Assembly (NCBI GenBank): GCA_038087875.1
Contig: JAXLNO010000485.1
Coordinates: forward strand, 1-64,000
Direction of reading: 5' to 3'
Origin: Malacoraja senta
Taxonomy: Eukaryota
Length of the DNA stretch: 64,000 bases
Shown: positions 1 to 64,000 of the stretch, one piece after another
Layout of the letters: each line of letters starts with the position of its first letter
How positions within the stretch are numbered: position 1 is the first letter of the stretch
Position numbers and translations under genes: made by a program
Notes under the pieces: model-generated
The model's input: the letters and a program-made list of their open reading frames with translations, nothing else
The model's database searches: none
What the model was told of the DNA's origin: nothing

Positions 1-345
1 TCCATGGATTTGCCACCCTCTGCCTTAAGAAATTTCTCCTCATCTTCCTAAAAGAACGTCCTTTAAATCTGAGGCTATGGCCTCCAGTCCTAGACTCTCT
101 CACTAGTGGATACATCCTCTCCACATCCACTCTATCCAAACCATTCACTATTCTGTAGGTTTTAATGAGGTCCCCCCTCATTCTTCTAAACTCCAGAGAG
201 TACAGACCCAGTGCTAACAAATGTTCATGATAGGTTAATCTACTCATTTCTGGGATCATTGTTGTAAACCTCCTCTGGACCCTCTCCAGAGCCAGCACAT
301 CCTTTCTCAGATATAGTGCCCAGAATTGCTCACAATATTCTCTAG
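1..345 (-). mobile_element. CR1 LINE 3' fragment
   Basis: Reverse strand resembles the CR1 ORF2 C-terminus and 3' region seen in the other CR1 copies in this window; degenerate. Confidence 0.65.
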
Positions 346-2499
346 CACTGAGGGAGCAGCTCTGCCAGTTGTGCCATTGTGCCGGCCTGGTAGTATTTTG
401 TTTTAACATGTGGTTGTAAAATTGCATCACAAACTCTGCAGAACGTCCCGTATAGCACTAGATTCCACTGGTGTTTCTTTGGTGGGATATTGACCCGTGG
501 CTCTCTGACTGAGAATGGAGATATGCTGTGGCTGACACCGCATGAAAAAAATGTTTTGCACACAACTCACAGTTACTTCTTGCCTGGGTGGATGGAGCCC
601 GCAGCGGGGGCTTGGGTCAGTGCCACAAAGGTGTCCGGAGAGGACCCGGCAGCGTTAATGAAAAGGCCAGTGTGGCGGTCGATGATGGCGCCGACCAATG
701 GACGAGAACGGACTCGTGGAATTGAGGACGCCGCTGCTGAGGGAAGGAGCAAAGGAGGACCCGGCGTGGGGGACGGAGATTTGTAACTTTGTAAACGCCC
801 TTTATGAGCAAATATTTCCATACCTTGTGTGTGCAAGCAAAGAATGTCACTGAGACTTGTCACATGTGACAATAAAGTATTCAATTCAATTCAATCAACA
901 GCCACCTCTCATAATCTATTGATAACAGGCCTTTTGTTACAAGATGGCATTCTCTGGAAAGGCGTAGGTTATTTAAAAATGTTTTAATCAATTTCTCTGA
1001 TACAAGTGCACTGACCTCTTGTTCTGCTTTAGCTGTAAGTAGACACACTCTCTACAATACCTTTCTCACACGACCGAACTTTGAGGATCAGTTTGCACAT
1101 GGTATGTTTGAGAGCTATTTCCATTTACTGGGAGACATCACAGCCTAGCCTGAACTAGACTGCATGCTACTCTATAGTTAATGGTGAGATCAAGGCTTTT
1201 TGTCTGTCAGTCTGATATTGATTACAGTTGAATTCAGGAAACCCAATACCAAACACAGCCTTTCACAAGGAAAAGCAAACAAATTGTGGCATTTACTTCA
1301 AGAAATACTCACACTCCCTATTGGACAATGTTAATGAATTCTGCTTTCAAACAATGAGTTCAAACCATGCTAAACAAGTCCAAGGAATTCTTAATGTAAA
1401 CAAAGGAACTGCAGATGCTGGTTTAAGCTGAAGATAGACACAAAATGTTGTAGTAACTCAGAGGCACAGGCAGCAGCTCTGGATAGAAGGAATGGGTGAT
1501 GTTTTGGGTTGAGATCCTTTGGGGAAAAAATCATCCTGGCCTATGTGTAAATCGCATGTCAATGAGAATGGAGATGTTGACTGAAATGTGAGTCAGTGGG
1601 ATTTGGATGGAAATGTGAATGCACAAAATTTTAAAGTAGTCTATTGGATCTGAACACATCTTGGTCTGAAGTAGGGTCTCGACCCACAATGTCACCCATT
1701 CCTTCTCTCCAGAGATGCTGCCTGTGTGTTACTCCAGCATTTTGTGTCTCTCTCCCGTGTAAACTGGCATCTGCAGTTCCTTCCTACACATTTGGTATGT
1801 GAATCAGTATTGTGTGAATGGATAATTTTTTGAATGGGTATAAGCTTCAGAATGGTGTTGGTGGGGGCATTTTTGAATGGGGTATGTGATTCAGAATGGT
1901 GTGAATGGAGGAATTTTTGAACGGGCATGTGATTCAAAATGGTGTGAACAGATCAAGTTTATCAATGACAGATACATTTATGCAATTAATCTATATTTAT
2001 CATATCTAATTTTATAACATAAATATGAACCAAATTGAATTAATTACGTTCCACCCTGTTACTTGATCTTTTAGATAGTTGAGAAGGTATTGAAAGAGTT
2101 CCTTGTTCACTCAAGAACCCAGGCAATAGTGGACAGTTTATCAGCAAACACTTGGCCCAGTGCCTGAGGTGCTCCAGTCACTAAGTGATGGAAATGTATT
2201 TGTCATTCCACAAATCTCACATTGTGTAAGAGGTTGGGGTTGGAGTCTCAGCCCAACAGATCAGTCAGAAGAGGTACAGGAACAGAGGCAGGGTGAATGT
2301 GTGATTTGTAGACTATCAGATACAGAATATTACAGGTCAGGAACTCACCCTTTGGCCCACAATGTATATGCCGAATATAATGCCAAGATAAACTGACCTA
2401 GTCGAATGCAAACAGAAATTTTACATTCGATGAACACTTTCACATCATACAACCCATCTCCAATGAAAATTATCTCCTTCCTTCCATGACTTTTAGTTA

Positions 2500-3710
2500 T
2501 GGAGTCATAGAGTGATACAGTTTGGGAACAGGCCCTTCAGCCCAACTTGTCCACACTGGGCAACATGTCCCAGCTACACTAGTCCCACCTGCCTGCCTTT
2601 GGTCCATATCCCTCCAAACCTGTCATATCCATGTACATGTCTAACTGTTTCTTAAACGAGGGGATTGTCCCAGCCTCAATTACCTCCTCTGGGAGCTTGT
2701 TCCATACACCCACCACACTTTGTGTGAAAACGTTACCCTTCGGATTCCTATTAAATCTTATCCCATTGACCTTGAAACTATGTCATCTGGTCCTCGATTC
2801 CCCTACTCTGGGCAAAAGACTCTGTGCATCTACCCGAACTATTCCTCTGATGGTATTGTATACCTCTTACAAGATCACCCCTCATCCTCCTGCGCTCCAA
2901 GGAATAGAGACCCAGCCTACTCAACCTCTCCCTATAACTCACACCCTCTAGTCCTGGCAACATCCTTGTAAATCTTTTCTGACCAGTTTCAAGCTTGACA
3001 ATATCTTTCCTATAACATGGTGCCCAGAACTGAACACAATATTCTAAATGCGGTCTCACCAACATCTTATACAACTGCAACATGACCTCCCAACTTCTGT
3101 ACTCATTATTCTGACTGATGAAGGCCAATGTGCCAAAAGCCTTTTTGACCACCTTATCTACCTATGACTCGACCTTTAAGGAACCTTGCACTTGTACTCC
3201 TAGATCCCTCTCCTCTCAACACTCCCCAGAGACCGACCATTTACTGTGTTAGACGTCCCAAAAAGCAACACCTCACACTTCTCTGTATTAAATTCCATCA
3301 ACCATTCCTCGGCCCACTGGCCAATCGATCCAGATCCTGCTGCAATCGTTCACAACCATTGTCTACCTGCAACCGTTCACAACCATCTTCACTATCTGCA
3401 AAACCACTCCCTTTTGTATCATCAGCAACCTTGCTAATCTTGCCCCGTATTATATCATCCAAATCAATTATGTAGATGACAAACAGTAACGGGCCCAGCA
3501 CCGAACCCTGAGTCACACCACTAGTCACACGCCTCCAATCAGTGAAGCAACCTTCCACCATCACCCTCTGCTTCCTTCCATGGAGCCATTTGCTATCCAT
3601 TCAGCTATCTCTCCTTGGATCTCATGTGATCAAATCTTCCAGAGCAGCCTACCATGCGGAGCCTTTTCGAATACCTTTCTGAAATCCATGTACACAACAT
3701 CTACAGCTCT
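2500..3710 (-). mobile_element. CR1 LINE, 5'-truncated, decayed RT
   Basis: ORFs 3298-3600 (SGVTQGSVLGPLLFVIYI..D, SKVADD) and 2778-3152 (LYKMLVRPHLEYCVQFWAP) plus a CR1 tail with (CTATGACT)-type repeat at about 2500. Confidence 0.9.
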
Positions 3711-4834
3711 GTAGAGCTTCCACAGCTTGAGTTGTGCAAAGTCATGGAGAACACATCTCCAGTCAGTCAGCTAATTTCCATTGTGTTCAGTGTGTTGGAC
3801 TGAGGGAAAAAATGGGATTAAAGGATGAGATTCTTTCTCCAGTTGCTGTGATACATTGTAAATGGATCGATTGTAATGTGTACGAAGGAACTGCAGATAC
3901 TGGTTTAAACAGAAGATAGTCATAAAAAAGCTGGAGTAACTCAGCGGGGCAGGCAGCATCTCTGGAGAGAAGAATTGAAGAAAGTCTCAACCTGAAACGT
4001 CACCCATTCCTTCTCTCCAGAGATGCTGCCTGTCCTGCTGAGTTACTCCAGCTTTATGTGTCTATCTTCAGATCGATTACAATCATGTATTGACTTTCTG
4101 CTGACTGGTTAGCACACAACAAAAGCTTTTCACTGTAAACAGCTTTCACTATTTCACAATAAACTAAACTGAACTGAGACTATTAATACTTCATACCTGT
4201 GCATAAACCTGGGCAAATGAATTTTAAAATAATTCTTGTCTATAACCTGCTTATGTATTCAAGTGACAGTGGGTGCATTGATTCAATGGTTCAATGGTAC
4301 TTTATTGTCACATATACCTGGGTTCAGTGAAATTACTTTTTGCCTACAGTTCTGTCAAACATTTACAATACACAAGGACAATCATACTTTAGTACAAGAC
4401 TACAGGAAATATAGATTACATTGAGACAATACACAATTTGTATTGATTTCCACTAACATTTTGCATAAATCAAAACTCCAAAGTTATAAACAATGTAGAG
4501 ATTTAACTTGACCTGATAACCTATTGCTTTGGTGGCAGCACCGGTTTGGAGCTGCAGGGTTTAGCCCACAATGTTTGGTATTAGTGTAAAGTTCACAATA
4601 TCAGGATTATTCTTGCATGGAACAGACACTGGTCCACAACCCCAACTTGAATCTGATTTCATGAATTAATTGGCCATTGTACACTTGGCCAGACATTCCT
4701 TATCAAGATTACCATAAGGGACAACCTGCCCTGCCAATGTTACCTCAAAGTGACTATGAGTGTGGTGAACATGGATTGACTTGGAAAGTTTCCTGAAAGA
4801 TCAGCACACATTGAAATGATAACGCAATCAACTG

Positions 4835-5137
4835 TTATTCGATGCACAGAGACTTTGCCCAGAGTAGGGGAATCGAGGACCAGAGGACATAGGTTCAAGG
4901 TGAAGGGGAAAAAGATTTAATAGGAATCCGAGGGTCAACATTTTCACACAAAGGCTGGTGGGTGTATGGAACAAGCTGCCAGAGGAGGTAGTTGAGGCTG
5001 GGACTATCCTATCCTTTAAGAAACAGTTAGACAATCGCAGGCAAGTGGGACCAGTGTAGTTGGGACATTGTTGGCCGGTGTGGGCGAGTTGGACCGAAGG
5101 ACCTGTTTCCAAACTGTATCACTCTATGACTCTATGA
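4835..5137 (+). mobile_element. CR1 LINE 3' tail
   Basis: Inverse match to 2500-2820; ends in ctctatgactctatga. Confidence 0.85.
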
Positions 5138-5559
5138 TATTATTAATAAAATTAATTAACAACAATCAAGTAGATTGTTTGAAGCTGTTCCCATTCCTTA
5201 TGCAGATCCAAGTAACCCAATCAAGGTAAATCAATGTTAGGTGCCTGGAAGATGTGGAGTACTCAATAATCAAGATCTGGTACTTTAGTGACCTTCCTTC
5301 CATTATAAAGTCAAAAGTGATTGTCTGTTGTTGATTGCACAATGCTCGATTTCATTTCCTCATTTATTCACTGCACCACAAGCTTCAACCAGTGACAAAA
5401 CACACTGCAGATACGTGTCATCTAGTCCATCAGAACATTCCAAACTCAACATCTCAAGCACAAGAACAACAAGGTCAGCAGATGTGTGGGAACCTGACCT
5501 GGGATCCATCCTGACTTAGAAATGAATCACCATTTGTTCATAATTGAGTTTGGTTTAGA

Positions 5560-6105
5560 GATATGTCATGCCAGCAGTTCGAAATAAACAGGTCGGGAGA
5601 GGGTAGAAGGCTGGCACAGGGGGTCAAAGAGGATGGGGTTTGTAGGATAAGGAGGACTGTGTTTTCACCGGGAGGTGAGGACTCCTTCCCGTAGAAAAAG
5701 GCTTGGAGGCGGAGGCAACTGAAGAAGATCTCTACATCATGGTGAGCCCTGAATTTGTTGAGGTGGGGGCGTAGGGATACAAAGATAAGGCCTCAGTTGA
5801 AGACTGACTGTTCTGTATCAGAAGGAAGTCGGGGGGGAAGGACCCCGGAGAGCTTTACTGTATATTGTCGGGGCCAGCAGCGTAGAGGCCCAAGGCCGGA
5901 AAAGGGGCTTGCAAACCATGTGTTGATGTCTTTGGCCGACTGGTGGCCGGTGAAGAGGCGAGGATCGGCGGAGTCAATGGGCCCACGAGTGGCTAGAGTA
6001 CAGGTAAAGGTTGGCGGCAAACATGGCCTGGAAGCTTTGTGGGCCGATGGTGGCATGATCAACAGTGTCAGTAGGTCAGGCCTGGAAGCTCCATTAACCA
6101 TTCTT
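5560..6105 (-). mobile_element. Penelope-like element, decayed N-terminal ORF fragment
   Basis: Reverse strand, read across stops and frameshifts, gives DTEQSVF.GLIFV.LRP.LNKFRAHHDVEIFFS.LRLQAFFYGKE...PDLFISNC.HDI, which resembles the pre-RT region of fish PLE ORFs. Confidence 0.6.
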
Positions 6106-6129
6106 CAGCCCACTTGTCTCACTGATCAC

Positions 6130-6950
6130 GATCCAGCTGTAATTTTTGATAACTATGTTCACTGTTTATGATACCAACTAGGTCAATGTCATCTGCAAAG
6201 TTTCTAATCATGCCGCACATTTTCATCTAAGTTGCTTATATAAACCACAATCAGCAATGGGCCCAGCACTGATCCCTGAGGGACACCTCTAGTCACAGGC
6301 CTCCAGTGTGAAAAGCACTTCCACTATCACCCTATGCTTCCATGAACGTAATTCTTTGTTTAGGCAGCTAGTTCTCCCTGAATTCCATGAGCTCTAATCA
6401 TCCAGAGCAGCCTACCATGCAGAAACTTATCAAAGGCCTTGCTAAAGACCATATGTACAATGTCTATGACCTTATCATCATCAACCTTCTTGGTTACTTT
6501 TTCCAAAAACTACCAGATTGGCGATGCATGATCTCCCACGTACAAAACCACACTGACCAGCCCCTGTCTCTACAAATGCATATTTACCCTATCTCTCAGA
6601 ATCCTGTCCAGTAACTTACCTACTGCAGATTGTAGGCCCACTGATTTATAGTTTCTAGGCTATGCCCTGTAGTCCTTCTAACAATGATTCATATCTCTCA
6701 GTCAGGGCGCTTGCAATTTTTTCTCTAGCTCCCCACAGTGTCCTCTGATATATCTGATCAGGTCTGGGTGAATTATCTACTTTCATATGTCTTAGGATGT
6801 CCAGCACATCATCGGCCATAACACGGACTGTCCTCCAGACATCTCCATTTCCTGTTGCAAGCTCCCTCATCTTCAAATCTTTCTCCACAGTAAAAACAGG
6901 GGAGAAATACTCATTGAAAATCTTGCTCATCTCATGCAGCTCCTCACAGA
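6130..6950 (-). mobile_element. Old CR1 RT fragment
   Basis: IFNEYFSPVFT...MKVDNSPRPDQIY..TLW.ARE.IA motif, followed by degraded RT segments. Confidence 0.7.
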
Positions 6951-7019
6951 GATGACAGCTTTTATTTTCTGAGTGGATTTATTCTTTATCAAGTTACCCT
7001 CATTCATTTAATATAGGAG

Positions 7020-7515
7020 CGAAGAAGACTGTAAAAACTTGTGAACACTGCCCAGTCCATCACGGGTTCTGACCTCCCCACCATCGAAGGAAGCTCAAAA
7101 AGGCAGCAAGGATCATCAGAGACCCACACCACCCTGGCCACACACTTATTTCACCCCTGCCATAGGGTAGAAGGTACAGGAGCCTGAAAATTGTAACGTC
7201 AGGTTCAGCAATAACTTCTACCCTACAGCCTTTAGGCTATTAAACACTACAGCCTTAAACAAGCTCTTAACTACATAGACTATTATTGTTATTGTTGCAC
7301 CATTATTGTTTGTTTTTTGTGTGTACATATGAGTGTGTGTGTGTGTGTATATATATATACGAATATGGTCTCTATATATGTGTATTTGTGAGTATGTGTA
7401 TACATACACACCCAGATATTTTTATTTCATGTTTCTTATATTGTTTACAGTGTACTATGTTTACATATTCTGTTGTGCTGCTGCAAGTAAGAATGTCATT
7501 GTTCTATCTAGGACA
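7020..7515 (+). mobile_element. Rex1/Babar-type LINE 3' fragment with (GT)n(AT)n tract
   Basis: AQSITGSDLPTIE...IIRDPHHPGHTL motif at 7050-7150; the tail ...ggaca|tatgacaataaa is split by the Helitron. Confidence 0.7.
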
Positions 7516-8044
7516 TCTCTATATAACTAAAAGTCTTTGGCTTGTTTGTGCCCACGATGTGTCTGTGTGTGTGTCAATCTGGTAAATTCCTGTCTTCTTC
7601 CTAATGCTAGGCCACAGCCTTCCTATTTTCACACATCTTACTCACATTTTTCCCGTGGTGGCAATAAACATCTTCCCATCACATTTCCCCCTATATTTCC
7701 GAAGTTATTAATCGTTAAATTTTAAAAACAGTTTGATTTCTTCAAACTCTTCCATTTTGGAAACAAAATCCGAGTGACTTCACAATGCACTCGCGAGGCA
7801 GGACAGGGCCACTCCAGGAGGGACGGACACTCCAATGCTCCAACCCTCCTTCCCCCCTCCCCACCCCCCTCCAGTGCACCAATCACGATGGGCTCTCAAG
7901 CTGCCGAGTGCCACACCCCCTGCCCCCTCCCCCTCATCATGATTAAAGTGTTTTTTTAAGCCAAACGGGTTGCGTTGGGGGAACGGGTGAGTGCTGGAAT
8001 ATTGCGTTGGGGGAGCAGACCCAACGGGTCTGCACTTGGTCTGG
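7516..8044 (+). mobile_element. Non-autonomous Helitron (529 bp)
   Basis: Starts TC(TCTATATAAC), ends CTGG (CTRR), with hairpin GCAGACCC-aac-GGGTCTGC at 8015-8033, 7 nt before the terminal CTGG. Inserted between A and T with no TSD in a repeat tail whose uninterrupted form (GGGACATATGACAATAAA) is on the minus strand at about 27318-27335. Confidence 0.85.
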
Positions 8045-9288
8045 TATGACAATAAAACAATATTGATTCTTGAATGTACATAAAGTATCTTTGGATTCTT
8101 CTTTGCCAGAGTTGACAACAAAATTGATAAGTATATTAGGTAATGATAATTGTTATCTAAGATTACAAAATAATGTTGATCAACCGGAAAGGTATGGAGG
8201 TGAGGGGATGGGAGGTGAGGGGGGGGGGAGGAATGCCAGTTGAAATCTAACTCAAACAAGTGTGATTTGATGCATTTTGGGAATTCAAATCATGACTGGC
8301 CAAATCTATTGCAGGATTGTAAATGGAGCTGTACCTTGGTGTACAATTACATAGTTCCCTGAAAATGGCATCATAGTTTGATAGGGTAGTGAAGGGAATA
8401 TATGTCTGAAGAATCGCCTCAATCCAAAACGTCACCCATTCCTTCTCTCCAGAAATATTGCCGCTGAGTCTCTCTAGCTTTTTGTGTCTATCTTCGGTTT
8501 ACATTAGCATCTGCTGTTCATTCCTACACAGAGTATATGTTGTGCCTTGTTTCCTCAGCCATGGTACTGAGGACTAGGGTTGGGGTGTCGTGTTACAGTT
8601 GTACAGAATGTTGAACAGGCAACCATTAATCTGTCCAGGGGCTCAGCTGATTTGTTGCACAATAGACTCTAATCCAAGTTCTGAACTCCGAAAAGAAAAT
8701 CAAGAAATTCAAGTTGCCACTCATCCAGGGACTGAATAACAAAACACATCTTAGTGTTGCTTATCTGGCTTGAGAACTCTTAACATTGATCTATTTTGCT
8801 TCATACTGTAGTCCAGTTAATAAACTGGTCATCCCCAGACATCCTGTGTCCACACTTTCCCAAGGGCACCTCACCTATTTTCAGCTCTGCTCTCAACAAG
8901 TATCAATCACATTATCCCTCTCTCTATCTATCATCTCTCTCCATCTCACTATATATATCTCTCTCTCTCTATCTCCCTATTTCCCTCCATCTATTTATCT
9001 CTCCATCTCTCATCCCTCAGCTCTATCTCTCTTTCCTTCATCTCTTTCATTTCTGCAAATTGAAATCATTAATCAGTCTGAGAGCACTGTGTGTGACTGA
9101 ATGACATCAGAGCATCAGTCCCTGAGGCATACCACTGGTCACAGGCTTCCTATGTAAAAAAACAACCCTCCACTACCACTCTCTGACTCCTACCACCAAG
9201 CCAACTTTGTGTCCAATTGACTAGCTCACCCTGGATCCCATGTTTTCCAACCTAATGGACCAGCCACCCATGTGGGGCCTTGCTGAAG

Positions 9289-9600
9289 GATGGCATGGTG
9301 GCATAGTCGTAAGGCTACTGCATTACAGTGCCAGAGATCTGGGTTCAATCCTGACTACAAGTGCTTTTCTATATGGAGTTTGTACGTTCTCTCCGTGACC
9401 TGCGTAGGTTTTCTCCAAGATCTTCGGTTTCCTCCCACACTCCAAAGACGTACAGGTTTGTACGTTAATTGGCTTGGTATAAAAGGTAAAATTACCCCTA
9501 GTGTGTGTAGGGTAGTGTTAAAATGTGGGGATCGCTGGTCGGTGCAGGCCCGGTGGGCTGTTGGGTCTGTTTCCTCACTGTATCTCTAAACTAAACTAAA
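9289..9600 (+). mobile_element. tRNA-derived V-SINE (HE1-like)
   Basis: tRNA-like head with A/B boxes (GGTTCAATCC), V-domain (GGAGTTTGTACGTTCTC...GGTTTCCTCCCACA), CR1-like tail and (CTAAA)n end. Confidence 0.9.
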
Positions 9601-9844
9601 CATAGACAACATCTGTCATCCAATCACACACTGGGCAATTTACAAAATTCAATTAACCAACCAACTCGCATGTCTTTGAGATATAGGAGGAACGGAGCAT
9701 TTGGTGGAAATCCACGTGTCATAGGGAGAACAAGAAAATGATACACGTTGTACCCGAGATCAGGATTGAATCCAAGTTGCTGTAGCAGAGGGGCACCAAT
9801 TCTGCCAGTTGCCTCAATGTACTGCCTTTTAAAAAGAAAATTCA

Positions 9845-10160
9845 AAGCCTGTCCCAATGTACGAGGTAATTCAAGAGCTCTCCCGAGTTTAAAAAAAAAT
9901 CAAACTCGTGGTAAGCACGTAGATGGTACGTAGCTGGTACGTCGGAGCTCGGGACATCTCCTAGCGGCTCGTAACGCTAACGGCAGGTACTCGGGAAACG
10001 CGGTAAGCTCGTGAAGACTCGTGAAGATTTTTCAACATGTTGAAAAAAGTCCACGAGAGCCCCAAGTACCTACGAGCGGCTATTACCGTAATTCTCCGAG
10101 TTCGAATCAGGGGAAACTCGGGAGAACTCTTGAATTAGCTCGTACAGTGGGACAGGGCCT
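9845..10160. mobile_element. Fold-back MITE, PIF/Harbinger-like
   Basis: Long imperfect TIRs (AAGCCTGTCCCAATGTACGAGGTAATTCAAGAG.. / ..CTCTTGAATTAGCTCGTACAGTGGGACAGGGCCT), flanked by TCA/TTA (TWA-type 3-bp TSD with one mismatch); CpG-rich interior. Confidence 0.75.
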
Positions 10161-10204
10161 TTAAGCTGTGTCTGCGTTGTCCATGCACACACTCTCAGGG
10201 CAGA

Positions 10205-10512
10205 ATTAGTTTAGTTTAGTTTAGAGATACAGCATGGAAACAGGCCTTTCGGCCTACCAAATTTGCGAAGACCAATGATCCCTTTACATTGGCACTTTCC
10301 TACACACACTAGGTACAAATTACAATTTACAAACCAATTAACCTACAAACCTGTACGTCTTTGGAGTGTGGGAGGAAACTGGAGCACCCGGAGAAAACCC
10401 ATGCGTTCACCCAACATACAAACTCCGTGTGGACCGCACCCATAGTCAGGATCGAACCCTGGTGTCTGGTGCTATAAGGCAGCAACTCTACCGCTGCGCC
10501 ACCCTGCCGCCC
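10205..10512 (-). mobile_element. V-SINE (HE1-like)
   Basis: Full-length reverse copy: (TTTAG)n, tail, V-domain, GGATCGAACC B-box. Confidence 0.9.
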
Positions 10513-10924
10513 CTAAGTATAGATATAGGGAAAGATACAGCAGCCTGAAAACCGTGACAACCAGATTCAAGAATAGTCTCTTCTCAGCAATCATCAGGCT
10601 CTTCAACACCACACAAAACTAACTTCAGCATCTATGATCATCTACGGACTGTCTTTGAATGTAATATGAATTTAGTTTTTTGCACTATTATGATAGTCCA
10701 GTATTACAGTTATTAATTTATTGTTATATTGATTGTTTTATATTATCTCTGTGTTATTGCAGTTACATGCAGGTGAAGCTGCAGCAAGTCAGAATTTTGT
10801 TGTTCTATTGTTGATACATAAGACAATTAAACAACTCTTACCTCGCATTTGATTTTGGGTAAAGCTCACTCCATATTACCCCCACCATACACTCAGGAAA
10901 AGTACAAGGAACAAGTACATGTTT

Positions 10925-11960
10925 AAGAAAGAACTGCAGATGCTGGAAAAATCCAAGGTAGACAAAAATGCTGGAGAAACTCAGCAGTGAGGCAGCATCT
11001 ATGGAGCAAAGGAATAGGTGACGTTTTGGGTCGAGACCCTTCTTCAGACTGATATGGGGGTGTGGGGCGGGAAGAAGAAAGGAAGAGGTGGAAATAGTAG
11101 GCTGTGGGAGAGCTTCGAAGGGGAGGGGAAGGAGGGAGAAAGCAAAGACTACCTGAAAATGGAGGTCAATGTTCATACCGCTGGGGTGTAAACTACCCAA
11201 GCGAAAAATGATATGCTGCTCCTCCAATTTGCGGAGGGTCTTACTCTGGCCGTGGAGGAGACCCAGGACAGAAAGGTCGGATTCTGAATGGGAGGGGGAG
11301 TTGAAGTGCTGAGCCACTGGGAGATCAGGTTGGTTAATGCGGACTGAGCGGAGGTGTTGGGCGAAGCGATCGCCAATCCTGCGCTTGGTCTCACCGATGT
11401 AGAGCAGTTGACACCTAGAGCAGCGGATGCAATAGATGAGGTTGGAGGAGGGGCAGGTGAACTTCTGCCTCACTTGGAAAGACTGCTTAGGCCCTTGGAT
11501 GGAGTCAAGGGGGGAGATAAAGCGACAAGTGTAGCATTTCCTGCGGTTGCAAGTGAAAGTGCCAGGGGAGGGGAAGGTTAAGGAACGGGGCTTCTTCTCT
11601 TCGACTGTAGATGAGGCTCTCAGCAGGGTCTCTTCTATATCTCGTTGCTCCGCTCTCACTCCCCATCCCCCCACTCGTGACAAGTCCCCCTTGTCCTCAC
11701 ATTACACCCTACCAGCCGTCACATACAACAGATAATCCTCCGACATATTCGCCACCTCCAACGGGATCCCATCACTGGCCACATCTTCTCATCTTCTCCC
11801 CTTTCAGCTTTCTGAAGAGACTGCACCCTCTGTAACTCCCTGGTCAATTTGTCCCTTCCCACCCAAACCACTCCCTCCCCTGGTACTTTCCCTTGCAACT
11901 GCAGGAAATGCTACACTTGTCGCTTTACCTCCCCCCTTAACTCCATCCAAGGACCTAGGC
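10925..11960. mobile_element. Penelope-like element: GIY-YIG endonuclease fragment (- strand) with inverted 5' segment (+ strand)
   Basis: ORF 10838-11683(-) contains CNRRKCYTC...NLIYCIRCSRCQLLYIGETKRRIGDRFAQH...LEEQHIIFRLGSLHPSGMN. Segment 11873-11956 is an inverted copy of 11489-11572. Confidence 0.9.
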
Positions 11961-12769
11961 ATGCCATGCTATCCAAACAGATTGGATATACCATACACAG
12001 ATATAATCAATTAAAAGGGGAATAATATCATGCAGCATAACGATCTCAGCATTGTAGCGCATCAGTTCCAGTGAGAAACACCAATGATCTCGGTGGATAG
12101 AGGTAAATCATACTTACCATAACCTACAGAAAAACTGTTCAGTAGCCAGATAACAGAGGGGAAGAAGCTGTCGCTGAGGCTGGTGGTACGTGCCTTCAAT
12201 CTTCTGCACCTTCTGCCAAACGGGAGCCAAACTTATCCATGCCTTTCATAATTTTACATACTTCTATCAGGGCTCCCCTCAACTAATTGGAGCAGGGAAC
12301 CAATGTAAGGACAGTTTTGGCAATGATACAAAAATAGATGAAATGGCACGGTTTAATGAGGAAAGTATGATTTTACAACAGGATATAGATAGCTTGAGTG
12401 ATTAGTCAAAACCTGGCTAATGTGTTTAATGTGGGAAACTGTGAGGTCATGCTGAAGATAGACACAAAATGCTGGAATAACTCAGCGGGACAGGCAGCAT
12501 CTCTAGATAGAAGGAATGGGTGACGTTTCAGGTCGAGACCCATTTTCGGACTGTAGAACTCTCGTTGGAGAGAGGAGAACTTCTTCAAAGTAGGCATACC
12601 TTGAGGAGATTTCTCAGTGGAGTAGCCAAATTGTGTAGGAAGGAACTGCAAATGCTGCTTCACACTGAAGGTAGACACAAAATGCTGGAGTAACTTAGCA
12701 GGACAAGCAGCATCTCTAGGTAGAATTGGTGATGTTTCGAGTCATGCTCTTTGGCATAAGGAATCAAGT

Positions 12770-13265
12770 CAGCTTGCCCCAATCAGTATCAATGGTGCCA
12801 AAGTAGAAATGGTTGAGAGCTTAAAATTCTTTGGTGTAAATATTACCAACGAACCTTGATGGACCAACCACATTGAAGGGACAGCCAAGAAGGCACACCA
12901 ATGCCTCCATTTCCTCAGACGACTGAGGAAATTTGGTATGTGTCCAATGACTCTTACCAACTTCCATAGATGCACCATAGAAAGCATACTATCAGGTTAC
13001 ATCACAGCTTGTTTTCAGAATAGCTTTGCCCAAGACCACAAGATATTGCAGAGAGGTGTAGATGTAGCACAGTCCATCACACAGACCAGACTGCCCATCA
13101 TTGTCTCCATTTACACTTCCTGCCTCTTCAGGAAGACAGCCAACATAGTCAAAGATCTTTCTCACACTAGCGATTCCTTTTTTCTCCACTTCCATCAGGC
13201 AGAAGATGCAGAGCTTAAAGGTGTAGAGCACCAGACACAGGAACAGCTTCTTCTCCTCTGTTATC
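12770..13265 (+). mobile_element. Rex1/Babar-type LINE RT C-terminal fragment
   Basis: KFFGVNIT...KKAHQCLHFLRRLRKFG...FHRCTIESILSGYITA motif. Confidence 0.85.
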
Positions 13266-13529
13266 AGGCTTTTGAATGTTCCATGTGCTAGGACCCATTC
13301 CCAATTCTCCTTTACCTCAATATGGCCATTGGATTTTGTCTCTGGAACTGTTGTACAATAATGTTGAGAGCTATATTCTTCACTCTGTATCTTATCCTTC
13401 AGTCTGCCTATTGTACTTGCGTTTGGCTTGATAGTATTTATGTATACAACAGCAAACACAATGCTTTTCACCGTACCTTGGTACACATCACAATAACAAA
13501 CCTCAAGCTAAACCTTAAATGGTGGATTC

Positions 13530-14170
13530 TTGTCTAAATGGAGAGAGACTGTAACTGAGTGAAGTTCAGATGGGATCTTGGTATTCAAGTGCATGCATCA
13601 AATTAAGTTAGTAGCAGGCCCAGTAACCAATGGAAAAAATGCAGTCTTTACTGCAAAGGGGATGGAATTTAAGAACAGGGAAGTTATATTGGAATTATGC
13701 AGGATGATAGTGAGTCAATAACTGGAAAACCGCACACAGTTTAACATTAAATAGGGTATAGGAGCATTGGATGCAGACCAGGTGAAATTCACCAAACTAA
13801 GTCAAGAGATGAAAAGGTTGTCCCATCAAGAGCGGTAAACACTTTAGGTCTGCATTCCTTGGAGTGTAGAAAGTGATGAGTGACCTTATTCACACATGCA
13901 ATATCTTAAGGGGCTTTTCATGATAGATGTTGAGATGTTTCACTGGTGGGAAAGTCTAAAAACAATGGGAAACAACTACAGAATAAGGGACCAGTTGTTT
14001 AAAAGTGAGGTACATAAAAATTACTTCTTTCAGAACGGTGTGAATCGCTGGAATTCTGTGCCCAGAGGTGGTGGTGGCTAAGGCATTAGATATGCTTATG
14101 AACAGATAGAGAAATCTTTGAAAGATTCAGGCAATTGACGGTTTTGGGGTAAAGAAACAGAGGAGTAGTC
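13530..14170 (+). mobile_element. Old CR1 3' fragment
   Basis: Degenerate match to the CR1 C-terminal region (RDQLFKSEV.KNYFFQ..VN.WNSVP). Confidence 0.65.
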
Positions 14171-14244
14171 CACTTCTGCTATTTTTACTTGTGTTGTGGA
14201 CGATTACCCTCATGAATAAAGTTAGAACTTGCAACCAACATTTC

Positions 14245-14765
14245 AATCAGAGGGGCACAGCAGTGGAGTTACTTCCTTGCAGTACCTGTGACTCCGGTTT
14301 GATCCTGACTAAGGGTGCTGTCTGTACCAACTTTGTATGTTCTCTCTGTGACTGCATGGGTTTTCCCTGGTGCTTTCGTTTCCTCCCAGTTCCAAAGACC
14401 TGCAGGTTTATAGGTTAATTGGCATCTGTAAATTGTCCTATGTGTATAGGATAGAACTGTGTAGGCAGCATGGTGACGCAAAGGGGTGGCACGGAGTAGC
14501 AGTGGTAGAGTTGCTACAGTGGCAGAGACCCAGGTTTGATCTTGACCATGGGTGCTGTATGTATGGATTTTTTACGTTCTCCCTTTGACCTGTGTGGGTT
14601 TTCTCTGGGGCTTCCAGCTTCCTCCCACACTCCAAAGACATGCAGGTTTGCAGGTTAATTGCCCCAGGTGTGTGTAGGATAGTGTTAGTGTGGGGGGATC
14701 ACTGGTCAGCACAGACTCAGTGGGCCTAAGGGCCTGTTTCAAGGCTGTACCTCTAAACCAAACTA
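14245..14765 (+). mobile_element. Two adjacent V-SINEs
   Basis: Heads at about 14250 and about 14487, each followed by a V-domain; the second has a full tail. Confidence 0.85.
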
Positions 14766-15654
14766 ATCTAAGGAGCTGAGGCCAACTGAACAGTGATCAT
14801 TTTATTGAATGGTGGAACAAGTTTGGTGACTATTCTCAGGGGCTGATAGCCTACTACTGTTCTATTTCCTCCTGTTCTTGATAGTTCCCCTCATGGAGGA
14901 AACTAGACCTTGGAGGCCAAGGTTTCAAACTGAGGAGAAAATTGATTTATTTTTCTCCCAGATGATAACGAATCATGGGAATTTTCAACTGCAGAGTGTA
15001 GATTCATTACGTTACTGAGAAGGATGGATTTGTTTCTTTGGGAAGTTGTTGGTTACTGGCTACAGACTCTTCTGGTCATGAGTAGATCAGTCATGACCTA
15101 ATTGAGCTGCAGAACAGACTTTACTCATGGCCAACAAGTACTTCATTTTTCTTGTGATCTCTACAATTACCCACTACAATCATTGCACTCTTACTTGTTT
15201 ATGATTGCACTCATGTATGGTGTATTATGACTGGATAGCATGCAAAACATGGTATTTCACCGTATTTTTGTACACATTACAATAATAAACTCAACTTTAG
15301 GGAGAAGGGAGCAGAATAATGTGGCCTCTATCAGTGGTTGAGTAATATGGACTAAAACATTGGTTTGGACTAATTCTGCCAGTGGCTTGTGGGCCTATTC
15401 CTGCTTCTCCTTTCTTGTGTTCATGTATTTGATGTCTCTTGCTTACTGTGGTCACTGCTGTGAGTTATAACTCCAGTAACATAAGCAAATTAGTTCAGCA
15501 CTATCCGAGCAAAATTAAAAGCATTTTTAAAAATGCAGACTTAAATCTGATGTAGTGAGGGAGAAACACAGACATCTTTGGGTTGATTGAAATGATTTTG
15601 GTTAAGAGCTGAAAATTAAAATGAATAGAAATTAACATTTTGACATTAGACTTC

Positions 15655-15940
15655 AGAGGTACATCATGGAAGCAGGCCCTTCGGCCCACCGAGTCCTCGC
15701 TAACTCCCCGTACAATAGTACTATACCACGACAGGTGACAATTTACAATTTTACCAAAGCAAATTAACCTAAAAACCTGTACTTCTTTGAGATGTGGGAG
15801 GAAACTGGAGCACCCAGAGAAAAACAATGCAGTCACGCATGGAGATGCAGGGAGAATGTACAAACACCGTACAGACAGCACCGTTAGTCAGAATCGACCT
15901 GAGTCTCTGCTGCTATAGGCAGCAACTCTACCGTTGCAAC
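15655..15940 (-). mobile_element. V-SINE
   Basis: Reverse tail, V-domain and head. Confidence 0.8.
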
Positions 15941-17349
15941 ACTGAGGATATCTTGAATTACAAAAGCAATATTTTGGGCTCATCACCAACCATACCAGCA
16001 CCTGCATTCTTTATATGGTACATTGATATGGAGTTTATTGCATTGAAACAGGCCCACAAGCCTGCCCTGTTGTTCAATACAATCCCTCAGTCATTCCTGA
16101 TCTGGTTTGATTAGGATGCAAATAAAAGCTTTTCACTATATCACAATACAAGTGACAATAATAAACCAATACCAATGCTATTGTGTAAGTTCTCCCCATA
16201 TCGGATATAGATCCTTGATAAATTTGTAGACACCATCGCCGTCTATATCCACCACCATTTGCTCCACAGTTTCAATGTCCAAACTAGCTTCCAATATAAC
16301 TGTTTTACAGAATTCCATTTTGAGTTGAAAGATACAACATGGAAACAGGCCCTTCAGCCCACCATGCTGACCACCAGTCACCCCTTCATACTAGTTCAAT
16401 GTTATCCCACTTTTTTGTCCAATCCCCACACACACTAGGGGAAATTTACAGATGTCAATTAACTGACAAACCCACACACCTGTGGAATGTGGGAGAAAAC
16501 CAGAGCACCCGGGAAGAACCCAGGTGGTCACAGGAAGAAGGAACAAAATCTATACAGTAGCTAGACAAAAATGCTGGAGAAACCCAGGGGGTGAGGCAGC
16601 ATCTATGGAGCGAAGGAATAGTTTTGGGTCAAGACCCTTCTTGGAGGGTTTCGACCAGAAACGTCGCCTATTCCTTTGCTCCATAGATGCTGCCTCACCC
16701 GCTGAGTTTCTCCAGCATTTTTGTCTACCTTCGATTTTTCCAGCATCTGCAGTTCTTTCTTAAAGAAAATCTACACAGACAATACCAGAGGTCAGGATCT
16801 AACGCTGGTCTCTGGTGCTGTGAGGCAGCAGCTCTACCTGCTGTGTACAGTGTTTGGTTTCCTCCTTTTTGTTCTGCATTGTAATGATTCAAGTCAGGAT
16901 AGGCATTGGATTTATGGGTCTCCTGAATGGTAACATAAGGAGCAGTTAGCAGCATAAGAATGGAGTTATCTGAAACGTAATTACAGTTCCAGGCAACTAC
17001 GCCCTGCCTTTCCATTCCATTTGCTATAGAGTGCGATAAAACCAAAGTGCTGGAGTAACTCAGCAGGTCGGGCAACATCTCTGGAGGACATTGACAGGCG
17101 CTGTTTCAGATTGGGACCCTACTTCAGACTGACAATAGTCACCTATCCTTTTTCTCCAAAGATGCTGCTCGACCCGTTGAGTTACTCCAGCGCTTTGTGT
17201 CTATCGTCACCTATCTATGCCCTCCGGAGTTGTGACCTGACCTGCTGAGTTACACCAGCACTTTGGGTCTTTTGTTGTTGTAAATCAGCATCAGCACCTC
17301 CTCGTGTCTCCATTACAGTCAATTGTTTCCTGCTGGTTCAATGACATCG

Positions 17350-17392
17350 CTCGACAACTGGTGACGACCCGTGGTATTTTGATTCTGATTGC
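17350..17392 (+). promoter_or_regulatory. Candidate MHC SXY-type promoter module (X1, X2/CRE, Y-like)
   Basis: CTCGACAACTGG (X1-like) directly followed by TGACG (17362-17366, X2/CRE half-site), then CTGATTGC (17385-17392, one mismatch to the Y-box CTGATTGG). There are 21 nt between TGACG and ATTG, and the module ends about 75 bp upstream of the ATG. Confidence 0.5.
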
Positions 17393-17466
17393 ATGATGAG
17401 ATCCTGCTTTGATGTTGGTGAAGTTTGGCTCAGTTGCTGCTGTTGATGTGAGAGGTTGTGCGTGAA

Positions 17467-17512
17467 ATGATTCTGTTCATCTTGTTGAGTTTCTTCCGCG
17501 TACAAGGGGCAG
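17467..17512 (+). CDS. MHC class I heavy chain, exon 1 (signal peptide MILFILLSFFRVQGA + phase-1 G)
   Basis: ATG at 17467 (in-frame TGA upstream at 17449), hydrophobic 15-aa leader ending Q-G-A, strong donor G|GTAAGT at 17513. The leftover G joins GG of the alpha1 exon to give mature GPHTL. It lies in a non-repetitive, CpG-containing island downstream of an X/Y-box-like module. Confidence 0.8.
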
Positions 17513-17819
17513 GTAAGTTAATGATTCTCATTTTATTCGCTACTGGCTAAAAGCGTCTTGGCTTTATCTCAATCTTGACCGGAGGCGACTGAGTTTAAAA
17601 AAGCGCGCAATACACATTCAGTCTGGTTCATGGTTCATGCGGACGGACGTTAAAAGGGTTTAATCTCCACTGTTTCAGTACAATCCAGACTGGAATTTCT
17701 GCATTGATTTGCACAATGCCCCGTTTCCTTTGTGGAAGAAGGAACTACAGATATTGGTTTAAACTGATTTTAACTCGTGTAAAACAAACAGGAGCGAGGC
17801 ATTCACTAGGGTTTCCTCG

Positions 17820-18715
17820 CTGCTCCGCTCTTGCTCTCCCTTCCCCCCACATTCGTAACAAGGACAGAGTCCCCCTTGTCCTCACCTTCCACCCCATCAG
17901 CCGTCGCACAGCATATGATCCTCCATCATTTTTTGCCACCTCCAACAGGATCCCAATACTGGCCACATCTTCCCATCTCCACCTCTTTCTGCTTTCCGTG
18001 GAGACCATTCCCTCCGAAATTCCCTGGTCAACTCGTCCTTTTCCACCCAAACCACCCCCTCCCCAGGTACTTTCCCCTGCAACCGCAGGAGATGCAACAC
18101 GTGTCCCTTTCCCTCCCTTCTCGACTCCATCCAAGGACCCAAACAGTCTTTCCAGGTGAGGCAGAGGTTCACTTGCACCTCCTCCAACCTCATCTACTGT
18201 ATCCGCAGTTGCAGGTGTCAACTTCTCTACATCAGTGAGGCCAAGCACAGGCTCGGCAATCATTTCACTGAACTACTCCGCTCTGTCCATCTTAACCTAC
18301 CTGATCTCCTGGTTGCTCAGCACTTCAACTTCCCCTCCCATTCACAATCTGACCTTTCTGTCCTGGGCCTCCTCCATTGTCAGGGTGAGGCCCAGTGCAA
18401 ATTGGAGGAATAGCACCTCATATTTCACTTGGGTAGTTTACACCCCAGCGGTATGAACATTGACTTCTCTAACTTTAAATTGCCCTTGCTTTCCCTCTCT
18501 ATCCCCTCCCCCTTCCCAGTTCTTCCACTAGTCTTAGTGTCTTCAACTACATTCTATCTTTGTCCCATCAACTCCCCTGACATCAGTCTGAAGAAGGGTC
18601 TCGACCCGATAGGTCGCCCATTCCTTCTCTCCAGAGATGCTGCTGGCCTGCTGAGTTACTCCAGCATTTTGTGTCTACCTTCGAGTTAAACCAGCATCTG
18701 CAGTTCTATCCTACA
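17820..18715 (+). mobile_element. Penelope-like element 3' part (GIY-YIG) plus hammerhead-like terminal repeat
   Basis: RVPLVLTFHP...CNRRRCNTC...NLIYCIRSCRCQLLYISE...KLEE* followed by CAGTCTGAAGAAGGGTCTCGACCCGA; begins about 300 bp into MHC intron 1. Confidence 0.9.
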
Positions 18716-18904
18716 CAAAGTGCATTGTTTGACAGGTTCAAGTTTATGGCCAAATTCCTCGTATGTTGCAAAACATACTTGGCGAATAAAGTGTGATTCT
18801 GATTCTGATTGATCTGATTCTGAAATGTGGGAAGAGAGCGAGGCACTAGTACAATGCAAAATCATTAAAAGATTAGCACACACTGTGGATTTTGCTATTG
18901 ACTG

Positions 18905-19435
18905 AGTGACAACTCTTAGCTCCAAACGTGCGGTCGTCACGTTTATGTTGTTTAGTAGTGATGTGGCCAAGTTTGCAGATGATGCTAAAATAGGTGGAGG
19001 GGCAGGCAGTGTAGAGGATGCAAGGACTTTGCAGAAGGACTTGTTCGGGTTAGGAGAGTGGGCAGAGAAGTGGCAGATGAAATCCAGTATAGCAAAGTGT
19101 GGAGACATGCATTTTGGTAATAAGAATAAAGGCGTAGATTATTTTACAAATGGAGAGAGAATCTAGAAATCGGAGGCACACAGTGACATGGGAGTGTTGG
19201 TGCAGGACTCCTAAAAGGTTAATTTGCAAATTGAATCGGTAGTCAGGAAGGTGATTTATATCAAGAGGACTGGAATACAAAAACAGAAAATGCCGCCCGA
19301 TTTGTAAGAGTGTCAAAGGTCACAGGGAGATGACAGGAGAACGGCACTGAGAGGGAACGATAGGTCAGCCATGATTAAATTGTGGAGTAAACTCGATGGG
19401 CTGAACAACCAAATTCTGCACCTTTGACTTATGAA
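18905..19435 (+). mobile_element. CR1 RT fragment
   Basis: VAKFADDAKIGG...LQKDL..LGEWAEKWQM motif. Confidence 0.85.
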
Positions 19436-22400
19436 GTGAGTCAAAGTTCAGAACATGAGGGATGATCTTTTTATTTCTCCCCAGACTGGTGTGTCTGGAA
19501 CCAAAATTCACAGTTTAAAAATAAGGCTTCAGACATTCTTATGGCACCAAAACATGGTGACACTTGTGTATTGCCTAGGTTAGGTCTGCTATATGATTTT
19601 ACCGTTGTATGCGAAACAAAGTATTTCACTGTACCTAGGTGCATGTGACAATAAAATATCATTGAATCGTTGAATTCAGTGCAGTAATGAGATGAAATCT
19701 TTTCACCCAGAGGGTAATTAGTCTTTCAAATTCTCTGTCCAAGAAGGCTGTGGGCATTCAGTCAATCAGATGCTTGAGGCAGGGATAGGAAGATGCTTGG
19801 ATACAAAAGGAATTCTGGGTTAGTTCGGGAAAATGGTTGTCTGCTGGAGGATCGGTTATGATCTTATAGAATATCAGAGATTGGGAACAAAGGATGAATG
19901 GCAACATTTTGCTGATGTTAGGTTTGATCCCACTCCACAAGAGAATCCAGAAGGAAAGAGAGTATAGAGTGTTCAATTGTCATATGTGCTGACTACAAAA
20001 CAATGAAATTCTTGTAGCAGCTTAGCAGACCTGTAAGACAAAACAAATAGATAACATACTAAAAATCCAGTTAATTGATAATCCCAATACATGTGCAAAA
20101 ACACCTCGAATGCTTAGTTTAACCAAAGACAGTCCATAGGTCTACAGGGTCCGACTCGACACATTACCTATCCATGCTGCCTGATCTGCTGAGTTACTCC
20201 AACACTTTATTTTGTTCATTAATCATAGCTGAGTGTAGTGTAGTTCAGGGTTCAATATACGGGAAGATTTTAATGATCACATTCCAACATGCATCTCTAG
20301 AGCCAAACAAAACAATGACATTCTCCTTTGATGGTAATAATCTAATTTGGTGAAAGGGGAAACAGGCTTAGATATAAAGAATAACATTTATAGCAGTTCC
20401 AATGTAGGAAAATGCTTCAATGAGATTCGTAAGAATATTATTCTGTAACATTTTACTTCGAGCAGTATAATGGCATGACATGACAATTAGCAAAATAAAC
20501 ATTTAAGGTGCATCTTAAAGGAAGAATAAGAGGAAGGGATATTTAGAGAGCAATTCTATTACTTAGGCCTGCTCTTCAGATGAAATACTTAAATTTGTGA
20601 ATAATCAGGAAGTTATACTGCCCGGTTCATCGTGGGTTCTGACCTCACCACCATCGAAGGGATCCACACGAGACGCTGCCTCAAAAAGGAAGGCAACATC
20701 ATCCCCCTGGCCACGCTTTCATTACCTCCCACCATGGGGAAGAAAGTATAGGTGTCTGAAAACCATGACAACCAGGTTCAAGAATAGCTTCTTCCCAACA
20801 ACTATCACGCACTTGAACAATACACAACGCTAACCTCAACTGTGAAATTGTATGGACTGTATGCATGCCGAGGGAGGAGCTGCGTAGGAAGGAACTGCAG
20901 ATGCTGGTTTAAACCGAAGATAGACACAAAATGCTGGAGTAACTCAGCGGGTCCGACAGCGACTCTGGAGAAAAGGAATAGGTAGCGTTTCAGGTCGAGA
21001 CCATTCTTCAGACTGATAGTCAGGGGAAAGGGAAACGAGAGATACAGGCGGTGATATAGAGATATATAAGAACAAATGATTGAAAGATATGCTTTGAATG
21101 AAAGAGCTGTTGGTCTTAGATATTTAAATACAATGATCAGAGTTTAAAATCTGAATATTTTTCAATCAGAAAGATGATGGGTGAATGGGATGGAGCAAGT
21201 TAGCACAATGATGACAAAGTTTGAAGAAGGGCCTCAATCTGATACATCACCCATTCCTATTCTCCAGAGATGCTGCCTGACCCACTGAGTTATTCCAGCA
21301 TTTTGTGTCTATCGCTAAGTGCTGGAGTAACTCAGCTGGGCAGGCAGCATCTCCAGAGAACGTGGCTAGATGACGTTTAGGGTAAACACCCTTCCACAGA
21401 GTGAAGAAGGGGTCTTGACCCGAAACATCTATCCATCATCACATATCCATGATCTCCAGGGATGCTGCCGGACCCACTAAGGTGCTCCAGCACTTTGCGT
21501 CTCTTTGTGAACCAACATTTGTAGTTCCTTGTTTCTTCAATGTAAATTGACTGTCATTTGTAGGTAAGTGATAGAATCTGGAGAGAGATGATGGGAACTT
21601 GCAGAGAATAAGAATGAGTTGATCAAGAGCAAGAGTTTAATTGTCATCTGTACTGGCAATGGAACAATGAAATTCTTATACACATATTAAATATACAACA
21701 ATCAATGGTAAAATAAATTACTCTTAGTTATACTAGGTAACCAGACCATAACAGTGGAAAAACAAACGTCCTTACTGCAACCAAAATAAAGTCCATCACA
21801 GATCAGATTTGTTGAGGTAAGGTTGTGGTTCGTGTTGTGCAGTGTTTAAATGCCTGCTGCTCATGAGAAAAAAGCTGCTCTTAAACCTGGAGCTAACAGT
21901 TCTCAGGCTCTCTAACCTCAGAGACAGTTGATTGGTTCAACGGTATTTTATATGTGGCAAGTACCGAGGTACAGTGAAATTCATTATTGTATACAGTTTA
22001 GTACAAGTATCACTATATATAAGTCCTTAGATACATCTTAGATAAGCATCTCGGATACAGTATAAGTGTATAGCAGTAGTAAGCTGAGACAGTATACAGT
22101 GTCGCCAGTTTATGGTGCCATTTTCATGTCCCAGTTGTTGTAAGTGAGGGTTCTTGGCCTGACCATGAGGCCCATTGTCCTGGTGTTGTTGAGGGTTGAC
22201 CTGTCCAATCGAAGCTGTGGTGTCCTCTACTGCTGCAGGGCGCAACTGGTCCATGTGCCCGGCCTCTTGGATCAGCGCCTGGAACAGCCAAGTCCCAGGC
22301 TGCTGTAGGGCCTCCAGCACCCACTCCACTGTTGAGGCAGTCCATTCCCTCCCGCAGCCTGTCTGCCTATAAGCCATCCATCTGACTCCTTCCACTCTGG

Positions 22401-25400
22401 GCGGGAGAGCTGGGCCTTCCAGGTGGGTCCTCCATCCACGGTCCACAGCGAGCAAGAACTCAGTCCGTGATGGATGGGCCAGATCTTCCGGGCGAATTCC
22501 AGGTCCAGGGTGTCCGGCCCTGAGAGTATGGCCAGGGTGGTGTGGGTCTCTGATGATATTAGCTGTCTTTCTGAGGCAGCACCTCCTGTAGATCTATTCA
22601 ATGGTGGGATGGAATGGTATGGAATGAGTGCTTCATGGTCAGTGGACTGTTGGCTGAAGGTTCTGTTTGTGTGTCTCTGTGACTATATGTGTGGAGAAGG
22701 CTTCAAAAGAGTAGGTGAAGGGGCATTCTAAATGATGGGATGCACATATCATTGTAAACGGGGCCCTCAAAGTATTGATCTGTAAAATGCTAAATCTGCA
22801 TTTCATTGCAGTGGACTAGAGTTTAATGGTAGCCAATCCACATAAACACTTGTTCTTGTCTATGGCGAGTTTTGCAGACTGCTCCAATTACAATAAATTA
22901 ATATATAAAGAGAGTGGGATACTAGAAGGTACATTCCTTTTATCCATAGATGCTGCCTGTTCCACTGCATTACTCCAGTATTTTGTCTCTATCTTTGGTG
23001 TAAGCCAGCATGTGCAGTGCCTTCCTACACACACAAGAAGGATCCCAACAATGGGTTCTGTTTGTATGGAGTTGATACGTTCTCCCTGTGACCGCTCGGC
23101 TTTCCTCTTGGTGCTCAGAGGGCAGTGGAGGCCGGTTCTCTGGATACTTTCAAGAGAGAGCTAGATGGGCCTCTTAAAGATAGCGGGGTCAGGGGATATG
23201 GGGAGAAGGCAGGAACGGGGTACTGATTGGGGATGATCAGCCATGATCACATTGAATGGCGGTGCTGGCTCAAAGGGCCAAATGGCCTACTCTTGCACCT
23301 ATTGTCTATTGTCTATTGTTTCCTCCCACGTTCCAAAGACGTGTGTGTTTGTAGGTTTATTGGCCACTGTAAATTGCCCTGAGTGTGTAGGATGTGAAAC
23401 AGGGAAAACATAGAACTAGTGTATGGGTTGATGGTCAGTGCAGACTCAGTGGGCAGAAAGGCCTGTTTCCATGCTGCATCTGTTAAAAAAGATTGGTGAG
23501 CATGATACCCGAATTCAAACGTCACAGAGAAACCAACACATTTTAGTTTGTACAGACAAGAACACCCAAGAATGTTTGTATTCAAACAGACCAACAAAGT
23601 AATAAAGGTTTGCAGGTACAAAGTTCAACAGTGAGCATTGCTTAATCTAATCTTATACTTAGAACATTGTAGACGTAGGGCATTCAGCACAGGGAGGCTG
23701 TCCCATTGAGGGGGACGAGAACAAATGGGGAACTGTGGGGATGGGGGCGCCACTAAGAACAAAGGGGGAACTGGTGGGGATGGGGTCTGCTGCCATGTGT
23801 GGCAACAGGCAGTGGATAGGACTGTTCGGTACTTTGTAACTTTGTCTGCGCCAACACATGACGACATTTTTGTACAGCCTAGGTTCAGTTTAGTTTATTG
23901 TCACGTGTCGAGGTACAGTGAAAAGCTTTTTGTTGCTTACTAACCAGTCAGTAGAAAGACAATACATGATTACAATAATGTTTAATGCAAGGTGAAGCCA
24001 GCAAAGTCCGGTCAAGGATAGACCGAGGTTGCATGGAAAACAAAGCATTTCACTATACCCAGGTACCCTGGGTACATGTGACAATAGAGTATCATTCAAT
24101 CATTCTTTCATTCATCAGTCCTATTCCTCACAATTTATTTTCCATATAACACAGGCACCCATGGCCGCCAATGCTCCTTTGATTTTCTTTGCCATTTACG
24201 TGTGTTGATCTGGCTAATGGGTTTTGTGAAGTACAGCACAGTGGTGCAATGGTAGAGAGTTGCTGCCTCATAGCGCCAGAGACCCAGGTTCAATCCTGAC
24301 TTCAGGTCTGTCTATGTGGCGTTTGCACATTTTCACTGTGACCGAGTGGGTTTCCTCCAGGTGTTCCGGTTTCCTCCCACAACCCAAAGGCATGCAGCTT
24401 TGTAGGTTAATTGGCCTATGTAAATTGCCCCTAGTGTGTAAAGAGTGGACGAGAAAGTGGAATAACTAGAGTGAATGGGAGATCAATGGTCAGCATGGAC
24501 CCAGTGGGCCTGTTTCCGCTATAACCATATAATATAACCATATAACAATTACAGCACGGAAACAGGCCATCTCGACCCTTCTAGTCCGTGCCGAACACGT
24601 ATTCTTCCCTAGTCCCATATACCTGCGCTCAGACCATAACCCTCCATTCCTTTCCCGTCCATATAACTATCCTATTTATTTTTAAATGATAAAAACGAAC
24701 TTGCCTCCACCACCTTCACTGGAAGCTCATTCCACACAGCCACCACTCTCTGAGTAAAGAAGTTCCCCCTCATGTTACCCCTAAACTTCTGTCCCTTAAT
24801 TCTCAAGTCAACCCTTAACTCTAAACTAACCTTAAAAACCACTAAAATTACTGATTTATTGCAAGTAGCTAGATTCAAAACTATTTAAACTACTGAAGAC
24901 GGGTCCTGACTCAAAACATTACCTGTCCATTCCAACCACAGATGCTGCCTGACTCACTGAGTTCCTCCAGTATTTCATTGCTCAAGATTCCAACATGTCT
25001 CGATATTAACTACTTCTTTGAATAACACTGTTGTTTGGTATTTTTATGATATTTTTACGGTAGAATTGCATGCTGAAATGTTCATACCTTGAACATAGTT
25101 GAAAAGGATAGTAATTCATTAATGCATGCAGGAATAGTATTATTAAAATTGACTTTAGTAAAATACCGAATACACTGGCAATATGCAGTAGGTCAGGCCG
25201 CATCTGTGGGCAGGAAAGCAGAATGTTTTAGGCCAGAGACCCTTCAGGACTGGGAAGGAGGAGAAAGAAGAAAGGAGGAACTGAAGATGCTGGTTAACAA
25301 AATAAGACACAGTTTTGGAATAACTCAGTGGGACGGGCAGCATTACTGGAGAGCGTGGGATGCTAAGGTTTTGGGTCAGGACCATTCTTCAAACTGATTG

Positions 25401-25869
25401 TGGGGGTAAATAAAGCTGGAAGAGAGGAGGGGCAGAACAAAGTATGGCAGATGATAGGTGATAGATACCAAAATGAGAGAGCAGTCCTGAACTACTATCT
25501 GCCTCATTTGTGACCCTCGTACTTTCTTTGATCGGACTTTACTGGCTTTACCTTGCACTAAATGTTATTCCCTCATCATGTATCTCTACTCTGTAAATGG
25601 TTAGTTTGTAATCATGTATTGTCTTTACGCTGACTGGTTAGCAGGCAACAAAAGCTTTTCACTGTACCTCTGTACACGTAACAATAGACTAAACTAAAAT
25701 GTTGCAGAGAGGATTTTCCGACAACAAAGGCCAGAGATGAAAAGACAAAAGGAATTAAAGAATGGTGAATTGTGAAAATAGAGGAATGGATGAACGGGAC
25801 GGGGGAGGGCAGAAATAGATGCAAGTCCAGATGGGGCACAGGGGAGGGGAAGAAATGGGGGGGGTAGGT

Positions 25870-26310
25870 TACCTAAAATTCTCATCACTTCCCACACAAA
25901 CCATAGCATCCCAGGTAATCTCCCCTGCAACTGCGGATGTAACATCTGTTCCTGTACCTCCTCTGTGGTCTGCCTCGAGGGACCATAGCAGTCCTTCTAG
26001 GTGAGACAAGAGATTCATGTACACCTTCTCTAAACTGATCTATTGCATTCCCAATGTGGCCTCCTGTATATCGACGAGACCAAGCATTGACTCCACGACC
26101 ATTTCGCCGAAACTGGATCTGCCATGGACTTCTGCACTGGATCTCCTGGTTGCTAACCACTTGAACTTCCTTTCCCATTGCCATATTTACCTTTCTGTCT
26201 TGGGTCTCCTCCATTGCCAGAGTGAGGTCAATTGCAAACAGCCCCTAATATTCTTCTTGGGTAGCTTTCAACCTGATGGTGTGAACATTGAACTCGCCAA
26301 TTTTAGGAAA
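25870..26310 (+). mobile_element. Degenerate Penelope-like GIY-YIG fragment
   Basis: LIYCI...VANHLNF.SH...LSVLGLLHCQSE...LGSFQPDGVNIE. Confidence 0.75.
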
Positions 26311-27570
26311 CCTAAGCCCTACTCTCCTCCTCCTCCTCCTCCCCTTTCTCCCCCACACCCATATTTCTCCCCACCGTTGCCCCCCTCCCCTGTAGCCCAC
26401 CTGGACTTGCACCTATTTCCCTCCTCTCCCCCTTCCTTCTAAATTTGCCATTTGCAACCTTTCAATTATTTGGTTGCGCACCTTCTGTATTTTTATCTCT
26501 GGCCCTTGTCCATAATCTCCCTATCAACTCCCCCCATTACCGCCTCCTCACCTATGTTCACCTATTACCTGCCCCTCCTTTCATCCAGTTTCCTTCATCT
26601 CCCCCTTCCCCTCCCCCTCTACAATGCCCATACCACCCCCCCCAACCTCCCACAATGAGTCTGAAGAAGGATCAATTCCACAACACCACATATCCATGTT
26701 TTCCAATGATACTGCCTGACCTGTCGCGTTGTCCCAGCACTTTGTGTCTTTTTCTAGGAGGAAAAAAAGAAGCACGTTAAGCTGCAGGAAGTGTGGGGGA
26801 GGGAGAATGTCTTTCAATGATAGACACAGAAAGCTGGAGTAACTCAGCGGGACAGGCAGCATCTCTGGAGAGAAGGAATGGGTGACGTTTCGGGTCGAAA
26901 CCCCTTTTCAGACTTTCCAAGCCTTATCTGGTAGAATTTAATGAGATAGACATCTGTTTGTGGTCGAATGCATTATCTGAAAGCTGAATGTAAATTGTAC
27001 TGTTAAGGCTTTACAATACGTCATTGGTAAAAATGTGCATGGATTGAGCATATGGGCTTAATTGTCCTCCTGCTTTGAAGGAAAGCTCACAGCATGTCTC
27101 AATTGCATGTCAACCTAGTATCATAAAAACAACTGCTGTAGGAACTCAGGTGGTAGAGGAACATCTTTGTAAGAAGGAACTGCAGATGCTGGTTTACACC
27201 GAAGATAGACACAAAATGCTGGAGTAACTCAGTGGGTCATGCAGCATTATTGGCAAAAGGAAATAGGTAACATTTCAGGTTGAGACCCTTCCTCACATCT
27301 TCAAGAGTCAAGAGTATTTTATTGTCATATGTCCCAGATAGGACAATGACATTCTTACTTGCTGCACAACAGAAGGGAATGTAATTTGGAGGGAATTAAA
27401 TTTTTCACAATGATTTTTAACTGGTACAGTAAGTCACTTCTATTATTCATAAACCATTGTAGTAATATTTTCAAAACAATATTTGAAATGGCATAAGACC
27501 AAGACTGCATGCGAAGTCATCTTCTGATACAGTTTAGGATTTGGCAGGAAATGCTAAAAATATGGTTCAG

Positions 27571-27853
27571 CACGGTGGTGCAGCGGCAGAGCTGCAGCCT
27601 TACAGCGCAAGGGACCCGGGTTTGATCCTGACTACGGTTTCTCTCTGCATGGAGTTTGTACGTACTTCCCATGACAGGTGCAGGTTTCCTCCGGATTCCT
27701 CCCACATTCCAATGACATACCAATTGGCTTAGTAAAATTCTAAATTGTCCCAAGTGTGCATAGAATAGTGATAGTGTGCGGGGATCGCTGGTCGGCGTGG
27801 ATTCGGTGGGCTGAAGGACCGGTTTCTGCACTGTATCTCTAAATTGAACTAAA
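27571..27853 (+). mobile_element. V-SINE
   Basis: Full head, V-domain and tail. Confidence 0.9.
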
Positions 27854-28480
27854 TACCCAGAAAGCAAGGAAAAGTTCAAGCTTAAGGAGAGGAAATCTGA
27901 ATTCACATTCTAGACCTTCATCATTTAATTTGGCAACTAAAATGTTGCAACTCTATTTACTTCCACAGATGCTGTTGGATCATTTCCAACATGTTATATC
28001 TCTGTGTCAAGTTTATAGCACCATGTCATTATTTTACCTTATTTTCCACTGAAAATGGAAAGGTTGTTTGGTAGATTTGTAATGTAATCATACCCTAGAA
28101 CATGGGTCCTTTGCTGATTAATATTGAGAGTTGAGTCCAGCAATACATTCCTCAGGGCTCGAGCAATTGTGCTCTTGACCTGCTGTGAATTTATCAGAGA
28201 GAAGAATAAGGATGTGTAAAAGTGTAGTTATGCCGGCTGAAGTATGTACATTTTTGAGATGGTAGAGAAAATGGGAAGATGAATCACTTCTGTTCAGAAG
28301 ACATTTAACAAGGTTACACTTAAAGTGTTTATAAACATTTGTGAGGTAGGATCAGGTTATTTGACTGGAAGGTAATTTTCCCCAAGTGAATGTGGGTGGT
28401 GGGAAAATTGAGAGAGGAGATTAATTGGAATGTGAGATTTACATGGAAACATAGAAAATACTGTAGGTGCAGGAGTAGGC

Positions 28481-28930
28481 ACGTAAGCCAGACCCGTTTA
28501 ACCCCCTGGAGATGGTCTGTAGTGATACCTTCTAACGAGGTTTTATGTAACTAACAATATTGCTAGTTCAGAGTCTATAAGGCTCTTAGGGACCTTAACA
28601 TTCTGGTGTAGATGTGTGACCCCACACAACCCAAGGTCCATGGGATATGCAAACATCTAGTTTGACCTTATGCCCCTGGTCTACTCTGCTTGACTAAGTC
28701 ATAAACATAAAACCTTATTATTGCCCGCAGATCTTCTTATCCAGTGTTAACTTATGCAATGACTGGACCCGTTGCGCTGAACTCAGCGCCATGAGCATAA
28801 TCACGAGTAAGTGAGTTTGACCAAGGACAGGGATGTAGCTGGAGCCCACCGGCGAATTGACGTAGCACAATGTTAACAACCCATATCTCCACGTCTCTAG
28901 GCCTGAGTTGAAGATACCCTTCATAATCTA
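28481..28930 (-). pseudogene. DIRS-type tyrosine recombinase fragment (decayed)
   Basis: Across frameshifts the minus strand reads LMKGIFNS...LLVIMLMALSSAQRVQSLHKLTLD...LVKQSRPG...FAYPMDLGLCGV...LVSYIKP..KVSLQTISR, matching the LAL..A.R...L box and the KPH..V...TISRW box of DIRS1-like recombinases. Confidence 0.75.
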
Positions 28931-29243
28931 GATGTCAGAGGGTGAAGACTGCGCCAGCACGCATGCTGATCATCCAAAATCAGTACCCCGTTCCTGCTTT
29001 TTACCCATACCCTTGATTCCATTAGCCCTAAGAGCTAAATCTAACTCTATCTTGAAAACATCCAGTGAATTGGTCTCCACTGCCTTCTGTGGCAAAGAAT
29101 ACCACAGATATACAACTCTCTGGGTGAAAACGTTTTTCCTTATCTCATTCCTAAATGGCCTATCCCTTATTTTTAAACTATGACACAAATTTCTGTGTTC
29201 GATGACTTTATTCTCCTCAGTGATTTGGTGCACATGTTAATAG

Positions 29244-29550
29244 TTTAGTTTAGAGATATAGAGCAGAAACAGGCCCTTTGGCCCACCGAGTCTGCACCGG
29301 ACAGCGATTCACGCACCTTAACGCTACCTTACACACAAACGTGGGACAATTTAATATTTACACCAAGCCCATTAACCTATAAACATGTATGTCTTTGGAG
29401 TGTGGGAGGAAATCGATGGTCTTGGAGAAAACCCATGCAGATCACGGGGAGAAAGTACAAACTCCATACAGACAGCACCTATAGTTAGGATCGAACCCGG
29501 GTCTCTGGCACTGTGAGGCAGTCACTCTACCTCTACTGCACCGTGCCACC
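29244..29550 (-). mobile_element. V-SINE
   Basis: Full reverse copy with GGATCGAACCC B-box. Confidence 0.9.
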
Positions 29551-29574
29551 CATAATAGTGCTGCCCAAAAGTCA

Positions 29575-30310
29575 AGAGAGTTTTATTGTCATGTGTCCCA
29601 GATAGGACAATGAATTCTTGCCTGTTGCAGCACAACAGAATATGTAAACATAATACAGAGATAAAACAGAGAGATGAGTGTGTGGCAGGATGGTGTGGGT
29701 CTTTGATGATGTTGGCAGCCATTTTGAGGCAGCGACTGCGATGGATCCCTTCGATGGAAGGGAGGTCAGAGCCGAAGATGGACTGGGCAGTAGTCACAAA
29801 CTTTCTGGATTCTTTTCCGCTCCTGGACGTTCAAGTTGCCGAACCAAGCCACGATGCAACCAGTCAGCATGCTCTCTACTGTGCACCTGTACAAGTCCGA
29901 GAGAGACCTCCTTGACATACCAACTCTCCGTAATCTTCTCAGGAAGTAGAGGCGCTGATGTGCCTTCTTTATAATTGCATCAGTGTGCTGGGACCTGGAA
30001 AGATCTTCGGAAATATGCACGCCCAGGAATTTGAAGTTCTTGACCCTTTCCACCATCGTCCCGGGATATAAACGGGATTGTGGGTTCATATCCTACCTCT
30101 TCCAAAGTCCACAATCAGTTCCTTGGTTTTACTGGTGTTGAGGGCCGGGTTATTGTGCTGGCACCATTTGGTCAATCGGTCGATCTCACTAATATACTCT
30201 GACTCATCACCATCAGTGTTTCGTCCCACAACAGTGGTGTTGTCGGCGAACTTGATGATGGAGTTCGGACTATGTCTGGCTGCGCAGTCATGAGTTTAGA
30301 GTGAGTACAG
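29575..30310 (-). mobile_element. Rex1/Babar-type LINE 3' region
   Basis: VERVKNFKFLGVHISEDL...IKKAHQRLYFLRRLRR...LYRCTVESMLTGCIVAWFG. Confidence 0.9.
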
Positions 30311-30707
30311 AAGAACAGTTTTCTTGTTTTTCAGTCATCAATATTCTCACTAGAATGGGCCATAAAAAAGTACTTCCTGTGGAAAAAGTTCAGTGACTTG
30401 GGGGAAAAAGATTTAAACTAATTGGTCAACTAAATTGTAAAAGACAATGTAAAAAGAATACACATGTGATCCATGAACTAGTTCAAAGAGCTGCCTTGCC
30501 TCAGGCACCATCCACTGAATGCTGCCGAGTGGTGTATTTGTGGGATACTTTGTAGGATTGCATGGAATAAAAATATACATCAATCATAAATGATTTAAAT
30601 GGCACACAGGATGCCAAGTTTTATTTACACTCTATTTGTAAACACAGAACAATGCTGCACAAGGCAGGATGTACAGGAAGGAACTGCTGATGCTGGTTAA
30701 AACTCTT

Positions 30708-31398
30708 CAGTGAGTCCCTCAGCACGTACTCCTGCAGTCTGGAATGGACAGATGATGTTTTGGGTCAGACGCTTCTTCAGACTGATTGTAATAGAAAGCT
30801 GAAAAAGAGATGTGGGGCTGGGACAAAGCCTGGCAAGTGATACAGGTGATAAGACACAAAAAGCTAGAGTAACTCAGCGGGACAGGCAGCATCTCTGGAG
30901 AGAAGGAATGGGTGATGTTTCTGGTCGAGACCCTTCTTCAGACACTTTGTCTCCTTTTCACCTCTAGCCATTGCCACTTACTCCACCCATCTATTTATCT
31001 AAATCCGTTCTCTAGTCGCACCAGCTTCTCGTTTTCACCCAACAAATAACTTACAATGGCCTGTTTCCTTTATCATCGTTACTTTTTTGCATATCTTTCA
31101 TTCATTGTTCTTTATCTCTCTACATCCTTTTCTATATCTCTTGTTTCCCTTATCCTCAACTAGTCTGAAGAAGAATCTCGACCTGAAAAGTCACCCATTC
31201 CTTCTCTCCAGAGATGCTGCCTGTCCCACTGAGTTACTCCAGCTTTTTATGTCTTATCACCTGTATCACTTGCCAGGCTTTGTCCCAGCCCCACAACTCT
31301 TTTTCAGCTTTCTATTACAATCAGTCTGAAGAAGTGTCTGACCCAAAACATCATCTGTCCATTCCAGACTGCAGGAGTATGTGCTGAGGGACTCACTG
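30708..31398. repeat. Long inverted repeat (arms about 235 bp: 30708-30943 and 31163-31398)
   Basis: The arms are near-identical reverse complements, each a composite of two PLE-terminal-repeat units, with a spacer of about 220 bp. Confidence 0.9.
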
Positions 31399-31769
31399 GA
31401 GCTTGTTGCAGCCAACACCAAGGCTCAGTGGAGGTCTACAGTCTAGGGTCCTTCGTGGCAATACATTGGGGGGCTGCAACTGGTGAAGACGCCCCTCAAA
31501 CAAGGGAAGGGCTATTAACCCAGGAGGGCTATACAAGTGGCAAGGGTGCTTGATATAAGGATAGTTTGTGAACACAACCAAAAATAACTGTAATTAATCC
31601 ATGTGTGGACACTGAGAATGGCAGAAACGTTGTTTGCACTGTTCTTGTTTTGTATATATTTCATTATTCTGAATAATGTTTATTTTTGGATGGGATAAAA
31701 TCCCTCCAGATATTACCTGACCTGCTGAGTCTCTGCAGCCCTTTGTGTTTTGCAGTGAATAGTATATAT

Positions 31770-32980
31770 GATGTGGATGTGAATATTGGTGGTTTGATTA
31801 GTAGGTTTGCAGATGACATGTACATTGAAGAAGGTTGTCTATGGATCCAGTGGGATACAGATTAGCTAGAGAGCTGGATGGAGCAATAGCAGAAGGAATG
31901 TAATCCAGAGATGTGTGAAGTTGTGCGTGTCGGCATGTCATGTTCTGGTAGGACATAAACGGTAAGAACCTGAGGGGTGTTAATATACAGAGTGTCCTTG
32001 GGTTGCAAGTTCATTGATACGTGAAAATGCCGACAAGGGGAGACAGGAAAGCAAAAAATGCACTTTGGCATGTTTGTCCACTTAGACATAGCAACATATA
32101 AAATTGGTGCAGGAGTAGGCCATTTGGCCCTTCAAGCCAGCACCACCATTCAATATGGTCATGGCTGATCAACCAGAATCAGTACCCTGTTCCTGCTTTC
32201 TCCCCAATCCCTTGATTTCGTTAACCCTAAGAGCTAACTCTCTCTTGAATACATTCAGTGAATTGGTCTCCGCTGCCTTCTGTGGCAGAGAATTCCACAG
32301 ATTCACAACACTCTGGGTGAAAAGGTTTTCCCCATCTCAATCCTAAATGGCCTACCCCTTATTCGTAAACTGTGACCCCTCGTTCTGGACTCCCCCAACA
32401 TTGAGAATATTTTTCCTGCATATAGTCTGTCAAATCCCTTGTTAGTATTCTATTTCTATCTGATCCCCTCTCATCCTTCTGAATTCCAGTGAATATAATC
32501 CCAGTCGATTCATTCTTTTATTATATGACAGTCCCGCCATCCCGGGAATTAACCTGGTGAACTTTGCTGCACTCCTTCAATAGCAAGAATGTCCTTCCTC
32601 AAACTAGGTGACCAAGACTGCACAAAATACTCCAGGTGCAGTCTCACCAAGGCCCTGTATAACTGAATAGACTCTGGCATCAAGTATATGAGTTGAGAAA
32701 TCAAACAAAACATTGGTTAGGCTGCACATGGAGTATTGCGTAGAGTTCTGGTCGCTCCACTACTAACATTACTGTGCGGGGATCACTGGTTGGCGTGGGC
32801 CGAAGGGCCTGTTTCTGCAATGTATCTCTAAACTAAAAAGGATGTGATGGCATCAAAAGTAGTGCAGAAGGGTTTTGCCAGGTTGTTGCCTGGAATAGAG
32901 GTCTGGTGTTATGTGAAGAGATTGGATAGGCTGCATTTATTCTCACTAGAATGCAGGAGTGAAATAATGAGGGCTATAGA
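31770..32980. mobile_element. Interleaved CR1 fragments (32085-32670 on - strand inside an older + strand CR1)
   Basis: ISRFADD-like start at about 31795; opposite-strand CR1 tail from 32085. Confidence 0.7.
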
Positions 32981-32987
32981 TTGTGTC

Positions 32988-33432
32988 AGAAGGATCTGCA
33001 GATGCTGGTTTAAACAGAAGAAAGACACAAAAAGCTGGAGTAACTCAGTGGGACAGGAAGCATCATTGGAGAGAAGGAATGGGTGATATTTCGGGTCGAG
33101 ACCTTTTCGGGTCGAAACCCTTCTTCAGGAAGGATCTACAGATGCTGGTTTACACCGAAGACAGACATAAAATGCTGGAGTAACTCAGTGGGACAGGCAG
33201 CATCACTGGAGAGAAGGAATGGGTGACATTTCGGGTCGACATCCTTCTCTCAGGAAGGATTAACAGATGTTGGTTTACACCGAAGACAGACATAAAATGC
33301 TGGAGTAACTCAGCAGGACAGGCAGCATCTTTGGAGGGAAGGAATGAGTGACGTTTCTAAACATCATCCATTCCTTCTCTCCATAAATACTGCCTGGCCT
33401 GCTGAGTTACTCCAGCATTTTGTGTCTATCTT
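32988..33432. repeat. Tandem trimer of ~130-bp PLE-terminal repeats ending in a fold-back
   Basis: Units start at about 32988, 33127 and 33253 (GAAGGAT...GATGCTGGTTTA...GGAGTAACTCAG...TTTCGGGTCGA); 33360-33432 is an inverted copy. Confidence 0.85.
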
Positions 33433-33884
33433 TGGGGTATAGATAGGATAGAGAGTAACTGTCTCTTTCCCGGGGCAGTGGAGACTAGAACTGGAGGTTT
33501 AAGGTGATGGGAGAGAAATGTCAAGGGGATCTGAGCAGACGTTTCTCACCGCAGTAGTTATTTGGAATGAGCTGCAGGGGAGATGGTAGAGGCAGACATA
33601 ATCACAATGTCTATAAAGCATTTGGACTTTTGGTAGGAAAGTCAGGGATGGATATGGGCGTAATTCATGTAATTGTAGATAAACATCTCGGTCAGCATAG
33701 ACAAGATTGGGCAAATGGGCCTGTTTATATGCTGCAGGATTCAGTTAATTTTAAGATTCTTTCTGTGGTTTTCATGTTGCTATCTCTATTAGCCAGAATA
33801 AGCACTGAAAATGGCTATCAAGCAGTCTACACCAGAGAGAACACAGCGTGAACCAAAGGAAGTGAGATATGTAAAATAGGTTCT

Positions 33885-34195
33885 TTAGTTTTTTAATTTA
33901 GATACACAGCGCGGAAACAGGCCTTTCGGCCCACCGAGTCTGCACCGACCAGCGACTAACCCGCACACTAATACTATCCTATGTATTGACACATGCATCA
34001 AGCCAATTAACCTACATTCCTGCACGTCTTTGGAGTGTGGGAGGAAATCGAAGATCTCAGCGAAAATCCACACAGGTCACAGGGAGAACGTACTAACTCC
34101 GTATAGACAGCACCCATAGTCAGGATTGAAACCGTGTCTCTGGCACTGCAAACACTGTAAGGCAGCAACTCTACCGCTGTGCCACTGTGCCGCCC
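33885..34195 (-). mobile_element. V-SINE
   Basis: Full reverse copy. Confidence 0.9.
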
Positions 34196-34944
34196 TTATT
34201 GGTAACTTTGTATGATCTTATTTTGTTAGGATGCAAATTCTATGGGAACGCTTTCTCAAAGAGATAGATAATGATGTAGAAACAACGAACTGCAGATGCT
34301 TGTTTGTACCAAAGAGAGTCACAAAGTGCTGGAGTAACTCAACGGGTCAGAGGTGTTCTACAGCATCTCTGTAGAAAAAGGATGGGTAATGCTGGGTGAA
34401 GCTTCAGGTTGGGATCCTTCTTCAGACTGATGTGTCGGGTTGGGACCCTTTTTCAGACTGAAGTAGGGTCCCGACCCAAAGTGTCATCCAGCCTTTTTCT
34501 CCAGAGATGCTGCTGGTCTCGCTGAGTTACTTTAGCACTCTGTGTCTAAGGTTGATAATGAGTTGTTCAATCCTGATTTTTTGTGATGTTAATTTCTGCA
34601 TGTTCACAGGGCAGACTGTGAGAGTAAATAGTTGAAAAATGAGTCTAGCAGGAAATGTGTGGTATTTGAGTAAGTGGGATTGTGGGGCCTCTCCCGTGAG
34701 ACGACAGGGGAACTCCCTGACAAAGGGGGATGTGGGGAACAAGTCAAAGCAGAAGTTAAATGTTACATTGATATTTTTAGTCTGCTCTTGATGTACTGGC
34801 ATGGTGCAATCCGATTTGGACAACTTACTGAATATTGCAGCTGAAGATGATATAGATATATAGCATTGGAACAGGCTCTTCAGCCCACCAAGTCCATGCT
34901 GAACAGCGATCCCCGTACAGTAGCAATATCCTACAGACTAGCAA

Positions 34945-35835
34945 CGCTGCAGTAATCCGCGCCGCCGCCAAGAGTGCGGCGGCGCGGATTACTGCAGCGG
35001 CCCCTACAGCCCGTCTGTCTTTTTTTTTATTTTTGTCTAGTTAAATGTAGTTGTCTGTGTTTTTTTAATATACTGTTTTAACTGTGTATATGTGGGGGGT
35101 GGGGGGGAGGGGGAAACTTTAAAAATCTCTTCCCTGCACGGGAGACCCGACCTTTTCCCTGTCGGGTCTCCGTTGTCGTTGGGGCCTAGCTCCGTGGAGC
35201 GGCCTCCGACCGGGACGACCTGGGGGCTCCAGTCGTGGAGCCTGTGCAGCTGCGGACTTACCATCGTGGGGCTGGCCGGCCTCAGAGCGTGAGGAGCGGT
35301 GGTGGCTCGCTGCTGCGGCCCGACTACGGAGATCCAGCTCCAGCTGCAGACCCGTGGACTGGGACATCGGGAGCTCGCGGGTCCGGGTGAGAGACCGCTT
35401 TCCGGAGCTCCTGCAACGCAACTTCTCCAGCTCGAGTCGCGGGGTTGGAACGACCCGGAGCGGGGCCATAAATCGCCCGGCGCGGCTTTAATGTTAAAGC
35501 CGCGGGACATTCCAGCGCCCGCCGGGGCTCCAACTTTGTGACTTTTGGGCCCGGAGCGAAGCTGTATACCGCCCGGCGCGGCTTCAACGGCCATGGGACT
35601 TAACATTGCCCGCCTGGGGCTTCAACATCGGGAGAAAAATGGTGCTGGGGAGAGAAATGACTTTGCCTTCCATCACAGTGAGGAGGAGATTCACTGTGAT
35701 GGATGTTTTTCTGTAAATTGAATTGTTTGTGTGTCGTGTAGGAATTGTTTTGTTTGTATGGCTGTGGAAACGGAGTTTCGTTTGAGCCTCTTTGAGGTTC
35801 AAATGACAAGAAATAAATCAAATCAAATCAAAAAT
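34945..35835 (+). mobile_element. GC-rich unclassified non-autonomous retroposon with 5' hairpin and (AAATC)n tail
   Basis: Splits a - strand V-SINE (34855-34942 / 35838-36005), has a perfect 24-bp stem at its start, and shares TTGCCTTCCATCACAGTGAGGA with a copy at 58839-58860(-). Confidence 0.65.
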
Positions 35836-36463
35836 CAAATCAATTTATAATCTTTACCAAACCCTATTAAACTACAAACTCATCTTTGGAGTGTGGGAGG
35901 AAGCTGGAGCACCCAGGTAGAATGTAAAAACTCCATGGTCAGGATTGAACCTGGCGGTCTCTTGAGCTGTAAGGCAGTAACTCTACCGCTGTTCCACCGT
36001 GTCACCCTTTTGTGGAGGATCATGCAGAAGCCTCCTCGTGGCGATCCACGGAACCGACTACACGATGCACTCTGTGACGGGTCGGGCGACCAATTCTGTC
36101 AACATGTTGGACGACGACAGAAGCCAACAGTGAGCTACACCTCGTCTGACACACGAGCGAATGAACCCTTGTTAGACTAATCAACTGAAGGTTACGACAT
36201 AAATATGATGTGATGCAACTAATTGAGAGTACAGCATAGAGAGTGCAGAACAGAAACAAGCCCTTTGACCCATCAAGTCCATACTAACTATTTTGGGACC
36301 TGATCTCTTTTTATCTTCCTGATATTTCCAATACCTACCCCTAGATTTTACTCTTTAACGACACACGGAGCAATAAATGGTGGCCTGTGAACCAAATAAC
36401 TGCCGTGACTTCCCTTTGTGGGTGGAATATCTGAATATCATATTTCCAAATGTTGATCAGTAA

Positions 36464-36758
36464 GGGCGACATGGTGGGGCAGCGATTGAGTTGCTGCCTT
36501 AAAGTGCCAGAGCCCCGGGTCCGATCCTGACTATGGGTGCTGTCTGTACGGAGTTTGTACATTCTCCCCATGACCAGTGGGTTTTCGCCAAGATCTTCGG
36601 TTTCCTCCCACACTCCAAAGACGTACAGGTTTGTAGGTTAATAGGCTTGATATAAATGTAAATTGTCCTTCGTGTGTAGGATAGTGTTACTGTGTGGTGA
36701 TCTGTGCGGACTCGTGCTGAAGGGCCTGTTTCCACACTATCTCTAAACTAAACTAAAA
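36464..36758 (+). mobile_element. V-SINE
   Basis: Full head, V-domain and (CTAAA)n tail. Confidence 0.9.
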
Positions 36759-37126
36759 TAATCTAAGTAAGCTTGACTTTTAGAATCATGTACAGCATAG
36801 AAACAGGCCCTTCAGCCCAGCTTATCTATGCCAGCCAAGATGCCCCATCTACCCTTGACCCACCTATCTATATTTTAGCTTAGTTTAATTTATTATTAAT
36901 GTCACGTGTACTGTTTTGCAGTGAAAATGTTTCTTGTGTGCTGTCCAGTCAGTGAAAAGACTACATTACAATGAAGCCGTTCACAATCTATAGATACAGG
37001 GTAAATGATATCATGTTTAGTGCAATGTAAATCCAATTGGTGTTTTGCCGATTTCCCTCCAAACCTTTCCTATCCATAGAAATTTCTATTACTTGACAAT
37101 AATTGTATTATTGTCTTTGTGTCTAG

Positions 37127-37387
37127 GGCCTCACACACTGATCTATTACTACACCCTGAACCACGGGAATACTCATCTACCAGAATATAGTGTTGTGGGT
37201 GTTCTGGACAGTTGTGAGATACAGTATTATGACAAAAACATGGTCATTACAGTTCCAAGACAGAAATGGATGGTGGCTGCATTTGACAGGAATTACTGGG
37301 TAACAAATACGGTCTCTGAAACTGGTTTCCATGGAATCATCAAAGGGCAAGTCGATGAATGGATGCGGAGGCAGAACGAAACAGCAA
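37127..37387 (+). CDS. MHC class I heavy chain, exon 2 (alpha1 domain, 87 aa)
   Basis: Acceptor ttgtctttgtgtctAG, donor A|GTTAGT, 261 nt, phase 1-1. GPHTLIYYYT...VGVLD...YYD...VPRQKW...YW...RRQNETA aligns with class I alpha1 (H3, Y7, G26, D29, D37, P47, R48, W51, Y59, W60, R84, N86 sequon). Confidence 0.95.
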
Positions 37388-39544
37388 GTTAGTTCATTCA
37401 TTTCAATACATTTGGAGTGTGATCAATGTTCATAAAAAAACATCTCAAAGAAATTTCTCGCTGTGCCAGAGACCCAAGTTTGATCCTGACTACACGTTCT
37501 CCCTGTGAACACAGATATTTCCTCCAGGTGCTCCGGTTTCATCCCATATCTTGAAAATGTGAGAGTTTGTAGGTTAATTGGGCTCTGTAAATTACTCTTG
37601 TGTGCTGAGAATGGGTGAGGAAAGTGGGATTACATAGATGTGTAGGAAGGAACTGAAAATGCTGGTTTACAGCAAAGATAGGCACAATGTGCTGGAGTAA
37701 CTCAGCGGGACAGGCAGCATCTCTGGATACAAGGAATGGATGACTTTTCAGGTCAAGACCCTTCCTCAGACAGAGTGTTACCCTGACTTACTCCAGCATT
37801 TTGTGTCCATTTTGGGATAACATAGAACTAGTGTGAAAGATGATCGATGGTTGGCATGGAATTGGTGGGCAGAATGGCCCATTTCCATGCTGAGTCACTA
37901 ACCTAAGAACTGCAGATGCTGCAAATGTGAAATAAAAACCAAAAATGCCATTGTCTGATGGCTTCATCGTCAGTTTATCACCATGGAAACCTGTAATTAC
38001 CTTATCAGTGATACTCCCTATGTCCAACCATGCCTCCCACTCCTGTCTGTAACTTACACATTCTCACAATTCTGAAGCATTAATTTTGTATCTCTTTCCA
38101 TAGGTTCCATAGGTAACCAACATTTCAATGATTTGCAAAATGCTGTGCTTCCAGCATTTTACAAATCATTGAAATGTTGGTGGCTTTTTGAATGGTTAAA
38201 ATCCCTTGCGTACCTCACCAATTGTTTTTACCTTTATTGACAAATTTTGAATGAAAAGTTGTGTGAAATATTTAAAGGATAACCTAAATGTCATTGTGAT
38301 TCAACCGTAGTGTTGCTGCCGTAGTGCCAGAGACCCATGGTTGATCCTGGCCTCAGGTGCTGTCTGTACAGAGTTTGTACGTACTCCCCGTGACCTGCGT
38401 GGGCTTTCCCCGGGTGCCCCGGTTTCCTCCCACACTCCAAGCCTGTATGCCAAAGGGGATCACTGGTCACTGTGGACTCTAAGGGCTGTTTTCATGCTAT
38501 ATCTCTAAATTATCTTGGGCACCAATTGTAAAGTAAGCTGTCCAAATCTGTCTGCACCACACTTGTACATCCATATAATTTGCAATTGGACATGTTTTAT
38601 ATTGTAAATCAATAAGTCCTATCACCATTACTGTGTTAATTCAATGACATTCGTAGTGTACCATTGAACAAAGCAGGACCAGGCGTGGGGGGACCATCGT
38701 GAGGTGGTGGGGGGGGGGGACAAAGGAGGACCTGGTGTGGGAGACTTTATAACTTTGTCGGTGCCCTTTATGTGAAGAATCTTGACATACGTTGGGTTTA
38801 CAAAACAAAGAATTTCACTGTGACTTGTCACATGTCACTATAAAGTATCATTCATTCATGATTAATTATTTCTGAAAACATTGCTTTTTGTTACCTCTTC
38901 GGTTACACATTAAATTATATTATTAATCTTTAACTGGACTAAAACAGGGTGAGGGTACAAACAGGGAACTATACATCAAAATATTATGCACTGGGCATAA
39001 TTTCTATCAATTTTCCACGTCTTGCAATATTTATTATTATTTTCAAATTATATGTGAATACATGTGAATGACGTTTATTACATTATCATCTGATTCATTG
39101 AACCATGTTTATTGAATCATATTGCCTTCAAAAATAAGTTTTTTTATTTGCATTATTTATGGTGCACATATTAGCTGCAACATTGTTATGTTTATGAGAT
39201 TTATGAGCATATTGTCGGGGCTCAAGGGTGTGAACAAGAGGGAGAGATTGGGCAAGCCAGGGCTTTATTCCATGGAGCACAGGAGGCTGAGGGGTGATCA
39301 TATAGGGGTGCTTAAAATCATGAGGGGAATTGATAGAGTGTATGCCCAGAGCCTTTTACCCAGAGAAGGAGAATAAAATATCCAGAGGACATGGGTTTAA
39401 TGTGAGAGGGGAAAGATTTAATTGGAACTTGGGACAATCTTTGTGCTCAGAAAGTGGTCAGCATATGGAATGACCTGCCAGAGAATGGAGTTGCGGCAGG
39501 TACAATAACAATATTTAAAAGACACATGGACAGGGACATGCATA

Positions 39545-40020
39545 GGTAGATAAAAGTGCTGGAGAAACTCAGCGGTTGAGGCAGCATCTATGGAGCGAAG
39601 GAAATAGGCAACGTTTTGGGCCGAAAACCCTTCTTCAGACTGATGTGAGGGTGGGGGGGAGTGGGGTGGGGGGGGGGCAGGAAGAGGAAAGGAAAAGGTG
39701 GAGTCAGTGGGCTGAGGGAGAGCTGAGAAGGGGAGGAGAAAGTAGGGACTACCAGAAATTAGAGAAGTCAATGTTCATACCGCTGGGGTGTAAACTGCCC
39801 AAGCGAAATATGAGGTGCTGCTCCTCCAATTTACGGTGGTCCTCACTCTGGCCATGGAGGAGGCCGAGGGCAGAAAGGTCGGATTTGGAATGGGAGGGGG
39901 GAGTTGAAGTGCTGATCCACCGGGAGATCAGGTTGGTTGTTGCGAACCGAGCGGAGGCGTTCGGCGAAACGATCGCCAAGCCTGCGCTTGGTCTCACCGA
40001 TGTAGAGCAGCTGACATCTA
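39545..40020 (-). mobile_element. Penelope-like GIY-YIG 3' fragment plus terminal repeat, inserted in a CR1 tail
   Basis: SHSKSDLSALGLLHGQSEDHRKLEEQHLIFRLGSLHPSGMNIDFSNF; CR1 sequence on both sides (39200-39545 and 40040-40150). Confidence 0.85.
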
Positions 40021-40959
40021 GAGAGAAACGTTTTGAATGATGTCTACCCATTGCAGGGTAAATGGGACTAGCTTAAATGGGGTATCTTGATTAGCATGGA
40101 CAAGTTGGGCCAAAGGGCTTGTTTCTCTGCTGTGTGACTCTCTATAACTGCTTTATAGCAAAGAGCGCTGCTGCCTCACAGCTCCAGTGATCCGGGTTCA
40201 ATCATCTCCAGTGCAGTCTGTGTGGAGTATAAGCATTCTCCCTGTGACAATGTTTGTTCTCCAGTTTCCTCCCACATACCAAAATGTGCTGAATTAGTAG
40301 ATTAAGCCACCGCTGCAAATAGAGGTGGATTTGTGGCATTGATAGAAATGAGGAAGATCTGTTTTGGGGAAAATTAGTGTTGGAATGGTTTTGTTCTCTG
40401 GGCTAGAGTGGGCTCAGGAGGCTGAAAGGCCTCTTTCTCTGTCACATGGAATTATGGGCAATTACTTATCCTTGAATTGCCTTCTTTCTCATTTTAGTCA
40501 ACAATGTAAAATTGAAGTAATTGTCTGGATTGAACTATTTAACAATTGTAGATGAAAGGAAGACAGAGGCTGCTTTCCTCCACACACAAAGTGCTGAGTA
40601 ACTCAACGGGTCAAGCGGCATCTTTGGAGAACATGGGAAGGCAGATATTTCGGGTGAGGATCCTACTTCAAACTGAAGTTGGGTCACGTTAGAACATGCT
40701 TTGTACTCACACTCGCAGTCCAGTGTTAGTTTTCAAGGATTTTTTGTTATTCACAGCTTGTAGTTGTTACATATTCAGCAGAGAGAAGACGAGACAAACT
40801 AAAGCACCTGCAAAACGCAACTAAAAGACCGCAGAAAGAAGCTTGAAAAGAAGGCTCTTATCTAAACAACGTACTTTCAAGAGAGAGTTAGATTTAGCTC
40901 TTAAGGTTAAAGGAATCAAGGGATATGGGGGAAAAGATTAGTTAAAACAAGTGTAGGTC

Positions 40960-43246
40960 CCTTGCAGTCAGAAACAGGTGGATTGATCATGGGGAACAAG
41001 GACATGGCAGACCAATTCAATAACTACTTTGGTTCTGTCTTCACTAAGGAAGACTTAAATTATCTGCCGGAAATAGCAGGGGACCGGGGGGCAAATGAGT
41101 TGGAGGAACTGAGTGAAATCCAGGTTAGCCGGGAAGTGGTGTTAGGTAAATCGAATGGATTAAAGGCCGATAAATCCCCAGGGCCAGATAGGCTGCATCC
41201 CAGAGTACATAAGGAAGTAGCCACAGAAATAGTGGATGCATTAGTGATTATTTTTCAAAACTCTTTAGATTCTGGAGTAGTTCCTGAGGATGAACCAGAC
41301 TGATTCCTGGGATGTCAGGACTGTCTTATGAAGAAAGACTGGATAGACTTGGTTTATACTCTCTAGAATTTAGGAGATTGAGAGGGGATCTTATAGAAAC
41401 TTACAAAATTCTTAAGGGGTTGGACAGGCTAGATGCAGGAAGATTGCTCCCGATGTTGGGGAAGTCCAGGACAAGGGCTCACAGCTTAAGGATAAGGGGG
41501 AAATCCTTTAAAACCGAGATGAGAAGAACTTTTTTCACACAGAGAGTGGTGAATCTCTGGAACTCTCTGCCACAGAGGGTAGTCGAGGCCAGTTCATTGG
41601 CTATATTTAAGAGGGAGTTAGATGTGGCCCTTGTGGCTAAAGGGATCAGAGGGTATGGAGAGAAGGCAGGTACAGGATACTGAGTTGGATGATCAGCCAT
41701 GATCATATTGAATGGCGTTGCAGGCTCGAAGGGCCGAATGGCCTACTCCTGCACCTAATTTCTATGTTTCTATGTTTCTATGATTGGAGGGTAGCTAATG
41801 TAACCCCACTTTTTAAAAAGGGAGGGAGAGAAAAAACGGGGAATTACAGACCAGTTAGTCTAACATCGGTAGTGGGGAAACTGCTAGATTCAGTTATTAA
41901 AGTTGGGATAGCAGCACATTTGGAAAGCGGTGAAATCATTGGACAAAGTCAGCATGGATTTATGAAAGGTAAATCATGTCTGACGAATCTTATAGAATTT
42001 TTCGAGGATGTAACTAGTAGAGTGGATAAGGGAGAACCAGTGGATGTGTTATATCTGGACTTTCAGAAGGCTTTCGACAAGGTCCCACATAAGAGATTAG
42101 TATACAAACTTAAAGCACATGGTATTGGGGGTTCAGTATTGATGTGGATAGTGAACTGGCTGGCAGACAGGAAGCAAAGAGTAGGAGTAAACGGGTCCTT
42201 TTCAGAATGGCAGGCAGTGACTAGTGGGGTACCGCAAGGCTCAGTGCTGGGACCCCAGCTATTTACAATATATATTAATGATTTGGACGAGGGAATTGAA
42301 TGCAACATCTCCAAGTTTGCCGATGACACGAAGCTGGGGGGCAGTGTTAGCTGTGAGGAGGGTGCTAGGAGGCTGCAAGGTGACTTGGATAGGCTGGGTG
42401 AGTGGGCAAATGCATGGCAGGTGCAGTATAATGTGGATAAATGTGTGGTTATCCACTTTGGTGGCAAAAACAGGAAAGACTATTACCTCAATGGTGGCCG
42501 ATTAGGAAAAGGGGAGATGCAACGAGACCTGGGTGTCATAGTACACCAGTCATTGAAAGTAGGCATGCAGGTGCAGCAGGCAGTGAAGAAAGTGAATGGT
42601 ATGTTAGCATTCATAGCAAAAGGATTTTAGTATAGGAGCAGGGAGGTTCTACTGCAGTTGTTCATGGTCTTGGTGAGACCACACCTGGAGTATTGCCTAC
42701 AGTTTTGGTCTCCTAATCTGAGGAAGGACATTCTTGCCATAGAGTGAGTAAGAGAAGGTTCACCAGACTGATTCCTGGGATGTCAGGAATTTCATATGAA
42801 GAAAGACTGGATAGACTCGGCTTGTACTCGCTAGAATTTAGAAGATTGAGGGGGGGGATCTTATAGAAACTTACAAAATTCTTAAGGTGTTGATCAGGCT
42901 AGATGCAGGGAGATTGTTCCCGATGTTGGGGAAGTCCAGAGCAAGGGGTCACAGTTTAAGGATAAAGGGGAAATCTTTTAGGACTGAGATGAGAAAACCT
43001 TTTTTTACACAGAGAGTGGTGAATCTCTGGAATTCTCTGCCACAGAATGTAGTTGAGGCCCGTTCATTGGCTATATTTAAGAGGGAGTTAGATGTGGCCC
43101 TTGTGGCTAAAGGGATCAGGGGGTATGGAGAGAAGGCAGGTACAGGATACTGAGTTGGATGATCAGCCATGATCATATTGAATGGCAGTGCAGGCTCAAA
43201 TGGCCGAATGGCCTACTCCTGTGCCTATTTTTCTATGTTTCTATAA
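40960..43246 (+). mobile_element. CR1 LINE (RT, 5'-truncated) with a nested same-family 3' fragment at 41293-41782
   Basis: ORF 41689-42630: NYRPVSL, QHGF, YLDFQKAFDKV, SGVPQGSVLGP, FADD. (TTTCTATG)n tails at about 41760-41782 and 43232-43246. Confidence 0.95.
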
Positions 43247-43858
43247 TTAGTATACAAATTAGCTATTTGTGGTGTTTCTTGAAAACACGAATACGAGAGA
43301 ATGTACAGGATCTGCAGAACAACTAAAAGACTGCAGAAAGCAGCTTGAAAAGAAGGCTCTTCATCTATACAACATAATTATGTTTTATTCAGCTATCATT
43401 GTTTGTAGAGTTTCTTATTGGAATGAAAACATCATCCAAGTTGTGACCCTTCCTTATTACGCCTGGTCCCAGGGGCATGGTTGGCATTAGCTCATTACCT
43501 TCATCCTAATAAAGGGTTGTTGTTCACAGTTGTGCCTAGGTTTTTATCAATTATAACCTTGATTTCACAAACTGTTCTTTGTCTCTGGGCTAAAGTTCAC
43601 AGACTCTCCTTTGCAAGGAGTGAGCAGTTTTAAGCAAACTGACCAGCAAATCCTTACAAATTCCATCAACCCCCCCCCCCCTCCCCGACTTTGATTCATC
43701 AATCAATGCCAGAGGGAATGAATCATCTAAGTAAAGGGACCTGTCCCACTTACGTGTCCTTGAAACGCATATTACGCGTTGAGCCACGATGGTCCGGCGA
43801 AGGTCGGGCGCGATTACATGCGTACGTACAGCCGTCTGGAGCGCGTGACGTTATTTGA
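43068..43858 (+). repeat. Segment B copy 1 (791 bp direct repeat)
   Basis: Nearly identical to 47833-48623 and 52594-53383; contains a CR1 tail end, a unique segment and the left TIR of a MITE. Confidence 0.95.
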
Positions 43859-46800
43859 TATAAATTTTTATTAGAAGCAAACATATTACAGTGTAGAGTA
43901 ACATATTATAATAGAATAGAAAAAAAAAAATTTCATATACATCAATCATTCATACGTTATTAAATTTGTCAATTGTCAGTTAATTCTGCTTCTAGTGTTT
44001 TTTTTAATATAGATAGAAAAAGAAAAATAGAGAGAAAGAAGAGAAAGAAAGAAGAATTTCAATATCAAAAAAGAAAAATAGGTGGAATGAATTAGTTATA
44101 ATACGTCATAGGAGATAAGTTCGTATGTTATGAAATATAATTACATCTAATCCTGAGTTCAAGCTTCAGTCGGGCTTTCGCGCTGGGCCACTCTGTCCCT
44201 TCAAATAGGCAATGAATGGAGCCCATATTTTAACAAAAAGTTCTTGCTTGTCCATTAAGACGAGTCTAATTCTTTCTAGATGTAGGGTCTCCGACATTTC
44301 CACAATCCACATTTTAATTGTGGGGGTTGTAGGGCCTTTCCAGAATTTTAATATTAATTTTTTCCCTGTTATTATACTGTAGTCAAGGAAGTTTCTTTGG
44401 CTTGTTGTGAGTGTTAAACTTTGTTCTGATATCCCAAGTATTATTAATTTTGAGTCTGGAGCTATTTTGGTATTAACAACTTCAGAGATTATTTGAAAAA
44501 TATCAGTCCAGTAATTTTTAATTTTTATACAATTTGCAAAGGTATGTGTTAAATTGGCCTCTAGATACAGGCATTTATCACATATAGGAGAAATATGTGG
44601 GAAAATTCTATTTAGTTTTATTTTGGAATAATGTAATCTGTGTAAGACTTTAAATTGTATTAAAGCATGTCTGGCATTTAACGAACATTGATGTATATGT
44701 TGTAAACTTTCGTCCCATATATCTTTCGTAATAGGATAACCTAACTCATTTTCCCATTTATGTCTATATAGTTCTATCGGTGGTTCCTCATTATTTAAGA
44801 GAATGTTATAAATATAAGCTATTAATTTTTCAGTGTTAGGATGCTTATTCAAACATTCATCAAGAATTTCTGGTTCCCTAGTCCTATAAACTTGTGTATT
44901 GGATTTAACATAATCTCTAATTTGTAAATATCTGAAAAAGTTATTTGAGTGTAGTCCATGATTCTGTTGTAACTCTTGAAATGACAGAAAGATGCCTTCC
45001 CTATAAAGATGTCCAATCCTTTTAATTCCATGATTTTTCCATTGTATAAAACCTCTATCCAATATGGATGGCTTGAATAGAGGATTATTTACAATGGGAA
45101 GACATAGTGGTATATTATTCAGTTTTAAAGCCTTTTTTAATTGTTTCCAAATTCGTATTCCACTATGTATTATAGGGTTTTCCTTATAGGTTTTTTTATG
45201 CAATTTTGTGGTAGCAAATATAATCGAACCTATTTCAAAAGGTAAACAGTCTTCCTTTTCCATCCTTAACCATTCTGGTTGTTGGTCCATTTCTTCCAGC
45301 CAGAAATTCATGTTTTTAATATGGACTGCCCAAAAATAAAATAAGAAATTTGGCAAAGCCAAACCTCCGTTGCTCTTTGACTTACATAAATGTTTTTTAC
45401 TTATTCTATGATTCTTATAATCCCAAATAAAGCTTGTAACAATGGAGTCAACTTTTTTGAAAAAGTTTTTGGGAATATATATCGGAATTAATTGAAATAA
45501 ATATAGTAGTTGCGGTAAGAAAATCATTTTTATAGCATTAATTCTACCAAGCATTGAAATAGGAAGTGTTTTCCAGTACTGAATATGTTTGTGTAATTTA
45601 TTAAGTAAGGGTGGAAAATTTTGTTTAAATAAAGAGGTATATGCCTTAGTTACATTGATTCCTAAATATTTAAGTTTATCTTTAACTATTTTAAAAGGGG
45701 ATTGTTGTATTGTATTTAAGTTGAATTTTGTTATTGGCATAATTTCACTTTTATTCCAATTAATCCTATATCCTGAGAACTGACCAAATTGTGTTATTAG
45801 ATTTAACAGATTTGGAATACTAGTTTCTAACTTTGTAATATATATTAATACATCATCTGCATATAAGGAGATTTTATTCCTTGTATCTCTAGTGTTGTAT
45901 CCATGTATTCCTGGATGGTTTCTAACGCTTTCTGCTAATGGTTCAATTGCAAGAGCAAATAATAGTGGGGACAGTGAACATCCTTGTCTACAACCTCTAG
46001 AAAGATTAAATTTGGCTGATAACATTTGATTTGTTAATATTCTAGCTGTTGGATTAGAGTATAACAATTTAACCCATGTGCAGAACTTCTCTCCCAATTG
46101 AAATTTTTTCATTACCGAAAATAAATATGTCCATTCTACCTGGTCAAATGCCTTTTCAGCATCTAACGAAATAATTGCTAGATCTGCATTTGGAATTCTA
46201 TTTGTATGTATAATATTGAATAGTCTTCTCAAATTATAAAATGAGTATCGTTTTGGAATAAAACCTGTTTGGTCCGGGTGTATTAATTTATTAATCACTA
46301 AGCTCAATCTATGAGATAGGATTTTGGTTAATATTTTCTGATCAGTATTTAGGAGAGCTATTGCTCTATATGAACCTGGGTCTTCAAGATCCTTATCCGG
46401 TTTCGGTATAAGTATGATTGTAGATTCATTTAGAGTTTCTGGAAGTTTCTGTTGAGTATATGCTTGTTTGTAAAGTCTCTGTAGACGTGGAGAAATCAGA
46501 TCGTAAAATTTTTTATAAAATTCAGAGCTTAGACCATCAGGACCTGCGGCCTTTCCATTTTTTAAAGATCTAATTGACTCCTCGATGTCTTTTACCGTAA
46601 TTTCTACATCTAGTGATTCTCTCTCTTTCTGATCTAGACCTGTAAGATTACATTTCTGTAGAAATGTTTCCATTCCTACTGGTTGTTCTGTTGTTTTAGA
46701 TGAATACAATTTTTGATAATATTGTAAAAATCTATCATTAATATCTTTAGGTAGTGTTAATGTTTCTCCCTTATCTGATCTAATTTTGTAAATTGTTTTT

Positions 46801-47832
46801 TCCCCGTCCTGTTTACGAAGTTGACGCGCCAATATTTTTTGTGGTTTATCTCCAAATTCAAAATGTAATTGTTTTGTACGTTGATATAGTTTTATTACTT
46901 GGTCTGAGTATAACTTATTTAACTTATATTTCAGTACTGCAATTTTATTGTGTTTTACCATAGATGGTGCTATTGCATTTTCTATGTCTAATTGCTTTAT
47001 TTCCGTTTCCAAAGACTGTTGTTTGGCCCTATTCTCTTTATTAATAAATGATTGGGAGGATATTAATGCTCCTCGCACAAATACTTTAAATGTTTCCCAA
47101 AGAAGGAAGGCGGAGATTCCAGAGCTGTCATTAGCCTCGAAAAACATATTAATCTGTTTTACGAGGTATTCATTACATGACTTTTCTTTCAAAATTTGGG
47201 GGTTAAGTCTCCATTGTGTCTTTGTCTCGGTCATTCCTTTTAGTTTAATCATAAATGTAAGTGGAGCATGGTCCGATATTATAATATTATGATATTGCGA
47301 ATTATAGGTAAATGGGATAAGTTTAGAGTCTACTAAGAAATAGTCTATCCTTGAGTACGTTTGATGCACGGGTGAGTAAAATGAGTATTCTCGACCAGAT
47401 GGGTTTTCAATTCTCCAAACATCCTTAATGTTTGTAGTATTAATATATGAATTTAGGAATTCACTTGACCGAGATTTTAATTTTCTTTGACTTGATGATC
47501 TATCCAAGTAAGCATCCAGTGTACAATTTAAGTCTCCACCGATAATTAAATTATGTTGTGTACATTCCGGGATAATGTTAAGTATTCTCTTAAAGAACAG
47601 GGGGCTATCAAAATTTGGTCCATATACATTAAGGAGAGTCACTTTTTTTGAGTATAACTCCCCTACTAATACAATATATCTGCCTTCAATATCTTCTGTC
47701 GTTGATATATGTTTAAAGGGTATACCTTTACGAATTAATATTGCAACCCCTCTAGATTTATATGAAAATGAAGAATGATACGTTTTAGCAATCCATTTGG
47801 CTTTCAATCTATGTTGTGCTTCCTTTTTAAGA
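43859..47832 (-). mobile_element. L1-clade LINE copy 1, 5'-truncated, ORF2 frame open (44166-47807, 1213 codons)
   Basis: APE motifs GGDLNC, YSRIDYFL, SDHAP; RT motifs GPDG, LDAEKAFD, GCRQGC, YADD; C-terminal CX2CX8HX4C; AATAAA at the 3' end. Truncated at (QET)HLKK inside the endonuclease; no ORF1. Confidence 0.97.
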
Positions 47833-48623
47833 TGGCTATATTTAAGAGGGAGTTAGATGTGGCACTTGTGGCTAAAGGGATCAGGGGGTATGGAGAGAAG
47901 GCAGGTACAGGATACTGAGTTGGATGATCAGCCATGATCATATTGAATGGCAGTGCAGGCTCAAATGGCCGAATGGCCTACTCCTGTGCCTATTTTTCTA
48001 TGTTTCTATAATTAGTATACAAATTAGCTATTTGTGGTGTTTCTTGAAAACACGAATACGAGAGAATGTACAGGATCTGCAGAACAACTAAAAGACTGCA
48101 GAAAGCAGCTTGAAAAGAAGGCTCTTCATCTATACAACATAATTATGTTTTATTCAGCTATCATTGTTTGTAGAGTTTCTTATTGGAATGAAAACATCAT
48201 CCAAGTTGTGACCCTTCCTTATTACGCCTGGTCCCAGGGGCATGGTTGGCATTAGCTCATTACCTTCATCCTAATAAAGGGTTGTTGTTCACAGTTGTTC
48301 CTAGGTTTTTATCAATTATAACCTTGATTTCAGAAACTGTTCTTTGTCTCTGGGCTAAAGTTCACAGACTCTCCTTTTCAAGGAGTGAGCAGTTTTAAGC
48401 AAACTGACCAGCAAATCCTTACAAATTCCATCAACCCCCCCCCCCCTCCCCGACTTTGATTCATCAATCAATGCCAGAGGGAATGAATCATCTAAGTAAA
48501 GGGACCTGTCCCACTTACGTGTCCTTGGAACGCATATTACGCGTTGAGCCACGATGGTCCGGCGAAGGTCGGGCGCGATTACATGCGTACGTACAGCCGT
48601 CTGGAGCGCGTGACGTTATTTGA
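47833..48623 (+). repeat. Segment B copy 2
   Basis: Offset 4765 from copy 1. Confidence 0.95.
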
Positions 48624-51600
48624 TATAAATTTTTATTAGAAGCAAACATATTACAGTGTAGAGTAACATATTATAATAGAATAGAAAAAAAAAATTTCAT
48701 ATACATCAATCATTCATACGTTATTAAATTTGTCAATTGTCAGTTAATTCTGCTTCTAGTGTTTTTTTTAATATAGATAGAAAAAGAAAAATAGAGAGAA
48801 AGAAGAGAAAGAAAGAAGAATTTCAATATCAAAAAAGAAAAATAGGTGGAATGAATTAGTTATAATACGTCATAGGAGATAAGTTCGTATGTTATGAAAT
48901 ATAATTACATCTAATCCTGAGTTCAAGCTTCAGTCGGGCTTTCGCGCTGGGCCACTCTGTCCCTTCAAATAGGCAATGAATGGAGCCCATATTTTAACAA
49001 AAAGTTCTTGCTTGTCCATTAAGACGAGTCTAATTCTTTCTAGATGTAGGGTCTCCGACATTTCCACAATCCACATTTTAATTGTGGGGGTTGTAGGGCC
49101 TTTCCAGAATTTTAATATTAATTTTTTCCCTGTTATTATACTGTAGTCAAGGAAGTTTCTTTGGCTTGTTGTGAGTGTTAAACTTTGTTCTGATATCCCA
49201 AGTATTATTAATTTTGAGTCTGGAGCTATTTTGGTATTAACAACTTCAGAGATTATTTGAAAAATATCAGTCCAGTAATTTTTAATTTTTATACAATTTG
49301 CAAAGGTATGTGTTAAATTGGCCTCTAGATACAGGCATTTATCACATATAGGAGAAATATGTGGGAAAATTCTATTTAGTTTTATTTTGGAATAATGTAA
49401 TCTGTGTAAGACTTTAAATTGTATTAAAGCATGTCTGGCATTTAACGAACATTGATGTATATGTTGTAAACTTTCGTCCCATATATCTTTCGTAATAGGA
49501 TAACCTAACTCATTTTCCCATTTATGTCTATATAGTTCTATCGGTGGTTCCTCATTATTTAAGAGAATGTTATAAATATAAGCTATTAATTTTTCAGTGT
49601 TAGGATGCTTATTCAAACATTCATCAAGAATTTCTGGTTCCCTAGTCCTATAAACTTGTGTATTGGATTTAACATAATCTCTAATTTGTAAATATCTGAA
49701 AAAGTTATTTGAGTGTAGTCCATGATTCTGTTGTAACTCTTGAAATGACAGAAAGATGCCTTCCCTATAAAGATGTCCAATCCTTTTAATTCCATGATTT
49801 TTCCATTGTATAAAACCTCTATCCAATATGGATGGCTTGAATAGAGGATTATTTACAATGGGAAGACATAGTGGTATATTATTCAGTTTTAAAGCCTTTT
49901 TTAATTGTTTCCAAATTCGTATTCCACTATGTATTATAGGGTTTTCCTTATAGGTTTTTTTATGCAATTTTGTGGTAGCAAATATAATCGAACCTATTTC
50001 AAAAGGTAAACAGTCTTCCTTTTCCATCCTTAACCATTCTGGTTGTTGGTCCATTTCTTCCAGCCAGAAATTCATGTTTTTAATATGGACTGCCCAAAAA
50101 TAAAATAAGAAATTTGGCAAAGCCAAACCTCCGTTGCTCTTTGACTTACATAAATGTTTTTTACTTATTCTATGATTCTTATAATCCCAAATAAAGCTTG
50201 TAACAATGGAGTCAACTTTTTTGAAAAAGTTTTTTGGAATATATATCGGAATTAGTTGAAATAAATATAGTAGTTGCGGTAAGAAAATCATTTTTATAGC
50301 ATTAATTCTACCAAGCATTGAAATAGGAAGTGTTTTCCAGTACTGAATATGTTTGTGTAATTTATTAAGTAAGGGTGGAAAATTTTGTTTAAATAAAGAG
50401 GTATATGCCTTAGTTACATTGATTCCTAAATATTTAAGTTTATCTTTAACTATTTTAAAAGGGGATTGTTGTATTGTATTTAAGTTGAATTTTGTTATTG
50501 GCATAATTTCACTTTTATTCCAATTAATCCTATATCCTGAGAACTGACCAAATTGTGTTATTAGATTTAACAGATTTGGAATACTAGTTTCTAACTTTGT
50601 AATATATATTAATACATCATCTGCATATAAGGAGATTTTATTCCTTGTATCTCTAGTGTTGTATCCATGTATTCCTGGATGGTTTCTAACGCTTTCTGCT
50701 AATGGTTCAATTGCAAGAGCAAATAATAGTGGGGACAGTGAACATCCTTGTCTACAACCTCTAGAAAGATTAAATTTGGCTGATAACATTTGATTTGTTA
50801 ATATTCTAGCTGTTGGATTAGAGTATAACAATTTAACCCATGTGCAGAACTTCTCTCCCAATTGAAATTTTTTCATTACCGAAAATAAATATGTCCATTC
50901 TACCTGGTCAAATGCCTTTTCAGCATCTAACAAAATAATTGCTAGATCTGCATTTGGAATTCTATTTGTATGTATAATATTGAATAGTCTTCTCAAATTA
51001 TAAAATGAGTATCGTTTTGGAATAAAACCTGTTTGGTCCGGGTGTATTAATTTATTAATCACTAAGCTCAATCTATGAGATAGGATTTTGGTTAATATTT
51101 TCTGATCAGTATTTAGGAGAGCTATTGCTCTATATGAACCTGGGTCTTCAAGATCCTTATCCGGTTTCGGTATAAGTATGATTGTAGATTCATTTAGAGT
51201 TTCTGGAAGTTTCTGTTGAGTATATGCTTGTTTGTAAAGTCTCTGTAGACGTGGAGAAATCAGATCGTAAAATTTTTTATAAAATTCAGAGCTTAGACCA
51301 TCAGGACCTGCGGCCTTTCCATTTTTTAAAGATCTAATTGACTCCTCGATGTCTTTTACCGTAATTTCTACATCTAGTGATTCTCTCTCTTTCTGATCTA
51401 GACCTGTAAGATTACATTTCTGTAGAAATGTTTCCATTCCTACTGGTTGTTCTGTTGTTTTAGATGAATACAATTTTTGATAATATTGTAAAAATCTATC
51501 ATTAATATCTTTAGGTAGTGTTAATGTTTCTCCCTTATCTGATCTAATTTTGTAAATTGTTTTTTCCCCGTCCTGTTTACGAAGTTGACGCGCCAATATT

Positions 51601-52593
51601 TTTTGTGGTTTATCTCCAAATTCAAAATGTAATTGTTTTGTACGTTGATATAGTTTTATTACTTGGTCTGAGTATAACTTATTTAACTTATATTTCAGTA
51701 CTGCAATTTTATTGTGTTTTACCATAGATGGTGCTATTGCATTTTCTATGTCTAATTGCTTTATTTCCATTTCCAAAGACTGTTGTTTGGCCCTATTCTC
51801 TTTATTAATAAATGATTGGGAGGATATTAATGCTCCTCGCACAAATACTTTAAATGTTTCCCAAAGAAGGGAGGCGGAGATTCCAGAGCTGTCATTAGCC
51901 TCGAAAAACATATTAATCTGTTTTACGAGGTATTCATTACATGACTTTTCTTCAAAATTTGGGGGTTAAGTCTCCATTGTGTCTTTGTCTCGGTCATTCC
52001 TTTTAGTTTAATCATAAATGTAAGTGGAGCATGGTCCGATATTATAATATTATGATATTGCGAATTATAGGTAAATGGGATAAGTTTAGAGTCTACTAAG
52101 AAATAGTCTATCCTTGAGTACGTTTGATGCACGGGTGAGTAAAATGAGTATTCTCGACCAGATGGGTTTTCAATTCTCCAAACATCCTTAATGTTTGTAG
52201 TATTAATATATGAATTTAGGAATTCACTTGACCGAGATTTAATTTTCTTTGACTTGATGATCTATCCAAGTAAGCATCCAGTGTACAATTTAAGTCTCCA
52301 CCGATAATTAAATTATGTTGTGTACATTCGGGATAATGTTAAGTATTCTCTTAAAGAACAGGGGGCTATCAAAATTTGGTCCATATACATTAAGGAGAGT
52401 CACTTTTTTTGAGTATAACTCCCCTACTAATACAATATATCTGCCTTCAATATCTTCTGTCGTTGATATATGTTTAAAGGGTATACCTTTACGAATTAAT
52501 ATTGCAACCCCTCTAGATTTATATGAAAATGAAGAATGATACGTTTTAGCAATCCATTTGGCTTTCAATCTATGTTGTGCTTCCTTTTTAAGA
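48624..52593 (-). mobile_element. L1-clade LINE copy 2, same junctions as copy 1, frameshifted near its 5' end
   Basis: ORF 48930-51911 is almost identical to copy 1; single-base deletions in short runs at about 51.95-52.33 kb break the frame. Confidence 0.95.
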
Positions 52594-53383
52594 TGGCTAT
52601 ATTTAAGAGGGAGTTAGATGTGGCACTTGTGGCTAAAGGGATCAGGGGGTATGGAGAGAAGGCAGGTACAGGATACTGAGTTGGATGATCAGCCATGATC
52701 ATATTGAATGGCAGTGCAGGCTCAAATGGCCGAATGGCCTACTCCTGTGCCTATTTTTCTATGTTTCTATAATTAGTATACAAATTAGCTATTTGTGGTG
52801 TTTCTTGAAAACACGAATACGAGAGAATGTACAGGATCTGCAGAACAACTAAAAGACTGCAGAAAGCAGCTTGAAAAGAAGGCTCTTCATCTATACAACA
52901 TAATTATGTTTTATTCAGCTATCATTGTTTGTAGAGTTTCTTATTGGAATGAAAACATCATCCAAGTTGTGACCCTTCCTTATTACGCCTGGTCCCAGGG
53001 GCATGGTTGGCATTAGCTCATTACCTTCATCCTAATAAAGGGTTGTTGTTCACAGTTGTTCCTAGGTTTTTATCAATTATAACCTTGATTTCAGAAACTG
53101 TTCTTTGTCTCTGGGCTAAAGTTCACAGACTCTCCTTTTCAAGGAGTGAGCAGTTTTAAGCAAACTGACCAGCAAATCCTTACAAATTCCATCAACCCCC
53201 CCCCCCTCCCCGACTTTGATTCATCAATCAATGCCAGAGGGAATGAATCATCTAAGTAAAGGGACCTGTCCCACTTACGTGTCCTTGGAACGCATATTAC
53301 GTGTTGAGCCACGATGGTCCGGCGAAGGTCGGGCGCGATTACATGCATACGTACAGCCGTCTGGAGCGCGTGACGTTATTTGA
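52594..53383 (+). repeat. Segment B copy 3 (continues into unique flank)
   Basis: Offset 4761 from copy 2; followed by AGATGGACAC instead of L1. Confidence 0.95.
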
Positions 53384-53940
53384 AGATGGACACAAAGCTG
53401 GAGTAAGTCAGCGGGACCGGCAGCATCTCTGGAGAGAAGGAATGGATGACGTTTCATGTCGAGACTCTTCTTCAGTCTGAAAAGAAGGGTATTGACCCGA
53501 AACATCACCCATTGCTTCTCTCCAGAGATGCTGCCGATCCCGCTGAGCTACTCCTGCATTTTGTGCCTATCTTCAATTTTCTTGGCCCCGCTCTGGGAGG
53601 AGAAGTGGGGGCGGATCCGGACCACAACGGCCGTGAGCCCCAGGCTGAGTTCGGCGATCGTTTGCCTGCTTCTGCTGCTGTTGGAGGTGAGACTTTGCGT
53701 CGCGCCAGGGTCTTGGCCTGTCCCACTTTGGCCGTCAGTTCCGCGACAGACCGTTGGCGTGCGAAAATCTCGTTCACTACAAAATTATCGGAGCCCCGCG
53801 CAATGTCGCGCACAACTACATACCCCTCCGCGCTTCCAAGTGGGACCGGCCCCGCGCGGCCATACGATGCCCGTGCGCCTCAACGCGACGACGAGTTCAC
53901 ATAATTTGTGTGCCAAGGACACGTAAGTGGGACAGGCCCT
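53260..53940. mobile_element. Harbinger-like MITE interrupted by a palindromic PLE-repeat dimer (about 53380-53575)
   Basis: TIRs AGGGACCTGTCCCACTTACGTGTCCTTGG / CCAAGGACACGTAAGTGGGACAGGCCCT with TAA on both sides (53257-53259 and 53941-53943). Confidence 0.8.
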
Positions 53941-54295
53941 TAAGAATACCAAGGAAAGGTAGCGCAGCTACACATCACTGGATATCTTTAACCTGTTCAA
54001 TGCCACCGCCGAGTACACTAGGGGTCATGGCCAATAGTGAAAAATAAACTTGGCAGTGAACAGCTTAATGGTCTCCATATTTTATAGAAAGCCTTCAATG
54101 TCCATGAGGGGTGAGCCTTATTATATCTATGTTTCTCTAAATATAGGAAGCACTTTTGTGGTAAAAGATGGGGCAGCTCGGGCCTTGAAAAGATCCAACC
54201 TTATGTGCAGCTTTACATTTGTTTATATGCAATAAGCAAAAAGAACACAATAGAAGATAAAACATGATAATAACTATAAGCAAAGCAAGAGATCG

Positions 54296-54495
54296 TGGCC
54301 TTACACGAGTTGCTGCCTTGCAGCACCAGAGACCCGGGTTTGAACCTGACTACGAGTGGTAACTGTATGGAGTTTGCATGTTCTTCCCATAACCTGTGTG
54401 GCTTTTCTCTGAGATGTAGGTAAATTGGCTTGGTATAATTGTAAATTGTCCCTAATATGGGCTGAAGGGCCTGTTTCAGCACTGTATCTCCAAAG
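54296..54495 (+). mobile_element. V-SINE whose tail is split by the hAT insertion
   Basis: Tail ...CTGTATCTCCAAAG resumes after 58607 as CTCTAAAGCTTAAAACTAAA. Confidence 0.8.
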
Positions 54496-54661
54496 CAGTG
54501 GTCTTAACCTGGGGTCGTGACCCCCATGGGGGTCGTTTGGGGGTTTCCGGGGGTCATGAAGGGGTTGTAAAGAACATCAATTTGTTGAGCCTATTTTTAG
54601 GAACCTAACAAAGGTACATACCACACACAGTATTTTGTTCACGTATGCGCATACGTATACA

Positions 54662-56691
54662 TAGGGCCTATGAGAGGGGGGTGCAGGGGGTACATCGTAC
54701 CCGGGCCCAGAGTCCAATAGGAGCCCGGGAGCTGAAGGAGGGGGGGCGGGAATTTCGTGAAATCTCAGAAAATGTTTGCATATATTTTGTGAAGACTAGC
54801 ATTCACATTTTGTGCCTTCAGAGTTTTATATATCGTAATTCGTAGAAATTGTGATCCATAATAAAGCAGGGAATTTTAACTGGCGGGTGTGTGGTCGGGG
54901 TAACCTGATTAAAAGAGGGGGAAGGGGATGGATCTTCCCTGTAGGAGGAGGGAGAGCACGAGGACCCAACAGAGTCATCACTACTGATGGGTCTTCCCTG
55001 CAGGAGGGGGGGGGGAGCACTAGGAGCCAGCAATCAGACCATGTGCTGTCTGCATGGTGGAGGTTGTGGGCCTGGTGCTGAGCCGGGAACTCTGGTGAGG
55101 TGACGGCTCTGGCCCGCTGGTGGCCGGTGGAGAGGCGAGGGTCGGCAGAGTCGCTGGTGGAGGCCCGTGGGGAGCTGGAGTAGAGATATGGGCAGCAGCA
55201 TCATTGGCTTTCTGAAGACAGTCAAGGTCGGCGACAGTGGCTGTGGTGGCCTCGCCCGGGGAGGTGGTGAGAGTCGGCAGCCGCGGCTGTTTCAGTGGTC
55301 CGGGCCTGGGTTTGGGTCAGTATGTGTGTGGATGGGTGGGTGTGAGTGAGTGGGTGAGGGTGTGTGTGTGTGTGTGTGGATGTGTGTGGGTGTATGTGAG
55401 TAGGTGAGTGAGTGTGTGTCTGAGTGTATGTGTGTGTTAGTGGGAGGGTGAACTTTATAAATGAAGTTAAAACCATTAGATCTGTTGAACTTTTGACTTG
55501 GTAACCTGTTTCCAAATGTTTGTGTTAGCTTCAGAATACTATTAACAATTCCAGCAACAGTAGCTTCTGCAGAGAGGTCATTTAGCAAACTCAAGCTGAT
55601 TAAGAATTATTTAAGGTCGACAATGTCTCATGAACGTCTTGTGGATTTGGCCAGGCTAAGTATTCAAAGTCAGATTTATTCATCACATACACCCGAAGGT
55701 GCAGTGAAGTGAATTTACCAGCAGTGATACACGTAAAAGAACACACAATACACAATAAAATTGAACACAACAGCATTCTTCACTGTGGTGGAAGGCAACA
55801 CGTTTCAGCCAGTCCTCCTCCTTTGTTCACCCGTGTTCGGGGCCATAACCCCTCCGTAGTCGCCGCTGGGGACGGCCCGATGTACAAGGCCCTCTCGTCG
55901 GGATGATCCAAACTCCGACGTTGGGACGGACAAACACACTCTGCGGCTTGGAGGTCCCGACTCGGCACTTTCCTACTGGAGACCGCAGCTTCAGGATGTG
56001 AGCCAGCGGTTCGAGCTCGTCTCTGGTGATCCCCGGCGAGGGATCCCAGGATCCGGATGGTAAGTCCACGCCACGCCCGCGGTTAGAAGCTCCGCAGACC
56101 ACAGCTCCACGGTGTCAACGTATTGAATCAATAGTATTGAATCATACATTGCCAGAACAATACATTTTTATGCTGTGATTTGACATTTTTCACAAAAAAG
56201 GCCAGGAAAGCTCTTTATATAAAGTAAATTTATATAATAAATCTTTTACTTTTTACTAATAATTATGTCTTTTGATGATATGAACTGCATTGAAACATAA
56301 AAGGATGTTTCAATGTGAATTCTTTCTCCTTATCTGTATTGTAGCATAAACAAAGATGTTCAAAACAAAGCTAGATAAAATGCTGGAGAAACTCAATGGG
56401 TGAGGAAGCATCTATAGAGTGAAGAAAACAAATGTGCTTTCTGATCCTTTTATTTAGATTTATTTATATTTATCATGGAGGGTGTATAGGGGCATAAGGC
56501 CTCAAATGCAGAAAATCAACAGAGCGCCCCATTCCACCCCTCTCTCATCTTCCATACCCCTTTTTGCCCTGCAGTCTCCAGCTCATGGCATAAAACTGTA
56601 GCATAGCGGATAAAAACAGGATGACTAATGGAGAAGGGAAGGGGCCCAAAAGAAACTTTGTACCCACTGATAAAATTCCTCTCAGGCCCTG
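54662..56691 (+). mobile_element. Nested non-autonomous hAT (Tip100/ZMYM1-like)
   Basis: TIRs TAGGGCCTATGAGAGG / rc CAGGGCCTGAGAGG; perfect 8-bp TSD CGTATACA (54654-54661, 56692-56699); internal relic FPNVCVSFRILLTIPATVASAERSFSKLKLIKNYLRSTMSHERL at about 55500-55660. Confidence 0.9.
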
Positions 56692-56725
56692 CGTATACAC
56701 GCACAAACAGTGTGTGTTGTGAACC

Positions 56726-58485
56726 ATGTCTTCCAAGACGCGCCACGTATAGTGAAGCATTTCTCAAGTTGGGCTTCACAAGCATTGTTCAAAATCCGTG
56801 GTCAAGCCGCGATGTGTTCTCTGTGCCAAGGTTTAGAGTCACGAGAGCATGAAGCCCAGCAAACTGAAGATCCATTTGGTGTCTTGTCACAGCAACCTGG
56901 CGGGGAAGGGCGGGGACTATTTCAAACGAAAAGAAGCCATAACTCAAGGGATCCCGCATCTATTCAACGGGTCACTGCGCTCATCAAAATGAAGCAGCGT
57001 TGGAGGCTTCATACCGGATTGCTTATCGAATCGCACAGACTAAGAAACCTCACACCATCGGTGAAGAGCTTATCAAGCCATGCCTTCTCGAAACAGCGAA
57101 GTTGGCGCTGGGGGAAGAGCAGTCAAACAAGTTCAGACAGACTTCCCTTTGAATGAAAAGTTGAATCTCGGATATGAGTAATGATATTCTGCTGCAAGTA
57201 GTGAGGGCTGTGACGAGCAGTCCAGTGTATTCACTGCAACTGGGCGAGTCAACAGATGTTGCCTCATGTTCCCAACTGCTAGTCTACGTTCGTTACCTCG
57301 ATGGAGAAGTACCTGTTCTCGAGCCATTGGCTACTACCACTCGGGGAGAAGATGTGTTCAGAATGCTGGAAGCCTTCCTCATCAAACATGAGCTTGGCTG
57401 GGAACGCCTTGTCGGGATGTGTACAGTTGGGGCACCTTCCATGGTCGGTTGCAGATACGGTTTCCAAGCCTTCGTGAATGATGTGGCTCCCCATGTCTCC
57501 TTCACCCACTGCATGATACATCGCCATGCTTTAGCGATGAAGACTCTCCCTCTTGCTCTTCTAGAAGTGCTTTCAGGTGTGGTGAAGATTGTGAACCACA
57601 TCCGACAGAGCGCAACAAACTCAAGAATCTTCAAAGCGATGTGTGAAGAAATGGGCGCCGATTTCACTGTTCTGTTATTCCACACAGAGGTGCGCTGGCT
57701 TTTGCGTGGTAAAGTTCTCAATCTTGTGATTCAACGTTGAGAGGAAATAGCGTTGTTCTTGGAGAGAAGGGGTACTGAGAAGGAGAATCAGCTTCATGAA
57801 AAGATGCAGGTTGAACTGTTCGTGATGAAGGTTGCTTACTTGGCTGACTTCTTCGCTGAGGTGAATTCTTTCAACCTGTCACTTCAAGGAAACATCCCAA
57901 TGCTACACACGGCTCGTGACAAAGTGGCAGCATTCAGGAGGAACCTTTACCAGAGAAGAGTCCAGGACGGTGACTCGACTATCTTCCTGAGATGACGACT
58001 CTCCTGGATGCTACGCCTGATGCTGAATGCCACTTCCACGAGGAGATCTCAACCCACCTCTGGCAATTAGTGAAGCCATCGAACGTTACTTCCCCGGACT
58101 GGACGACCGCTCTCGTGATCAGTGGATCATCCGACCCTTTACCGTTGAAGACGGTGGCATCAGTGATACTGACGTGACTGCGAAGGTTGAATTTTACCGA
58201 ATTCGTGAAGATGCGCAGCTCAAGAGTGACTTCATGGAACAAGGGCTTGCCACGTTTTGGCTGAAAGTGAAGGACTGTCCTGCTCTTTCAAAGAGGGCCT
58301 TGACCCTATTGGTCCAGTCCCCCTCCACCTCTCACTGTGAGGGTGGATTCTCAACTATGGTAACTCTGAAAACGAAGGTACGCAATAGGCTTGTGATCGA
58401 CACTGACATGAGATGCTGCATGTCGAGCATTCGTGCTCGTTTTGATTGCCTGATGACTGCGAAGCAATTTCAGCCATCCCATTGA
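56726..58485 (+). pseudogene. Buster-type hAT transposase pseudogene
   Basis: MSSK..YSEAFLKLGFT (BED-finger region), YSLQLGESTDVA, THCMIHRHALA, LLFHTEVRWL.RGKVL, CEGGFS, C-terminal QFQPSH*; multiple frameshifts and stops; first catalytic D appears as G (LQLGESTD). Confidence 0.9.
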
Positions 58486-58689
58486 CTGAGCAATGGCTGA
58501 CATGTTTTAATAAATCGGGCTGTTTTTTTTCAATTTTGTTTCAGAAGTCATGGTACTGATCAAGAATGCCCGATGGGGTCGGGGGCCAAAAAGATTAAGA
58601 ACCACTGCTCTAAAGCTTAAAACTAAAGAGGGCTAATAAAGGCCACAAAGTGGCTTTAGTGAGTCGGATTACAGAAAATCCACATCTTT

Positions 58690-59385
58690 TTCAAGGTTTC
58701 ATGGTTAGTTTATTGTCACATATACCAATTAAGGTACATTGAAATGCAGACTACCATACACCATACAAAAAAAAAGCAACAAGACACACAATAACGTAAA
58801 AGTTAACATAAACATCCACAACAGAGGAGCCCGCACGTTCCTCACTGTGATGGAAGGCAATAAAGTCTAATCTCCTTCCTCTTTATCTCCCGCGGTCGGG
58901 GCAGTCAAACAATCTGCAGTCGGCGGTCGAAACCCCCTGTTGGGGAATCGAAACTCCGGCGTCAGGGCGGTCGAAACTCCTGCGGCTTGGAGATCCGGAA
59001 TGTCGGTCTCGACCGAGGACCGCGGGCTCCGCGATGTTAAAGTCTTGCAGGCTCTCACAGTTGGAGCTCTAAAGTCGATCCCCGACAGGGATTGCGAGCT
59101 CCATGATGGTAAGTCCACAGGCTCCTGCGATGGATCTCCCGGTCGATCTCTAGCAAAGGCCGCCATTCCTCAATGTTAGGCCGCATTGTGGACGGAGATA
59201 CGATACAGAAAATATCGCATCAACGTCGAGGTAAGAGATTAGGAAAAGTTTCCACAACTCCCCCACCCCCCCCCCCCCAAAACCAGCTAAAGAACACTAA
59301 AGAATATACATTTAACACGTACAAAACGGACACAAAGAAGGAAGGGACAGACATACTGTTGGCGAGGCAACCATTGCAGCAAAAG
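58690..59385 (-). mobile_element. GC-rich unclassified retroposon (same family as 34945-35835)
   Basis: Shared 22-nt motif and similar T-rich/G-run/GC-rich layout; GTGACAATAAA-type tail. Confidence 0.6.
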
Positions 59386-59504
59386 GTGGATTGCTTAAGG
59401 ATATAGAAGGGAATATGTGCTTGGCGTTTGTGGATATAGGCGAGGTTTGGTTTCACCAAGGAAGACATGTAGAATAGTAAGGACCATTAATAGTAAGTAC
59501 ATCA

Positions 59505-60290
59505 TAAAATCCTCCAACATTTCTGCCACCTCCAACGGGATCCCACTACTGGTCACATCTTCCCATCTCCACCCCTTTCTGCTTTCCGCAGAGACCGTTC
59601 CCTCCGGAACTCCCTGGTCAACTCGTCCCTTCACACCCAAACCACCCGCTCCCCGGATACTTTCCCCTGCAACCGCAGAGATGCAACACCTGCCCCTTTA
59701 CATCCCCCCTCGACTCCGTCCAAGGACCTAAAGTCATTCCAGGTGAGGCAGAAGTTCACTTGCACCTCTTCCAACCTCATCTACTGTATCCGCTGTTTCA
59801 GTTCTCTACATCAGTGAGACCAAGCGCAGTCTCGGCGATCGTTTTGCTGAACACTTCCCTCAGTCCGTCTTACCCTACCCGATCTCCCGGTGGCTCAGCA
59901 CTTCAACTCCCCCTCCCATTCCCAATCTGACCTTTCTGTCCTGGGCCTCCTCCATTGTCAGAGTGAGGCCCAGCCCAAATTGGAGGAACAGCACCCCATA
60001 TTTCGCTTGGGTAGTCTATACTCCAGCGGTATGAACATTGACTTCTATACTTTCGATAGCCCTTGATTTCTCTCTCCATCCCCTCCCCCTTCCCAATTCT
60101 GCCACCAGTCTTACTGTCTCCGCCGACATTCTATCTTTGTCCCTCCCCTGACATCAGTCTGAAGAAGGGTCTCGACCCAAAACGATGCCCATTCCTTCTC
60201 TCCAGGGAAGCTGCCTGACCCGCTGAGTTACGCCAGCATTTTGTGTGTTTACGATTTTAACATCTGCAGCATCTGCAGTTCTTTCTTACA
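59505..60290 (+). mobile_element. Penelope-like GIY-YIG 3' fragment plus terminal repeat
   Basis: Close paralog of 17930-18715. Confidence 0.9.
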
Positions 60291-60399
60291 TGTGGAGAAT
60301 GCTAACATGCAGGGACACTGAAGTTAAGCAAGAAGAAGATGTTGGATCACTTGAAGAGAAATGTGGATAAATCCCCAGGACAGAGGGGTGTAGTGGATG

Positions 60400-60850
60400 A
60401 TAATAATAATCGTTGAAAACATTAGTGCCGTGCTGGTTTCCGATGGGCACGGTGACGGACGCACCACACATCTCTGTCCTCCATGCAGCTGGCAAGCTCC
60501 TCTTTTATCTCTACACATGCGTCTTCCATCAACGTCTTCACCATCATCTTGATTGGCCGTCCTGGGTCAAGTCTTCCATGGGTGGGTTCCACAGCACAAC
60601 CTTGTTTGCTGGCATTTCTGGGTGGCGGAGCCAGTGACCTGCGAGCCTCATCCTTCTCAACGTGATCTTCTCGGTCAGAGGTGGATTCTCCCCATAGAGC
60701 TGGGCGTTGGTGATGTGGTCCCTCCATCTGACATTTTGAACTTTTCCGAGCATTCGGGTGTAGGTACCATCGAGAGACTAGGACAGTGCTGGAGTGAGAG
60801 TCCATGCCTCACACCCGTACAATAATATGGTCTCTACAGTTGCAACGAAG
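60400..60850 (-). mobile_element. RTE-type LINE 3' fragment
   Basis: NVRWRDHITNAQLYGE...RRMRLAGH..RHPE...VVLW.PTHGR.DPGRP motif; (ATT/ATC)n tail at about 60400. Confidence 0.8.
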
Positions 60851-61011
60851 GCCAAATATTCAGGCTGTAGTTCAGTGACAAGTATAGTTCTGCAGGGATC
60901 TGTGCTGTGACCCTTGCTACTTGTGACATATATAAATGACTTGGACCCTGGTGTTCAGAAATTACCCAGTCATAACAATTAATCAAATAATGATTTTTAT
61001 TTTTATTTCAG

Positions 61012-61287
61012 ATTATCACTACGTTCAAGGACAGTTTGGTTGTGAGGTGGACGATCACAGTCCCACTGTAGGGATATTGAAGTTGGCCTTTGATGGAAGA
61101 TATGCATTTAGTTTTGATAAGGACAAACTAAAGTGGACGGTGCATGATCCAATAGCTGAGCCCTTCAAAGAGAAATGGGACAAGAATGAAAAAATGAACC
61201 GTTATTTCAAGAGCTTGTTAGAACATGACTGTGTGGATCTATGGCTTACATACTATGCAATTGGAAAGACATACCTGACCAGAAAAG
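61012..61287 (+). CDS. MHC class I heavy chain, exon 3 (alpha2 domain, 92 aa)
   Basis: Acceptor ttttatttttatttcAG, donor G|GTGAGT, 276 nt, phase 1-1. YHYVQGQFGCEV...AFDG...FSFDKD..KW...KEKWD...LEHDC...Y..G has H93, Q96, G100, C101, D119, G120, W133, K146, W147, C164, Y171. Confidence 0.95.
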
Positions 61288-61574
61288 GTGAGTTCAGAAC
61301 AAAGGATGTTGTTTTGTGATGATAGGCAATGAGTAATATTATCTCTGACCCAATCATGACAGAGGGAAAGGTCATTCGGCCCATTGATTCTATGCTAGTT
61401 TACTATGCAATGTCGACAAACTGTTCCACAGCTCTCTCTCACAACTTGCACTCAGCTCCCTCGGATTCTCCTTGCATTCAGCTCCTCGACGGATAATTTG
61501 CAATGTCCAACTAACTCACCGGCACGTCTTTGGTATATGGGACAAAACTGGAGCACATGGAGGAAGCCAACTGA

Positions 61575-61925
61575 GTCATAAGGTCATAAGTAATGGCTGC
61601 AGCATTAGAACATTCGGCCCATCAAGTCGAGTTCGCCCGTCAATCATGGCTGATCTATCTCTCCCTCCTAACCCCATTCTCCTGCCTTCTCCCCATAACC
61701 CCTGACATGCATACTAATCAAGAATTAAAAATATCCATTGACGGACTCCACAGCCTTCTGTGGCAAATAATTCCACAGAATCACCACCCTCTGACAAAAT
61801 AAATTCCTCCTCATCTCTTTCCTAAAGGAATGTCCTTTAATATTGAGACTATGACCTCTCGTCGTAGACTCTCCCATTGGAGACATCTTCTCCACATCCA
61901 CATCTATCCAAGCTTTACACTATTT
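61575..61925 (-). mobile_element. CR1 3' tail
   Basis: Reverse match to the CR1 tail at 42950-43246. Confidence 0.8.
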
Positions 61926-63385
61926 GTTTGTTTAAAAAAATATATTGTTATTAGAAGCATGTGCATATCATAATACAAACATTTCTTATATATCAATCCT
62001 ACTTTGCTAATAGGTGGGAGTCCAGCTATCAAAATAATAGTGGTCCTCATTTATCAATTGTATATTAAATCTGCTTCTATTTATTTTTTTATTTTTTTAT
62101 AGATAGAAAGTGAGAAATTTAAAAAAAAAGGCATGATAAAGAAGAATGGAATAATTTACCAATAATACAACTTTGGAGATAGGTCCGTAGGTTATAAAGC
62201 ATAACTATTCATCTAATCCTGAGCTTGGATTTCAGTCAGATTCCCATGCTGAACCAATTTACCCTTTCAAAAAAGTCAATTAAGACAAGTCTACTTCTTT
62301 CCAAATGTAGGGTCTCTGATATTTCCATAATCCACATTTTAATTGTGGGGTTTATAGGACCTTTCCAAAATGTTAATATTAATTTTTTCCCAATTATTAT
62401 ACTATAATCAAGAAAGTTTCTTTGGTTTATTGTAAGTCTTAGGCTTTGTTCTGATATTCCTAATATTATTAGTTTTGAGTCGGGATCCAGAAGGGGAGGG
62501 GCCATCTTGGGGAACGGCTGCTAGGTCAGCAGCTGTCCGTTTAATTCACTTTTTTTTTGTAGTTCTAGTGAGTCCTGTGTTCTGTTTGTGGGAGAAATAG
62601 ACTTTTTAATGTAGGGGGAAGGGGGTAACTATATTTCTAGGTCCCTACCTGGTCGGTGAGGCAGCTTTTTCTCCGGGCTGCCCCGTCGACCCGTCCTCGT
62701 GGCCTACCAGCGGGCGTGGAGCGCCGTTTTCCTGGAGGGGACCGCCCAGCACCTCGGCTTCGGTGGCGGCATAGCGCTGGAGCGGGCGATGCCTTGCCTG
62801 GGTCGCCACGCTGGATCGACGCGCTGGAGCTCCGGTGAGCTGTGACTGCCGAGGTCAACACCTCCGGGCTGCGGGTCTTTCGTTATGGGTTGGCCTAATT
62901 CATTTTCCCATATAAATCCGTCAGCGGGACCTCACTATCTAAGAGGGTATTATAAATATGAGATATTAATTTTTCTGTATTATGATGTTTATTCAAACAT
63001 TCATCAAGGATTTCTGTAATCTTGTGTATTTGATTTAATGTAATCTTTAAGTTGTAAATATCTGAAAAAGTTATTTGAGTGTGGTCCGTAAATCTGTTGT
63101 AACTCCTGAAATGAAAGAAAAGTGCATTTCCTAGAAAGATGTCCCATCTTTTTAATTCCATAATTTTTCCATTGTGTAAAGCCTTTATCCAACATGGAAG
63201 GTTTGAATAAAGGGTTGTTTATAATGGGGACACAGAGTGAAAAATTATCCAATTTTAAAGACTTTTTTAATTGTTTCCAAATTCGTATACCACTATATAT
63301 TATAGAATTTTCACTATAGGTTTTTTAATGCAATTTTGTGGGAGCAAATATAATTGAACCAATATCAAAAGGCAAACAGTCTTTC
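61926..63385 (-). mobile_element. Older L1 3' fragment of the same lineage as 43859-47832, interrupted at about 62490-62895
   Basis: DSKLIILGISEQSL..NQRNFLDYSII.GKKLIL.FWKGP and IINNPLFKPSMLDKGFTQWKNYGI match the young L1; a GC-rich element sits in a gap where L1 sequence is also missing. Confidence 0.85.
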
Positions 63386-63702
63386 AATATTTTGTATGAT
63401 TCAATTGATGTCTTTCATATTAGTTAACCATGGATTTTCTTGACCACAGTTGACAGCCCCTAATGGGATTGCATGTCTATCACACATCTCAAAAGAGCAC
63501 AGCGTTAAGCTTCGAAGGGCAAAATTTACACGAGATGTGCAGGTCAGGTGTTTTTTTGCACAGAGACAGCTTGATACCTAGAATGCGCTGCCAGGAGTGG
63601 TGGTAGAGGAGGACATGATAATGGTGCTTAAGAAAGTTTTGGACAGGCTCGTGGGTATGCAGGGAATACACGGATACGGATCACATGCAGGCAGTGGAGA
63701 TT

Positions 63703-63995
63703 AGTTTTGGTTTAGTTTAGAGATAGAGTATGGAAACAGCACCTTTGGGCCACTGAGTCTGCACTGACCAGCAATTGCCCATTCACTATTTCTGTCCTAC
63801 AAGCTAGGGACAATTTACAGAAGCCAATTAACCTGCATGTCTTTTGTATTTGGGAGGAAACCGGAGCCCCCAGAGAAAACCCACAGGGTGACAGAGAGAA
63901 CGTACAAACTCCGTCCAGACAGCACTCTAGTCAGGATCGAACCCAGGTCTCTAATGCTGTAAGACAGCCACTCTATCACTGTGCCTCTGTGTTGC
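63703..63995 (-). mobile_element. V-SINE
   Basis: Full reverse copy with GGATCGAACCC. Confidence 0.9.
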
Positions 63996-64000
63996 CACAG

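What the first reader, a model, noticed from the sequence alone, without database searches (positions are those of the whole stretch)
17467..61287. Hidden MHC class I gene stretched over more than 44 kb by giant TE-filled introns
Three exons (46, 261 and 276 nt) with canonical splice sites splice in phase 1 into an uninterrupted 194-aa leader-alpha1-alpha2 protein: MILFILLSFFRVQGA/GPHTLIYYYT...NETA/NYHYVQGQFGC...YLTRK. Intron 1 is 19,614 bp and intron 2 is 23,624 bp. In mammalian class I genes these introns are only a few hundred bp and the whole gene is a few kb. The 46-nt leader is invisible to the ORF track, so automated annotation could truncate or split the gene. About 9.5 kb of intron 2 is the recent L1 tandem array.
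Basis: partly seen in the sequence, partly recalled or inferred. Interest (0 to 1): 0.72.

Follow-up and report, generated by a model that had tools for sequence, protein, structure and literature searches.

The report
Skate UGA class I gene, front half
The three exons are real and form the front half of a skate copy of UGA, an already named and crystallised shark-and-ray MHC class I-like gene. Its very long, transposon-rich introns are normal for this gene in sharks and rays, and gene predictors already find it in related species.

Summary
Exons 17467-17512, 37127-37387 and 61012-61287 (+ strand) have GT/AG splice sites, join in phase 1 and give an open 194-aa leader-alpha1-alpha2 reading frame. 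No other class I exon lies in the window.

A 3.5-kb transcript contig from a related skate aligns to the window in three blocks that break at these junctions. The window is colinear, introns included, with the annotated Amblyraja radiata orthologue (XP_032898133, gene span 77.7 kb).

The gene is not a classical class I gene. It belongs to the nonclassical UGA lineage:
- the best solved structure is 9CH4, "shark nonclassical MHC class I, UGA";
- a tree puts it in the skate clade inside the UGA clade;
- it carries the lineage's F143/L159 groove substitutions.

Orthologues span 31-78 kb in six sharks and rays, all annotated by NCBI. So the gene is neither hidden nor unusual. Intron 2 (23.6 kb) is the longest measured, inflated by a 9.8-kb antisense L1 array and a hAT remnant.

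The alpha3, TM and tail exons lie beyond the window, so intactness cannot be judged. This scan already found UGA copies on other pieces of this genome. It is an ordinary new copy of a known gene.

The parts
17369..17466 (+). 5' untranslated part of exon 1 (minimum extent)
   Evidence: Skate transcript contig L002 bases 1-145 align to window 17369-17510 at 92%. It contains a one-codon uORF, ATG TGA, at 17446-17451, where A. radiata reads ATG CGA in frame.
17467..17512 (+). Exon 1 coding part: signal peptide, 15 codons plus 1 base
   Evidence: It matches the leader of the A. radiata, L. erinacea and R. longicauda orthologues. The donor GTAAGTTAATG is identical in A. radiata. A 6-bp in-frame deletion removes 'LA'.
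17513..37126 (+). Intron 1, 19,614 bp
   Evidence: Colinear with A. radiata intron 1 at 80-93% identity and with R. longicauda. Eleven unique colinear blocks are shared with sawfish intron 1; 0 of 2000 shuffles reached that colinearity. At least 43% is repeated sequence.
37127..37387 (+). Exon 2: alpha1 domain
   Evidence: phmmer gives 3.6e-36 to 9ch4_A (UGA) and 1e-9 to nurse shark UAA 6lup. It is 94% nucleotide-identical to the A. radiata exon with identical acceptor and donor. cDNA block 152-414 ends exactly at 37387.
37388..61011 (+). Intron 2, 23,624 bp
   Evidence: Only the first ~2 kb and last ~1.5 kb align to A. radiata and R. longicauda; the middle is lineage-specific insertion. At least 65% is repeated sequence.
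41689..42630 (+). Reverse-transcriptase ORF of another non-LTR element, sense strand
   Evidence: Pfam RVT_1 at 4.7e-32. Copies at 90-98% identity occur in A. radiata introns.
43068..52893 (-). Tandem array of 5'-truncated L1 plus flank, two full units and part of a third
   Evidence: Period 4761-4765 bp at 99-100% identity. ORFs 44166-47807 and 48930-51911 carry EN and RT domains. The match to human LINE-1 ORF2p is 2.4e-171, aligned from its residue 55. There is no orthologous element at this place in A. radiata or R. longicauda.
56710..58485 (+). Decayed hAT-type DNA transposon remnant (lead only)
   Evidence: ORF 57174-57740 resembles ZMYM1/FAM200/ZBED5 RNase-like (DUF4371) hAT transposase clusters, score 0.95 with 200 shared features. 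Pfam finds no hit for that ORF or for the two neighbouring ORFs. The stretch is unique within the window and absent from A. radiata.
61012..61287 (+). Exon 3: alpha2 domain
   Evidence: Pfam MHC_I at 2.9e-13, 50.2 bits against a cutoff of 28.3. phmmer gives 6.8e-35 to 9ch4_A. It is 96.7% nucleotide-identical to the A. radiata exon. The cDNA block ends exactly at 61287.
61288..64000 (+). First 2.7 kb of intron 3; the alpha3 exon is not reached
   Evidence: No alpha3, TM or tail match in the window. Window 63404-63996 aligns to A. radiata L001 59955-60546, 8.6 kb short of its exon 4. It also aligns to R. longicauda L003 23839-24250, 1.5 kb short of its exon 4. An 85%-identical L1 fragment lies at 62275-63313.

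Best explanation
The window holds the promoter-proximal half (5'UTR and leader, alpha1, alpha2 exons) of a skate orthologue or copy of UGA. UGA is a nonclassical, low-copy MHC class I lineage shared by sharks and rays. The three exons are spliced across 19.6-kb and 23.6-kb introns. The alpha3 (Ig C1), transmembrane and cytoplasmic exons lie past the window end. The long first intron is inherited: its backbone is shared with other skates and with a sawfish. Intron 2 was inflated in this lineage by transposon insertions, chiefly an antisense L1 array and a hAT remnant. By inference from orthologues and from what is reported for shark UGA, the product is a beta2-microglobulin-associated type I membrane protein. 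Its groove keeps six of the eight classical peptide-terminus anchors but has hydrophobic residues at positions 143 and 159, and it is reported to hold lipid-like ligands, CD1-fashion. What is shown here is exon structure, orthology, lineage membership and purifying selection on alpha1-alpha2. Expression in this species, completeness of this copy, beta2m pairing and the ligand are inferred.
For: Splice sites and frame. Transcript contig L002 (Logan SRR11241640, 3,455 nt, uninterrupted 334-aa CDS) aligns to the window in three blocks: 17369-17510, 37125-37387 and 61014-61287. It continues into exons 4-6 of A. radiata and R. longicauda. Window and A. radiata locus L001 (gene span 77,748 bp for the 341-aa XP_032898133) are colinear over 19.3 kb at a mean 87% identity, including both introns. 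Donor and acceptor sequences are identical. Lineage: alpha1 and alpha2 each hit 9ch4_A at about 1e-35, against 1e-9 to 1e-12 for any other solved class I. 9CH4 is titled 'Crystal structure of shark nonclassical MHC CLASS I, UGA'. The AF2 model of the A. radiata orthologue (pLDDT 89.3) superposes on it at TM 0.94, Z 29.4 and 1.8 A. In the ML tree the window sits in the skate clade (100/100), within batoids (100/99), within a clade holding the 9ch4-like zebra shark protein (100/99). Anchor columns read Y Y R F K W L Y, as in all UGA rows, against Y Y R T K W Y Y in ordinary class I. dN/dS for alpha1+alpha2 is 0.43, 0.23, 0.32 and 0.18 against A. radiata, R. longicauda, Pristis and Stegostoma, with no stops. 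The lipid-binding report for UGA and UFA is in review PMC12562908.
Against: Only three of six exons are visible, so the copy could be broken downstream. This copy differs from every orthologue by a 6-bp deletion in the signal peptide. It also has a stop directly after the upstream ATG that A. radiata and L. erinacea models use, although R. longicauda lacks that ATG altogether. Against A. radiata alone the alpha1 dN/dS is 0.59, based on few substitutions. The transcript evidence is from a related skate, not this genome. The lipid-ligand statement is a personal communication in a review, and six of eight peptide anchors are retained.
Confidence: 0.9

Rival explanations
1. It is a dead or null UGA copy: the visible 5' half is intact, but the gene is disabled downstream or not expressed, one of several duplicates undergoing birth-and-death turnover.
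For: Earlier follow-ups in this scan report several UGA copies on other pieces of this genome, some with a lost splice site or a frameshift (AI notes, not checked here). This copy has a unique 6-bp signal-peptide deletion and a TGA after the upstream ATG. L. erinacea also has two copies.
Against: There is no stop or frameshift in 194 codons and all five visible splice signals are conserved. dN/dS is 0.18-0.43. Exons are 94-97% identical to A. radiata against about 87% for introns. The main ATG is the start used by R. longicauda and by the transcript-derived proteins.
Confidence: 0.2
2. The alpha1 and alpha2 exons belong to two different partial genes or gene fragments that merely lie on the same strand 23.6 kb apart.
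For: The distance is large, and more than half of the interval is lineage-specific insertion.
Against: The same order and orientation are seen in A. radiata, R. longicauda, Pristis and Stegostoma, with the exon flanks colinear. One cDNA joins the orthologous exons. There are no other class I exons in the window. Both exons place with the same closest relative.
Confidence: 0.02
3. It is a classical, peptide-presenting class I gene (UAA-type).
For: Six of the eight peptide-terminus anchors, the C101-C164 pair and the N86 glycosylation site are present.
Against: Nurse shark UAA (6lup) scores only 1e-9 on alpha1 against 3.6e-36 for UGA. T143 is F and Y159 is L throughout the lineage. The tree separates the clade from other class I at 100/99.
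Confidence: 0.02

Closest known systems
Shark nonclassical MHC class I UGA (PDB 9CH4, released 2026-03-18); orthologues annotated by NCBI as 'class I histocompatibility antigen, F10 alpha chain-like', e.g. Amblyraja radiata XP_032898133.1
   Same: The exon plan, splice sites and leader are the same. Alpha1-alpha2 is 93% identical to A. radiata. Each domain scores about 1e-35 against 9CH4, and the A. radiata orthologue is 58% identical to 9CH4 over 267 aligned residues. The F143/L159 signature, the long first intron and the synteny of intron sequence are shared.
   Different: The signal peptide is two residues shorter and the upstream ATG is closed by TGA. Intron 2 is two to five times longer than in the other species measured, because of an L1 array. 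Only the first three exons can be seen.
UGA-sister lineage of skates (e.g. Leucoraja erinacea XP_055486430.1, on the same contig as a UGA copy)
   Same: It is an MHC class I-like gene, the nearest outgroup in the tree, with L159 and a hydrophobic residue at 143.
   Different: It is only about 38-45% identical, sits on a long branch (0.92) and has lost Y7 and Y59. The window gene is not of this lineage.
CD1 of tetrapods
   Same: UGA is reported in a review to be CD1-like in ligand (lipids). The orthologues end in a YQNI tyrosine motif, as endosome-sorting CD1 tails do (orthologue sequences).
   Different: There is no sequence affinity. No CD1 chain is among the 60 best solved-structure matches, whereas MR1, ZAG, HFE and classical class I are. 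Most classical anchors are retained. The resemblance, if any, is functional and not one of membership.
Chicken YF1*7.1 (lipid-presenting class I)
   Same: It is a class I molecule that keeps a classical-looking framework yet binds lipidic ligands. It is a structural match at Z about 25.
   Different: It is a different lineage, about 30% identical, encoded by a compact bird gene.

Membership tests
MHC class I heavy chain (Pfam PF00129 MHC_I) | Alpha1-alpha2 peptide-binding superdomain recognisable by profile | tested here: met
   The alpha2 exon hits PF00129 at 2.9e-13, 50.2 bits against a cutoff of 28.3. The alpha1 exon has no Pfam hit on its own but matches class I alpha1 of shark, fish and bird structures at 1e-9 to 1e-5.
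MHC class I heavy chain (Pfam PF00129 MHC_I) | Alpha2 disulphide (C101-C164) and N-glycosylation site at the end of alpha1 | tested here: met
   GC...DC cysteines sit at the aligned positions and the N-E-T sequon ends alpha1.
MHC class I heavy chain (Pfam PF00129 MHC_I) | Alpha3 C1-set Ig domain, transmembrane segment, beta2m association | not testable with these tools
   The exons lie outside the window. They are present in all orthologues (PF07654).
Elasmobranch nonclassical lineage UGA | Closer to the named UGA reference (9CH4) than to any other class I | tested here: met
   About 1e-35 per domain against at most 1e-9 for the next structure. Entry title.
Elasmobranch nonclassical lineage UGA | Monophyly with UGA orthologues of sharks and rays | tested here: met
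   The tree gives 100/99 for the clade that includes the zebra shark protein, which is about 88% identical to 9CH4. Topology inside it follows taxonomy. Named UFA, UDA and UEA references were not available to include.
Elasmobranch nonclassical lineage UGA | Lineage groove signature (hydrophobic 143, Leu 159, other anchors largely kept) | tested here: met
   The window reads Y Y R F K W L Y, as do all skate rows. Sharks and rays have F/L/M at 143 and L at 159.
Elasmobranch nonclassical lineage UGA | Lipid ligand, MHC linkage, tyrosine-based tail | not testable with these tools
   The ligand is known only from review PMC12562908. No flanking genes are in the window. The tail exon is outside the window.
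Classical class I (UAA) | All eight peptide-terminus anchors (Y7 Y59 Y/R84 T143 K146 W147 Y159 Y171) | tested here: not met
   Six of eight are present; T143 is F and Y159 is L.
CD1 | Sequence or profile affinity to CD1 heavy chains | tested here: not met
   No CD1 chain is among the best 60 solved-structure matches of alpha2 or of the full orthologue.

The most novel reading that the evidence does not exclude
UGA is described as single- or low-copy in sharks and rays. It may have multiplied in this skate into a small birth-and-death family of 30-80 kb genes. This window's copy, with a shortened signal peptide, a closed upstream start and an L1-swollen intron 2, would be a diverging paralogue rather than the orthologue. 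My data do not exclude this, because the other copies reported by the scan were not compared with this one.
Probability: 0.2. Interest if true: 0.35.

Novelty: new member of a known kind. Interest (0 to 1): 0.2.

Why it matters
It adds one more well-delimited skate copy of UGA, with exact exon junctions, for anyone cataloguing elasmobranch MHC-Ib genes. It also shows that the gene's long first intron predates the skate-sawfish split, while intron 2 grows by lineage-specific transposon insertion. It does not reveal a new gene kind, a new architecture or an annotation blind spot.

Tried and rejected
1. The first structure prediction used a 6-row alignment and gave pLDDT 60.9. It was discarded and repeated with 45 rows, giving pLDDT 89.3.
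2. Full-text searches for the 9CH4 code and for a UGA/UFA primary paper found none in the library. The two Almeida et al. papers are not held. The lipid-binding claim therefore rests on a review's personal communication.
3. I looked for a nested or neighbouring host gene. A GPR139-like 7TM protein is fused to UGA in some L. erinacea models, but it has no match in the window or in the A. radiata locus. Pfam found nothing in 14 further ORFs and Rfam found nothing at gathering threshold.
4. I tested whether the colinear skate-sawfish intron-1 blocks are selected elements. Their 67-81% identity is about what synonymous divergence predicts (dS 0.44, roughly 67% identity). Neutral persistence is sufficient, so I do not call them regulatory elements.
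5. The look-up of encoding contigs found no record for the two L. erinacea isoforms.
Full report
OBSERVATION

- Exon 1 coding part is 17467-17512 (46 nt) and ends ...GGGGCAG|GTAAGT.
- Exon 2 is 37127-37387 (261 nt). It is preceded by a pyrimidine-rich tract and TCTAG| and followed by |GTTAGT.
- Exon 3 is 61012-61287 (276 nt). It is preceded by TTTTATTTCAG| and followed by |GTGAGT.

Joined, the exons give the quoted 194-aa open frame with phase 1 at each junction. Intron 1 is 19,614 bp and intron 2 is 23,624 bp. The window has no N runs. tblastn with either domain finds no second alpha1- or alpha2-like exon on either strand.

IS IT ONE GENE, AND ARE THESE THE JUNCTIONS?

A phmmer scan of 1.8 billion proteins with the alpha1 exon recovered full-length relatives. 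Their names and species come from the cluster look-up and from a follow-up search with the A. radiata protein:
- Leucoraja erinacea XP_055521884/85;
- Amblyraja radiata XP_032898133;
- Rhinoraja longicauda, found with the follow-up search.

Their leaders read MILFILLSFFHVQGALAG... or MVLFLLLSFFRVQEALAG..., matching the window's 15-residue leader. So the weakest element of the finding, the 46-nt exon, is real.

The A. radiata gene was fetched with its introns (L001). The 341-aa protein is annotated across 77,748 bp. Alignment of exon 1 and exon 2 with flanks shows identical donor and acceptor sequences in the two species. The window's exon 1 differs by one in-frame 6-bp deletion that removes 'LA'.

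A Logan contig from run SRR11241640 (L002, 3,455 nt) carries an uninterrupted 334-aa CDS, so it must be a transcript. It aligns to the window in three blocks: 17369-17510, 37125-37387 and 61014-61287. It then continues into exons 4, 5 and 6 of A. radiata and R. longicauda. Spliced mRNA of a related skate therefore joins the orthologous exons at the predicted junctions. It also places the transcription start at or before 17369.

ORTHOLOGY AND THE INTRONS

A colinear chain of 39 blocks (19.3 kb, mean 87% identity) links window 14747-63996 to the A. radiata locus.
- Most of intron 1 is in the chain.
- Of intron 2, only the first ~2 kb and last ~1.5 kb are in the chain.
- The same pattern holds against R. 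longicauda.

Against the sawfish Pristis pectinata, 11 unique, non-repeated blocks inside intron 1 are colinear; 0 of 2000 shuffles reached this. Their identity (67-81%) is about what the synonymous divergence of the exons predicts (dS 0.44). They show common descent of a long intron rather than selection.

Intron sizes read from protein and cDNA mapping:

| Species | Intron 1 | Intron 2 | Intron 3 |
|---|---|---|---|
| This window | 19.6 kb | 23.6 kb | >2.7 kb |
| A. radiata | 31.8 kb | 11.3 kb | 20.4 kb |
| R. longicauda | 15.0 kb | 4.3 kb | 2.8 kb |
| Pristis | ~16 kb | 4.7 kb | 2.5 kb |
| Stegostoma | 8.8 kb | 5.1 kb | 0.2 kb |

Annotated gene spans are 31.1 kb (Rhinoraja), 36.5 kb (Pristis), 41.1 kb (Stegostoma), 45.9 kb (Heterodontus), 69.4 kb (Hemitrygon) and 77.7 kb (Amblyraja). 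A long gene with a long first intron is thus the normal state of this gene in sharks and rays, and NCBI's pipeline models it. The window's intron 2 is the longest measured.

WHAT FILLS THE INTRONS

Judged only by matches elsewhere in the window or at non-syntenic places in the A. radiata locus, at least 43% of intron 1 and 65% of intron 2 is repeated sequence. The three exons score 0%.

Region 43068-52893 is a tandem array with period 4761-4765 bp and 99-100% identity. Its ORFs lie on the minus strand, antisense to the gene. They carry endonuclease and RT domains and match human LINE-1 ORF2p at 2.4e-171 from residue 55 onward, so the L1 is 5'-truncated. The array has no counterpart at this position in the other skates, so it is a lineage-specific insertion that accounts for about 9.8 kb of intron 2.

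Other elements:
- A sense-strand RT ORF lies at 41689-42630.
- The otherwise unique stretch around 56.7-58.5 kb looks like a decayed hAT transposase (a lead only; Pfam found nothing there).
- A further L1 fragment sits in intron 3 at 62275-63313.

WHICH CLASS I GENE

The alpha2 exon passes Pfam MHC_I. Each domain hits one solved chain far above all others: 9ch4_A at 3.6e-36 and 6.8e-35, against 1e-9 or weaker for the rest.

I modelled the A. radiata orthologue with a 45-row alignment (pLDDT 89.3) and searched the PDB. 9CH4 is 'Crystal structure of shark nonclassical MHC CLASS I, UGA', released 2026-03-18. It matched at TM 0.94, Z 29.4 and 1.8 A over 268 residues. The zebra shark homologue is about 88% identical to 9CH4.

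In a maximum-likelihood tree the window's protein sits in a skate clade (100/100), inside a batoid clade (100/99). That clade sits inside a group containing the shark sequences, including the 9CH4-like one (100/99). The L. erinacea 'UGA-sister' protein and ordinary class I sequences fall outside.

At the eight peptide-terminus anchor columns the window reads Y Y R F K W L Y, as do the other UGA rows. The column mapping is validated by Y Y R T K W Y Y in many other class I rows. So the gene is UGA, not a classical class I gene, and not a CD1 member by sequence (no CD1 among the top matches).

A 2025 review states that UFA and UGA are single- or low-copy, MHC-linked genes of sharks and rays. It adds that crystal and mass-spectrometry data suggest they bind lipids like CD1d, citing a personal communication (PMC12562908). 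Verissimo et al. 2023 place all elasmobranch Ib genes in the MHC (PMC10751288). I found no primary UGA paper in the library.

IS THIS COPY ALIVE?

The visible part is intact, and dN/dS for alpha1+alpha2 is 0.43, 0.23, 0.32 and 0.18 against four species. Exons are 94-97% identical to A. radiata against about 87% for introns.

Two copy-specific changes are worth noting:
- the 6-bp deletion in the leader, where every orthologue keeps A-L-A/S before the mature end;
- CGA to TGA right after an upstream ATG that the A. radiata and L. erinacea models use as start.

R. longicauda has no such ATG and the transcript-derived proteins start at the main ATG. The second change is therefore probably harmless and leaves a one-codon uORF.

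The alpha3, TM and tail exons are not in the window. By synteny the alpha3 exon should lie roughly 1.5-9 kb beyond base 64000. Completeness cannot be judged here.

EARLIER NOTES OF THIS SCAN

Other follow-ups report UGA copies on other pieces of this genome, spread over 21-51 kb, some intact and some broken. They also report a 'UGA-sister' gene. I reached the UGA assignment independently from 9CH4 before reading them. They agree with it, and they raise the possibility that this is one of several copies or haplotigs. The L1 array was noted separately, and I confirmed its structure.

VERDICT

The biology is ordinary: a further copy or orthologue of a named, crystallised lineage, with an intron architecture shared by all its relatives and already captured by annotation in six species.

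Noticed in passing
window 17446-17451 and 17500-17512: In this copy the upstream in-frame ATG used in A. radiata and L. erinacea models is followed directly by TGA (CGA in A. radiata), leaving a one-codon uORF. The leader also lacks 6 bp ('LA') that all 16 orthologues examined keep.
   Followed up: partly
window 19674-33808 versus L004 (Pristis pectinata) 3593-11293: Eleven unique, colinear non-coding blocks of 67-81% identity in intron 1 are shared between skate and sawfish (0 of 2000 shuffles). The identity is near the neutral expectation from dS 0.44, so this is probably slow neutral decay rather than enhancers.
   Followed up: yes
window 10838-11683 (-), with related copies near 17.8-18.7 kb, 39.5-40.0 kb and 59.5-60.3 kb: An ORF has a weak GIY-YIG nuclease hit (2.9e-4), suggestive of a Penelope-like retroelement family that is also repeated in the A. 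radiata locus. Rfam finds no hammerhead there at gathering threshold or at E<=1.
   Followed up: partly
L001 (A. radiata) 75478-75753: Directly upstream of the TM exon (75754-75862), tblastn finds a 44%-identical alpha3-like stretch. It may be a decayed duplicate alpha3 pseudo-exon in intron 4.
   Followed up: no
L. erinacea protein models P0152, P0169 (LOC129716032 isoforms): Some NCBI isoforms fuse a GPR139-like 7TM receptor (PF00001) to the UGA alpha1-alpha2 region. This is probably read-through or a mis-join of neighbouring genes. No GPR139-like sequence is in this window or in the A. radiata locus.
   Followed up: partly
window 56710-58485 (+): Three consecutive ORFs lie in a stretch with no other copy in the window or in the A. 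radiata locus. The middle one looks like a hAT (ZMYM1/FAM200/ZBED5-type) transposase by language-model features only. Pfam has no hit for any of the three.
   Followed up: partly

What the first reader, a model, noticed from the sequence alone, without database searches (positions are those of the whole stretch)
43068..53383. B-L1-B-L1-B array: L1 insertion with a ~790-bp target duplication, then amplified like an LTR element
Two L1 copies with identical 5' (…TTTTTAAGA|TGGCTAT, 2-nt TG microhomology) and 3' (GTTATTTGA|TATAAA) junctions alternate with three copies of a 790-791-bp host segment; the periods are 4765 and 4760-4761. A simple tandem duplication cannot give three B and two L1, so B-L1-B must have formed in one event. 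The B end TTATTT/GA resembles the L1 endonuclease TTTT/RA site. This suggests TPRT with a very long TSD (typical TSDs are about 7-20 bp), creating pseudo-LTRs that allow unequal crossing-over to expand or contract the MHC intron in ~4.8-kb steps.
Basis: partly seen in the sequence, partly recalled or inferred. Interest (0 to 1): 0.72.

Follow-up and report, generated by a model that had tools for sequence, protein, structure and literature searches.

The report
L1 with 790-base target duplication
A jumping gene (L1) sits between near-identical 790-base stretches in an intron of an MHC class I-like gene, most likely because it doubled its landing site on arrival, and about 6 in 100 of its relatives in this genome are flanked by similarly oversized repeats; the second L1 copy is likely a later unequal crossover but may be an assembly error.

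Summary
The array is in the assembly as described. B is not unique host DNA: it is CR1 tail, multicopy MHC-I intron and half a MITE. All 17 paralogs examined carry B joined to the downstream flank with no L1, and both L1 junctions occur only here. The three B copies share locus-private changes, so they descend from one local B. A survey of 128 independent copies of this L1 family found 84 with 11-27 bp TSDs (mode 15), 2 with 65-73 bp, 8 with 137-790 bp and 34 with none called; controls gave 16 of 16,129 and 1 of 451. B-L1-B is therefore most likely a long TSD (0.88), a recurrent product of this family. B2 is B3 on the left and B1-like on the right, as unequal crossover predicts, but a haplotype mis-join gives the same: the L1 copies differ by 0.13% and the second has three 1-bp deletions. 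No laid run bridged a junction (0.6 real). Long LINE TSDs are known from HeLa, NER-deficient cells and algal Dualen; my 10 searches found no report for vertebrate germline L1. The scan noted a related L1-plus-3-kb doubling elsewhere in this genome.

The parts
37127..37387 (+). Likely MHC class I-like alpha1 exon, upstream of the host intron
   Evidence: Motif scan, AG/GT ends and 261-bp size; no Pfam hit at 1e-3 (protein 18)
43068..43858 (.). B1, one copy of the 790-bp target-site duplication (at the L1 3' end)
   Evidence: 2 private derived changes (43613, 43763) against 17 paralogs
43068..43244 (+). Part of B: 3' tail of a CR1-type LINE that begins further left; the duplication starts inside it
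   Evidence: Self-matches to 41598-41773, 32088-32251; RT ORF 41641-42630; CR1 label recalled
43734..43858 (.). Part of B: left end of a PIF/Harbinger-like MITE; its other end lies at 53898-53941
   Evidence: Inverted ends 88.9% over 45 bp, TAA on both sides; family label recalled
43859..47832 (-). L1a: 5'-truncated L1, ORF2 frame open from the junction to the stop at 44166, no ORF1, no poly(A) tail
   Evidence: nearest sampled members 1.3-1.4% away
47833..48623 (.). B2, middle copy: B3-like at 5 left sites (3 shared derived), B1-like/ancestral at 2 right sites
48624..52593 (-). L1b: second copy, 5 substitutions from L1a, ORF2 broken by three 1-bp deletions near 51950, 52237, 52328
52594..53383 (.). 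B3, copy of B joined to the ancestral downstream flank as in empty paralogs
   Evidence: 17 of 17 paralogs share this junction
53380..53576 (.). Imperfect palindrome (81.6%) of SINE-like repeat inside the MITE, abutting the nick site
   Evidence: not enriched at other long-TSD sites (0 of 10 vs 9 of 83)
61012..61287 (+). MHC class I-like alpha2 exon, closing the 23.6-kb host intron
   Evidence: Pfam MHC_I E 3.7e-13; splice ends; alpha3-like exon at about 67.3 kb of the contig

Best explanation
A 5'-truncated L1 is flanked by 790-bp direct repeats that most likely arose as one oversized target-site duplication during insertion, and the extra B-L1 unit likely arose later by unequal crossover between those repeats. 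Step 1 (layout and empty site shown; mechanism inferred, 0.88): the endonuclease nicked the + strand at GTTATTT/GA, reverse transcription primed on the element's nearly tail-less 3' end through a 3-nt match, and the cDNA was joined by a 2-nt microhomology at a point 790 bp away (distal second nick or replication from the other end), so that B was copied. Step 2 (inferred, 0.6): B3 of one chromatid or homologue paired with B1 of another and crossed over within the last 95 bp of B, giving B-L1-B-L1-B. The array is a neutral intronic by-product; neither L1 copy can move by itself (no ORF1, ORF2 start missing).
For: One B and no L1 in 17 of 17 paralogs and in three 30-kb paralog stretches. Junctions unique to this contig. 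B1-B3 share 7 states seen in none of 17 paralogs, so they are copies of the local B. Family survey: 8 of 128 independent copies have 137-790 bp repeats abutting both ends (95% CI 3-12%), 6 of 95 in the first set and 2 of 33 in the second; cross-locus control 16 of 16,129, offset control 1 of 451. Three of the eight match nothing else in the sampled loci. Long-TSD pairs differ by 0.6-2.1%, their elements by 1.0-2.0% from the nearest reference, so the repeats are about as old as the insertions; here B1/B3 0.89%. Long and short TSDs start at the same kind of pyrimidine/A-rich site. B2 is B3-left, B1-right. L1a and L1b share 28 private changes and have 2 and 3 of their own. Another tandem unit between about 690-bp repeats, 0.9% diverged, lies on C1.
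Against: No laid run had a listed contig across either junction. L1a/L1b differ by 5 of 3974 (0.13%), inside the 0.06-0.25% range of five neighbouring near-identical locus pairs that may be unpurged haplotypes. All five length differences are deletions in the second unit, three within 380 bp, whereas 12 of 21 other copies have no private 1-bp deletion and 7 have one: this looks like poorly polished consensus. None of the 8 other long-TSD copies shows a second unit within the stretch fetched. No poly(A) tail (but 51 of 94 called copies have 3 or fewer bases between the 3' motif and the TSD). The crossover must fall in the last 12% of B.
Confidence: 0.55

Rival explanations
1. B-L1-B is a real long TSD, but the second unit is a false duplication: two haplotypes were joined through B3 of one and B1 of the other.
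For: Allele-level divergence of the L1 copies and clustered 1-bp deletions in unit 2; 5 near-identical neighbour pairs 42-75 kb apart among the first 100 loci; unplaced 91.7-kb contig in a family with hundreds of copies; a mis-join predicts the same B2 mosaic.
Against: No alternative copy of the locus elsewhere in the assembly; a 790-bp overlap is short for a long-read assembler (own knowledge; the assembly method is not known to me); crossover between homologues also gives allele-level divergence.
Confidence: 0.33
2. The L1 inserted with an ordinary TSD; a microhomology-mediated tandem duplication then copied B plus the L1's 3' 4 kb, and a crossover in B with an empty allele removed the original longer L1.
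For: It gives the same layout; B3 carries 5 derived changes absent from B1 and B1 2 absent from B3, which could be allelic.
Against: Needs two extra events; no copy of this insertion with a longer 5' end exists in the assembly; long flanking repeats occur in about 6% of the family without such a history.
Confidence: 0.07
3. Two independent L1 insertions, recombination between MHC paralogs, or B carried along as a 3' transduction.
For: Double insertion makes LINE tandems in Drosophila (PMC5932611, passages); B lies downstream of the L1 3' end; paralogs are abundant.
Against: Identical truncation point and 28 shared private changes; paralog B is only 95-96% alike and lacks the 7 private states; no poly(A) after B and B also flanks the 5' side.
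Confidence: 0.05

Closest known systems
Large TSDs of engineered human L1 in HeLa and NER-deficient cells (Servant et al. 2017, PMC5223499; passages and tables seen)
   Same: L1 insert flanked by duplications of hundreds of bases at endonuclease-type sites; TSDs over 100 bp never above 10% in HeLa, like the 6% here; distal second nick proposed; some inserts tail-less.
   Different: Those are marked constructs in cultured cells; these are natural inherited copies. 3 of the 10 long cases here are full-length, whereas Kojima 2010 reports that all 6 full-length HeLa inserts of Gilbert et al. had 10-17 bp TSDs (Gilbert itself not seen).
L1-linked 1-10 kb tandem duplications 'regarded as large TSDs' in tumours and induced clones (bioRxiv 10.1101/2024.12.14.628481; passages)
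   Same: [quoted passage not shown]
   Different: Somatic, human, p53-type experimental and cancer settings; sizes larger.
Dualen-4b LINE of Chlamydomonas, duplications of median 900 bp, and rotifer R9 with 126 bp (PMC9977147; passages)
   Same: Heritable LINE insertions flanked by long duplications.
   Different: Other clades; over half of Dualen inserts are long and two endonucleases are blamed; here one APE-type ORF2 and a short-TSD mode of 15 with a long tail.
Tandem LTR elements with shared LTRs; R1 and Bari1 arrays (PMC5932611; passages)
   Same: n elements alternate with n+1 repeats; unequal exchange changes copy number.
   Different: B is target DNA, not part of the element; that paper says non-LTR elements supply no substrate of their own, which a long TSD would.
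Human germline L1 TSD distribution (Evrony et al. 2016 Appendix 1, PMC4805530; Kojima 2010, PMC2912911; passages)
   Same: Mode of 15 bp.
   Different: TSDs over 50 bp were said to be appreciable only in HeLa; Kojima collected only 5-30 bp TSDs, so the human figure is partly set by method.

Membership tests
L1-clade LINE | ORF2 with APE endonuclease then RT | tested here: met
   Pfam Exo_endo_phos and RVT_1 in 44166-47852
L1-clade LINE | Dispersed 5'-truncated and inverted copies with about 15-bp TSDs at pyrimidine/A-rich sites | tested here: met
   84 of 128 with 11-27 bp TSDs; site counts; inversions
L1-clade LINE | RT phylogeny places it in L1 rather than Tx1 or another clade | not tested
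   No tree was built; no reference set on hand
L1-clade LINE | Poly(A) tail | tested here: inconclusive
   Absent here; short or absent in about half the family, long in others
Target-site duplication | Empty site holds one copy of the repeat | tested here: met
   17 of 17 paralogs; paralogs, not alleles
Target-site duplication | Repeats abut both element ends and date to the insertion | tested here: met
Target-site duplication | Empty allele or orthologue of this very locus | not testable with these tools
   No relatives held; runs laid did not resolve the locus
Tandem array by unequal crossover | Middle repeat is a 3'-copy/5'-copy mosaic | tested here: met
   rests on 5 left and 2 right sites
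Tandem array by unequal crossover | Exists on one DNA molecule; copy number varies | not testable with these tools
   No raw reads of the individual
LTR retrotransposon | Repeats belong to the element and travel with it | tested here: not met
   B exists without L1 in paralogs; other family copies have other flanks

The most novel reading that the evidence does not exclude
In this cartilaginous-fish germline, ordinary L1 integration yields 0.1-0.8 kb target duplications in about 6% of events, full-length ones included, a rate otherwise reported for L1 only in cultured or repair-deficient cells; these repeats act as pseudo-LTRs that let LINEs be amplified or cleanly excised, and this locus is one caught amplifying inside an MHC class I intron.
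Probability: 0.45. Interest if true: 0.7.

Novelty: new variant of a known kind. Interest (0 to 1): 0.52.

Why it matters
How the second strand is cut in L1 integration is open, and long TSDs have been put down to peculiarities of HeLa cells. An inherited set with a 15-bp mode and a tail to 790 bp gives natural material and suggests that TSD searches capped at 30 bp miss such events; the same survey can be run on any long-read vertebrate genome. With 341 exact matches to one 3'-end pattern alone, some tens of such duplications are expected in this genome. They could copy exons and make L1 presence/absence markers reversible. The locus itself has no shown function.

Tried and rejected
Public runs: best holders shared 0.49 of the words; laying 4 and then 2 of the 24 runs gave only short contigs, none listed across a junction, and the empty-site continuation as a loose end; uninformative about this individual. 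Palindrome at the nick as cause of the long TSD: 0 of 10 long vs 9 of 83 short sites have one; rejected. 3' transduction, double insertion, paralog recombination: see rivals. L097 (1190-bp match, 93.7%) rejected as two CR1 copies. L075 and L083 (65, 73 bp) lie wholly in repeats with near-identical copies elsewhere and are kept out of the 100-bp-plus count; L098 is mostly such a repeat but includes 89 bp not found elsewhere. Papers: 10 searches found no report of long L1 TSDs in a fish or shark germline; subscription papers, including Gilbert 2005, are not held, and no supplements were read. PMC5932605 had no matching passage. L203-L205 were fetched and used only as part of search databases.

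Full report
Observation. Self-comparison gives a 5556-bp match 43068-48623 to 47833-53383 at 99.69% and a 791-bp match of B1 to B3 at 98.99%. The insert carries an endonuclease-RT frame on the minus strand, open in copy a and broken three times in copy b. Full-length relatives are about 6.26 kb, so both copies lack the 5' 2.3 kb.

Setting. The array lies in a 23.6-kb intron between a likely alpha1 exon (37127-37387; motif and splice ends only) and an alpha2 exon (61012-61287; Pfam MHC_I) of an MHC class I-like gene, with an alpha3-like exon further on in the contig. The gene region is multicopy: the non-CR1 part of B had 889 candidates, of which 40 were scored, and three paralogs align over most of 30 kb at about 91-98%. 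An earlier scan note calls the organism a skate (not tested). B is a 177-bp CR1-type tail, family intron, and the left end of a MITE with TAA on both sides (labels recalled).

Empty site. 17 paralog loci were fetched out of 37 scored. All 17 join B to the sequence that follows B3, with no L1. B1, B2 and B3 share 7 states absent from all 17, so they come from the local B. Both L1 junctions occur twice in the assembly, only here. The family ends in ...TTTATATCA followed by C and a short or absent A run, so the last three bases of B match both target and element; the 5' join has a 2-nt microhomology.

Family survey. I took the first 100 of 341 exact matches to the 3' end, all 33 matches to a variant and 7 of the 40 hits, each with 2 kb of 3' flank and 8 kb on the element side. 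One locus was lost (end not located) and 11 were dropped as near-identical duplicates, leaving 128. TSD calls: 84 of 11-27 bp (mode 15), none of 31-49, 2 of 65-73, 8 of 137-790 (137, 142, 161, 339, 357, 563, 738, 790), 34 uncalled. The window's own copy is not counted. Rates were 6 of 95 and 2 of 33 in the two sets. Pairing flanks of different loci gave 16 of 16,129; moving both junctions outward gave 1 of 451, a tandem locus. The eight long pairs differ by 0.6-2.1% and their elements by 1.0-2.0% from the nearest reference; three match nothing else in the sampled loci; they start at the same kind of site as short TSDs. Three of the ten cases over 50 bp are full-length. Duplications longer than the flanks fetched would be missed. 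No empty allele was available for these eight, so they are TSDs by layout, age and site, not by direct comparison.

Second unit. Polarised on paralogs, B2 shares 3 derived states with B3 on the left, lacks B1's 2 derived states, and lacks B3's 2 derived CpG changes on the right: the switch lies in the last 95 bp of B. L1a and L1b share 28 changes absent from 21 relatives and have 2 and 3 of their own, so they split late, at about a tenth of the insertion's age. Unequal crossover predicts this. So does a join of two haplotypes: 0.13% lies within the 0.06-0.25% of five neighbouring near-identical pairs, and the three clustered 1-bp deletions in copy b are unusual (12 of 21 relatives have none, 7 one, two have 4 and 8). 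On the other side, a 5.4-kb tandem unit bounded by about 690-bp repeats and 0.9% diverged exists on C1, older than those pairs. Public runs did not resolve the locus.

Mechanism. Shown: layout, single B in paralogs, microhomologies, family-wide long repeats. Inferred: nick at GTTATTT/GA, priming on a nearly tail-less RNA, resolution 790 bp away by a distal nick (PMC5223499) or replication from the reciprocal end (bioRxiv 2024.12.14.628481), which the sequence cannot separate; then unequal crossover. I put step 1 at 0.88 and step 2 at 0.6.

What is known. Long L1 TSDs occur in under 10% of HeLa events and in most events in NER-deficient cells; heritable ones of median 900 bp are described for the algal Dualen LINE. 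For inherited human L1 they were said to be absent, but one cited survey collected only 5-30 bp. Tandems through shared terminal repeats are standard for LTR elements. All papers were seen as passages or search listings only. Ten searches found no account for a fish or shark germline, within a library that lacks most subscription papers.

Verdict. A new variant of a known kind. The single locus is a modest curiosity with an unverified second unit; the family-wide tail of long TSDs in a vertebrate germline is the stronger result. Interest 0.52.

Noticed in passing
L071, L088, L093, L098, L062, L121, L176, L200 (flanks of the L1 copy in each): Eight further copies of the L1 family with 137-790 bp direct repeats abutting both ends.
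   Followed up: yes
L090 + L164 (G000:C1:215773005-215784653): A 5.4-kb tandem unit holding an L1 with an ordinary TSD, bounded by about 690-bp repeats whose middle copy lacks 127 bp; 98.8% identical. Origin of the repeats not found.
   Followed up: partly
L079/L080, L125/L126, L127/L128, L129/L130, L133/L134: Near-identical locus pairs 42-75 kb apart on C1 and C2 (99.5-99.9%): unpurged haplotypes or young segmental duplications.
   Followed up: partly
window 27,500-66,000 of the contig vs C4261, C2817, C5457: A highly expanded MHC class I-like gene family on many small contigs, 91-98% alike including introns. Lineage not determined.
   Followed up: partly
window 41294-43244: The CR1-type LINE left of the array is permuted: a 3'-end piece (41294-41780) interrupts its coding part, which resumes at 41782.
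   Followed up: no
window 10838-11701, 17908-18715, 59499-60290: Penelope-like GIY-YIG fragments (weak Pfam hit) in several copies.
   Followed up: no
window 56300-58500: Decayed hAT-like transposase frames (label recalled, no Pfam hit).
   Followed up: no
L100: Complex L1 locus with several inverted and repeated internal pieces.
   Followed up: no
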